DNA from: Pristiophorus japonicus
Lineage: Eukaryota
Direction of reading: 5' to 3'
DNA: 64,000 bases
Assembly (NCBI RefSeq): GCF_044704955.1
Contig: NC_091980.1
Span: 11,222,001-11,286,000, forward strand
This document shows, one piece after another, positions 1 to 64,000 of the stretch. The position numbers were made by a program, and so were the translations under genes. The notes under the pieces are model-generated. The model did no database searches. It saw only the letters and a list, made by a program, of their open reading frames with translations, and was not told the origin of the DNA. Positions within the stretch are counted from its first letter, which is position 1. Every line of letters starts with the position of its first letter.

Positions 1-2324
1 CATTGTGCGAGGCCCCTTGGGGAAGAGTGACCATAATCTGGTGGAATTCTGCATTAGGATGGAGAATGATACAGTTAATTCAGAGACCATGGTCCAGAAC
101 GTAAAGAAGGGTAACTTTGAAGGTATGAGGCGTGAATCGGCTAGGATAGATTGGCGAATGATACTTAAGGGGTTGACTGTGGATGGGCAATGGCAGACAT
201 TTAGAGACCGCATGGATGAATTACAACAATTGTACATTCCTGTCTGGTGTAAAAATAAAAAAGGGAAGGTGGCTCAACCGTGGCTATCTAGGGAAATCAG
301 GGATAGTATTAAAGCCAAGGAAGTGGCATACAAATTGGCCAGAAATAGCAGCGAATCTGGGGACTGGGAGAAATTTAGAACTCAGCAGAGGAGGACAAAG
401 GGTTTGATTAGGGCAGGGAAAATGGAGTAAGAGAAGAAGCTTGCAGGGAACATTAAGGCGGATTGCAAAAGTTTCTATAGGTATGTAAAGAGAAAAAGGT
501 TAGTAAAGACAAACGTAGGGCCCCTGCAGTCAGAATCAGGGGAAGTCATAACGGGGAACAAAGAAATGGCAGACCAATTGAACAAGTACTTTGGTTCAGT
601 ATTTACTAAGGAGGACACAAACAACCTTCCGGATATAAAAGGGGTCAGAGGGTCTAGTAAGGAGGAGGAACTGAGGGAAATCTTTATTAGTTGGGAAATT
701 GTGTTGGGGAAATTGATGGGATTGTACGCCGATAAATCCCCAGGGCCTGATGGACTGCATCCCAGAGTACTTAAGGAGGTGGCCTTGGAAATAGCGGATG
801 CATTGACAGTCATTTTCCAACATTCCGTTGACTCTGGATCAGTTCCTATCGAGTGGAGGGTAGCTAATGTAACCCCACTTTTTAAAAAAGGAGGGAGAGA
901 GAAAACAGGGAACTATAGACCGGTCAGCCTGACCTCAGTAGTGGGTAAAATGATGGAATCAATTATTAAGGATGTCATAGCAGCGCATTTGGAAAATGGT
1001 GACATGATAGGTCCAAGTCAGCATGGATTTGTGAAAAGGAAATCATGCTTGACAAATCTTCTGGAATTTTTTGAGGATGTTTCCAGTAAAGTGGACAAAG
1101 GAGAACCAGTTGATGTGGTATATTTGGACTTTCAGAAGGCTTTCGACAAGGTCCCACACAAGAGATTAATGTGCAAAGTTAAAGCACATGGGATTGGGGG
1201 TAGTGTGCTGACGTGGATTGAGAACTGGTTGTCAGACAGGAAGCAAAGAGTAGGAGTAAATAGGTACTTTTCAGAATGGCAGGCAGTGACTAGTGGGGTA
1301 CCGCAAGGTTCTGTGCTGGGGCCCCAGCTGTTTTCATTGTACATTAATGATTTAGAAGAGGGGATTAAATGTAGTTTCTCCAAATTTGCGGATGACACTA
1401 AGTTGGGTGGCAGTGTGAGCTGTGAGGATGATGCTATGAGGCTGCAGAGTGGCTTGGATAGGTTAGGTCAGTGGGCAAATGCATGGCAGATGAAGTATAA
1501 TATGGATAAATGTGCGGTTATCCACTTTGGTGGTAAAAACAGAGAGACAGACTATTATCTGAATGGTGACAGATTAGGAAAAGGGAAGGTGCAACGAGAC
1601 CTGGGTCTCATGGTACATCAGTCATTGAAGGTTGGCATGCAGGTACAGCAGGTGGTTAAGAAAGCAAATGGCATGTTGGCCTTCATAGCGAGGGGATTTG
1701 AGTACAGGGGCAGGGAGGTGTTGCTACAGTTGTACAGGGCCTTGGTGAGGCCACACCTGGAGTATTGTGTACAGTTTTGGTCTCCTAACTTGAGGAAGGA
1801 CATTCTTGCTATTGAGGGAGTGCAGCGAAGATTCACCAGACTGATTCCCGGGATGGTGGGACTGACCTATCAAGAAAGACTGGATCAACTGGGCTTGTAG
1901 TCACTGGAGTTCAGTCGAACGAGAGGGGACCTCATAGAAACGTTTAAAATTCTGACAGGTTTAGACAGGTTAGATGCAGGAAGAATGTTCCCAATGTTGG
2001 GGAAGTCCAGAACCAGGGGTCACACTCTAAGGATAAGGGGTAAGCCATTTAGGACCGAGATGAGGAGAAACTTCTTCACCCAGAGAGTGGTGAACCTGTG
2101 GAATTCTCTACCACAGAAAGTAGTTGAGGCCAATTCACTAAATATATTCAAAAGGGAGTTAGATGAAGTCCTTACTACTCGGGGGATCAAGGAGTATGCC
2201 GAGAAAGCAGGAAGGCGGTACTGAAGTTTCATGTTCAGCCATGAACTCATTGAATGGTGGTGCAGGCTAGAAAGGCTGAATGGCCTGCTCCTGCACCTAT
2301 TTTTCTATGTTTCTATGTTTCTAT
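1..2324 (+). mobile_element. CR1 LINE (ORF2 endonuclease end + RT, 3' UTR); runs off the window start
   Basis: ORFs 5..430, 566..1900 and 1985..2224 carry CR1 ORF2 motifs ([44 protein letters not shown]). In-frame stops at 428 and 1898; (TTTCTATG)n tail at ~2300-2324. Confidence 0.95.
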
Positions 2325-3900
2325 GAAGGCCAATAAATCCCCAGGGCCTGATAGTCTGCATCCCAGAGTACTTAAGGAAGTCGCCCTAGCAATAGTGGAT
2401 GCATTGATGGTCATTTTCCAACAGTCTATAGGCTCTGGATTAGTTCCTATGGATTGGAGGGTAGCTAATGTACCCCCACTTTTTAAAAAAGGATGGAGAG
2501 AGAAAGCAGGGAAATATAGACCAGTTAGCCTGACATAAGTAGGGGGGGAAATGTTGGAATCAATTATTAAAGATGTAATAGCAGCGTATTTGGAAAGCTG
2601 TGACAGGATCGGTCCAAGTCAGCTTGGATTTATGAAAGGGACATCAAGCTTGACAAATCTTCTAGAATTTTTCCATGATGCAACTAGTAGAGTGGACAAG
2701 GGTGGACCAGTGGATGTGGTGTATTTGGAATTTCAAAAGGCTTTTGACAAGGTCCCACACAAGAGATTAGTGTGCAAAATTGAAGCACTTGGTAATGTTT
2801 TGACGTGGATAGACAACTGGTTGGCAGACAGGAGGCAAAGAGTAGGAATAAACAGATCCTTTTCAGAATGGCAGGTAGTGACTAGTCAGTACCGTAAGGT
2901 TCAGTGTTGGCACCCCATCTATTTACAATATACATTAATGATTTAGACGAAGGAATTGAATGTAATATCTCCAATTTGCAGATGACACTAAGCTGGGTGG
3001 CAGTGTGAGCTGCGAGGAGGATGCTACGAGGCTGCAGGGTGACTTGGACAGGTTAGGTTAGTGGGCAAATGCATGGCAGATGCAATATAATGCAGATAAA
3101 GGTGAGGTTATCCTCTTTGGTGGCAAAAACACGCAGGCAGAATAATATCTGAATGTTGACAGATTCGGAAAAGCAGAGGTGCAACGAGACCTGGGTGTCA
3201 TGGTACATCAGTCATTGAATGTTGGCTTGCAGGTACCGAGGCGGTGAAGAAGGCAAATGGCATGTTGGCCTTCATAGCGAGAGGAATTGAGTATACGAGC
3301 AGCGAGGTCTTACTGAAGTTGTACAGTGGTGAGGCCACACCTTGAATATTATGTACAGTTAATGTCTCCTAATCTGAGAAAGGACATTCTTGCTATTAAG
3401 GGAGTGCAGGAAAGGTTCATCAGATTGATTCCCGGGATGGCAGGACTGACATATGAAGAAATACTGGATCGACTAGGCTTATATTCACTGGAATTTAGAA
3501 GAATGAGAGGGGATCTCATTGAAACACATAAAATTCTGACGGGATTGGACAGGGTAGATGCAGAAAGAATGTTCCCGATGTTGCGGAAGTCCCGGACCAG
3601 GGGTCACAGTCTAAGGATAAGGGGAAAGCCGTTTAGGACCGAGATGAAGAGAAACTTCTTCACTCAGAGAATTGTGAACCTGTGGAATTCTCTACCACAG
3701 AAAGTTGTTGAGGCCAGTTCGTTAGATATATTCAAAAGGGAATTCGATGTGGCCCTTGCGGCTAAAGAGATCAAGGGGTATGGAGAGAAAGCAGGAATGG
3801 GATACTGAAGTTGAATGATCAGCCATGATCATATTGAATGGTGGTGCGGGCTCGAAGTGCCGGATGATCTACTCCTGCACCTATTTTCTGTGTTTCTATG
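2325..3900 (+). mobile_element. CR1 LINE fragment (RT + 3' UTR), same family, degenerate
   Basis: Restarts at KANKSPGPD directly after the previous tail. Frameshifted RT pieces 2551..2946 and 3326..3808; tail TTTCTGTGTTTCTATG at ~3885-3900. Confidence 0.92.
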
Positions 3901-3925
3901 TATCTTTTATCATTTTAAAGACCTC

Positions 3926-4673
3926 GGGGCCGAAATTGTCCATTTGCTTAAGGCATGTTACCAATGCAAATCCGCTGCCAGGCTGCAGAATGGAGTCGCC
4001 GCCGACTTTTGGTTGAATGGCAGCTGTTAGTCTAATTGCACTCCCGATTTTCCTGGCGGTGCCCTGATTCCCCCCTATATCGCTTCGCTGCTGCCAATCA
4101 GTGCTAAGTATGTCATCACCATGCGCACCGCAGACGGTGACATTCCCTTTGAAAAATTGCTGGCCCGGACAGCGGTTCCAAACCCACCTTTTACTCAGTG
4201 ATCCAGTGTGGCTCTGGTCTTCTGCAGTGGCCGTGCGACTTCCCTGAATGGGAGGGATCGCTACCGCTGCCCCCATGTTTTTTGTCGCTCGACCACCATG
4301 GCTTCCCAACAATTTTGCCCCCGTGTTCGGCTGGGTAGCCAACCGGCAGCCTACACCCCCTTTTGTTCCAGCCCAATGGCCTGGCCAAATCCATTCCTGG
4401 TGGTCCAGTGGGCCGAACTTTAAAAATCGTGAAGACACTTCCCTTCAAGTGAAGGGCAGAGCCATTGTGAAGCGACACATGATGATGTCATCATGTAGGT
4501 GCCTCCGCACAACCCCCAACTTCTGCCCCTCAGATGATGTCACCACGACGTCTTTGCCCCGCAGGAGTAGCCTCATTTACACATTTACATCAACTTCTGG
4601 ATCAAAAAAACCCAAAGAGCGCAATTAATTGAAAGAGTCGACCTGAACCGCAGCGGTGGGCAATTTCTGCCCC
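3926..4673. mobile_element. PIF/Harbinger-type MITE
   Basis: TIRs GGGGCCGAAATTGTCC (3926-3941) and GGGCAATTTCTGCCCC (4658-4673); 3-bp TSD CTC on both sides. The host CR1 rejoins as AAAGACCTCTGTT. Confidence 0.85.
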
Positions 4674-5518
4674 CTCTGTTCGGTCACCACTTAGCCTGCT
4701 CGTTTCAAAAGAAAATACATACAGCTTGTCCATCCTTTCCTGATAGGTAAAACCTCGTATTTCTGCTATCACCCTTGTAATTCTTTTTGCACCCTCTTCA
4801 GTGCCTTCTATCCTTTTTATAATATGGCGACCGAAATTTTGCACCATACTGCACAGTCTACCCATATGTTTTACACGTTTATCTTAACTTCTCCACATTT
4901 GAATTCTACATGTTTTGATTCCAAAGTCTAAAGCTTTAATATAAACTGTGAACAACATTTTTCCCAACACCAATCCTTTCCACCTTTTGCCTTTCTGAAT
5001 AACCACCCTTTAGTCCATCTCTCTGTTTTGTGTCTTGAAGCAAGCTAGCTATCCATATTGCTACTTGAGCCCTGACTCCGCATGCTCTGACTTTATTCAT
5101 TAGTTTCTTATGTGGCACCTCATCAAAAATTTCAAAATCTAGATAAATTACATTTACCTATTAACTTTTGTTGACTCTCTGTTTACTCGTCATAGACTTC
5201 AATAATGCTGGTCAAGCAAGACTTTCTCTTTTGAAATCCATGCTGCCTGTTATATTTTTGGTTGCTAGATGTTTTTGTATTTTCTCCTTTTGTAGCGACT
5301 CCATTATTCCTACAACTGGTGTTAAGTTGATTGGTTTATATTTTCCTGGATATGTTCTAGCCCCCTTTTTATACACACACACACACATATACAGAGCTCT
5401 ACAGATTTATATATAGTCCTGCAGCAATACAGTATTTTCAAAATTTTTAAATTAAATACGTGTTATAGTGCCTCTGCCATCTCTTCCCTAGATTGTAATC
5501 CCTTGAGGCTTTAAGCTT

Positions 5519-6170
5519 GGACTGGATTTTTGGCTTTGATGTCTTTGGGGCTATAATGGCAGTGGGGCCGTAAAGATAGCGCCAGGGAATAGTTTGCGCA
5601 TCAGTAGGTAATTTTGGTCGGCTGGGCCCTGCATCAGGGAACGCAGGACTAAGGCATTGTACATCTCTCTTAGGGCATTAGTATGGGAAACTCCCGATCT
5701 AAATTGCCAGGCCAGGAGCGCTCTGAGAGACGCCTGTGGGGGGGGGGGGGGGAGGTGGGTGGCGGGGGGTGGGGACCCTTAAACAGCCCCCCACAAAACA
5801 TTCCCAAACCATTGTCAATGCCACCACAACCCAAATGCAAACAAGTAAAAGAAAAAACAATCGCCCTTACCTTAGGAGTCCATTAGCTTCCTCTCTGCAG
5901 TCGGTATAGTTGGACTGCCTAATATCCCAGGCGGTCAGTGCGATGCGTGCTTGGTGGGGGGCCGGGGGAGGGAATGATAGTAGTCGAAATTCGCGCTTGT
6001 GTTGCAACGAGGGCCGTTGCACACTGGGTGCAGCTCTCACCGGTGGTGCTGCTCAATGCCGTCGCCAAACTGGACCCGATGATCGCTGCGGGGTGCTGGA
6101 GGCTTACCGCCGCCATTACAGCTACTCCAGGCTGAAACACGGAGCAGATGGAGCTGACAATCTGCACCCA
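5519..6170. mobile_element. Probable non-autonomous Harbinger-like insert (GC-rich, contains a G-tract)
   Basis: GC-rich block interrupting the AT-rich CR1. Ends only weakly resemble a GGNNNGGATTT-type TIR; TSD not resolved. Confidence 0.4.
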
Positions 6171-6533
6171 GAGGTTTTCTCCTCTTTGACTTTGATTGGT
6201 TAATTTAATATTTCTTCTCTTTTTATTTTAAATACAGTTATGTCATTTCTAATCTCACTTGATCTGTCTCACATGTAGATACACAAGCAAAGTAATTATT
6301 TAATATTTCTGCCATTTCGCCATCACAGCGTGTAATTTTATCTGTCCATCCTTTAGTGGCCCTATTCCCATCGCAACTTATTTTTTTATTGCTGTGCGCG
6401 TAGAATATTTTGCTATTTCTTTTCCTTGATATTAATTTTCATATTTACTGCTTTCCATTCAACTCTTATTTTGAATTCTCTCCTAGTCTCTTCGTATTTC
6501 CTCTTGACCTGCTTACCCCTGTTGTTCATAGTA

Positions 6534-7000
6534 GTGCCAGCTGTGGCTCAGTTGGTAGCATGCTCACATGTGAGTCAGAAGCTTGTGGATTCATAGTACC
6601 ACTCCAAAAACTTGAGCATAAAAATATAGACTGACACTCCACTGCTGAGCATGTGCTGCAATGTCAAAGGTGCCGTCTTTCAGGTGAAATGCTAAATGAA
6701 GGCCCTGTCTGCCATCTCCCATGGATGTAAAATATCCTTTTGGCACTATTTCGAAGAATAGCAGGGCAGTAATTCGCGTGTGTCCCAGCCAATAATTGTC
6801 CCTCAACCATCACCGCTGAAACCGATCATCTGGTCATCATCACATTGCTGTTGAGGGCGGGTCGTGGAGGAGTTGCTGTGCACAAATTGGCTGCCGTGTT
6901 TCCTACATTACAACAGTGACTACATTTCAAAAAGTACTTCATTTGATGTAAAACAATGTGGGATGTCCGGTGCTTGTGAAAAGCACTATATAAATGATGT
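6534..7000 (+). mobile_element. tRNA-derived DeuSINE (SacSINE1-like)
   Basis: A box TGGCTCAGTTGG and degenerate B box; Deu-domain-like core TGCTGCAATGTCAAAGGTGCCGTCTTTCAGGTGA; tail GCACTATATAAATG. Confidence 0.85.
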
Positions 7001-8214
7001 TATTCTATACACTGAGTGCATGTCTCTTTTCTTACCTTCAATGTTTCCTTTTGTAAACTTACTTATGCATGGCATCTCATCTGTTTAGTTTGTTCTTGTT
7101 TTTTAGTGGAATATATTTTTCATGTACTCTGTTGAACACCGTTTTAAATGTTTCCAATTGATTTTCTATATCATTGTTTTCCAATATTGTTGTCCATTTA
7201 ATTTCCCAATTTCTATTCTCAGCCCCTCAATAAACAGATTTCCTCCAAACCTTTGTCCTCATAAGGGCATACTTATGTTTTTGTCCAATATTAACTTATA
7301 GTGTGTTATATTATGGTCACTATTGCCCAGATGTTCCCCTATTGTTATATCTCTTATCTGCTCTGCTTCAGTCTCCATTACTAGATCCACGAGCGAATCC
7401 TCCCTTGTGGGGCTTCTGACATACCAGGTAAGAAAGTAGTTCAACACACATTCGAGCAACTTCACTCTCATCCCCTATGCATACCTCTATTGGTAATTGA
7501 TTTTGGTTGGGGTGGCGGGTGGGGTCGGGCATTACATACCTCATGATTATTTTTCTATTATTTTTTAGTAATTTCCCTAATTTGTTTGCAAAGTTCTTCC
7601 TCCACCTCGCTTCTACTATTAGGTGGTCTGTAGACTACCCATACTAGTGTAATTGATCTTTTATCTCTATCCACATGGATTCTACTTCTATTTTTCTGAT
7701 AGCTGCTTCACCTTTATCTACTTCTATTATTTTATTTCTAATGAGTACAGCTACCCTTTTTGCCTCTATATATTTTAAAGTATGTTGTCCCTGCAATGTT
7801 TATTTCCCAGTCCTGATTTTTCTGTAGCCATGCCTGAGTAATCCCTACTATATTTGGTTCCTTGCAACACATTATTGCTCCCAGCTTCCTGTTTTATTAT
7901 GGATATTGTATGAAGTTATATTGGGCTAAAAAATTGATAGCCCCACAAAATGGGCACTGGGATTGAGATGCGTGATCAACCCACGCCTGTTCAACGTATT
8001 GCAGGCAGCTTGTAAACTTCGTACTGGCTGCCAATTTAAATAATATTGGCGTGCAGCCCAGCATATTTAGCTCATGCTCTGCGGCGAGTTTAATTCCGTG
8101 CTAGGCTAGCACCAATTAAAGGCAGCCTGCACTTCTTAAAGCAAGAATTCACTTCTTAAGGGGGAGGCGCAGTGTGACATTACCAATTGATGGAATTTAA
8201 ACCTGAGAAAGATC

Positions 8215-8449
8215 CAGGCCAGAGAAAGGGCTTCAAATTTCTCAGATGCAGCACTGGATGCCTTGGTACATTAGGCAGAAAGGAAGAGAGAGGTCCTGTT
8301 TCCACGGGGTGGGGGGGATAAAGACCCTCTTTCAGACACTATGAAGGCAGTTAGAGGAGATAGTCAAGGACGTCAATGCCAAGATTGCTGCCCCTCGGAC
8401 CTGGATGCATTGCTGGAAGAAGTTAAATAACCTCACTCGAAAGGACAAG
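8215..8449 (+). pseudogene. Myb/SANT-like DNA-binding domain exon (Harbinger ORF, MSANTD4-like), with stops
   Basis: Hand translation from 8221: RERASNFSDAALDALVH*AERKREVLFP...L*RQLEEIVKDVNAKIAAPRTWMHCWKKLNNLTRKDK, followed by donor-like GTTAGT. Confidence 0.8.
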
Positions 8450-8463
8450 GTTAGTGAATATTT

Positions 8464-9365
8464 TTAAATTAATTCGGGGATGTTGGCATCGCTTGCAAGG
8501 CCAGCATTTATTGCCCACCCTAATTGCTGTTGAAAACGTGTTTGTGAACAGCCTTCTTGAACCGCTGCAGTCATTATGGTGAAGGTACTCTCACAGTGCT
8601 GTAGGGAAGCACTTCTAGGATTTTGGCCCAGAGGCAATGAAGGAACAGTGGGATATTTCCAAGTCAACAAGGTGTGTAACTTGGAAGGGATCTTATAGTT
8701 GATGGTGCTCCCGTGCACCTGCTGCCCTTGTCCTTCTAGGTGGTAGAGGTTGCGGTTTGGGGGGTGCTGCCGAAGAAGCCGTGGTGAGTTGCTGCAGTGC
8801 ATCATGTATCTGGTACACACTGCAGCCACATTGCACTAGTGGAGGAGGAAGAGAATGTTGCAGGTGGTGGATGCATTGCCAAACAATTGGGCTGCTTTAT
8901 CCTGGATTGTGCCGAGTTCTTGAGTGATGTTCAAGCTGTATCATTCATGAAAGTTGAGCATATTCTATCACATCCCTGACTTGTGCCTTGTCGATGATGG
9001 ATAGCATTTGGGAAATCAGGAAGTGACACACTCGCCACAGAATATCCCGCCTCTGACGTGCTCTTGTAGACACACTAATGAGAAAGGCACAAGGGCAGGG
9101 TGCTGGTGACTCCAGGATGTTGATGGTGGGCGATTCGGCGATGGTAATGCCGTTGAATATCAAGGGGAAGTGGTCATTGCCTGGCACTTATATGGCGTGA
9201 ATGTTACTTGCCACTTATCAGCCCAAGCCTGAAGGTTTTCCAAGTCTTGCTGCAAGCGTGCATGGAATACTTCATTTTCTGAGGAGTTGCGAATGGAAGT
9301 GAACATTGTGCAATTATCAGGGAACATCCCCACTTCTGACATTATAATGGAGGGAAGGTGGTCAT
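8464..9365 (-). mobile_element. CR1/L2-group LINE 'family B', 3' part
   Basis: 3' end GGCAATAAATGCTGGCCTTGC...CATCCC on the minus strand; ORF 9160..9342 (GMFPDNCT...LQQDLENLQAWADKWQVTF). Confidence 0.8.
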
Positions 9366-10977
9366 GGAATCATAGATTCATAGAATATTTACAGCATGGA
9401 AGAAGGCTATTCGGCCCAAGCCCGCGCCGACTCTCAGCTAGTACCACTCCCCTGCCCGTCCTCCATAGCCCAGCACCTATTTCCTCCTGATATTTATCCA
9501 ACTCCCCTTTGATTTTTAAAATTGAGCTTGCCTCCACCATCCTTTCAGGCAGTGCATTCCAGATCTTAACCACTCGCTGTGTAAAAACATTTTTTGTGAT
9601 GTCACCTTTGGTTCTTTTGCAAATGATCTTAAATCTCTGTCCTCTGGTTGTAGACCCTTCTGCCAATGGTAACACCATCTCTCTATCTACCCTGTCCAGA
9701 CCCCTCATGATTTTGAACATCTCTAACAAATCTCCTCTCAATCTTCTCTGCTCCAAGGAGAACAACGCCAGCTTCTCCAGTCCATCAACGTAACTGAAGT
9801 CCCTGATTTCTGGAATCATTCTCGTAAATCTTTTCTGCATCTTCTCTAAGGACTTCACATCCTTTCTAAAGTTTAGTGCGCAAAATTGGACACATTACTC
9901 CAGTTGGGGCCGAATCAGTGGTTTATACAGGTTCATCATCATTTCCACACTTATGATGTCTATACCTCCATTTATGAAGTGCAGAATACCGTAAGCCTTT
10001 TTATCTGCTTTCTCAACCTGCCCTTTTACATTCAATGATTTATGCATGTAGTCCCAGGTCTCTCTACTCGTGCACCACCTTTAGGATTTCACCATTTAGT
10101 TTATATGTCTTCCTTATTTTTCGACCAAAATGCATCACTTCACACCTTTCTGCATTAAATTTCATCTGACACATGTCTGTCCATTTCACCAGCATATCTA
10201 TATCTTCCTGAAGTCTATCATTCTCCTCATTGTTCAATAAAGTTCCAAGATTCGTGCCCACTCCAAATTATGAAATTGTGCCCTGTACACCCACGTCCAA
10301 GTCATTAATATATATCAGATAAACAGTGGTCCTAGAACCACTGTAAGCCTTCCTATAGTCCACCACTCTCTGTTTCCTGTCACTTAGCCAATTTCCTATC
10401 CATGCTGCCACTATACCTTTTATTCTATGTACTTTAACTTTGCTGGCAAGCCTATTGTGCGACACATTGTTGAAAGCCTTTTGAAAATCTGTGTACATGA
10501 CATCAACCACTTTATTCTCATCAACCCTCTCTGTTACCTCATGAAAACACTCGATCAAGTTGGTGAAACACAATTCGTCTTTAACAAATCCTTGCGTGCC
10601 TTCCTGACTGAATACATCCTTTGCAATTGACTGTTCATGTTGTCTCTGAATACTGTTTCTAAAAGATCCCCACTACCGAGGTTAAACTGAGTGGCCTGTT
10701 GTTGCTGTGTTTATCTTCATACACTATTTTGAACAATGGTGTAACATTTGCAACTCTTGTGTCCTCTGGCCCCTCCACATCTATGGACGATTGGAATATT
10801 ATGATCAAGGCCTGCACAATTTCCGCCCTCTTTTCCCTTAGCATCCGAGGTTGCATCCCATCCGCTCCTGGTGAATTATCTACTTTAAGTACAGCCAGCC
10901 TTTCGAACACCTTTTCTTTATCAATTTTTATCCTATTAATTGTCTCTACTGCCTCCTCCCTCACAAGGTCTATGTCA

Positions 10978-13125
10978 GCATAAGAATATAAGAACATAAG
11001 AAACAGTAGCAGGTGTAGGCCATTTGACCCCTCGAGGCTGCTCCGCAATTTAATAAGATCATGGTTAATATGATCATCGAATCAGCTCTACTTCCCTGCC
11101 CGCATCCCCATAACCATTTATTCTCTTATTGCGCAAAAATCTGCCTATCTCTGTCTTAAATATATTCAATACCCAGCATCCACAGCTCTCTGGGCCAGAG
11201 AATGACAACCCTCTGAGAGAAGAAATTCCTTCTCATCTCAGTTTTAAAGGGCGGCCCTTTTTCTGGGACTATGTCTCCTAGTTTTAGTTTCCCCAATGTG
11301 TGGAAATATCCTCTCCGCATTCAGCTTGCCGAGCCCCCTCATTATCATATATGTTTCGATAAAGTCACCTCTCATTTTTCTGAACTGCAAAGAGTATAGG
11401 CCCAATCTATTCAACCTATCTTCATATATCAACCCCTCATCTCCCGAATCAACCTAGTGAACCTTCTCTGAACAGCCTCCAATGCAGGTATATTGCCCTA
11501 AGTGGAGGAAGTGCATCGAGGAAGGTACTGACGATGTTGAGTCTCATCGCCGAGAGCGTGCAGAAATCAAGCACAGGCAGCAGAAAGAGCATGCGGCAAA
11601 CCAATTCAACCCACCCTTTTCCTCAAAGACTAACTGTCCCACTTGTGATAGGGACTGTGGTTCTCATATTGGACTGTTCAGCCACCTAAGGACTCATTTT
11701 TAGAGGGTAAGCAAGTCTTCCTCGATTCAGAGGGACTGGCAGTTCATTGGATATATTCAAGAGAAATTTAGATATGGCCCTTATGGCTAAAGGGATCAAA
11801 GGGTATGGAGAGAAAGCAGGAAAGGGGTACTAAGGTGAAGGATCAGCCATGACCTTATTGAATGGTGGTGCATGCTCGAAAGGCCGAATAGCCTACTCCT
11901 GCACCTATTTTCTATGTTTCTATGTTTCTATGAAATCCTTCCTTAAATACGGAGACCAAAACTGTATGCAGTACTCAATGTGTAGTCTCACTAATACCCT
12001 GTACAGTGGTAGCAGGATTTCTCTGCTTTTATACTCTATCCCCCTAGTAATAAAGGCCAACATTCCTTTTGCCTTCTTGATTAATTGCTATAACTGCAAA
12101 CTAACCTGATGTGTTTAATGCACAAGGACACCCAGGTCCCCCTCTACTACAGCACTTTACAATTTTTCTCCATTTAAATTATAATTTGCTTTTCTATTTT
12201 TCTGCCAAGTCGATAACCTCACATTTTCCCACTTTGTACTCCATCTGCCTAATTTTTGCCCACTCACCTAGCCTGTCTATATCCCATTGCAGATTTTTTA
12301 TATCCTCTCCACAATTTGCTTTCCCATCACCTTTTTATCATCAGCAAACTTGACAACATTACACTCAGTCCCTTCATCCAAGTCATTAATATAGATTGTA
12401 AATAGTTGAGGCTCTAGCACAGACCCCTGTGGCACCCCACTAGTTTTGCAACCGGAAAATGACCCGTTACTCCCGACTCTCTGTTTTCTGGTAATTGGTC
12501 AATCTGCTATTAATGCTAATATATTACCCCCAACCCTGTGAATGTATATCTTGTGCAGTAACCTTTTATGTGGCACCTTATCGAATGCCTTCTGGAAATT
12601 CAAATATACCACATGCACTGGTTCCCCCTTATCCATCCTACTCATTGTATCCTCAAAGATCGCCAGCAAATTTTTCGAACATGATTTCCCTTTCATAAAA
12701 CCATGCTGACTCTGCCTGACCGATTTTTGCTTTTTCAAATGTCCTGCGACTGCTTCCTTAATAATGGACTCCAGCATTTTCTCAATGACAGATTGTAGGC
12801 AAACCGGTCTATAGCTTCCTGCTTTGTGTCTGCTACCATTTTTTAAATAGGGGTGTTACATTTGCGGTTTTCCAATCCACTAGGACCTCCTCAGAATCCA
12901 GGGAATTTTGGTAGATTACCAGCAATACCGCCACGATCTCAGCAACCACTTCGTTTAGGACTCTAGGATGCAAAGCATCAGGTCCAGGGGACTTGCTTAC
13001 CTTTAGTCCCATTATTCTACCAACTACTACTTCTTTAATGATAGTGATTGATTTAGTTCTTCCGTCCCTATAGCCCTTTATTGGGATGTTTTTAGTGTCT
13101 TCTATCGTGGAAACCGATACATTCT
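10978..13125 (-). mobile_element. CR1 LINE nested in CR1
   Basis: Tail (TTCTTATG)n at 10978-11005; RT pieces 11244..11432 and 12499..12777. Confidence 0.8.
11495..11932 (+). mobile_element. Composite insert: RTE-clade 3' end fused to a CR1 3' end
   Basis: ORF 11482..11703 ends CPTCDRDCGSHIGLFSHLRTHF (RTE ORF2 C-terminus), then the RTE UTR CTTCCTCGATTCAGAGGGAC. CR1 3' sequence follows from ~11742 and ends in (TTTCTATG)n. Confidence 0.8.
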
Positions 13126-13855
13126 CTTCCTTGGTGAAGATAGATGCAAAGTACTAATTTAGTACCTCAGTCATACACTCTGTCTCTATGCGATGGTCTC
13201 CTTTTTGGTCCTTACTCGGCTCCACCCCTGCTCTTATTATCCTTTCACTATTTACATGCCTATGCAAGACTTTTGGATTACCTTTTATGTTTGCTGTTCT
13301 CCTATTCTCGTACCCTCTCTTTGCCCCTATTACTTTCTTTTTCACTTGTCCTCTGACCTTTCTATATATAGCCTGATTTTCAGATCTATTTCCAACATGA
13401 CAGCTGTCATTCGTGCTGTTTTTCTGCATCATAACGTTCTCTATTTCTTTAGTCATCCAGGGAGCACTGACCTTAGTTGCCTTACCTTTCCCCCTCGTGG
13501 AAATGAACCTCAAATGTACACGAACTATTTCCTCTTTAAAAGCAGCCCATTATTCCATTGCAGTTTTGCCTGCAAATCTTTGATTCAATTTACCCGGGCC
13601 ACTGAAAGTGTGCTTCGCTCAGTTAAATATTTTTACTCTAGATTGGCCCCTGTTCTTTTCCATAGCTAATCTAAACTTTATGATACTATGATCACTGTTC
13701 CCTAAATGTTCACTTACTGAAACTTGCTCCACTTGACTTACCTCATTCCCCAGAATCAGTTCCAGCAATGCCTCCTTCCTTGTCAGGCCAGAAACATACT
13801 GAACAAGAATGTTCTCCTGAATGCACTTCAAAATGTCTTCCCCTTCTCTGCCCTC

Positions 13856-15350
13856 ATTGAGGAAGGACCTAAAAATGGTTGGGCCTAGGACACTGCTATG
13901 AAGAACTTCTAAAATGATGTCTGGAGCAGGGATGATTGACCTCCAACAACCACAACCATCTTCCTTTGTGCTAGATATGACTCCAGCCAGTGGAGAATTT
14001 TCCTCCTGATTCCCATTTACTTCAATTTTACTGGGGCTCCTTGATGTTGCATTCAGTCCAAAGCTGCCTTGATGTCGAGGGCAGTTACTCTCACCTCACC
14101 TCTGGAATTCTTTTGTCCGTAAGGCTGTAATGAGTTCTGGAGCCAATTGATCCTGGTGGAACACAAATTGAGTACTGGTAAGCAGGTTACTCGTGAGTAA
14201 GTGCCGCTTGATAGCACACTCAATGAAACTTTCCCTAACTTTGCTGATGATTGAGAGTAGAATGATGGGGTGTTAAATGGCTGGATTAGATTTGTCTTGC
14301 GTTCTGTGGACAGGTCATACTTGGGCAGTTTTCAACATTGTCGTATTGATGTCAATCTTGTAGCTGTACTGGAGCAGGTTGGCGGGATGCCCAGTTAGTT
14401 CTGGCGCTCAAATCTTCAGCACGAAAGCCGGAATGTTTTCGGGGCACATAACCTTTGCATTATCCAGTGCACTCAGCCGCTTCTTGATATTATAAAGTGT
14501 GAAACGAATTGGCTGAAGACTGGCTTCTATGATGGTGGAGACCTCAGGAGGAGCCCGATATGGGCCATCCTGGCTGAAGATGGTTGCAAATGCTTGAGCC
14601 TTACCTTTTACACTGGTGTGCTGGGATGTGCCATCATTGAAAATTAGGATATTCAAGGAGCCTCCTCCTCCGGTGAATTGTTTAATTTTCCACCACCATT
14701 CACGAGTGGATGTGGCAGGACTGCAGAGCTTTGTTCTGATTGTGGGATCAAAGCCCTGTTTATAGCATGCTGCTTCAGTTGCTTAGCATGCATATAGTAC
14801 TGTGTTGAAGCTTCTCCAGGTTGCTATCTCATTTTTAGGTATGCCTGGTGCTGTTCCTAGCATGCTCTTCTGCACTCCTCATTGAACCAGTTTTGGTCCC
14901 CTGGCTAGATGGTAATAGTCGAGTAAAGTATATGTCGGGCCATGAGGCTACAGATTGTAGTGGGATACAGTTCTGCTGCTGCTGCTGGCCCACAGCGCCT
15001 CATGGATGCCGAATTTTGAGTTGCTAGACCTGTCCTGAATCTGTCACATTTAGCACGGTAGTGGTGCCACACAGCATGGTGGATGGCGTCTTTAATGTGA
15101 AGACGGGTCTTGGTCTCCAAAATGATTGTCATGGAAAAAAACACATGTGACAGATAGATTGGTGAGGTTAAAGATCAAGTAGGTTTTTTCCGTCAAGTTG
15201 GTGCTCTCGCCAGCTGCTGCCGCCCCAGTCTGGCATCGATATCTTTCAGGACCTGGGCAGTTTTGTAAGTAGTAGAGCTGCATAGCCACTCTTGGTGATA
15301 GACATTGAAGTCCCCCATCCAAAGTACATACTGTGCCTTTGCTACATCTT
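13856..15350 (-). mobile_element. Family-B LINE, 5' continuation (endonuclease/RT)
   Basis: ORFs 14408..14656 (AKVMCPENIPAFVLK) and 15193..15390 (VLWMGDFNVYH). Confidence 0.75.
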
Positions 15351-15632
15351 CAAATTCCCATATCCCACAAACTATACCACAAGTTAACACACTGCTCCAC
15401 TCATTTACCGTATTACTGACCGATCAACAATCTCTATTGATCGCGACTCAAAACTCACATTCAGATGCTCAATATCACCTTCACACACTTATCATTGCTG
15501 CAAGCCTCACACCCACATTTCACAGTTTGCACACATTGCCAGGAATTGAATTATGACCGCCACCTCAACCAACCAAGGTGGACTTCACTTACTGACACAC
15601 TTTCCCATCTCTTCGAGGTGGCGCACAATTGT

Positions 15633-16914
15633 AGGCAGCGGTAGCTACCCGGAGGGACCAGGTGTGTCTCCTTATCCTGATCCCATTCGAAGAGATGGTC
15701 CTTGCCGTAACTGTAGTGACTGTGACTGAGGGCATGGCTAGCAGCGGCACTGAAACCGTTGGATACGACCGTATGCTGACACCTAATTCTCCTTCTCAGA
15801 TCCCACTGTCGCCTCATGCAACAATCACTTCTGATTTACAAGCTGTATAAGGTGTAAGCATGCAGCTCTTGCTTTCCCCCTTCCCCTCACCACCACCCTG
15901 CCCTTGCGCCTTTCTGATTTCAGAGACCCAAGAAATCCAACCTGACCAAGTAGCGGTGCAACAGGAAGAAGAAGAGGAAGAGTAAAGTGATGATGAAATT
16001 CTTGTCACTCGATCTGACACTTGTAGCCACCAGCAGAGATAATGGCACTGCGTGGACTTTAGAATATAGTTTAGCAAGTGCTAAGTCACTGGGAATGAGT
16101 GGGCTGCAGCCAGACCAGGGGAGAGGGTAGCACAAGTACCAGTTCCCAGTGGGTGAGGTCACATGCAGGTTCTGCTGCACAGGACTCAGATGAGGACGTT
16201 GGTGGGCCGGCCTACAGAAAAATGCTGACGGCTATGCAGATCGAAATGCTTGGTGCATTGGCAGGCCTGTGAGAAAGCCTGAATGCAATGTCAAGCAGAA
16301 TGGAGGAGTCCATCTCCAAGTTTGCACAGGGCTTTGCGCAGAGGTTGGAATCGTTATTTCCAGCATGGATGGATGGACATATCCATTGGCGCACTCGTGG
16401 ACCCATCCATCATGCAGCGTCTAATGTTTGATGTCTCAGCTTCCATTGCAGCACAAACACAAGCCATCCAATATCTTAGTGCTGCAATGAAAGCTCAGTT
16501 TGAAGTCATGCAAACTTAGCTTGCTGCCAAGAGGCACAGACTGGTACCAACATGACTGTGTTTACCAGTGTTGAACGGGGTTTGCAGGGTACCACAGCAG
16601 TCCAGCAATCTGTCCTACAGCCGATTACTAAGATTGGCGATGCACTACCCTTGGGGAGTGGCAGTGGCTCTGTGAAGGCTGAACCTGTTTTCCTCTCTCA
16701 GAATGATAGCATTCGTCCAGCCACTCCGCCAGTATCCTTACTGTTGCCTGTCTGCAAGTCTGTCCAGACTGCGGCTGTCTACGCCCAGGTGGGGCAGTCC
16801 GTAGCTGGCTTACTAGGCCCAGAGCTACTCGAATTAATCCAGCACGGTCATCTGCAATTTCCTGCGCTGCAAGCTAGCAGCCTTCCAACAGACATCCTGA
16901 AGCCACTGGGGTAG
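15633..16914 (+). pseudogene. Downstream exons of the Harbinger Myb/SANT-like gene (decayed)
   Basis: Acceptor-like TTTCAG at ~15917-15922, followed by an acidic tract and low-complexity ORFs 16283..16519 and 16552..16914; converges on the transposase. Confidence 0.5.
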
Positions 16915-17149
16915 TACTGCATAGGCATGAGGACAGGCAAAGGCACACTGAAGCCAGGCACTACTGGAATGCACAAGGGTGATTAATTGACTAGAATAAA
17001 TATTGTAATGATTTGATTAATTAAATTGGTCCGAAATGGTTGCTGTATGTTGGTTTTGATTGTAGCATTGTGGCCAAGAGGACGTTGTGATGGTCAGCAT
17101 CAGACTCTAGATAAGGCATGGGACTATTGTTGAATGTGGAATCAGGGTT

Positions 17150-18285
17150 GCATTCAAAGGTGTTGCTGTTGGATGAGTCGATGCTGGACAGCCCAGCAGA
17201 AATGAAATGTTAGGACTGCTTACTCCTCCTCCTCTTCTGATTCGTTCTCCTCCTTTTCCGACTCTACCTCTTATTCCTCCTCTTTCCCCTCTTCATCTTC
17301 CTCCTCCTCATCCTTGCCTGTTGTGTTCTGGTGATGGGCGAGGCTGTGGAACCTGCACCAGACTAGTACGAACCTTAAGGGGAGCTATGATAACTACTGC
17401 AGGGCTGCTCCAGAGTGGTCCAGGCAGCGGAAGCATTGTTTAAGAACGTCAATGATCTCATCTAACAGATGACATGTTTCGTAATCTGCATGCTTTCGTT
17501 ATCTGCATGCTGCTCATGTGTGCGTGAGTTGCGCAATGAAATCACAAGCCAGCTGGTCAGCTTGTCATGGTGGTTAAAATGCTGATGGTGCAGTGGACTA
17601 CCACAGAATGATAGCAATATGGATTGCTTGACACCAAGCATTAACTTTTATGATGTTCTGTGTATAGTCGCACACCAGCTGGATATTGAGGGTGTGGAAT
17701 CTCTTCCGGTTGTGGTTGATCTCCGAATTGAGACACGCCACCTGCAAACCAACATGTGTGCAGTCAATAGCACGCTGCACCATGGAGAAACCTGCTATCC
17801 TGGCAATGCCACGTGCTCGGTCTGCCTGCTTCTCTCTGGCACGAGAGAATGGAATGTATTTAGCTGTCTTTGCATACAGAGCCTCACTCACCTCATGATA
17901 CATGAGTTGATGCTGAAATGAGAGATGTTAGCGATATCATCTGCTGCAGCCGGGAAAGAGTCAGATGCAAATAATTCCAAGGCCACAATCACCTTTACAG
18001 TCACACTATGCTGCCCTCACGCCGGACTGAGACTGCAGATCCGCCTGCAGCAGACGGTAGATTTCAGTGAGCAATTCCTTCGTAAAATAGAGATATGACG
18101 TGCGTTCTTCCTCGCTGAGGTTGAGGTAGGAGAATTGCTCCCTGAAGACCCTGGGTGGAAATAGCCTCCTGCTGGGTGCCTTTCTCCCTCTGCATCATCT
18201 AGAAGCTTGTCGTGCTCTGTGTCGTCTCTGCTCAATCTCCCAGGCATGAAGCAGGCCAAGGAGGGATACCAACGACTGCAGCCAT
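17150..18285 (-). pseudogene. HARBI1-like DDE transposase pseudogene
   Basis: ORF 17598..17903: IAGFSMVQRAIDCTHV...NRKRFHTLNIQLVCD (Harbinger GAIDCTH / NRKGxHSLNVQLVCD motifs). Acidic C-terminal tract at 17220-17310; frameshifted. Confidence 0.88.
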
Positions 18286-18798
18286 GTCTGGGAGCAAGTG
18301 ATCTGAGCAGATTCCTTGCAAGTCAGTACCAAGTCATTGAGCACATGCCACACCAGTCCTTGTAGATTTTACGCAACTTTAAAGAAGCCTAGACAGTACC
18401 AAGCACGACTACAAATTCAGAAAGAGCTAGTAGAAATCAATCATTAACCAACTTATAAGTAGGAGATGATTCCGTAAAATATTGCGGGTGGGGGATCCTT
18501 CCTATTATTGAACGTATATTCAGCTGTTCGAGGTTAAGAGAGAGCATTAGTTCCAGCGCTGAGGTCGAAAATGTCAGCACTGGCGTCAAATCAGCATTTC
18601 ACGTTGATTGATGTCACGATCTGAGTAGTCTGCATATAAAGATCCGGCGCACGCTCCCAGAGCCGACGGTAAAACCCTCACCAAAATGGTGTTCCGCACG
18701 GGTTGGGGCAGAAGAGTGTGAGCGCTGCTCAGACGCAAATTTCGATCCAAATCAGAACCAGCAGCAGCCAAATAATGGGCGGGACTCTACCAAATGTT

Positions 18799-20108
18799 TA
18801 GAAACATAGAAAGATAGAAAATAGCTGCAGGAGCAGGCCATTCGGCACTTCGAGCCTGCACCGCCATTCAATATGATCAGTACCCCACCCCTGCCTTCTG
18901 TCCATATCCCCAGATCCTTTTGGCTGTAAGGGCCACATTTAACTTCCTTTTGAATATGTCCAACGAACTGGACTCAACCAGTTTCTGTGGCAGAGAATTC
19001 CACAGGTTCAAAACGCTGAAGGTGAAAAAATTTCTCCTCATCTCGGTCCTATATGGCTTACCCCTTATCTTTAGACTGTGATCACTGGTTCTGGACTTCC
19101 CCAACATCGGGAACATTCTACCTGCATCTAACCTGTCCAGTCCCGTCAGTCTGGTGAACCTTCGCTGCACTCCTTCAATAGCAAGCACATCCTTCCTCAG
19201 ATTAGTAGAGCAAAACTGCACAAAATATTCAAGGTGTGGTCTCAGCAAAGCCCTGTACAACTGCAGGAAGACCTCCCTGCTCCTATACTCAAATCCCCTC
19301 GCTATGAAGGACAGCATGCCATTTGCTTTCATTAGTGCCTGATGTACCTGCATGCCTACCTTCAATGACTGATGTACCATGACACCCAGGTCATTTTGCA
19401 CCTCCCCTTTTACTAATCTTTCACCATTCAGGTAATAATCTGCCTTCCTGTTTTTGCCACCAAAGTGGATAAATCTCACATTTATCCACATTATACTGCA
19501 TCTGCCATGCACTTGCCCATTCACCTAACCTATCCAAATCCACTTGCAGCCTCTTAGCATCCTCCTCACAGCTCGCTCTGCCACCCAGCTTAGTATCATC
19601 TGCAAATTTGGCGATATTACCTTCAATTCCTTCATCTAAATCATTAATATATATTGTAAATAGCCCCGGTCCCAGCACTGAAACCTGCGGCACCCCACTA
19701 GTCACTGCCTGCCATAGTGAAAAGGGCACGTTTATTCCCACTCTTTGCTTCCTGTCTGTGAACCATTTCTCTATCCACGTCAATACATTACCCCCAATAC
19801 CATGTACCTTAATTTTGCACACTAACCTCTTGTGTGGCACCTTGTCAAAAACCTTTTGAAAGTCCAAATACACCACATCCACTGGCTCTCCCTTATCCAC
19901 TCTACGTCCGCAAAAAACTCTAGAAGATTTGTCAAGCATGGTTTCGCTTTCATAAATCCATGCTATTTCGGACCAATCCTGTCCAGATGCACTGCTATTA
20001 CATCTTTAATAATTGATTCCAGAGGCTAACCGATCTATAATTCGCTGTTTTCTCTCTTCCTCCTTTTTTAAAACGTGGGGTTACATTTGCTAACCTCCAA
20101 TCCATAGG
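18799..20108 (-). mobile_element. CR1 LINE, 5'-truncated, with an internal deletion near 19150
   Basis: Tail at 18799-18825; ORFs 18877..19524 and 19421..19939 carry RT motifs. Confidence 0.9.
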
Positions 20109-20313
20109 ACTCATTTTTAATAGCAATTCCTCTCACTTTTTAACCACTTTTTTGCATCCTATTCAATAACTAGTTATTGGGGCCATTTATATCCTCCCTT
20201 AATTTAGTCCTATGCTCTCCTTTCCTGTTTCGTTTATATTTAGGCTTGTTTCGTTTCCCACAGTGCTCTTGCTAGTTTAAAACCTTCACCACCATCGTAT
20301 TTATGTTTCTGCT

Positions 20314-20731
20314 ACATCGAGGGCCGCCCCGATCTGTGTGAGAACACCACGACAAGTCCGGGCTATAAATAGAGCTGGAGCACCATGGGAGAAAGTGCTG
20401 CAATTGAGGGTATGGCCCCCCGAAGATCCGAGGGCCCAGAGGCAGCACGGGCCTGCCCAGACTACGATATGTCTGTGCACTAAATCCATGCAGCAGAGCA
20501 GGTCTCTAGTCATCCTGATTCAACCCATGCCACTGGATAAATGCCTAGCTCTGTCGAACCCGTGCGGTGGCTCATATGGAATGGTCACCACACATTAAAA
20601 AAATCCATGCACAGGCATCTTCCACCCCCTCAATTGGAGTTCAGAACGCGAACATAGGGTCCTTCATTGAAACATCTGTGAAGTCTTGTGGAAGCAAGTC
20701 ATCCTAGTTTGAGGGATCACCTATGTTGATG
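20314..20731 (+). mobile_element. Non-autonomous RTE-derived retroposon
   Basis: 15-bp TSD ATTTA(T/C)GTTTCTGCT (20299-20313 / 20732-20746); RTE-type 3' end GAAGCAAGTCATCCT...GAGGGA...CTATGTTGATGA. Confidence 0.8.
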
Positions 20732-20746
20732 ATTTACGTTTCTGCT

Positions 20747-20950
20747 GGGGCGATGGTCCCATTCCCGTTCAGTTGGAGCCCGTCCCAGCGGTACAGCTCC
20801 TTCCAGTCCCAGTACTGGTGCCAGTCTCCCAAGAACAAGAACCCATCTTTCCCAGACCAGCTCTTTAGCCACGTGTTAATTCTCCTGATCTGTCTGTTTC
20901 AATGCTAATTTGCAGGCGGTACGGACAATAATCCAGAGATTATTACCCAC
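20747..20950 (-). mobile_element. CR1 ORF1 (SGNH-esterase) fragment
   Basis: Minus-strand translation includes IISGLL...INTWLKSW...GDWHQYW...YRWDGLQLN. Confidence 0.7.
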
Positions 20951-22017
20951 GAGGATAGTCTTCTTGCATTTGCTGGTTACTTTCAATGAATCGTCATTAA
21001 TCACAACTAAATCTGTTTTGTTTTTATTTTTGAATCCCTGCATGCCTGTTTAATATTTCCTTTGGCAATACGCATAGCTTACATAGCAGGTGAAAAATAT
21101 AACCTAACACTTATATTTCTGGTTAAGGCAAAAAAACAAACCTATTCAAATTTTTCCCTTTTTCTAAATGTTATTTTTTTTAATGTTAATGATACATTCA
21201 AAATATAAAGGACAATGCTCATAACGCCCTCTGTAATGGACTAAATAAAACATCCTGCAGTGTCTCTCAATGCACTTGCTCAATGTCTTAATGCGCACAA
21301 GCGTGTCGTACTGGGCGCAAACAAATTAATTGTATTTTCTGAATGCCTTTTGGGCCATTTTAACAGTTACAAAAGTCGATCAAGAAAAGCGCGGTGTGAA
21401 ATAAATAGGAAAAAGACGTTGATATCTTTACAGCTAATTATTCCACATTCAGTTCGTCACGCAAACGCTTTCGTTATGCAGGGAGAGAAGTGCCAGAATG
21501 AAGAGCAGGACATTGCAACATGGGGTAGGAAGGTATGATATTTTTCCATTTGTGTCAGTCGATTAGCAATAAGCTCGTATCTGGTTTGGTATTTTGGTGT
21601 TTACGCTCCCCTTGAAATGCTGAACAGCGGAAGTCTTCACCAATACGCTTACGATATTGTTACGCAAAGCGACCCGACCAATTCCAAAGCAAAATAATTG
21701 GGACAGTATTTTATGACTGAGGATATCTGAGATAGGCAGCAGAAGATAACTGAGATAGGCAGTTGCCGAGATGTTCATTTGCTGTTCATGGCCGCCTCTA
21801 GATTGCATCATGCAAGTCAGGAAATAATGGTTAATTAAACGGGAACATAATCTGGCATGGATCTGGTGCGGAAGATATTATGCGAAAATCAGCAGTCCCG
21901 ACTAAGTAGCAAACATTATACTGCTTGTAAAAATTAGCTACACAATTCCATATGTGTATGGAGATATTGGTCGCATAATTTTAAATAGAAATCATTCCAG
22001 CTTTAAGGAACACTTGG

Positions 22018-22059
22018 TGCAGTTATTGGTTGTGACTCTCTGTGTCGCTGTCGACCAAT
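22018..22059 (+). promoter_or_regulatory. Protocadherin promoter CSE (CGCT box, candidate CTCF site), gene 1
   Basis: TGCAGTTATTGGTTGTGACTCTCTGTGTCGCTGTCGACCAAT about 250 nt upstream of the ATG. Resembles the clustered-Pcdh conserved sequence element and recurs before all three exons. Confidence 0.8.
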
Positions 22060-22307
22060 TAGAATCTGAGACGCTGCCAGAGATCTATCCCCTCCCCCAT
22101 CAGGGAAACACAGACTGAAGAGAAGAGAGAAAGAGAGAGACAGTCTGCGTTTACTCTGTGCGGCCATGCTCAGAAATACGGTCCAGGTTTAATATTTGTA
22201 TTTATCGATTTAAACCGGCGACCGACTATTTGTGGAACAATATTCTTTGGTATATCAACGATTCACAGAGACTTTGATATTTTTACAACTGAATCAGGCC
22301 GAGAACA

Positions 22308-24701
22308 ATGGCGAACACAATCAGCAGCGGGGCGTCTTTCATTTTCCTGCTCTGTGTGTCGAACTTGGTTTCGGGACAGATTCGCTACTCGATTCCCGAG
22401 GAGCTGGAGCACGGGGCCTTTGTGGGGAATATCGCTGAGGATTTAAGACTAAATGTTTGGGAATTATCGGCCCGTAAGTTCCGGCTGGCCTCTGATGAGA
22501 AGACGCATTACATGGAGGTAAATCTGGAGAATGGGATTTTATTTGTTAATGAAAGAATCGACCGAGAAGAGCTCTGTCGACAAAGCACCACCTGTTCCCT
22601 TTCTTTGCGAATTGCGATGGATAATCCTTTGGCGATGCATCGAGTTGTAGTGGAAATATTCGACGTAAATGATAATTCACCTAATTTTTTCCAGGACGAA
22701 TTTTCTCTGCAAATCAGTGAGTTAATTGCGCCGGGGTCGCGATTCCCCCTCGGGAGCGCGCACGACCCGGACGTGGGCACAAACACAATCAGCACTTATC
22801 AGATCAGTCCAAACGAGTACTTCGGTCTTAAAGTGCAAACGAGAAATGATGGGAGTAAAAGTGCGGAGCTGTTATTAGAGAATACCTTGGACCGAGAACA
22901 ACAGTCAACATTTGATCTTGTACTGACGGCCATTGACGGTGGGATTCCCCACAGATCTGGCATAGCTCGGATTATCATTGCTGTGGTGGATGTCAATGAT
23001 AACGCACCTATATTCGATCACGAAATATACAGGGCGACAGTAGCAGAGAACGCCGCTAAAGGTACGTTAGTTACCAAAATCAACGCTGCTGATTTGGATG
23101 AAGGCACGAACGCTGATCTAACATATTCTTTCGCCAATCACGTTTCATACAAGATTCGCGAAATTTTCAAATTGGAAATGGAAACTGGAGAGATCAGAGT
23201 TGAAGGAGTACTGGATTTTGAAGAATCAAGTGTTTATGAACTTGATGTACAAGCTGTGGACAATGGTCCAGCTAACATGACAGGGCACGCCAAAGTTATG
23301 GTCGCAATAATTGATGTTAATGACAATTTCCCCGTGGTAGAGGTGACTTCGGTAACCAGCAGGGTCGCCGAAGATGCAATACCTGGGACAGTAATAGCTG
23401 TCATCAGTGTCACAGATTTAGATTCGGGGGAAAATGGGCAGGTACAGTGTCAAGTTCCTGGAGTTGTTCCATTCAAACTTCAAAAATCTTCAAGGAATGA
23501 GTATCAATTGGTAACACGCGATATTCTCAATCGGGAAAATGCCCCGCTCTACAACATCTCTATTTCAGCCTGGGATGGCGGGTCACCCCCTCTTTCAACA
23601 AGTAAAACTATCTTGCTTTCAGTTTCTGATGTGAATGACAACGCACCTACGTTCACACAATCCTCATATAACGTTTATCTGATGGAGAACAACACTCCAG
23701 GTGCTTCTATATTTGCTGTTACCGCTTTAGATCTTGATTTGGACCAGAATGCTGACCTTGTCTATTCTATTCCGGAAAATCTGTTACAAGGGCTACCTGG
23801 TTATGCATACGTCACGATTAACTCCAGAAATGGTAACATTTACGCGCTGCGCTCCTTTGACTATGAGCAAGTGAAACATTTCCAGATCAAAGTTCAAGCC
23901 CAGGATGCTGGCTCTCCCCCACTGAGCAGCATCGCCACCGTGAATGTTATTATCTTGGACCAAAATGACAATGCTCCGGTTATTGTTTCACCTTTAACGT
24001 GGAACAGTTCAGCATCAGTGGAGATTGTGCCTCAGTCTGTGTATCGAGGATACCTGCTCATCAAGGTAATCGCCGCTGATGCTGATTCCGGTCAGAACGC
24101 ACGGCTTTCCTACCAACTGTTGGAGGCCACTGATCCCAGTCTGTTTACTGTGGGGCTTCTATCTGGGGAAATCAGAGCAACTCGACGATTTAGGGACCAA
24201 GACATCATCGCAGAAAGACTGGTCCTCTGTGTGAAGGACAATGGCCAGCCGAGTTTCTCCAGTACCGTCACAATCTCCTTTTCAATCGTCTCCAATGTTA
24301 CTGAAAAATCGTCTGAGCGAAGCGACGAACCCTTTCATTCGGAGGATTTTAATGATCTAAATCGTTATTTAATCATCATTTTAGGATCAACTTCGTTTTT
24401 GTTTCTTGTAACTATCATATTTCTGGTCGTCTTGAAATGTAAACAAGATAGAAATATTGCTGAAGGTAACAGCTGCACAATCTTTTGCTGCCGACGGAGG
24501 AATTCGAAAGCCCCCTCTTATCGGACACCTGCTCCAAACCAACCATTTAATTATACCGGGCCTGTTCAGACTGAAGAATACCAGTATACCGTGTGTTTAT
24601 CACCAGAATCATCCAAGAGCGATTTTCTGTTTCTGAAACCCTGTCATCCTACCTTGCCTTTCAATGAAGTGAGTGCGCGGGATACCAAAGCGATGGCATA
24701 A
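22308..24701 (+). CDS. Clustered protocadherin variable exon 1 (signal peptide, EC1-EC6, TM, variable cytoplasmic part); spliced exon probably ends at 24668
   Basis: 797-aa ORF: QIRYSIPEE start of EC1, EC1 Cys-x5-Cys (CRQSTTC), repeated DxNDN/LDRE/DxD motifs, TM YLIIILGSTSFLFLVTIIFLVVL, tail YTVCLSPESSKSDFLFLKP. Subfamily cannot be assigned by eye. Confidence 0.97.
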   Translation: MANTISSGASFIFLLCVSNLVSGQIRYSIPEELEHGAFVGNIAEDLRLNVWELSARKFRLASDEKTHYMEVNLENGILFVNERIDREELCRQSTTCSLSLRIAMDNPLAMHRVVVEIFDVNDNSPNFFQDEFSLQISELIAPGSRFPLGSAHDPDVGTNTISTYQISPNEYFGLKVQTRNDGSKSAELLLENTLDREQQSTFDLVLTAIDGGIPHRSGIARIIIAVVDVNDNAPIFDHEIYRATVAENAAKGTLVTKINAADLDEGTNADLTYSFANHVSYKIREIFKLEMETGEIRVEGVLDFEESSVYELDVQAVDNGPANMTGHAKVMVAIIDVNDNFPVVEVTSVTSRVAEDAIPGTVIAVISVTDLDSGENGQVQCQVPGVVPFKLQKSSRNEYQLVTRDILNRENAPLYNISISAWDGGSPPLSTSKTILLSVSDVNDNAPTFTQSSYNVYLMENNTPGASIFAVTALDLDLDQNADLVYSIPENLLQGLPGYAYVTINSRNGNIYALRSFDYEQVKHFQIKVQAQDAGSPPLSSIATVNVIILDQNDNAPVIVSPLTWNSSASVEIVPQSVYRGYLLIKVIAADADSGQNARLSYQLLEATDPSLFTVGLLSGEIRATRRFRDQDIIAERLVLCVKDNGQPSFSSTVTISFSIVSNVTEKSSERSDEPFHSEDFNDLNRYLIIILGSTSFLFLVTIIFLVVLKCKQDRNIAEGNSCTIFCCRRRNSKAPSYRTPAPNQPFNYTGPVQTEEYQYTVCLSPESSKSDFLFLKPCHPTLPFNEVSARDTKAMA
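24669..24674 (+). promoter_or_regulatory. 5' splice donor of variable exon 1
   Basis: GAA|GTGAGT after codon 787 (phase 0); same position in all three exons. Confidence 0.8.
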
Positions 24702-25061
24702 CTTAGAAAGCAACTTTTATGCTGACAGGTAATTCACTCTGCTGAAGAGTTATATGCTATGTGATCAATTAGAAAGTAAGTTTTCTGCATTTGTCTCAAT
24801 CCTCACATTACTAGTAGAGGGCTTGATAGGGGAAATTTGCTTCATGTTGTTCCTATAAGGGGTGGTAAATATTTCTGCCGCTTTTCTGACAGACCTGAGT
24901 CGCTCACACCCAACTAACCTTAGCATGAAACCTGGCTTCTAATTGTTTCAATTTCTGCTTTGCTGAAGCACATAATGAACATGTCGTTTCTCTCTGCGCT
25001 GCTGTGTTAGTGTTGTATCGCATGTGTATTTTACTGGTTATATCTTAAGACATATATATAT

Positions 25062-25662
25062 GGCCCAGAAATTGCGGTCAGAGACTTCCTACCGGCGAGC
25101 TCCTCCGACAAAATTTTTTTAAACCAAAGTACTTGGTGGTCCGGAGGAAAGTGGACATGCCACATCTGGGCTCACATATTCGAGGTGCATACGTGCAGCC
25201 TCGGATCACGTGGGCCGTATGAACAAATGAAAATGGCGTTTCCACATTCACAGTGAAGGTGAGTTCTATTTGTACGGAGATACCTTTTCTGTGAATAGGA
25301 ATACCCTGAAAGAGACAAATATTTTAAATAAATAAGAAAAACACTTCACATATTTAAAATTACCTTGATTTGAATTTAAAAAATATTTTAGCCTTTTTTT
25401 AACATGTTTCTTTGAGGTAAAAATAATCTTACCTTAATGGACTGGGTTTTTAACATAAAAATTATTGCTAACATTTTATGTTTCTATCTCTTAACACAAA
25501 TGCCCTTCTTCAGGTTTCAACAAAAGAAACTTTGACAGCTCGCAAATGTTGGTTCTCGGCCCATGCGTATCGTGCACCAAGAACTGAGAACCAGCACTTC
25601 CGGGGTCTCTTTAGATGCATGCACACATCATACGTACCCGGAGAGGCCGCAATTTACAGGCC
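25062..25662. mobile_element. Harbinger-type MITE
   Basis: TIRs GGCCCAGAAATTGCGG / CCGCAATTTACAGGCC; 3-bp TSD TAT; AT-rich core. Confidence 0.82.
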
Positions 25663-25773
25663 TATAATTTCAAGACCTGGGGCGCTTTTTTCAATGACTG
25701 TAATGTTCCATAGGACTAAAAACTTAATTTCAAGTACTTAAGTATTTAAGTACTGCATATTTTCCACAACAAT

Positions 25774-26460
25774 GGGCGAGAAGTTGCTGCCGGAGGCTTC
25801 CCGCCGGCGGATGTCTCTGACCGAAACATTTTTGCAGTCACGGAGGAAGACAAACTTCGGCTCCAAGGCCTATATGCGCACCCTAGTGCAGAGGCCCATG
25901 AATTCCAGGAGCGTATGGGCATCCTGGGACCACTCATGTTTAGACCACCAATGAACATGGAATATCCTCATTGATCGCAGTGGTGAGGTCCGTTAGTTCG
26001 GAGCTCCCATTAATATCAATGAGAATATGAATCCAAAACAGAGAAACGCATACATAATTAATAAAACAAACCTCAGATATTTAAAGTTAATTGAAATTGA
26101 ATTAAATTAAACGTTTTAGAACAAAATTATTTTTTTTGAATTTTTTTGTAATATGTTTTAATAGGGTTAAAATAAACTTAACTTAATGGAGAGTGTTTTA
26201 AACGTAAAAATTAGTAGTAATTTGCTTTTACCAGGCTTAAGACATTTAAGGACATTTGCTGGGCATGATTTAGGCAAATAGTCCAAATCACCGTCCGTGA
26301 AGGCCCTTCTCCAGAGGATGTGCGCGATCTGTCAATGGAAAATTTGAAAGATCACAGGTTTAGGCGCATATGCTTTGTGTGCCTAAGCTCGGAACTTGTG
26401 CGGCCTTTTCGGGCATGTGCGCACATCGCACAAAGCCAGAAGGGCCGCAATTTATGGCCC
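25774..26460. mobile_element. Harbinger-type MITE (related to the previous one)
   Basis: Ends GGGCGAGAAGTTGC / GCCGCAATTTATGGCCC; 3-bp TSD AAT (25771-25773, 26461-26463). Confidence 0.8.
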
Positions 26461-27950
26461 AATGCAATCATTCAATCAAATTTTTGAAATTCAACTAATT
26501 TTCAGATTTGCTTCTGACTTTCCATAATACACAGGGTTGTTGGTGAAGTAATCTAGTTTATAATAAATTGGGTAACCGCGATTCGCAAAAATGTTCACTG
26601 TGAATAACTGCAGCTTTGGTTACTCTGTCGTTGATACCGTGATAGATATTCTCAATGCTAAATGTGTCACAATTTCGTGTCACATCTTGTGTCATGCATG
26701 CTAGCTACTGTTTTATAAAGAGAGTATACAAACCTCTGATCATACAATCCAGTCACTGCGTTCTTGCACACAATTCAATATGCTTATCTAAATGCTTTTG
26801 TTTGCCATTTTCCCCAGCAACTAATGTTCCTAATGTTTAAAATATGTAATTAAAATAAATAAAATCTAAACAATTGCACAGTTCACAACAATATGATTAA
26901 GAATGTGGACTGAAAGATCCAATTATGACCTCATGAAGTTTTCATTAGAAAGCCGTAATCCGTCCTGTTCTGGGCCCTGATAGTTTTGCATACAGCTGTG
27001 ATTCGCTGAACGGAATTTGGATTGTGCAGTCAGATCGAACGAATCACTTCTGCAGAAATTAGGAGAGCTGTGTCACAGCCAATTAAGAAACTCAGAGAAG
27101 CATAACTTTCAGCCAACGTCTCAAACTCCTTCATCACTACGGCTCAGTGGCATTACCGTTGCGAGGGAGTCCTCAAAATTGACTCCAGACCCCAAGAAAT
27201 CTCATGTCATCAGGTCAAACATGAGCAAGGAAACCTCCTACTGACTACCACTTACCACCCTTACCAGATGAATTGTTACTCGTCCACATTGGACATCGCT
27301 TGGAAGAAACACTGAGGGCAGCAAGGGCACAGAATGTACTCTGGGAGCGTGACTTCAATGTTCATCACCTAGAGTGTTTTGGTTGTAGTATTACTGACCA
27401 AGCTGGCCTAGTTTGGAAGGTTATATCTGCCAGACGAGGAATGCGGCAGATGGTAAGAGAACCAACACGAGGGAGAAAATGACTTGACCTCATCTACACC
27501 CATTTATCTGATGCAGATGCATCTGTACATGACAGCATTTGCTGGAGTGAGCATCCTTGTGGAGACGAAGTTCCACCTTCACCCTCCAATGCGTTGTGTA
27601 GCACTACGACCATGTAAAATGGAATGGATTCAGAACAGACCTAGCAGCTCAAAACAGAGCAATCATGAGACGCTTTGTGCTATTAGTATTCTACCACAAT
27701 CTGTAACCTCATAGCTACGTTATTGCAAGATACAACCCAGCGCACTGGATACAGCAAAGGCTATGGGCCCTGAAGACATCCTGCTGTCATGCTGCAGACC
27801 CATGCTCCTGTACTTGCCATGCATTTAACCAAGCTGTTCAAGTACAGTGATAACACTGGTATCTACACAAAAAATGATAAATTACCCAGATATATCTTTT
27901 CATCAAGAAACAGGACAAATCCAATCCAATCAATTATCACCTCATCAGCC

Positions 27951-30900
27951 AATAAAAAAAGAATGCATTTATATAGTGTCTTTCACAAAAACCGAACGTC
28001 TCAAAGCGCTTTACTCTCAATGAAGTACTTCTGGAGTGTAGTCACTGCTGTAATGTGGGAATCCCTTACAGACTCCCACAATGATTTTAACTATCCTAAT
28101 ATTGATTGAGACAAAATAGTGTGAAGGGTATAGAGGGTGCGAAATTTTTCAAAATGCATTCAAGAGAACTTTTTTTAGTCAGTATGTAACAAACCCAACA
28201 CAAGAGGCGGCGGCTTCAGAGTTAGTTTTGGGAAATGAAGCTAGGTAGTTTGAAGCAGTATGATTGGGCGAGCACTTGGGTGCCAGTGACCATAATTCAG
28301 TCAGATTCAAGTTAGTTAAGGATAAGGACAAGGATAAGCCTGGAAATAAAGTTCCAAATTGGGGAAAAACTAACTTTGCTAAGTTGAGGAGTGATTTAGC
28401 CAAATTGGACATGAAACAGTTACGTTTGGGTAAATCACTGTCGGAACAGTTGGAGCCATTCAAGGGGGAGTTCCGGAAGGCACAGGCCAAACATGTGCCC
28501 TTAAAGAAAAAGGGTGGGAATAACAATTGTTGAGCCCCTGCATGTCTAGGGGCTTACAGGGGACAATAAAGAAGAAGAAAAAGGAAGCTTATGTCATATA
28601 CCGATGGCTAAATATGATAGAATCTTTGGCGGAATACAGAAAGTTAAGAGCTAAAATTAAAATTAAAAAGGATATTAGGAATGCAAAGAGAGAGCATGAA
28701 AAATTCTTGGCTAGTAAAATTAAGGACAACCTAATGGTGTTATCTAAATATATTAAGAGCAAGAGGGTAACTATAAATGGATTGGGCTTATTAGAAACCA
28801 TGAGGGTATTTTTTGTGGAGACGGAAAATGTTGGGATGGTTCTTAATGAATACATTGCATCTGTTTCCAGAAAGGAAAGTGGCAAGGCAGATACTGCTAT
28901 CGAAAAGGACTGTGACATTCTGGATGAAATAAACATAGTGACAGAGGATGTATTAAGGGGTTTAGCAGCTATGAAAGTAGATAAGTCCCCAGGCCCGGAT
29001 GCAATGCTTTGCAGGTTGTTGAGCGAAGTAAAAGACAAAATAGCTGAGACTTTGACCATCATTTTCGAGTCCTCTTTGGATTCGGGAATGCTAATGTGAT
29101 CCCCTTGCTTAAGGAGTGAGAAAGGGATAGGTCAAGTAATTACAGGCCTGTCAGTCTAGCCTCAGTTGTGGGAAAATTATTGGAAAAAACTCATGGAAGA
29201 CAGGAGAAAATCTACAGTTATTAAGGCAAGGATTAAGTTGGGGCAGACAGCATGGATTTGTTAAGGGAAGATCATGCTTGACTATCATGATTGAAATTTT
29301 TGAGGAGGTAACTAAGAGGATCGATCAGGGTAGTGCATACGATGCACTGTATATGGACTTTAGCAAAGCGTTTGATAAGATCCCACATGCTGGACTGGTC
29401 ACGAAGGTTAAAGCCCTTGGAATCCAGGGCGAAGTGGCTAGTTGGATCCAAAATTGATTTAAAGGTAGGACGCAAAGAGTAATGGCTGATGGATGTTTTT
29501 GTGACTGGAATGATGTTTCCAGTGATTTCCACAGGCTCAGTACTGGGCCACTTGTTGTTTCTGGTATAAATGATTTAGATTTGAATATAGGGAGTATGAT
29601 TAAGAAGTTTGCAGATGACACTAAAATTGGCTGTGTGGTTGATAATGAAGGGGAAAGTCATGGACTGCAGGAGCATAACAATCAACTGCTTAGGTGGGCA
29701 GAGCAGTGGCAAAAGGAATTTAATTCCTTGAAGTGTAAGGTAATGCACATTGGGAGGGCTAATATTGAAAGGATATATACATTAAGCAGCGGTAGGCCAC
29801 TTAATAGTGCAGATGAATAAAGGAACATTGGAGTGCTTGTTCATATATCGCTGAAAGTAGCAGGTCAGCTGGACTAGGTGGTTAAGAAGGCATACGGAAT
29901 GCTTGCCTTTATTGGCCGAGGCATAGAAAACAAGAGCAAGGAAGTTATGCTTAAATTGTATAATACTCTTGTAAGGCCACAGTTGGAGTACTGCATGTAG
30001 CTCTGGTCGCCGTATTATAGGATAGATGTGACTGTACAACAGATGGTGCAGGGGATATTTACTAGGATGCTGCTTGGAATGGAGAATCTTCGCCATGAAG
30101 ACAGGTTGGATAGGCTGGCTCTCCGCATTTGAACAGAGAAGGTTCAAAGGAGCCCTCATTGAGGTGCCTGGATATAGTGGATAGCAAGTGCTTATTTTCA
30201 TTGGTGGAGGGGTCACTTACGAGGGGCATAGTTTTAAGGTAGCTGGTAGAAGGTTCAGAGGGGATTGAGGGCGTGCTTCTTCACGCAGAGGGTTGTGGGG
30301 GTCTGGAACTCACTCACTGGAACGGTGGTAGATGCAGAAATCCTCACTACCTGCAGGGTTACACACCTGGAGCTGGAAGTTGAGATTAGACTGGATAACC
30401 TCTGTTGGCCAGCGCAGTTATGATGGCAAGTACTGCAGGGAATTGAATACGGCCACGGTGATCTCCTCACCAATTTCAATCACCCAGATGGGTCGGAGAG
30501 GAACTTTCTAAGATTTCCTTCTCCAATTGCCCTGGGTTTTTATCTGGTTTTTGGCTCTCCCAGGAGATCACATGGCTCCGGTTGGGGGTGGAGCATATAA
30601 TGTTTCATTATAAGAGGTGTCGCAGTGTGGGACGGATTGGTTGAGCTGGGTGCTCTTTACCTTTCCCCATTGTTCATTTTTCATAGGTTTATATTTAACC
30701 CTCAGGGCTGCTGACCGAGGTCCGTGTGGCTCTTTTTCAGCTGGCACGGGCATGATCAGTTTAATTGGCCTCCTTCTGCACTGTAAATTTACATGTTTCT
30801 ATAATAACCAGATCATCTGCTTTGGTTATGCTGATTGAGGGATAACTCCCATGCTATTCTTCGAAAGGTGTTACGGGATATTTTGCACCAACCTCAGAGG

Positions 30901-31078
30901 ACAGACTCATCCAACATGTCTCATCCAAAAGACAGCACCTCCGACAGTGCAGCAGCCCCTCAGCATGGCACTGGAGTGTAAGCCTTGAATAATCATATGC
31001 TCCAGTTACTGGAGTGGGACTTGAACTCACAACCGCTAATGCAGAGGCGAGTGTGCTACCCACTGAGCCACAGCTGAA
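27951..31078 (-). mobile_element. DeuSINE split by a CR1 (tail ~27958-28072, head ~30800-31078)
   Basis: Reverse complement of the 6534-7000 SINE tail and head; flanked by CAGCC repeats in the family-B host. Confidence 0.78.
28075..30800 (+). mobile_element. CR1 LINE 'A' (decayed ORF2, long 3' UTR)
   Basis: ORFs 28264..28533, 28527..29099 and 29482..29820 (KFADD); tail ...TTTACATGTTTCTA. Confidence 0.88.
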
Positions 31079-31845
31079 ACAGCCTGCACTCAATGATCAG
31101 CAAAGTGATGGAAGGTGTCGTTGACCGTGTTATCAAGTGGCATGTACTCAGCAATAACCTGCTCAATGAAGCTCAGTTTGGTTTCTGAATTCCAAAGGTG
31201 AGGAGAGAGGAACTGCCCTTGACATCAGGGTAACATTTGACCGAGTGTGGCATCAACAAACCATAGAAAGTTTGAAATCAGTCAGACTTTTGGGGAAACT
31301 CTCTGCTGGCTGAAGTTATACCTAGCACAAAGAAGATGTTGCAGTTGTTGCGGGCCATTCGTCTAAATCTCAGGACATTGGTGCAGTAGTTCCTCATGGC
31401 AGTCTCCTGGGCCCAACCATATTCAACTGGCCCATCAATGATGTTCCCACCAACATAAGTTCAGAAGTGGGGATGTTCACTGATGATTGCACAGTTTTCA
31501 CTTCCAGCCACACATTTTCAGATAATGAAGAAGTCTTTGCCTGCATGCAATAAGACCTGGACAACATTAAGGCTTGTGTTGTCAAGTGGCAAGTAACATT
31601 TGTGCCACTCTGGTGCCAGACAAAGCTTTTCTCCAAAAAGAGTGAGTCTAACCACTTAACCTTGATATTCAATGGCCTAACCATAGTCGAATCCCCGAAC
31701 CTCAGCATCCTGGTATCACCACTGACGATAATCTTAACTGGAACAATCACATCATTAATGTGGCTACAAAAGAAGGCCAGAGGCTGGGTATTCTGCAGCG
31801 AGTGACTCTATTCTTGACTCCCCAACGCCTTTCCACAATCTACAA

Positions 31846-32024
31846 TTCAAAAGTGAGTTAGATGTGGCCGTTATGGCTAAATGGATCATGGGGCACGGAG
31901 AGAAAGCAGGAATGGGGTACATAAGTTGCATGTTAGCCATGATCATATTGAATGGTGGTGCAGGCTCGAATGGACGAATGGCCTACTCCTTCATCTATTT
32001 TTTATGTTTCTATGTTTCTACGTT
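31846..32024 (+). mobile_element. Short CR1 3'-end insertion (shared with 49324-49500; absent at ~60900)
   Basis: TTCAAAAGTGAGTTAGATG...TTTCTATGTTTCTA flanked by TACAA repeats. Confidence 0.8.
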
Positions 32025-32291
32025 TGTACAAGGCACATATCAGGAGTGTGATGAAATACTCTCCAATAGCATGCATGAATGCAGCTCCAACAACATTGAA
32101 GAATCTCCCTCCGATCTAGGGAAAAGTACCCCGCTTGATTGGCACTCCGTCCACCACCTTAACCTTTTACTCACTCCACCATCAGTGCACCGAGGCTGCA
32201 AGACCATCGAAAAGATTCACGCCAGCAACTCTCCAATGATCATTTGACACCACCTCCAAACCTGCGAACTCTAACATCGAGAAGGACAAGG

Positions 32292-33335
32292 GTATCAAGT
32301 GCCTAGGAATACACATACAATAGAAAAGTTGGGAAGTCATGTTAAATCTGTATAGAAACTTGGTTGGACCATACTTAGAGTCCTGCATATTGTTCTGGTT
32401 GCCATATTATAGAAAGGACATAGAGGCACTGGAGAAGGTATATGAAGATTTCCAAGGATGATACCAGAATTGCGAAGGTATGCATATCAGGAAAGGATAA
32501 ATAGGCTGGGTCTCTTTTCTCTTGAAAATGAAGGTCGAGGTGTGATCAAATGGAGGTCTTTAAAATTGTGAAAGGTTTTGGAGTGGGACATTAAGGGCTT
32601 ACCAATGCAACTTTCACACGAGCTGCTGAGACAGCATGTACATGTGCAACGCAGACATACTTCAGCTAACGTAAGTCCCCTGATATAAAGTCAGAAGCGC
32701 GAGCACGGGACGCAGCTTATTGTGAAAGGAGTCGTTTGCTAGATCTACAGAGCAAAAACGGCTTCGAATGCACAAACCACAAACTTCATTCGAATTTTGA
32801 AATAGGTCGAGTAACTGTATATCAGTCATGACGAAATGTTGTTCAGAGAAAGAGCGAGAGACTGGAAGCACTGCGGAGGGTCAGACATGGAGACGCCTCT
32901 CCAGTTAACGTATGATAAACAGCTTTTACTTAAGCCAAATCAGACTGTGTTGAATATCTCTGTAACGCTCCCCATCAGGTTTTAATAGAATGGGTACAGA
33001 GAGAATGATTCCACTTGTTAGGAAGAGCATACTCGAGGCCATCAATATAAGATAGTCACCAAGAAATCCAATAGGGAATTCGGAAGAAAATTATTTCCCC
33101 AAAGATTGTTGAGAATGTGGAACTCGCTACCGTAGAGAGTAGTTGAAGCCAATAGTATAGATGCATTTAAGGGGAGGTTCGACAAGCATGTGAGGATGAA
33201 GGGAATATAGGGTTCTGCGGATAGATTTAGATGAAGAAAAACGGGAGAAGGCTGAAGTGGAGCAAAATGCCGGCATGCACTGGTTGGGCCGAATGGCCTG
33301 TTTTTATGCCGTATATTCCATGTAATCCTATGTAA
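32292..33335 (+). mobile_element. CR1 3' fragment carrying an unidentified ~400-bp insert (32581-32976)
   Basis: CR1 ORF2 C-terminal sequence and (ATCCTATG)-like tail; insert bounded by AGGTTTT direct repeats. Confidence 0.72.
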
Positions 33336-33511
33336 AACATCACTTCAAATTTTCGCTCCACGTCTGACAGAATTATGGCTTTGGAATATATTGCCATTAC
33401 TTCATCCTCGCTGGGACAAAATCCTAGAAGTCCATATCTAACAGCACTGTAGGAGTACCTTCTCCACACAGCCTGTTTTGTTCAAGAAGATGGACAACTA
33501 CCACCTTCTCA

Positions 33512-34114
33512 TCATCATCATAGGCAGTCCCTCGAAGCGAGTATGACTAGCTTCCACGCCAAAAAGGGATGAGTTCACAGGTGTTTCAATGAATGACCTA
33601 CAAATCCAGATCCCGAACTACATCATGAAAGTGGAAGATGCCTTTGCTTGGATTTTTTTTAACGTGTGGTGGCTGGTGCCTCGAGGATGCACTTCCCCAC
33701 AAGTGGAATCATTCTCTCTGTACCAGCCACCGCATGGGCTTGATAGAGCTAGGTCTTGATCAAGTGGCGAGGATTACCCAAGACGAACTGGAGACCAGCT
33801 CCGCTGCACAGACCGAGCGCACAAACATATCGCAGTGTGGGCTGGCCCGTGCTGTCCCTGGGCCCTCATCTCTTCTGTGTCCCAGATTCCCGCTTCTCAT
33901 TGGGGGGAGCAGCGTGCAGTGGCCCGGCCCAGAAATCGGCGCAGTCCCGGCCCGCAAGACCATCAGCAGGCCGGGGCCATTGGAGGGAGGAATGTGCTTC
34001 GGCGTACCACTGCAGGGAGCAGCGCGTGCTGCTGCAGGAGGGCGATGGCTATGAAGCCAGGTCGCTGATTGCAGTGCGGGCAAGCTCCGCAGGAGGGGCG
34101 AAGAGCGGAAAAAG
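33512..34114 (-). mobile_element. Non-autonomous RTE-derived retroposon with GC-rich 5' head
   Basis: (ATG)n tail at 33511-33521; RTE 3' motif; core shared with 20314-20731; TSD CA(C/T)CTTCTCA in the family-B host. Confidence 0.8.
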
Positions 34115-36239
34115 TCATCTTCTCAAGGGCAATTAAGGATCGGCAATAAATGCTGGCGTTGCCAGCGACGCCCACATCCCATGAATGAACAAAAACAACG
34201 TTTCCAACTGTGGAAAGTTCAAATCTTTTTGTTTAATTTTAGAATGTCAAAGATTAAGTGAGCTTCTGTGATATGCCTCACAATGGTGTTCATAGAACCA
34301 AATTCCAACCGAGGACAGAGACGAAACCGAATTTTGACTCAACGAGAACAATTCTGGCAACAAAGAGAAACGGAACGAACTGGTACAGAGAAAAATTCGG
34401 AGTCCACTAAAGCGATTCCCTGTTGAATAACGGCAAAGCAAATTGATATATGACTAGAAAATATATTATGGAAAACACAAGAATATGATTCATATGTGTT
34501 ACCTGAGATGGTATTGACATGGGTATGGTTGATTGTTGGCAGCTGCCAACGAAGCTGTGAAATCCTGACAAATGCATGGTCTAAACGATGACAACTAATG
34601 CATGACAGTCCCATGTAGGGGATTCATTTCAATGGAATTCCCTGTGCGCTAGCCATTACCTCCACTTTAAATAGAACACATGATCAGATCTTTACAGAAA
34701 TGATGAACACCAACGCCGTGGCTAAGGCCATAAAGCCGTGTGCTGTGTTGGGAAGTTCAGTCTGATTGGAAACTTCACTTAGAGAAAGTCTCCTTATTTC
34801 TAAACAACTGGTGACCGATGACTTAGCTGTAGAAAAGTTACCAATGTATGCCATTGAAATGAATGGAAATAGAAATCGAGCGAGATGAAAAACGGACTGC
34901 CACCTTGATATTATCCGTGTTACACGATCGTATAAAGTCAACAATTACCCCATGATGTACCGCAATGTAGGCAGTTCACACAATTCAGCAAGAGATCCAT
35001 TCCACTGCTATTATACTCAAACATGTAGATGACTGAGGTATTCAGGATCTACAGGCGTTTCAAATTTAGCTTTTGGTAAAAATATTTCAAGGAATTGAAA
35101 TCTACTACTCTGGGTTGTTGTCATTGCAACACTTTAGTGTTTGTTTCGTCACCGTTGTCGGAGAACTTATTTAGTCTCTTAACATTCGCTGGTTGCTTTC
35201 AGCGAATGGTGAAAAGGCATAAAGAAATCTTTTTTATTGACTTTCACATCTGGAGACCCATCCCCGCTTTGAATATTTCGATTAGCAATTTGTATTACTG
35301 TATGTTTTTGATAGCCAGAGAAAAAATGTCGCATACCACTTATACCTCTGGTCAATGGACAAAGCCCACCCTCACAATCTTTTCTGTTTTGATCAATATT
35401 TTTTGAAAGTTGGTAAAATATGCCTAAGTCACCAGCGCAATACATAATGCGCCCGTTGCAATGGACCGAATAAAATACCGAATAGATTCTTTCAATTGGC
35501 ACGTACAATATCCTTTGCGCGCAATCGTGCCATCTTCGATGTAACAAATGAAATGTATTGTTTTGGCCTTGGATCATTTTTACAGTTAACATTCAAGCCT
35601 ATTGCAAAGTGAAGTAAATATTTTAAAACGCTGGTATCTTCACCAATGATTGATCCACATTCAGATCGTCAATCAAAGGCTTTCGGTACGTCGGAAGAGA
35701 GATGCTAGAACGACGAGCAGGGCACCGTGACACGAGCGAGGACTATGGGGCAGTTGACCGGGTTGTATCTGCAGATTAGCGACAAGCACGTTTCTAGTTT
35801 GGCATTTTGCTGATTACGATGCGCCTGAATTCTGAACAGCTGAACTCTTCATAAATGCCCTTAGTGTATCGCTACACACAACGACCCGACGAATTACCAG
35901 CTCCAGTGATCGGGGCATTATTGTAAGACTGAAGATAAGCGATATAGGCAGCAGACCGATGCTGCTGCTCGGCGGTGTAGCCATTCATCTATTATATGAT
36001 GCACTTCATGGCTTGGCTCTTTAAATAGGAAAATACATCTGGTACCGATCCGCTGCTGCTGCAATGTACATAATTATGGGGAAGATCAGTATTTCGAATG
36101 CATAGCAAAATGTATACTCATTTTAAAAATGAACCACATTATTCGATGTGTATCTGAAAATTTCAGTTGCATAATCTTAAATATAGTGGTCTGTTGTATT
36201 ACAATATCGAAGCAGTCCAGCTTTAAGGAACACGTTTGG

Positions 36240-36281
36240 TGCAGTTATTGGTTGAGACTCTTTGTGGCGCTGTCTACCAAT
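36240..36281 (+). promoter_or_regulatory. Protocadherin promoter CSE, gene 2
   Basis: TGCAGTTATTGGTTGAGACTCTTTGTGGCGCTGTCTACCAAT, ~265 nt upstream of the ATG. Confidence 0.8.
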
Positions 36282-36545
36282 TAGAAGCTGAGACGCTGCC
36301 AGAGATCTACCCCCTCCCCCATCAGGGAAACACAGACTGAAGCGAAGAGAAAGAGAGAGGGACAGCGAGATGCTGTGTCTGCGTTTACGTTGTGCGTCCA
36401 TGTTCAACAATACAGTTCAGGTTTAATATTTGAACTTCTCGATTTAATATCGGCGATGGAATTATATGTGGCTCAATATTGCAGATAATGTAAACGATTG
36501 GCGGAGATTGTCATGTTTTTACATTAACATCCAGCAGTCAGAACA

Positions 36546-38939
36546 ATGGCGAGTGTGCTGATGAACGGGGCGTCTTTCATTTTCCTGCTCTGTGTGTCGG
36601 ACCTGGTTTCGGGACAGATTCGCTACTCGATTCCCGAGGAGATGGAGCACGGGGCCTTTGTGGGGAACGTCGCTGAAGATTTAAGACTAAATGTTTGGGA
36701 ATTACCAGCCCGTACGTTCCGGCTGGTCTCTGTTGAGAAGAAGCAATACATGGAGGTAAATCTGGGGAATGGGATTTTATTTGTTAATGAAAGAATCGAC
36801 CGAGAACAGCTCTGTAGAGAAAGCACCACCTGTTCCCTTTCTTTGCAAATTACGCTGGACAATCCTTTGGCAATGCATCGAGTTGTAGTGGAAATATTAG
36901 ACGTAAATGATAATTCACCTAATTTTTCCCAGGACGAATTTTCTCTGCAAATCAGTGAGTTAATTGCGCCGGGGGCGCGCTGCCCTCTCGAGAGCGCGCA
37001 CGACGAGGACGTGGGCACAAACGCAATCACCACTTATCAGATCAGTCCAAACGAGCACTTCGGTATTAAAGTGCAGACAAGAAATGATGGGAGTAAAAGC
37101 GCTGAATTGTTATTAGAGAAATCCTTGGACCGTGAACAACAGTCAACATTTGAACTGGTACTGACGGCTATTGACGGTGGGATTCCCCACAGATCTGGCA
37201 CAGCTCGGATTATCGTTACTGTAGTGGACATTAATGATAACGCACCTGTATTCGGTCATGACATTTACAGGGCGACAGTAGCAGAGAACGCCGTAAAAGG
37301 TACTTTAGTTATAAAAGTCAAGGCTACTGATTTGGATGAAGGCACTAATGCTAAACTAACATATTCATTCACCAAACATGTTTCACACAAAATTTGTGAA
37401 TTGTTCAAAGTGGAGCCGGCAACAGGAGAGATCAGAGTTCAAGGAGTATTGGATTTTGAAGAATCAAATGTTTATGAACTTGATGTACAAGCTGTGGACA
37501 ATGCTTTACCTGGATTGGCAGGACACGCCAAAGTTATGGTCGCATTAATTGACGTTAATGATAATTTCCCCATGGTAGAGGTGACGTCGGTATCCAGCTC
37601 GGTCTCTGAAGATTGCGTGCCCGGGACGGTAATAGCCGTCATCAGTGTCACAGATTTAGATTCGGGGAAAAATGGACAGGTACAGTGTCAAATTCCCGGG
37701 GTTGTTCCATTCAAACTTCAAAAATCTTCAAGGAATGAGTATCAATTGGTAACACGCGATATTCTGGATAGGGAAAAAGCCCCACTTTACAACATCTCTA
37801 TTTCGGCCTGGGACGGCGGGTCACCCCCTCTTTCAACAAGTAAAACTATCTTGGTTTCAGTTTCTGATATCAACGACAACGCACCGAGGTTCACACAATC
37901 CTCATACAGCGTGTATCTAATGGAGAACAACACTCCAGGTGCTTCTATATTTGCTGTTACCGCTCTAGATCTTGATTTGGACCAGAATGCTGACCTTGTC
38001 TATTCTATTCCGGATATTCAGTTACAAGGGGTACCTGGGTCTGCATACGTCACGATGAACTCCAGAAATGGGAAAATTTACGCGCTGCGCTCCTTTAACT
38101 ATGAGCAAGTGAAACATTTCCAGATCAAAGTTCAAGCCCAGGATGCTGGCTCTCCCCCACTGAGCAGCATCGCTACCGTGAATGTTATTATCTTGGACCA
38201 AAATGACAATGCTCCGGTTATTGTTTCACCTTTAACGTGGAACAATTCAGCATCAGTGGAGATTGTGCCTCAGTCTGTGTATCCAGGATACCTGCTCATC
38301 AAGGTAATCGCCGCTGATGCTGATTCCGGTCAGAACGCACGGCTTTCCTACCAACTGTTGGAGGCCACTGATCCCAGTCTGTTTACTGTGGGGCTTCTCT
38401 CTGGGGAAATCCGAGCAACTCGGCGATTTATGAACCAAGACATCATCACAGAAAGACTGATCCTCTGTGTGAAGGATAATGGACAGCCGAGTCTCTCCAG
38501 TACGGCCACAATCTCCTTTTCAATCGTCCCCAATGTTACTGAAACATCGTCTGAGCGAAGCGACGAACCCTTTCATTCGGAGGATTTTAATGATCTAAAT
38601 CGTTATTTAATCATCATTTTAGGATCAACTTCGTTTTTGTTTCTTGTAACTATCATATTTCTGTTCGGCTTGAAGTGTAAAGAAGACATAAATATTGCTG
38701 AAGGTGACAGCTGCACAGTCTGTTGTTGCCGACGGAGAAATTCGAATGCTCCCTCTTATCGGTCACCTGCTCCAAACCAACCATTTAATTATTCCGGTTC
38801 TGCCCAGACTGAAGAGTACCGGTATACCGTGTGTTTATCACCAGAATCATCAAAGAGCGATTTTCTGTTTCTAAAACCCTGTCATCCTACCTTGCCTTTC
38901 AATGAAGTGAGTGCGCGGGCTACCAAAGCTATGGCATAA
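36546..38939 (+). CDS. Clustered protocadherin variable exon 2; spliced exon probably ends at 38906
   Basis: 797-aa ORF colinear with exon 1 (six EC repeats, TM, same cytoplasmic motif). Confidence 0.97.
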   Translation: MASVLMNGASFIFLLCVSDLVSGQIRYSIPEEMEHGAFVGNVAEDLRLNVWELPARTFRLVSVEKKQYMEVNLGNGILFVNERIDREQLCRESTTCSLSLQITLDNPLAMHRVVVEILDVNDNSPNFSQDEFSLQISELIAPGARCPLESAHDEDVGTNAITTYQISPNEHFGIKVQTRNDGSKSAELLLEKSLDREQQSTFELVLTAIDGGIPHRSGTARIIVTVVDINDNAPVFGHDIYRATVAENAVKGTLVIKVKATDLDEGTNAKLTYSFTKHVSHKICELFKVEPATGEIRVQGVLDFEESNVYELDVQAVDNALPGLAGHAKVMVALIDVNDNFPMVEVTSVSSSVSEDCVPGTVIAVISVTDLDSGKNGQVQCQIPGVVPFKLQKSSRNEYQLVTRDILDREKAPLYNISISAWDGGSPPLSTSKTILVSVSDINDNAPRFTQSSYSVYLMENNTPGASIFAVTALDLDLDQNADLVYSIPDIQLQGVPGSAYVTMNSRNGKIYALRSFNYEQVKHFQIKVQAQDAGSPPLSSIATVNVIILDQNDNAPVIVSPLTWNNSASVEIVPQSVYPGYLLIKVIAADADSGQNARLSYQLLEATDPSLFTVGLLSGEIRATRRFMNQDIITERLILCVKDNGQPSLSSTATISFSIVPNVTETSSERSDEPFHSEDFNDLNRYLIIILGSTSFLFLVTIIFLFGLKCKEDINIAEGDSCTVCCCRRRNSNAPSYRSPAPNQPFNYSGSAQTEEYRYTVCLSPESSKSDFLFLKPCHPTLPFNEVSARATKAMA
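38907..38912 (+). promoter_or_regulatory. 5' splice donor of variable exon 2
   Basis: GAA|GTGAGT after codon 787. Confidence 0.8.
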
Positions 38940-39294
38940 TTTAGACAACAACTTTTATGCTGACAGATAATTCACCCTGCTAAAGAGATATATGCTATGT
39001 GATCAATTAGAAAGTAGGTTTTGTGCATTTGTCTCAATGCTCACATTGCTAGTAGAGGGCTTGATATGGTAAATGTGTTTCATGTTGTTCCTATAAGGGG
39101 TGGTAAATATTCCTGCCGCTTTTCTGACAGACCTGAGTAGCACACACCCAACTAACCTTAGCATGAAACCTGGCTTCTAATTGTTTCAATTTCTGCTTTG
39201 CTAAAGCACATAATCAAAATGTCGTTTCTCTTTGCGCTGCTGCGTTAGTGTTGTATCGCATGTGTATTTTACTGGTTATATCTTAAGACAAAAA

Positions 39295-40268
39295 TGCCCC
39301 AGAAATTGCGGTCAGAGGCTTCCTACGGGCGGGCTCCTCCGACAGAATTTTTTTAACCAAAGTACCTTGTGGCACTTGCCACATATGGGCTCACGTATTC
39401 CAGGTGCATATGTGCAGCGTGGGATCACGTGGGCCGGTCGAACAAATGAAAATGGCGTTTCCATATTCACAGTTAAGGTGAGTTCTGTTTGTTCGGAGAT
39501 ACCTATTTCTGTGAATGGGAATACCCTGTAAGACACAAATATTTTAAATAAATAAGAAAAACACTTTACATATTTAAAATTAATTTGATTTGAATTTAAT
39601 TAAATGTTTTTGACAAAATAAAATATTTTTTGAAATTTTTAATATGTTTTAATAGGGGTAAAATAATCTTACCTTAATGGACAGGGTTTTTAATATAAAA
39701 GTTATTGATAAAATGTTATGTTTCTATCTCTTAACACAAATGCAGACTATCAGGCCCCAGGGCTATATCAGCCTTCAATCCTATCAATTTCCCTACCACA
39801 ATTTCCCGTCTAATAAAGATTTCCTTCAGTTCCTCCTTCCCGCTAGACCCTTGGTCCCCTAGTATTTGTTCAATTGCTCTGCCATTTTTTTGTTAATTGA
39901 AATTGAATTAAATTTAACGTTTTAGAACAAAATTTAAAAAAAATTTTTTTTAGTAATATGCTTTAATAGGGTTAAAAATAAACATACCTTAATTGAAAGG
40001 GTTTTTATTATAAAAATTAGTAGTAATTTGCTTTTACCAGGCTTAAGATATTTAAGGACATCTGCTGGACAGGGTTTGGGCAAATAGCCAAAATCGCCGT
40101 CCGGAAAGCCCCTTCTCCTGAGGATGTGTGTGATGTTTCAATGGAAATTTTGAAATATCGCAGGGTTTAGGCGCATGTGCTTCGCATGCATACGCTCGGA
40201 AATTGTGCGGCCTTCTCGGGCATGTGCACACATCGCACAACGCGGGAAGGGCCGCAATTTATGGCCCA
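39295..40268. mobile_element. Fused Harbinger MITE pair (left part of MITE1 + ~145-bp CR1 filler + right part of MITE2)
   Basis: Left TIR CCCAGAAATTGCGG, right TIR CCGCAATTTATGGCCC; 39746-39890 is reverse-complement CR1. Confidence 0.78.
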
Positions 40269-43200
40269 ATGTAATCATTCAATCAAATTTTTGAAATCCA
40301 ACTATTTTTCAGATTTGCTTCTGACTTTCCATAATACACAGGGTTGTTGGTGAAGTAATCTAGTTGATAACAAATTGGGTAACCGCGACTCGTAAAATGT
40401 TCATTGTGAATAACTGCAGCATTGGTTGCTCTGTAGTTGATACCGTAATAGATATTCTCAATGCTAATGGTGTCACAATTTCGTGTCACAGCTTGTGTCT
40501 TGCATGCTAGCTATTGTTTTATAAAGAGAGTATACGACCCTCTGATCATACAATCCAGTCACTGCGTTCTTGCAAATAATTCAATATGCTTGTGTAAATG
40601 CTTTTGTTTGCTATTTTCCCCAGCAACTAATGTTTCTAATGTTTAAAATATGTAATTAAAATAAATAAAATCGAAACAATTACAGAGTTCACAACAATAT
40701 GATTAAGAATGTCGACTGAAAGGTCCAATTATGACCTCATTGACATTTTCATTAGAAAGCCGTACTCCGTCCTGTGCTGGGCCCTGATAGTTTTGCATAT
40801 TGCTGTGATTCTCTGAACGGAATTTGGATTGTGAAGTCAGATGGAACGAATCGCTTCTGCAGGAATTAGGGAAGGTGTCTCACAGCCTAGTTAAGCAAAT
40901 CTTTCAGCCAACGTCTCAGACTCCATCACCACTACGGCTCAGTGGCATACAGTTGCGAAGGAGTCTTCAAAATTTAATCCAGACCCCAGGAAGTCTCATG
41001 TCATCAGGTCAAACATCAGCAAAGAAACCTGCTACTTTTTATCACTTACCACCCATACCTGATGAATCGTTACTTGTCCACATTGGACATCACTTGGACG
41101 AAACACTGAGGGCAGCAAGGGCACAGAATGTACTCTGCGTTCGTGATTTCAATGTTCATCACTAAGAGGCGTTCGCTTGTCGTATTACTGACCGAGCTGT
41201 CCTAGTTTAGAAGGTTATATATGCCAGACGAGGACTGCGGCAGATGGTAAAAGAACCAAGACGAGGGAGAAAATGACGTGACCTCGTCCACACCCATCTA
41301 TCTGACGCAGATGCCTCTGTCCATGACAGCATTGGCACGAGTGACAGTCCTTGTGGTGACGAATTTCCATCTTCACCCTCCAATGTGTTGTGTACCACTG
41401 CGACCATGTAAAATGGAATGGATTCAGAACAGGCCTAGAAGCTGAAAACAGCAACCATTAGGCGCTTTCAGCTATTAGTATGCTACTACAATCTGTAACC
41501 TCATAGCTACGTTATTGCAAGATACAACCAAGTGCACTGGATACAGCAAAGGCTATGGGCTCTGAAAACATCCCACTACCATGCTGCAGACCCATGCTTC
41601 TGTACTTCCCATGCATTTAGCCAAGCTGTTGAAGTACAGCGACAACACTGGCATCTACAAGAATTATGAAAAATATCCCAGATATGTCTTTTCATCAAAA
41701 ACAGGACAAATCCAAACTAATCAATTATCACCCCATCAGTCAAGAAAGAAAGAATTCACTTATATAGTGCCTTTCACAAACACCGAATGTCTCAAAGCGC
41801 TTTACTGCCAATGAAGTACCTCTGGAGTGTAGCCACAGCTGTAATGTGAGAAACCCCCCCAGACTCCCACAAAGATTTTAACTATCCTAATATTGATTGG
41901 GACAAATATAGTGTGAAGAGTATAGAGTGTGCGGAATTCTTAAAATGCATTCAACAAAACTTTTATAGTCAGTATGTAACAAGCCCAACACAAGAGGCAG
42001 CGGTTTTGGATTTAGTTTAGTGGAATGAAGCTGGGCAGTTTAAGCGGTATTATTGGGCGAGTATTTGGGTGCCAGTGACCATAATTCAGTCAGATGCAAG
42101 TTAGTTAAGGATAAGGACAAGGATAAGCCTGGAATAAAAGTTCCAAATTGGGGAAAAGCTAACTTTGCTAAGTTGAGTGATTTGGCCACATTGGACTTCA
42201 AACAGCTACTTTTATTTAAATCACTGTCGGAACAGGTGGAGACTTTTAAGGAGGAGTTCCGAAATGCTCAGGCCAAACATGTGCCCTTAAAGAAAAAGGG
42301 TGGGAATAACAATTGTTGAGCCCCCTGTATGTCTAGGGACTCACAGGCGATGATAAAGAAGAAGAAAAAGGAAGCTTATGTCATATACTGGTGCCTAATA
42401 TGATAGAATCTTTGGCGGAATATAGAAAGTTAAGGGGTAACATTAAGAACTATATTCGGAATGCAAAGAGAGAGCATGAAAAATTCTTGGCTAGTAAAAT
42501 TAAGGACAACCCAAAGATGTTCTCTAAATATATTAAGAGCAAAAGGGTAATGATGAACGGGTACGGCTTATTAGAGACCATGAGGGTAATCTTTGCCAGG
42601 AGGCAGAAGATGTTGGTGGTGATTCTTAATGAGTACGTTGCATCTGTTTTCAGAACTGAAAGTGGCAAGGCAGATACGGCTATCGAGCAGGACTGTGAAA
42701 TTCTGGATGAAATAAACATAGTGAGAGAGGATGTATTAAGGGGTTTAGCAACTATGAAAGTAGATAATTCCCCAGGCCTGGATGAAATGCATCGCAGGTT
42801 GTTGAGTGAAGTAGAAGACACAATAGCTGAGGCTTTGACCATCATTTTCCAGTCCCCTTTGTATTTGGGCATGCTGCCGGAGGACTGGCTAATGTAATAC
42901 CCTTGCTAAAGAAGGGAGAAAGGGATAGGCCAAGTAATTACAGGCCTGTCAGTCGCGCCTCAGTTGTGGGAAAATTATTGGAAAAAGTCCTGAAAGACAG
43001 AATAAATCTGCATTTGTTAAGGGAAGGATTAATTATGCGCAGGCAGCATGGAAATGTTATGGGAAGATCATGTTTGACTACCTGTTTGAATTTTTTGAGG
43101 AGGTAACTAAGAGGATCGATGAGGGTTGTGCGTACAATGTGGTGTATATGGACTTTAGCAAAGCTTTTGATAAGGTCCCACATGGTGGACTGGTCATGTA

Positions 43201-43801
43201 GGTTAAAACCCATGGGATCCAGGGCAAAGTGGCTAGTTGGATCCAAAATTGACAGAGGTAGGAAGCAAAAGGTAATGGTTGATGGATGTTTTTGTGACTG
43301 GAATGATGTTTCCAGTGGTTTCCACAGGGCTCAGTACTGGGCTCCTTCCTGTTTCTGGTATATATTAATGATTTAGATTTGAAGATCAGCAGTATGATTA
43401 AGAAGTTTCCAGATGACACTAACATTTTCTGCGTGATTGATGATGTAGAGGAACGTCATGGACTGCAGGAGCATACCAATCTACTGGTTAGGTGAGCAGA
43501 GCAGTGGCAAAAGTAATTTAATTGGGAGAAGTGTGAGGTAAAGCATATTGGGAGGACTAATAAGGAAAGGATATACATTAAGCAGTAGGTCACTTAATAG
43601 TGTAGATGAATAAAGGCACCTTTGAGTGTTTGTTCACATATCATGGAAAGTAGCAGGCCAGCTGGAATAGGTGGTTAAGAAGGCATACGGAATGCTTGCC
43701 TTTATTGGCCGAGGCATAGAATACAAGAGCAGGGAAGTTATGCTTAAATTGTATAATACTCTGGTTAGGCCACAGTTGGACAACTGCTTGCAGCTCTAGT
43801 C

Positions 43802-46800
43802 ACGTGCTAGTCAGAGTAGGAATCGCAGGATAGCTCAGATGAATACGTGGTTTGAGCAGTGGTGCAGCAGGGAGAGATTCAAATTCCTGGAGCATTGGAA
43901 CCGGTTCTGGGGGAGGTGGGAGCAATACAAACCAGACAGTCTGCACCTAGGCAGGACTGGAACCAATGTCCTAGGGGGAGTGTTTGCTAGTGCTGTTGGG
44001 GAGGAGTGAAACTAATATGGCAGGGGGATGGGAACCAATGCAGGGAGACAGAGGGAAACAAAAAGGAGACAAAAGCAAAAGACAGAAAGGTGATGAGTAA
44101 AAGTGGAGGGTAGAGAAACCCAAGGCAAAAAACATAAAGGGCCACTGAACATAAAGGGGTTGCAGGAGGGGTCAAAACTAAAAATCATGGTTTAAAAACT
44201 AGTATTAAAACACTCGACCTAAACACACGCAGCATTCGAAATAAAGTAAATGAGTTGATGGCACAAATCATTACAAATGGGTATGATTTGGTGGCCATTA
44301 CAGAAACGTGGTTGCAGAGTGGCCAAGACTGGGAATTAAACATACAGGGGTATCTGACGATTCGGAAGGATAGACAGAAGGGAAAGGAGGTGGGGTAGCT
44401 CTGTTAATAAAGGATGATATCAGGGCAGTTGTGAGAGACGATATTGGCTCTAATGAACAAAATGTAGAATCATTGTGGGTAGAGATTAGAGATAGTAAGG
44501 GAAAAAAGTCACTGGTGGGCGTAGTTTATAGGCCCCCAAATAATAACTTCACGGTGGGGCGGGCAATAATCAAGGCAATAATGGAGGCATGTGAAATACG
44601 AACGGCAGTAATCATGGGGGATTTTAACCTACATATCGATTTGTCAACTCAAATCGGCCGGGGTAGCCTGGAGGAGGAATTCATAGAATGCATACGGGAT
44701 TGTTTCTTAGAACAGTATGTTACAGAACCTACAAGTGAGCAAGCTATCTTAGATCTGGTCCTGTGTAATGAGACAGGAATAATAAACGATCTCCTAGTAA
44801 AAGATCCTCTCGGAATGAGTAATCGCAGTATGGTTGAATTTGTAATACAGATTGAAGGTGACGAAGTAGTGTCTCAAACGAGCATACTACACTTAAACAA
44901 AGGGGACTACAGTGGGATGAGGGCATAGTTGGCCAAAGTAGACTGGAAACACAGACTAAACGGTGGCACAATTGAGGAACAGTGGAGGACTTTTAAGGAG
45001 CTCTATCATAGTGCTCAAGAAAAATATATTCCAGTGAAAAAGAAGGGCAGTAAGAGAAGGGATAACCAGCCGTGGATAACCAAGGAAATAAAGGAGAGTA
45101 TCAAATTAAAAACAAATACGTATAAGGTGGCCAAGGTTAGTGGGAAACTAGAAGATTGGGAAAATTTTAAACGACAGCAAAGAATGACTAAGAAAGCAAT
45201 AAAGAAAGGAAAGATAGATTGCGAAAGTAAACTTGCGCAAAACATAAAAACAGATAGTAAAAGCTTTTACAGATATATACAACGGAAAAGAGTGACTAAA
45301 TTCAATGTTGGTCCCTTAGAAGATGAGAAGGGGGATTTAATAATGGGAAATGTGGAAATGGCTGAGACATTAAACAATTATTTTGCTTCAGTCTTCACAG
45401 TGGAAGACACAAAAACCATGCCAAAAATTGCTGGTCACAGGAATGTGGGAAGGGAGGACCTTGAGACAATCACTCTCATTAGGGGGGTAGTGCTGGACAG
45501 GCTAATGGGACTCAAGGTAGACAAGTCCCCTGGTCCTAATGAAATGCATCCCAGGGTATTCAAAGAGATGGCGGAAGTTATAGCAGATGCTTTCGTTATA
45601 ATCTACCAAAATTCTCTGGACACTGGGGACGTACCAGCGGAGTGGAAAGCAGCTAATGTAACGCCTTTGTTTAAAAAAGTGGGCAGACAAAAGGCAGGTA
45701 ACTATAGGCCGGTTAGTTTAACATCTGTAGTGGGGAAAATGCTTGAAACTATCATTAAGGAAGAAATAGGGGGACATCTAGATAGGAATAGTGCAATCAA
45801 GCAGACGCAGCATGGATTCATGAAGGGAAATCATGTTTAACTATTTTACTGGAATTCTTTGAGGATATAACCTGCATGGTGAATAGAGGTGTACCGATGG
45901 ATGTGGTGTATTTAGATTTCCAAAAGGCATTCGATAAGGTGCCACACAAAAGGTTACTGCAGAAGATAAAGGTACGTAGCATGGATAGAGAATTGGCTGG
46001 CTAGTAGAAAGCAGAGAGTCGGGATAAATGGGTCCTTTTCGGGTTGGAAATAGGTGGTTAGTGGTGTATCACAGGGATCGGTGCTGGGACCACAACTGTT
46101 TACAAAATACATAGATGACCTCGAAGAAGGGACAGAGTGTAGTGTAACAAAATTTGCAGATGACACAAAGATTAGTGGGAAAGAGGGTTGTGTAGGGGAC
46201 ACAGAGAGGCTGCAAAGAGATTTACAAAGGTTAAGCGAATGGGATAAGGTTTGGCAGATGGAATACAATGTCGGAAAGTGTGAGGTCATCCACCTTGGGA
46301 AAAACAACAGTAAAAGGGAATATTATTTGAATGGGGAGAAATTACAACATGCTGCGGTGCAGAGGGACCTGGGGTCCTTGTGCATGAAACTCTTTTAGGG
46401 AGTTAACGGAAAAACATTAAACCGTGCCCCCCGATCTGGGGGAAACACCAACATTTACATTGCCATTTTATTTTTGGCACAGAATTGAATTTTTCTCCAA
46501 TTGCCCCCTATAAAAGGGGAGGGGGACACTAAAAGCATTGGCAATTAAAACAAATTAACTTAAAAACATAAAATCAAATTAAAATTTGGTTGCCGGGCGT
46601 GATGTTGCACTCCAGTCCCTCCGGTGCCCACCTCTCGCGGAAGGCCGCGAGCGTACCGGTGGACACCGCGTGCTTCATCTCCAGGGACACCCTGGACCGG
46701 ATGTATGTGCGGAAGAGAGGCAGGCAGACTGGCTGAACGATCCTTGTGCATGAATCCCAAAAAGTTAGTTTGCAGGTGCAGCACGTAATCAGGAAGGCGA

Positions 46801-47464
46801 ATGGAATGTTGGCCTACATTGCGAGAGGGATGGAGTACAAAAGCAGGGAGGTCCTGCTGCAACTGTATAGGGTATTGGTGAGGCTGCACCTGGAGTACTG
46901 CGTGCAGTTTTGGTCACCTTACTTAAGGAAGGATATACTAGCTTTGGAGGGGGTACAGAGACGATTCACTCGGCTGATTCCGGAGAGCAGGGCGTTGCCT
47001 TATGATAATAGATTGAGTAGACTGGGTCTTTACTCGTTGGAGTTCAGAAGGATGAGAGGTGATCTTATAGAAACATTTAAAATCATGAAAGGGATAGACA
47101 AGATAGAGACAGTGACGTTGTTTCCACTGGTCGGGGAGACTAGAACTTGGGGGCACAGCCTCAAAATACGGGGGAGCCAATTTAAAACCGAGTTGTGAAG
47201 GAATTTCTTCTCCCAGCGGGTTGTGAATCTGTGGAATTCTCTGCCCAAGGAAGCAGTTGAGGCTAGCTCATTGAATGTATTCAAGTCACAGATGGATAGA
47301 TTTTTAACCAATAAGGGAATTAAGGATTACGGGGAGCGGGTGGGTAAGTGGAGCTGAGTCCACGGCCAGATCAGCCATGATCTTGTTGAATGGTGGAGCA
47401 GGCTCGAGGCGCTAGATGGCCTACTCCTGTTCCTAATTCTTATGTTCTTATAGTCTTATGTTCT
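43802..47464 (+). mobile_element. Younger CR1 'C' (ORF1 C-terminus + ORF2), private to spacer B
   Basis: TSD AGCTCT(A/G)GTC (43792-43801 / 47465-47474); ORFs 44431..44928, 44929..45840, 46054..46398 and 46746..47198; (TTCTTATG)n tail. Confidence 0.92.
46389..46740 (-). mobile_element. Tx1-clade (L1 group) retrotransposon 3' end
   Basis: Perfect 14-bp TSD TCCTTGTGCATGAA (46375-46388 / 46741-46754). Minus frame reads VQPVCLPLFRTYIRSRVSLEMKHAVSTGTLAAFRERWAPEGLECNITPGNQILI*, resembling Tx1 ORF2 C-termini. Confidence 0.8.
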
Positions 47465-50400
47465 AGCTCTGGTCGCTGTATTATAGGGCAGACGTGATTG
47501 CACAAGAGAGGGTGCAGAGGAGATTTTCTAGGATGCTGCCTGGAATGGGGAATCTTCACCCTGAGGATAGCCTGGGTCTGTTCGCATTGGAACAGAACAG
47601 GTTGAGAGGAGACCTCATTGAGGTATAGAATATTTTGAAGGGCCTGGATATAGTGGATAGCAAGTGCCTATTTCCATTGGTTGAGGGGTCAATTATGTGG
47701 GAGCATCGTTTTAAGGTGGCTGGTGGAAGGTTCAGAGGGGATGTGAGGTCGTGCTTCTTCACGCAGAGGGTTGTGGGGGTCTGGAAGTCACTCCCTTGAA
47801 CGGTGGTGGTTGCAGAAATCCTCACGACCTGCAGGGTTATGGACCTAGAGCTGGTAATTGGGATTAGACTGGATAACCTCTGTTGGCCAGCACAGTTACG
47901 ATGGTAAGTACTGCAGGGAATTGAATACGGCCACGGTGATCTCCTCGACTAGTTCCGATCACCTGGATCGGTCGGAGAAGAATTTTCTCAGATTTATTTC
48001 CCCAATTGCCCTGGGTTTTTATCTGGTTTTTGCCTCTCCCAGGAGATCACATGGCTCTGATTGGGGGTGGAGTGTACAATGTTTCAGTATAAGAGGTGTC
48101 GCAGTGTGGGGTAGATCGGTTGGCTGGGTGCTCTTTACCTTTCCGCCATTGTTCATTGTTCATAGGTTTATATTCAACCTTCAGGGCTGCTGACCAAGAT
48201 CCGTGCGGCTCTTTTTCGGCCGGCATGGACATGATCAGCTGAAATGGCCTCCTTCTGTACTGTAAATTTCTATGTTTCTATAATGACCAGATCATCTGGT
48301 TTTGTTTTGCTGATTGAGGGATAACTCCCCTGCTATTCTTCGAAATGGCGCCACGGGATATTTTACATCAAGCTCAGAGGACAGACTGGGCCTCATTTGA
48401 TTGTCTCATCCCAAAGGCGGCAACACCGATAGTGCAGCAGTCCCTGAGCACTGCACTGGATTGTCAGCTTAGGATGTTTCTATGCTCACGTTAATGGAGT
48501 GGGACTTGAGCCCACAACCGCTGATGCAGTGGTGAGTACGCTACCCACTGAGACACAGCTGAAACAGCCTGCACCCAATGATCAGCAAAGTGATGGAAGG
48601 TGTCGTCGACAGCGCTATCAAGTGGCATGTACTCAGCAATAACCTGCCCAATGATGCTCAATTTGGTTTCTCAATTCAAGAGGTGAGGAGAGAGGAACTG
48701 CCCTTGACATGAAGGTAGCATTTGACCGACTGTGACATCAACAAACCATAGAAACTTTGAAATCAGTCTGACTTTGGGGGAAAACTCTCTGCTGGCTGGA
48801 TTTATACCTAGCACAAAGAAGATGTTTGCAGTTATTGCGGGCTATTCATCTAAATCTCATGACATTGGTGCAGGAGTTCCTCATGACAGTGTCCTGGGCC
48901 CAAGCATATTCAACTGGCTCATCAATGATGTTCCCGCCAACATAAGTTCAGAAGTGGGGTTGTTCACTGATGATTGCAGTTTTCACTTCCAGCTACAAAT
49001 CTTCAGATAATGAAATCATCTTTGCCTGCATGGAGTAAGACCTGGACAGCATTAAGGCTTGTGTTGTCAAGTGGCAAGTAACATTTGTGCCACTCAGGTG
49101 CCAGACAATGCTTCTCTCCCAAAAGAGTGAGTCTAACCACTTAACCTTGATAGTCAATGGCATAACAATAGTCGAATCCCGAACCCTCAGCATCCTGGTA
49201 TTAACACTGACGAGAATCTTAACTGGAACAATCACATCATTAATGTGGCTACAAAAGAAGGTCAGAGGCTACGTATTCTGCAGCGATTGACTCTCTTCTT
49301 GACTCCCCAACGCCTTTCCACAATTCAAAAGGGAGTTAGATGTGGCCGTTATGGCTAAAGGGATCAAGGGGTATGGAGAGAAAGCAGGAATGGGGTACTG
49401 AAGTTGCATGATCAGCCATGATCATATTGAATGGCGGTGCAGGCTCGAAGGGACGAATGCCTACTTCTGCATTTATTTTCTATGTTTCTGTGTTTTTACG
49501 TTTCTCCAAGACACATATCAGGACTGTGAAGAAATACTCTCCAATAGCATGCATGATTGCAGCTCCAACAACATTGAAGAGTCTCCCTCCCATCTAGCAA
49601 GAAACACCCCACTTGATCGCCACTCCAACCACCACCTTAAACTTTCGCTCTCTCCACCACCAGTGCATCGTGGCTGCAAGACCATCAACAAGATTCACGC
49701 CAGCAACTCTCCAATTCGACACCCCATCCAAATCTGCAACTTCTAACATCGAGAAGAAGAAGGGCATCAAACGCATAGGAACACACATATAATTGAAAAG
49801 TAGGGAAATTATATTAAACCTGTATAGAAACTTGGTTGGACCACACTTAGAGTACTGCGTTTACTTCTGGTTGCCTTATTATAGAAAGGGCATAGAGGCA
49901 CTGGAGCGGGTGCAGAAACGATTTCCATATCAGGAAAGGATAAATAGGCTGGGTCTCCTTTTTCTTGAAAAAGAAAGTGAAGAGGTGATCGAATAAAGGT
50001 CTTTAAAATTGTGAAATATTTTGGAGTGGGACATTAAGGGCTTAACAATGCAACTTTCACACTAGCAGCAGCTGCTGATACAATATGTACATGTACAATG
50101 CGGGCATTCTTTAGCTAAGGTAAGTCCCCTGATATAACGTCAGCAGCGCGAGTGCGGGATGTAGCTTACTGTGAAAGGCATAGTTTGCTAGTGCTATGAA
50201 GCTAAAACGGCTTTGAATGTACAAACTACAAACTTCATGCGAATTTTGAACGAACGTACTGCCGACCAAAATAAGTCGAATAACAGTATATAAGTCATGC
50301 CGAAATGTTGTTCAGAGAGAGAGAGGGAGAGACTGGAGGCGCTGGGGAGGCTCAGACGTGGAGACTCCTCTCACGTTAACATGATAAACAGCTTTACTTT

Positions 50401-50977
50401 AAACCAAATCAGACTGTGTTGAATATCTCTGTAACGCTCCACATCAGGTTTTAATAGAGTGGGTACAGAGAGAATTATTCCACTTGTTGACACGAGAATA
50501 TTCGAGGCCATCAATATAAGATAGTCACCAAGAAATCCAATAGGGAATTCGGAAGAAAATTATTTACACAAAGAGTGGTGAGAATGTGGAACTCGCTACC
50601 ATAGGGTGTGGTTGAAGCCAATAGTATAGATGCATTTAAGGCGAGGCTCGGCAAGCATATGAGGAGGAAGGGAATATAGAATTATGCTGATAGATTTAGA
50701 TGAAGAAAGACGGGAGAAGGCTGAAGTTGAGAATAAATGCCGTCATGGACTAGTTGACCGAATGGCCTGTTTTTATGCCGTATATTCTATGTAATCCTAT
50801 GTAAAACACCACCTCAAATTTCCGCTCCACGTCTGACAGAATTATGACTTTGGAAATTATTGCCATTACTTCATCCTGGCTGGGTCAAAATTCTAGAATT
50901 CTATACCTAACAGCACTGTTTGAGTACCTTCTCCACACAGAATGTTGTGTTCAAGAAGACGGCCAACTACCACCTTA

Positions 50978-51590
50978 TCATCATCATCATAGGCAGTCCC
51001 TCGAAGTGACTTGCTTCCACGCCAAAAACGGATGACTTCATAGGTATTTCAATGAAGGACCTAATATTCCAGATCCCAAACTACATCATGAAAGTGGAAG
51101 ATGCCTTTGCTTGGATTTTTCTAACGTGTGGTGGTCGGTGCCTCGAGGATGCTCTTCCCCACAAGTGAATCATTCTCTCTGTGCCAGCCACCGCATGGGC
51201 TTGATAGAGCTAGGTCTTTGTCCAGTGGCAAGGTTTACCCAAGACTAACTGGAGACCAGCTCTGCTGGACACACCGAGCGCGCAAACATTTTGCAAGTGT
51301 GGGCTGGCCCGTGCTGCCCCTGGACCCTCGTTTCTTCTGCGTCCCAGATTTACGCCTCTCGTGGGCCGGGACCATTGGGGGGAGCAGCGTGCGGTGGCCC
51401 GGCCCAGAAATCGGCGCAGTCCCGGCCTGCAAGACCATCAGCAGGCCAGGGCCATTGGAGGGAGGAATGTGCTTCGGCATACCACTGCAGGGAGCAGCGG
51501 GTGCTGCTGCAGGAGGGTGATGGCTATGAAGCCAGGTCACTGATTGCAGTGCGGGCAGGCACAACAGGAGGGGCGAAGAGCGGCAAGATT
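50978..51590 (-). mobile_element. RTE-derived retroposon (paralog of 33512-34114)
   Basis: Colinear and highly similar; (ATG)n tail. Confidence 0.8.
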
Positions 51591-53704
51591 CATCTTCTCA
51601 AGGGCAATTAAGGATCGGCAATAAATGCTGGCGTTGCCAGCGACGCCCACATCCCATGAATGAACAAAAACAACGTTTCCAACTGTGGAAAGTTCAAATC
51701 TTTTTGTTTAATTTTAGAATGTCAAAGATTAAGTGAGCTTCTGTGAAATGCCTCACAATGGTGCTCATAGAACTAAATTCCAACTTAGGGCAGAGACGAA
51801 ACCGAATTTTGACTCAACGAGAACAATTCTGGCAACAAACAGAAACGGAACGAACTGGTACAGAGAAAAATTCGGAGTCCACTAAAGCGATTCCCTGTTG
51901 AATAACGGCAAAGCAAATTGATATATGACTAGAAAATATATTATGGAAGAATGCAAGAATATGATTCATATGTGTTACCTGAGATTGTTTTCATATGTCT
52001 ATGGTTGATTGTTGGCAGATGCCAAGTAGGCTGTGAAATCCTGACAAATGCATGGTCTAAACGATGACAACTAATGCATGACAATCCCATTTAGGAGACC
52101 GACCTCAATGGCATTCCCTGTGCGCTAGCCATTGCCTCCACTTTAAATAGAACACATCATCAGATCTTTACAGAAATGATGAACACCAACGCCGTGGCTA
52201 AGGCCATAGAAGTCGTGTGTTGTGTTGGGAATTTCAGTCTGATTGGAAACTTCACTTCGAGAAAGTCTCCTTATTCCTAAACAACTGGTGACCGATGACT
52301 TAGCTCTCGAAAAGTTACTAATGTATGCCTTTGAAATTAATGGAAATAGAAATCGAGTGAGATGAAAAACGGACTGCCGGCTCGCTATTATCCGTTTTAC
52401 ACGATCGCACAAAGTCAACAATTACCCCATGATATACCGCAATGTAGGCAGTTCACACACTTCAGCATGAGAACCATTCCACTGCTATTATACTCAAACA
52501 TGTAGATAAGTGAGGTATTCAGGATCTACAGAAGACTGAAATTTAGCTTTTGTTAAAAATATTGCAAGGAATTGAAATCTACTACTCTGGGTTGTTGTCA
52601 TTGCAACAATTTAGTGTTTGTTCTTCGCCGTTGTCCGAGAACTTGTTTAGTTTGTTAACATTCGCTGGTTGCTTTCAGCGAATGGTGAAAAGGCATAACG
52701 AAATCTTTTTTATTTGCTTTCACATCTGCTTTGAATATTTCGATCAGCAATTTGTATTACTATATATTTTTCATAGCCAGAGAAAAAATGTAGCATACCA
52801 CTTAGCCCTCTGGTCAATGGACAAAGCCCACCATCACAATCTTTTCTGTTTTGATCAATATTTTTCGAAAGTTGGTAAAATATACGTAAGTCACCAGCGT
52901 AATACTTATGCCGCACGTTGCAATGGACCGAATAAAACACCGAATATAGTCTTTCAATTGGCATGTAAAAAATGTCCTTTGCGCACAATCGCGTCATATT
53001 CGATGTAACTAATGAAATGTATTGTTTTGGCCTTGGATCAGTTTTACAGTTAAAATTCAAGCCTATTGCAAAGTGAAATAAATACTTTAAAACGCTGGTA
53101 TCTTCACTAATGATTGATCCATATTCAGTTCGTCAGTCAAAAGCTTTCGGTAGGTCGGAAGAGAGATACTAGAATGACGAGTTGGGCACCGTGACACGAG
53201 CGAGGAGTGTGGGGGAAGTTGATCGGGTTGATCTGCAGATTAGCGACAAGCAAGTGTCTAATTTGGCATTTTGCTGTTTACGATGCGCCTGAAATGCTAA
53301 TCAGCTGAACTCTTCATCAATGCGTTTAGTGTATGGCTGCACATAGCGACCCGACGAATTCCCAGCTCCAGTGATTGGGGCAGCATTGTAAGACTGAAGA
53401 TAAGCGATATAGGCAGCAGACCGATGCTGCTGCTCGGCGGTGCAGCCATTCATCTATTATACGATGCGCTTCATAGTTTGACTCTTTAAATAGGAAAATA
53501 CATCTGGTACCGATCCGCTGCTGCTGCAATGTACATAATTATGGGGAAGATCAGTATTTCGAATGCATAGCAAAATGTATACTAATTTTAAAAATGAACC
53601 ACATTATTCGATGTGTATCTGAAAATTTCAGTTGCATAATCTTAAATGTAGTGGTCTGTTGTATTACAATATCGAAACAGTGCAGCTTTAAGAAACACGT
53701 TTGG

Positions 53705-53746
53705 TGCAGTTATTGGTTGAGACTCTTTGTGGCGCTGTCTACCAAT
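53705..53746 (+). promoter_or_regulatory. Protocadherin promoter CSE, gene 3
   Basis: 42 nt identical to the gene 2 CSE. Confidence 0.8.
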
Positions 53747-54010
53747 TAGAAGCTGAGACGCTGACAGAGATCTACCCCCTCCCCCATCAGGGAAACACAG
53801 ACTGAAGCGAAGAGAAAGAGAGAGGGACAGCGAGATGCTGTGTCTGCGTTTACGTTGTGCGGCCATGTTCAACAATACAGTTCAGGTTTAATATTTGAAC
53901 TTCTCGATTTAATATCGGCGATCGAATTATATGTGGCTCAATATTGCAGATAATGTAAACGATTTGCGGAGATCGCCATATTTTTACATTAACATCCAGC
54001 AGTCAGAACA

Positions 54011-56404
54011 ATGGCGAGTGTGCTGATGAACGGGGCGTCTTTCATTTTCCTGCTCTGTGTGTCGGACCTGGTTTCGGGACAGATTCGCTACTCGATTCCC
54101 GAGGAGCTGGAGCACGGGGCCTTTGTGGGGAATATCGCTGAGGATTTAAGATTAAACGTTTGGGAATTATCGGCCCGTAAGTTCCGGCTGGTCTCTGGTG
54201 AGAAGAAGCAATACATGGAGGTAAATCTGGAGAATGGGATTTTATTTGTTAATGAAAGAATCGACCGAGAACTGCTCTGCAGACAAAGCTCCACCTGTTC
54301 CCTGTCTTTGCAAGTTGCGCTGGACAATCCTTTGGCGATGCATCGAGTTGTAGTGGAAATATTAGATGTTAATGATAATTCACCGAATTTTTCCCAGGAT
54401 GAATTTTCTCTACACATCAGTGAGAGCAATGCGCCGGGGGCGCGCTTCCATCTTGAGAGCGCACACGACCGGGACGTGGGCACAAACACAATCAGCACTT
54501 ATCAGATCAGTCCAAACGAGCACTTCGGTATTAAAGTGCAAATCAGAAAAGATGGGAGTAAAAGTGCGGAGCTGTTATTAGAGAATACCTTGGACCGTGA
54601 AGAACAGTCAACATTTGATCTTGTACTGACGGCCATTGACGGTGGGATTCCCCACAGATCTGGCACAGCTCGCATTATCATTGCTGTGCTGGACGTCAAT
54701 GACAACGCACCTATATTTAATCACGAAATATACAGGGCGACAGTAGCAGAGAACGCCGCTAAAGGTACTTTAGTTACCAAAATCAACGCTGCTGATTTGG
54801 ATGAAGGCACGAACGCTGATCTAACATATTCTTTCACCAATCATGTTTCACACATGATTCGCGAATTGTTCAAATTGGAAGCGGAAACTGGAGAGATCAG
54901 AGTTGAAGGAAGACTGGATTTTGAAGAATCAAGTGTTTATGAACTTGATGTACAAGCTGTGGACAATGCTTTACCTGCATTGGCAGGACACGCCAAAGTT
55001 ATTGTAGCATTAATTGACGTTAATGATAATTTCCCCGTGGTAGAGGTGACGTCGGTATCCAGCTCGGTCTCTGAAGATTGCGTGCCCGGGACGGTAATAG
55101 CCGTCATTAGTGTCAAAGATTTAGATTCAGGGAAAAATGGACAGGTACAGTGTCAAATTCTCGGGGTTGTTCCATTCAAACTTCAAAAATCTTCAAGGAA
55201 TGAGTATCAATTGGTAACACGCGATATTCTAGATAGGGAAAAAGCCCCACTCTACAACATTTCTATTTCAGCCTGGGACGGCGGGACTCCCCCTCTTTCA
55301 AAAAGTAAAACTATCGTAGTTTCAGTTTCTGATATCAACGACAACGCACCGAGGTTCACGCAATCCTCATATAACGTGTTTCTGATGGAAAATAATAAGC
55401 CAGGTGCTTCTATATTTGCTGTTACCGCTTTAGATATTGATTTGGATCAGAATGGTGACCTTGTCTATTCTATTCCGGAAAATCAGTTACAAGTGGTACC
55501 TGGGTCTGCATACTTCACGATTAACTCCAAAAATGGGAACATTTACGCGCTGCGCTCCTTTGATTATGAACAACTGAAACATTTCCAGATCAAAGTTCAA
55601 GCCCAGGATGCTGGCTCACCCCCACTGAGCAGCATCGCCACCGTGAATGTTATTATCTTGGACCAAAATGACAATGCTCCGGTTATTGTTTCACCTTTAA
55701 CGTGGAACAGTTCAGCATCAGTGGAGATTGTGCCTCAGTCTGTCTATCCAGGATACCTGCTCATCAAGGTAATCGCCGCTGATGCTGATTCCGGTCAGAA
55801 CGCACGGCTTTCCTACCAACTGTTGGAGGCCACTGATCCCAGTCTGTTTACTGTGGGGCTTCTCTCTGGGGATATCAGAGCAACTCGACGATTTAGGCAC
55901 CAAGACATTATTATAGAAAGACTGATCCTCTGTGTGAAGGACAATGGACAACCGAGTCTCTCCAGTACGGCCACAATCTCCTTTTCAATCATTTCCAATG
56001 TTACTGAAAAATCGTCTGAGCGAAGCGACGAACTCTTTCATTCGGAGGATTTTAATTATCTAAATCGTTATTTAATCATTATTTTAGGATCAACTTCGTT
56101 GTTGTTTCTTGTAACTATCATATTTCTGGTCGTCTTGAAGTGTAAACAAGACGGAAATATTGCTGAAGGTGACAGCTGCACAGTCTTTTGTTGCCGACGG
56201 AGGAATTCGAATGCTCCTTCTTATCGGGCATCTGCTCCAAACCAACCATTTAATTATTCCGGTCCTGCCCAGACTGAAGAGTACCGGTATACCGTGTGTT
56301 TATCACCAGAATCATCCAAGAGCGATTTTCTGTTTCTAAAACCCTGTCATCCTACCTTGCCTTTCAATGAAGTGAGTGCACGCGATACCAAAGCGTTGGC
56401 TTAA
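54011..56404 (+). CDS. Clustered protocadherin variable exon 3; spliced exon probably ends at 56371
   Basis: 797-aa ORF colinear with exons 1 and 2. Confidence 0.97.
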   Translation: MASVLMNGASFIFLLCVSDLVSGQIRYSIPEELEHGAFVGNIAEDLRLNVWELSARKFRLVSGEKKQYMEVNLENGILFVNERIDRELLCRQSSTCSLSLQVALDNPLAMHRVVVEILDVNDNSPNFSQDEFSLHISESNAPGARFHLESAHDRDVGTNTISTYQISPNEHFGIKVQIRKDGSKSAELLLENTLDREEQSTFDLVLTAIDGGIPHRSGTARIIIAVLDVNDNAPIFNHEIYRATVAENAAKGTLVTKINAADLDEGTNADLTYSFTNHVSHMIRELFKLEAETGEIRVEGRLDFEESSVYELDVQAVDNALPALAGHAKVIVALIDVNDNFPVVEVTSVSSSVSEDCVPGTVIAVISVKDLDSGKNGQVQCQILGVVPFKLQKSSRNEYQLVTRDILDREKAPLYNISISAWDGGTPPLSKSKTIVVSVSDINDNAPRFTQSSYNVFLMENNKPGASIFAVTALDIDLDQNGDLVYSIPENQLQVVPGSAYFTINSKNGNIYALRSFDYEQLKHFQIKVQAQDAGSPPLSSIATVNVIILDQNDNAPVIVSPLTWNSSASVEIVPQSVYPGYLLIKVIAADADSGQNARLSYQLLEATDPSLFTVGLLSGDIRATRRFRHQDIIIERLILCVKDNGQPSLSSTATISFSIISNVTEKSSERSDELFHSEDFNYLNRYLIIILGSTSLLFLVTIIFLVVLKCKQDGNIAEGDSCTVFCCRRRNSNAPSYRASAPNQPFNYSGPAQTEEYRYTVCLSPESSKSDFLFLKPCHPTLPFNEVSARDTKALA
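56372..56377 (+). promoter_or_regulatory. 5' splice donor of variable exon 3
   Basis: GAA|GTGAGT after codon 787. Confidence 0.8.
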
Positions 56405-59400
56405 TTAGACAGCAACTTTTATGCTGACAGCTAATTCACTCTGCTGAAGAGTTATGTTATGTGATCAATTGGAAAGTAATTTTTGTGTATTTGTGTCAAT
56501 CCTCACACTGCTTGTAGAGGGCTTGATATGGTAAATTTGCTTCATGTCGTTCCTATATGTGGTGGTAAATATTCCTGCCGCTTTCTGACAGACCTGTGTA
56601 GCACACACCCAACCAACCTTAGCATGAAACCTGGCTTCTAATTGTTTCAATTTCTGCTTTGCTGAAGCACATAATCAACATGTCATTTCTCTCTGCGCTG
56701 CTGAGTTGGTGCTGTATCGCATGAGTATTTTATTGATTACCTCACAGCTATGTTATTGCAAGATACAACCGAGTGCACTGGATATGGAAATGGCTGTGGG
56801 CTCTGAAAATATCCTGCTGCCATGTTGCAAACGCATGCTGCTGAAATAGCCACGCATTCAGCCAAACTGTTCAAGTACAGCGACACCACTCTCATCTACA
56901 CAAAAAATGAAAAACTGCCCAGGTTGTCTTTTCAACAAAAAACAGGACAGATCCAATCTAATCAATTATCACCCCATCAGTCGAGAAAGAAAGACATGGA
57001 TTTTTATAGCACCTTTCACAAACACCGGATGTCTCAAAGTGCTTTACTGCCAAAGAGGTACTTCTGGAGTGTAGTCACTGCTGTAATGTGGGAAACTTTC
57101 AGAGACTCCCACGAGGAGCAAAGGGGATTTTAACTGTCCTAATATTGATTGGGACAAATGTAGTGTGAGGGTTATAGAGGGGGCGGAATTCATAAAATGC
57201 ATTCAAGAGGACTTTTTTAGTCAATATGTAACTAGCCCAACACTAGAGGGTGCGATTTTGTATTTAGTTTTGGGGGGCAGGTTGAAGGAATATTATTGGT
57301 AGAGCACTTGGGTGCCAGTGACCATAATTCAGTCAGATTCAAGTTAATTGTGGATAAGGGCAAGGATAGTCATCGAATGAAAGTCCCAAATTGGGGAAAC
57401 GCTAACTTTGCTAAATTGAGGAGTGATTTGGCCACAGTGGTCTGGAAACAGCTACTTTTGGTTAATTCAGTGTAGGAACAATGGGAGCCATTCAAGGAGG
57501 AATTCCAGAAGGCTTAAGCCAAATATGTGTCCTTAAAGAAAAAGGGTGGGAATAACAATTGTTGAAACCCCTGCATGTCTAGGGACTTACAGTGGATGAT
57601 AAAGAAATAAAGCAAGCTTATGTCATTTTCCGATGGCTAAATATGGTAGAATCTTTGGCGGAATATAGAAAGTTAAGAGGTAACATTAAAAAGGATATTC
57701 GGAATGCTACGAGAGAGCATGAAAAATTCTTGGCTAGTAAAATTAAGGACAACGCAAAGATGTACTAAAAATGCATTAAGACCAAGTGGGTAATTATGAA
57801 AGGGTAGGGCCTATTAGAGACCATGTGGGTAATCTTTGTGTGGAGGCGGAAGATGATGGTATGGTTCTTAATGAATACTTTGCATCTGTTTTCACAAAGG
57901 AAAGCGGTAATGCAGATACTGCTATCGAAAGGAGTGCAAAATTCTGGATGAAATAACCATAGTGAGGCAGCAGTTATTAAGCGGTTTAGCAGCTATGAAA
58001 GCAGATAAGTCGCCAGGCCCGGATGAAATGCATCACCGGATACTGAGCGAAGTAAAAGACGAAATTGCTGTGGTTTTGACCATCATCTTCCAGTCCTCTT
58101 TGGAATTGGGTATGGTGCTGAGGACTGGAGGACCGCTAATGTGGTACCCTTGCTTAAGAAGGGAGAAAGGGATAGGTCAAGTAATTACAGGCCTGTCAGC
58201 CTAGCCTCAGTTGCAGGAAAATTATTGGAAAAAATCCTGAAAGACAGGGGAAAATCTACATTTGGAAAGGCAAGGATTAATTTGGGACAGTCAGCACGGA
58301 TTTGTTAAGGGAAGATCATGGTTGCCTAACCTGATTGCATTTTTGGAGGAGGTAACTATGAGGGTCGATGAGGGTAGTGCATATGATTTAGTATATATGG
58401 AATTTAGCAATGCTTTTGATAAGGTCCCACATGGTGGATTGGTCACAAACGTTAAAGCCCATGGGATCCAGGGCAAAGTGGCTAGTTGGATCCAAATTTT
58501 ATTTAGAGGTAGGAAGCAAAGGGTAATGTTTGATGTTTTTTTTGTGACTTGAAGGATGTTTCTAGTGCAGTTCCACAGGACTCAGTACTGGGCCCATTGC
58601 TTTTGCAGGTACATATCAATGATTTAGATTTGAAGATAGGGAGTATGATTAAGAAGATTGCAGATGACAAAAAATTGGCTGTGTGGTTGATAATAAATAG
58701 GAAAGTCATGCAATGCAGGAGCATACCAATGTAATGGTTATGTGGGCAGAGCAGTGGCAAAAGGAATTTACTTGGGAGAAGTATAATGTAATGTACATTG
58801 GGAGGGCTAATAAGGAAAGGATATACATATTAAGCAGTAGGCCACTTAATAGTGTAGATGTATAAAGACACCTTGAACTGTTTGTTCACAGAAAGTAGCA
58901 GGCCAATTGGATTAGGTGGTTAAGAAGGCATATGGAATGCTTGCTTTTATTGACCGATGCATAGAATACAAGAGCAGGGCAGTTATGCTTAAATTGTATA
59001 ATACTCTGGTTAGGCCACAGTTGGAGTACTGCATGCAATTCTGGTCACTGTATTATAGTATGGACGTCATTACACAAAGGAGGATATTTACTAGGATGGT
59101 GCCTGGAATGGAGAATATTCGCTATGATGACAGATTGTATAGGCTGCCTCTGTTCGCAAAGGAACAGAGGAAGTTGAGAGGAGACCTCATTGAGGTGTAC
59201 AGAATTTTGAGGGGCCTGGATATAGTGGATAGCAAGGGCCTATTTCCATTGGTGGAGGGGTAAGTTACGAGGGGGAATAGTCTTAAGGTGGTTGGTGAAA
59301 GGTTCTGAGTGGATTCGAGGGCGTGCTTCAGTACGCAGAGAGTTGTGGGCGTCTAGAATTCATTTCCTGGAAGGTTGGTGGATGCAGAAATCCTCACCAC

Positions 59401-61519
59401 CTGCAGGGTTGCAAACCTAGAGCTGTTAATTGGGATTAGACTGGATAACCTCTGTTTGCCAGCAAAGATACGATGGTAAGTATTGCAGGGAATTACATAC
59501 GGCCACGGTGATCTCCTCGACTAGCTTCGATCGCCTGGATGTGTCGGAGAGGAATTTTCCCAGATTTCGTAACCATTGCCCTGGGTTTTATCTGGTTTTT
59601 GCCTCTCGCAGGAGATCACATGGTTCCGGTTGCGGGGTTGATTGTAGATTGTTTCAGTATAAGGGGTGTCGCAGTTGTGTGGGGCAGACCGGTTGGGCTG
59701 GGTGTTCTTTACCTTTCTGCCATTGTTCATTGTTCAGAGGTTTATATGTAACCTTCAGGTTACTGCTGACCGAGGGCCGTGGAGCACTTTGTCGGCTGGT
59801 GCAGACATAATGAACCGGAATGGCCTCCTTCTGCGCTGTAAAATTCTATGTTTCTGTAATGACCAGATCATCTGCTTTTGTTATCCTGATTGAGGGATAA
59901 CTCCCCAGCTATTCTTAGAAATAGTGCCACGGGATATTTTACATAAACCTCAGAGGACAGATGCGGCCTCAGTTTAACATCTCATCCAAAAGCCTCCACC
60001 TCAGACAGTGCAGCAATCCCTCAGCACTGCATTGGACTGTCTGCCTAGATTGTTTATATGCTCAAGTTACTGGAGTTGGACTTGAACCCACAACCGCTGA
60101 TGCAGACGCGAATGTGCGACCCACTGAGTCACAGTTGAATCAACCTGCACTTAAGATTCAGAAAAGTGATGGCAGGGGTCGTCGACAGTGCTATCAAGTG
60201 GCACGTACTCACCAATAACCTGCTCAATGTTGCTCAGTTTGGTTTCTGACTTCCAGAGGTGAGGAGAGAGGAACTGCCCTTGACATCAAGGTAGCACTTG
60301 ACCGAGTGTGGCCTCAAAGAACCGCAGAAAATTTGAAGTCAGTCTTACTTTGGTGGAAGCCTCTCTGCTGGGTGGAGTAATACTTGGCACAAAGAAGATG
60401 TTTGCAGTTGTTGCGGGCCATTCGTCTTATTCTCAGGACATTGGAACAGGAGTTCCTGATGGCAGTGTCATGGGCCCAACCATATTCAGCTGGCCCATCA
60501 ATGATGTTTCTGGCAACATAAATTCAGAAGTGGGGATGTTCACTGATGATTGCACAGTTTTCACTTCCAGCCGCAAAGCTTCAGCAAATGATGTAGTCTT
60601 TGCCTGCATGCAGTAAAACCTGGACAGCATTAAGACTTGTGCTGTCAAGTGGCAAGCAACATTTGTGGCACTCAAGTGCCAGGCAATGTTTCTCTCCAAC
60701 AAGAGGGAGTCTACCCACTTACCCTTGACATTCAACGGCATAACCATAGTCAAATCCACGACCATCAACATCCTTGGATCACCACTGACGGGAATCTTAA
60801 CTGGAACAATCACTTCATAATGTGGCTACAAGAGAAGGCCAGAGGCTTGGAATTCTGCAGTGAGTGACTGTCTTCTTTAGTCCCGAACGCCTTTCCACCA
60901 TCAACAAGGCACATATCAGGATATGATGAAATATTCTCCAATTGCATGCATGTGTGCAGCTCCAACAATATTGAAGAATCTCCCTCCCATCTAGGAATAA
61001 GCACCCCACTTGATTGGCACTCCATCCACCAGCTTGAACGTTCACTTCCTCCACCACCAGTGCACCGTGGCTGCAAGACCATCTACATGATTCGTGCCAG
61101 CAACTCACCAAGGCTTCTTTGACACCACCTCCAAACCTGCGACCTCTACCATCGAGGTGGATAAGGGCATCAAGCGGAGAGGAACAAACATAGAATTGAA
61201 AAGTAGGGAAGTTATGTTATACCAATATAGAAACTTGGTTGGGCCACACGTACAGTTCTGGTTGCCATATTATAGAAAATACATAGAGGCAGTGGAGAGG
61301 TTGCAGAGAAGATTTCCAAGGATGATACCAGAGACGCGAGGGTATCCATATCAGGAAAGGATGAACAGGCTAGGTCTCTTTTCTCTTGAAAAAGAAGGTG
61401 GAGGGGTGACCGAATATAGGTGGTTAAAATTTTGAAAGGTTTTGGAGTGGGACATTGCGCCCTTCAGGAATTAAGGGCTTAACAATGCAAGTTGCACACT
61501 AGCAGCAGATGATGAGACA
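56405..61519 (+). repeat. Intergenic spacer copy C (more diverged, partial): family-B LINE > DeuSINE > CR1 'A' (~57100-59858)
   Basis: Same nested TE order; lacks the spacer-A segment ~25040-27705 and the short CR1 3' insertion. Confidence 0.9.
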
Positions 61520-64000
61520 CCAGTGGTTGGCTGATCGGCTGGTGAGTATATCTCTTTGGTTTTGTGTTCTAATAGATAAGAGGATACATTACTAAATAAC
61601 TGTTTAGTGTGTGTAGTGGGAGTCAGTGTTTTTGCTGGGTAATTTAAGGGTAACAAGTGGGATGGCAGGGCAGCTCGTTGAAATGGAATGCAACATCTCT
61701 GACATGTGGGAATTCCTGGATGCTTGCCGCAACGGGGATGACCACATGTGCAGGATGTGTCTCCAGCTCCTCCAACTCGAGCGCCGAGTCTCGGAGCTTG
61801 AGCGAGGACTGGAGGCACTGAGGAGAATCCGAGAGAACGAGAGGTACGTGGATAGCTCATTTCAGGCGTTGGTCACCCCACAGATTAAAAGGGTACAGGA
61901 GGATAGGGAATGGGTGACCGTCGCACACAAGTGTATGGCGAGGCAGGTAGTGCAGGAATCCCCTGAGGCTATCCCGCTCTCCAACCGGTACTCTATTCTG
62001 ACTACTGGCGAGGGCGGTGATGCCTCTGGGGAGTGCAGCCAGGGCCAAGTCCACAGCACCGTGGGTGGCTCAGCTGCACATGGGGGGATGAAGAAGACGG
62101 GAAGGGCTATAATTAAAGGAGATTCAATAGTTGGGGCAGCAGATAGGCGCTTCTGTGGCAGCAAAAGTGACATCAGGATGGTGTGTTGCCTCCCTGGTGC
62201 AAGGGTCAATAATGTCACTGAGCGACTGCAGGACATTCTGGGGAGGGAAGGGGAACAGCCAATGGTTGTGGTCCACATTGGTACCAACGACATAGGTAGA
62301 AAGAGAGGTGAGGTCCTGAAAGCTGAATTTAGGGAGCTAGGAGTAAGATTGAAAGCCAGGACCTCAAAGGTGGTAATCTCGGGATTACTGCCAGTGCCAT
62401 GTACTAGTGAGGGTAGAAATAGGAAGACTAGTCAGATAAATACGTGACTGGGACATTGGTGTAGGAGGGAGGGTTTTAGTTTCCTGAACAATTGGGACCA
62501 CTTCTGGGGTAGGTGGGACCTGTACAAGTCGGACAGGTTACAGCTCAACAGAGACGGGACCAATGATCTCGCGGGTGGTTTTGATAGTACGGTTGGGAGT
62601 GCTTTAAACTAGCTTGGCAGGGGGATGGGAAACCACGAGAGGGCTCTGAGCTAGTTAGAGTGGGTGAGAGCTCAGATGAATAGAACTCCAAGAAAGGATG
62701 CAAAAGGCAGGAGGCAACAGAGCAGAGTAGCACTGGGGTAAGTGTAAACCACAAGGTGATTGGAAGGGATAATATGTATGAATATAAAGGGGCTATAGAT
62801 AGGGACAAAACTAAAAATCTTTGTTTAAAAACTAGTATTAAAACACTTTACCTAAACCTGTGCCGCATTCGAAACAAAGTAAATGAGTTGACGGCACAAA
62901 TCATTACAAATGGGAATGATTTGCTGGCCATTATGGAAACGTGGTTGCAGGGTGGCCAAGACTTGGAATTAAACATACAGGGGTGTCTGAAAATTCGGAA
63001 AGATCGACAAGAAGGAAAAGGAGGTCGGGTAGCTCTGTTAATAAAGGATGATATCAGGGCAGTTGTGAGAGACGGTATTGGCTCTAATGAACAAAATGTT
63101 GAATCATTGTGGGTAGAAATTAGAGATAGTAAGGGAAAAAAGTCACTGGTGCGCGTAGTTTATAGGCCCCCAAATAATAACATCACGGTGGGGCGGACAA
63201 TAATCAAGGGAATAATGGAGGCATGTGAAAAAGGAACGGCAATAATCATGGGGCATTTTAACCTATATATCGATTGGTCAAATCAAATCGCACGGGGTAG
63301 CCTTGAGGAAGAATTCATAGAATGCATACAGGATTGTTTCTTAGAACATTATGTTACAAAACTTAAAAGGGAGCAAGCTATCTTAGATCTGGTTCTATAT
63401 AATGAGACAGGAATAATAAACGATCTCCTCGTAAAAGATCCTCTCGGAATGAGTGATCACAGTATGGTTGAATTTGTAATAAAGATTGAGGGTGAGGAAG
63501 TGTTGTCTCAAACGAGCATACTATGCTCAAACAAACGGGACTACAGTGGGATGAAGGCAGAGTTGGCTAAAGTAGACTGGAAACACAGACTAAACGGTGG
63601 CACAATTGAGGAGCAGTGGAGGACTTTTAAGGAGCTCTATCATAGTGCTCAACAAAAATATATTCCAGTGAAAAAGAAGGGTGGTAAGAGAAGGGATAAC
63701 CAGCCGTGGATTACCAAGGAAATAAAGGAGAGTATCAAATTAAAACCAATGCATATAAGGTGGCCAAGGTTAGTGGGAAACTAGAAGGTTGGGAAAATTT
63801 TAAACGACAGCAAAGAATGACGAAGAAAGCAATAAAGAAAGGAAAGATACATTATGAAAGTAAACTTGCACAAAACATAAAAACAGATAGTAAAAGCTTT
63901 TAACGATATATAAAATGGAAAAGAGTGACTAAAGTAAATGTTGGTCCCTTAGAAGATGAGAAGAGGCATTTCATAATGGGAAATGTGGAAATGGCTGAGA
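61520..64000 (+). mobile_element. CR1 LINE 5' half (5' UTR, ORF1, ORF2 endonuclease); runs off the window end
   Basis: ORF1 from ATG 61662: Cys-rich region/coiled coil (CRMCLQLLQLERRVSELE) and SGNH esterase (IKGDSIV, VHIGTND), with a premature stop at 62445. ORF2 62756..63784 is the endonuclease (ETWL, YRPP, SDH), followed by a frameshift. Confidence 0.93.

What the first reader, a model, noticed from the sequence alone, without database searches (positions are those of the whole stretch)
21350..61519. Protocadherin array expanding by duplication of whole promoter-exon-transposon cassettes
Seen: three 797-codon exons with identical architecture, each followed by the same nested TE stack (family-B LINE > DeuSINE > CR1 A), at a 14.2 and 17.5 kb period. 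Known: clustered Pcdh variable exons give neurons stochastic identity codes. Inference: this is a lineage-specific expansion in which the mostly TE-derived spacer is part of the duplicated unit. The TEs therefore date and order the duplications. A fourth exon is predicted downstream of spacer C.
Basis: partly seen in the sequence, partly recalled or inferred. Interest (0 to 1): 0.7.

Follow-up and report, generated by a model that had tools for sequence, protein, structure and literature searches.

The report
Shark protocadherin triplet from unequal crossovers
Three intact shark cell-adhesion genes sit in repeated blocks together with their transposon-filled spacers, and two of them carry the next gene's promoter on the previous gene's body, likely because two old misaligned crossovers copied the blocks, which is an ordinary way for such gene arrays to grow.

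Summary
Real, but ordinary in kind. Three intact 797-codon protocadherin exons (A, B, C) repeat at 14.2 and 17.5 kb with homologous, mostly repeat-derived spacers. The predicted fourth exon (D) lies 18.5 kb after C, behind a homologous spacer. Spacers differ by 11-16% and carry private insertions, so they are not haplotypes. A/B/C form a lineage-specific clade (100/99) among shark epsilon-type genes.
(1) They look like single-exon epsilon genes, not spliced variable exons; the nearest constant-exon-like hit is 1.33 Mb away.
(2) The first copied unit starts inside the exon: B and C have D's promoter and signal peptide on an A-type body (switch at nt +57 to +139), so transposons are passengers.
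(3) The spacers are not identical: two insertions are shared by spacers A and B only, and three are private. They order the events, ((SA,SB),SC).
(4) They do not date the exons, which are mosaics (A and C alike in EC2-EC3).
The duplications are old. The scan noted a similar intra-exon chimera in another shark genome (e1-9935264). One oddity: only A/B/C among 17 epsilon-zone exons have an in-frame splice-donor motif.

The parts
22046..22049 (+). CGCT box of promoter A (conserved promoter element, 262 bp before the ATG)
   Evidence: motif described in PMC7811963 and PMC4978886 (passages)
22308..24701 (+). Exon A: intact 797-codon epsilon-type protocadherin with its own, divergent promoter
24669..24674 (+). 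In-frame splice-donor-like motif GAA|GTGAGT, 10 codons before the stop (same motif in B at 38907-38912 and C at 56372-56377); use unknown
24702..36545 (+). Spacer A (11.8 kb), including promoter B
28083..30803 (+). Old decayed LINE with endonuclease and RT remains, shared by all three spacers (ends approximate; CR1-type label is recalled)
30839..31076 (.).
31089..32312 (+). Second, more divergent LINE remnant shared by all three spacers; host of the A/B-only insertion
31845..32028 (+). 183-bp LINE 3' tail inserted in spacers A and B (49323-49507), absent from spacer C
33511..34115 (.). About 605-bp insertion in spacers A and B (50980-51590), absent from spacer C
36268..36271 (+). CGCT box of promoter B (D-type promoter)
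36546..38939 (+). Exon B: intact 797 codons; D-type promoter and signal peptide on an A-type body
36603..36685 (+). Interval holding the D-to-A switch in B (nt +57 to +139; same interval in C at 54068-54150): inferred crossover site of the first duplication
38940..54010 (+). Spacer B (15.1 kb), sister of spacer A, including promoter C
43801..47464 (+). Private 5'-truncated LINE in spacer B with an approximately 10-bp target-site duplication, inserted into the old LINE
53733..53736 (+). CGCT box of promoter C (D-type promoter)
54011..56404 (+). Exon C: intact 797 codons; D-type promoter and signal peptide on an A-type body
56405..64000 (+). Spacer C, outgroup to spacers A and B; continues past the window to window-scale 72471, followed by exon D (72472-74862)
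61520..64000 (+). Private near-full-length LINE in spacer C (esterase-like ORF1, endonuclease, RT; ends at about window-scale 65755); same family as the spacer-B insertion but at another site

Best explanation
Exons A, B and C are intact epsilon-type clustered protocadherin genes of a shark whose spacers are copies of one another, and B and C carry the promoter and signal peptide of downstream gene D on the body of upstream gene A, likely because two successive unequal crossovers in an ancestral A-spacer-D pair each copied one full period.

Step 1 (inferred; hybrid structure shown): the conserved 5' ends of A and D mispaired and crossed over between nt +57 and +139 of the coding sequence. This gave A - spacer - hybrid - spacer - D at about 0.16 substitutions per site.

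Step 2 (inferred; spacer sisterhood shown): after two more insertions had entered the first spacer, a second crossover duplicated that spacer and the hybrid promoter, at about 0.11, giving A-B-C-D. Its breakpoint is probably also within the exon but is not located.

Transposons rode along and kept inserting afterwards; they did not supply the located breakpoint. Later gene conversion (inferred) reshuffled exon tracts, making A and C alike in EC2-EC3 and B and C alike in EC4.

Each gene is predicted to be transcribed from its own CGCT-box promoter as a single-exon mRNA. By analogy with mammalian clustered protocadherins, each likely adds a distinct self-recognition isoform on neurons (untested).
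For: Hybrid structure: upstream of nt +57 to +139, B and C side with D at 234 of 273 diagnostic sites; downstream they side with A at 332 of 393 (chi-square 322; maximum 19 in 1000 shuffles). Promoter distances are pB-pC 0.075, pB/pC-pD 0.12-0.13, pA-others 0.36-0.38; 3' flank A/B/C 0.07-0.10 versus D 0.30. Whole-exon dS is 0.15-0.17 among A/B/C and 0.48-0.54 to D.

Order: K2P over 6.8 kb is SA-SB 0.114 +/- 0.004, SA-SC 0.164, SB-SC 0.159. C is the most frequent odd sequence in 17 of 18 400-column windows. Two insertions are shared by SA and SB only. Consistent internal clocks: the two private LINE copies differ by 0.113, and the terminal repeats of the C-only insertion by 0.17 +/- 0.03.

Mosaic exons: B is the odd one at 46 of 69 sites in codons 154-308 (0 of 300 shuffles; synonymous sites only 16 of 23, 4 of 1000). 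A is odd at 35 of 42 sites in codons 320-413 (0 of 300).

Selection: 0 gaps between the three ORFs versus about 14 frame-shifting indels expected from the SA-SB indel rate; dN/dS about 0.36-0.41.

Family: A/B/C clade 100/99, sister to Cetorhinus P0009 and Stegostoma P0032 (98/95), inside a 79-row clade with elephant-shark epsilon8/9/14 (FastTree 100). The stop sits at the same place, 26 residues from the DFLFL motif, in close relatives from many sharks and rays. Constant-exon-like hits on C4 only at 10.53, 12.62 and 13.48 Mb.
Against: The second crossover point was not located; B is closest to A in EC1, EC5 and EC6 but to C in EC4, TM and tail, so the two-step model needs added conversion tracts. 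The EC4 tract is not significant on synonymous sites alone (10 of 12; 71 of 1000 shuffles), so selection could contribute there. Per-domain dS rests on only about 70-85 sites. A/B/C have an in-frame donor-like motif that a pure single-exon model does not need. Heptranchias P0007 falls outside the A/B/C + galeomorph pair, against the species relationships I recall, so exact orthology is unsure. The mu-like constant-exon hit is weak by E-value (0.22). Expression and binding specificity were not shown.
Confidence: 0.85

Rival explanations
1. One reading: each gene was copied as its own promoter-exon-transposon cassette, and the transposon stack dates and orders the genes themselves.
For: Spacers are homologous and give a consistent order; the fourth exon was found as predicted.
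Against: Promoter, spacer, EC2-EC3 and EC4 give different genealogies. A's upstream region matches the other promoters over only about 1.1-1.4 kb at 67-68%, so A's promoter was never part of the copied unit.
Confidence: 0.05
2. A, B and C arose as plain triplicates of A including its promoter, and A's upstream region was replaced or B/C promoters were converted by D later; no intra-exon crossover.
For: Gene conversion is evident elsewhere in these exons. Signal peptides of the orthologues do not clearly mark an A or D type (P0020 and P0009 start alike).
Against: Spacers A, B and C are colinear homologues right up to D's ATG (70486-72471 matches 34561-36545 at 87.6%). One crossover explains spacer, promoter and body at once, while conversion would need a tract of many kilobases ending at the same point.
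Confidence: 0.07
3. Transposons drove the duplications by non-allelic recombination between repeat copies.
For: More than half of each spacer is repeat-derived, and related LINEs are abundant across the locus.
Against: The one located breakpoint is in coding sequence. No A/B-versus-C switch appears along 6.8 kb of aligned spacer.
Confidence: 0.02
4. The units are mis-assembled haplotypes or another assembly artefact.
For: No contig in the runs laid spans a whole unit, so contiguity rests on the assembly.
Against: 11-16% divergence and kilobase private insertions, against nucleotide diversity of 0.002 in another shark (PMC10587355, passage). Unique pieces of both spacer A and spacer B are matched by contigs of the same DNA runs with 0-1 differences over 290-1250 bp (one sample, possibly the assembly's own).
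Confidence: 0.01

Closest known systems
Elephant shark (Callorhinchus milii) protocadherin epsilon subcluster (UniRef names epsilon8, epsilon9, epsilon14; Yu et al. 2008, not held, seen only as cited in PMC2764143 and PMC4978886)
   Same: Same clade; 61-62% identity to B; same tail motif ending in a stop with no constant region; position between the first and second constant-exon-like hits of the cluster.
   Different: Here the zone spans about 1 Mb with long repeat-filled spacers, 21 of 37 tail hits without an intact frame, and an inverted block. Gene conversion was reported as limited in elephant shark (PMC2764143, passage), while A/B/C show clear tracts, including in EC2-EC3.
Mammalian Pcdh-beta cluster (single-exon clustered protocadherins; PMC7811963, passages)
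   Same: Tandem single-exon genes, each with a CGCT-box promoter, six EC domains, TM and a short tail; works-like model for A/B/C.
   Different: Not orthologous: epsilon has no orthologues in bony vertebrates according to PMC2764143 (passage); bony-vertebrate hits reach at most 50% identity.
Tandem duplication and copy-number change by unequal crossover in vertebrate Pcdh clusters (PMC4151104, passages; lineage-specific duplication, degeneration and conversion in PMC2764143, PMC1852091, PMC4978886, passages)
   Same: Same mechanism class: whole periods (exon, promoter, intergenic DNA) are gained; later conversion and loss.
   Different: Here a natural breakpoint is mapped to an 83-bp interval in the exon's 5' end, and the conversion tract falls in EC2-EC3, the region those papers describe as least converted.
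Anti-Lepore-type hybrid genes
   Same: Hybrid with the 5' end of the downstream gene and the 3' part of the upstream gene, lying between both intact parents.
   Different: Here the D-derived part is only promoter plus signal peptide, so the mature protein is A-type, and the hybrid was itself duplicated again.

Membership tests
Vertebrate clustered protocadherin | One large exon encoding signal peptide, six EC domains, TM and short cytoplasmic part | tested here: met
   best solved-structure matches are PCDH10 and clustered Pcdhs
Vertebrate clustered protocadherin | Tandem array of paralogous exons at one locus | tested here: met
   56 of 57 hits lie on C4:10.49-13.40 Mb (a lower bound)
Vertebrate clustered protocadherin | Own promoter with a CGCT box about 200-300 bp upstream of the ATG | tested here: met
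   at -262, -278, -278, -281 for A, B, C, D; CTCF binding itself not tested
Vertebrate clustered protocadherin | Stochastic expression in single neurons and isoform-specific homophilic binding | not testable with these tools
   EC1-EC4 identity among A/B/C is 84-87% (55-69 differences), which only makes distinct specificity plausible
Cartilaginous-fish epsilon subcluster | Groups with elephant-shark epsilon genes, apart from the other subclusters | tested here: met
   79-row clade with epsilon8/9/14, FastTree support 100; no named elephant-shark delta, mu or nu proteins were in the tree
Cartilaginous-fish epsilon subcluster | Lies between the delta and mu subclusters | tested here: met
   constant-exon-3-like hits at C4:10.53, 12.62 and 13.48 Mb; the names delta, mu, nu are inferred from order, not from named sequences
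Cartilaginous-fish epsilon subcluster | No constant exons (single-exon genes) | tested here: inconclusive
   For: conserved stop position; no constant-exon hit in 10.94-12.2 Mb; PMC2764143 lists constant exons for alpha, gamma, delta, mu, nu only. Against: in-frame donor-like motif in A/B/C. That epsilon lacks constant exons is partly recalled, as Yu 2008 was not held.
Spliced variable exons (alpha, gamma, mu, nu type) | Phase-0 splice donor about 104-140 codons after the TM segment, followed by non-conserved read-through | tested here: not met
   36 of 37 exons in the 12.15-13.41 Mb zone have such a donor; A/B/C stop 90-91 codons after the TM, at a conserved position
Spliced variable exons (alpha, gamma, mu, nu type) | Own set of constant exons directly downstream of the subcluster | tested here: not met
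   nearest hit 1.33 Mb beyond the window, behind 9 exons of another clade; only the third constant exon was searched
   No repeat library. Rfam found nothing at E<=1 in 24700-36500. A dispersed 240-bp repeat is present; the label fits my recall only.
   Lipase_GDSL_2 (below cut-off), Exo_endo_phos_2, RVT_1; 8-bp tail repeats; the clade name is recalled

The most novel reading that the evidence does not exclude
The ancestor of A, B and C gained, by one substitution, an in-frame splice donor identical to those of two downstream mu-type exons. These normally tail-less epsilon genes could then splice across more than 1 Mb and an inverted block onto the mu-like constant exons. That would be a single-exon clustered protocadherin acquiring a signalling tail, the reverse of the proposed origin of Pcdh-beta, then amplified together with a borrowed promoter.
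Probability: 0.07. Interest if true: 0.62.

Novelty: new member of a known kind. Interest (0 to 1): 0.3.

Why it matters
Modest. It is a clean natural example of how a clustered-protocadherin array gains members. The crossover site is the conserved start of EC1, so a new gene gets its promoter from one neighbour and its recognition domains from the other. It also warns against the proposed use of the locus: spacer transposons order the crossovers, but the EC2-EC3 surface has its own history through conversion, so neither spacer nor EC2-EC3 trees alone give the gene tree. Shark clusters beyond the elephant shark appear little described: searches listed no paper devoted to one, but the library lacks most subscription journals and Yu 2008. 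An annotated cluster of 56 or more genes with an inversion and about 20 decayed copies is useful comparative data rather than new biology.

Tried and rejected
RNA evidence: no RNA holder was listed, so expression and splicing are untested.

Contig depth: unique cassette pieces were not lower than unique flank pieces (X1: 8-16 versus 5-11; X3: 9-21 versus 11-21; X4: 5-9 versus 4-9). The tool states this is no copy number and the runs are one sample, so I do not rely on it.

Absolute dating with the epaulette-shark pedigree rate (7e-10 per site per generation, PMC10587355 passage) gives about 8e7 and 1.2e8 generations. At several years per generation that exceeds the age of modern sharks (recalled), so I rejected it as not transferable.

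Rfam: nothing in the window at gathering thresholds or in spacer A at E<=1. Five ORFs of the 3.4-kb insertion in spacer C and one decayed LINE ORF matched no Pfam family (6 of 10 proteins).

Yu et al. 2008 and Noonan et al. 2004 were not held; no supplements were read.

No bony-vertebrate sequences were put in the trees: most such hits were fused predictions, and all were at most 50% identical. No separate EC2-EC3 tree was built, because one search shows that region is itself converted. Structure and complex prediction were not run, as they would not resolve isoform specificity.

The donor motif as evidence of splicing was down-weighted. It is one event, a single AAT-to-AGT change relative to D. 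My rough chance estimate is about 0.04 such in-frame hexamers per tail, and the downstream stop is conserved across sharks.
Full report
1. Observation. The window holds three long + strand ORFs, A 22308-24701, B 36546-38939 and C 54011-56404, each 797 codons from ATG to stop and alignable without a gap. Each has a signal peptide, six cadherin domains, a TM segment and a Cadherin_C_2 tail. The periods are 14,238 and 17,465 bp. A self-comparison shows colinear homology through the spacers at 77-90%. At least 53%, 65% and 58% of spacers A, B and C match dispersed repeats in a 455-kb local library. The window is G000:C4:11222001-11286000 in a 5.9-Gb genome; a search with A gave 57 scored hits, 56 of them on C4:10.49-13.40 Mb. 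All 11 proteins that their source labels Pristiophorus japonicus are 100% identical to exons of this locus, so the organism is a sawshark by that label. The predicted fourth exon D exists at window-scale 72472-74862, 18,461 bp after C. Spacer C stays homologous to spacers A and B up to D's ATG.

2. The spacers are related but not identical. Shared by all three are an old LINE with endonuclease and RT remains (about 28083-30803 in A), a 240-bp SINE-like repeat (30839-31076) and a second LINE remnant (from 31089); these lie side by side. Spacers A and B share a 183-bp LINE tail and a roughly 605-bp insertion that are absent from C. B has a private 3.66-kb LINE with a target-site duplication. C has a private 4.2-kb LINE of the same family at another site, and a 3.4-kb insertion with terminal repeats. 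Over 6.8 kb of three-way alignment, K2P is 0.114 +/- 0.004 for SA-SB, 0.164 for SA-SC and 0.159 for SB-SC. Insertions and distances agree on ((SA,SB),SC). The two private LINEs differ by 0.113 and the terminal repeats by 0.17 +/- 0.03, consistent with insertion after the respective duplications. The labels family B, DeuSINE and CR1 A could not be tested; Rfam gave nothing.

3. Not an assembly artefact. Divergence of 11-16% with kilobase private insertions is about 50 times the nucleotide diversity of 0.002 reported for another shark (PMC10587355, passages). Contigs from three DNA runs of one sample match unique pieces of both spacer A and spacer B with 0-1 differences. That sample may be the assembly's own and no contig spans a unit, so this is weak support only.

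4. Where the unit begins. Promoters of B, C and D are close (0.075-0.126) and far from A's (0.36-0.38). The 3' flanks of A, B and C are close (0.07-0.10) and far from D's (0.30). Exon dS is 0.15-0.17 among A/B/C and 0.48-0.54 to D, but the signal peptides of B, C and D are identical in protein. Across promoter, exon and flank, B and C side with D at 234 of 273 diagnostic sites up to nt +57 and with A at 332 of 393 from nt +139 (chi-square 322; largest of 1000 shuffles 19). One unequal crossover between A and D in this conserved stretch explains the extra spacer, the D-type promoter and the A-type body together (inference). A second crossover then duplicated the first spacer and the hybrid promoter. 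Its breakpoint is upstream of the informative spacer and was not located. The located breakpoint is in coding DNA, so the transposons are passengers. An earlier unchecked note (e1-9935264) reports a similar intra-exon hybrid in another shark genome; I reached this result before reading it and did not test its locus.

5. The exons are mosaics. Among 259 sites where two of A/B/C agree, B is the odd one at 46 of 69 in codons 154-308 (0 of 300 shuffles; synonymous only 16 of 23, 4 of 1000). A is the odd one at 35 of 42 in codons 320-413 (0 of 300; synonymous only 10 of 12, 71 of 1000, not significant). Spacer, promoter, EC2-EC3 and EC4 therefore give different groupings, and the transposon clock does not date the recognition domains. 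Gene conversion is the likely cause. Papers describe EC2-EC3 as the least converted part (PMC4978886, PMC1852091, PMC2764143; passages), so this tract is atypical. An unchecked note on the upstream pair reports similar EC2-EC3 sharing (e1-9883764; not tested here). All three ORFs are under constraint: no gaps against about 14 frame-shifting indels expected from the spacer rate, and dN/dS of 0.36-0.41. EC1-EC4 differ at 55-69 residues between pairs.

6. Family. A FastTree of 119 ectodomains used 57 own exons and 62 cartilaginous-fish proteins. Left out were own-species duplicates, fused or partial predictions, unnamed rows and all bony vertebrates. It puts the 17 long-ORF exons of C4:11.19-12.12 Mb in one clade with elephant-shark epsilon8, 9 and 14 (support 100). 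IQ-TREE on 35 of these rows gives A/B/C 100/99, sister to Cetorhinus P0009 and Stegostoma P0032 (98/95), and D with Heterodontus and Mobula proteins (98/92). A and D thus split before the shark radiation, while A/B/C is lineage-specific and many-to-one. Path lengths (A-C 0.13, A-B 0.15, A-Cetorhinus 0.29) place the triplication at roughly half the depth of that split. With a recalled split of about 200-300 million years this is on the order of 100 million years, a crude inference. The promoters have the CGCT box at -262 to -281.

7. Single-exon or spliced. Third-constant-exon-like hits on C4 lie at 10.53, 12.62 and 13.48 Mb (translations; the 12.62 hit is weak, E 0.22). None lies in the epsilon zone, and the nearest is 1.33 Mb past the window. 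This matches the delta-epsilon-mu-nu order in PMC2764143 (passages and section 5), which lists constant exons for alpha, gamma, delta, mu and nu only; the names are assigned here by order. In the 12.15-13.41 Mb zone 36 of 37 exons have a phase-0 donor before their stop; in the epsilon zone 3 of 17 do, and these are A, B and C. Their stop, however, lies at a position conserved in close relatives from many sharks and rays, and none of the 120 proteins matches a constant exon (many are automatic predictions). I read the genes as single-exon, Pcdh-beta-like, and keep the donor as a low-probability lead.

8. Context. In C4:11.19-12.15 Mb, 37 places match the epsilon tail, 16 in intact frames and 21 not, with a minus-strand run at 11.43-11.60 Mb. 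A second triplet, G/I/K, has duplicated spacers of similar age. This is birth-and-death evolution rather than one-way expansion.

9. Comparison and verdict. Tandem duplication by unequal crossover, lineage-specific expansion, degeneration and conversion are all described for vertebrate Pcdh clusters (PMC4151104, PMC2764143, PMC1852091, PMC4978886, PMC7811963; passages read, plus one section of PMC2764143; PMC2926608 passages for the CGCT element in elephant shark). Searches listed no paper mapping a natural intra-exon crossover in a Pcdh cluster, but Yu 2008 and Noonan 2004 were not held and supplements were not read, so this is not proof of novelty. The finding is a new member of a known kind: real, well resolved, with a neat promoter-swap detail. 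Interest 0.30.

Noticed in passing
G000:C4:11.43-11.60 Mb: Six of seven protocadherin tail hits in this stretch are on the minus strand, suggesting an inversion inside the cluster. One (C4:11597970-11600357) is an intact 795-codon gene with its own CGCT promoter, which fits single-exon function.
   Followed up: partly
G000:C4:11.19-12.15 Mb: Of 37 places matching the epsilon tail, 16 lie in intact long frames and 21 in short or stop-containing frames; between 11.38 and 12.03 Mb only one intact exon was found. Only two of the 21 were looked at.
   Followed up: partly
G000:C4:11319826, 11349855, 11373073 (L008, L011, L013): A second lineage-specific triplet (G, I, K; 100/100) with duplicated spacers at K about 0.15 and broken exon copies between them: the same process, of similar age.
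   Followed up: partly
G000:C4:10937735 (L023): An exon upstream of the epsilon zone has a typical phase-0 donor, yet no constant-exon-like hit was found before 12.6 Mb, 1.7 Mb away. It either has undetected constant exons or splices across the whole epsilon zone.
   Followed up: no
L005:3029-6400 (window-scale 67029-70400): 3.4-kb insertion private to spacer C with 235-bp terminal direct repeats (K 0.17 +/- 0.03), LTR-like; five internal ORFs had no Pfam match.
   Followed up: partly
window 23268-23387 (exon A codons 321-360): A differs from B and C at 25-26 of 120 nt while B and C differ at 4; the tract may have come from a more distant paralogue, donor not identified.
   Followed up: partly
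window 46374-46741: A roughly 367-bp secondary insertion interrupts the private LINE of spacer B.
   Followed up: no
window 728-2322 and 2329-3905: Two head-to-tail LINE 3' parts, 84% identical, upstream of the array.
   Followed up: no
tree, P0013 and P0015, P0013/14/15/21: Proteins labelled Heptranchias perlo form their own four-gene clade, so other sharks have independent epsilon expansions.
   Followed up: no
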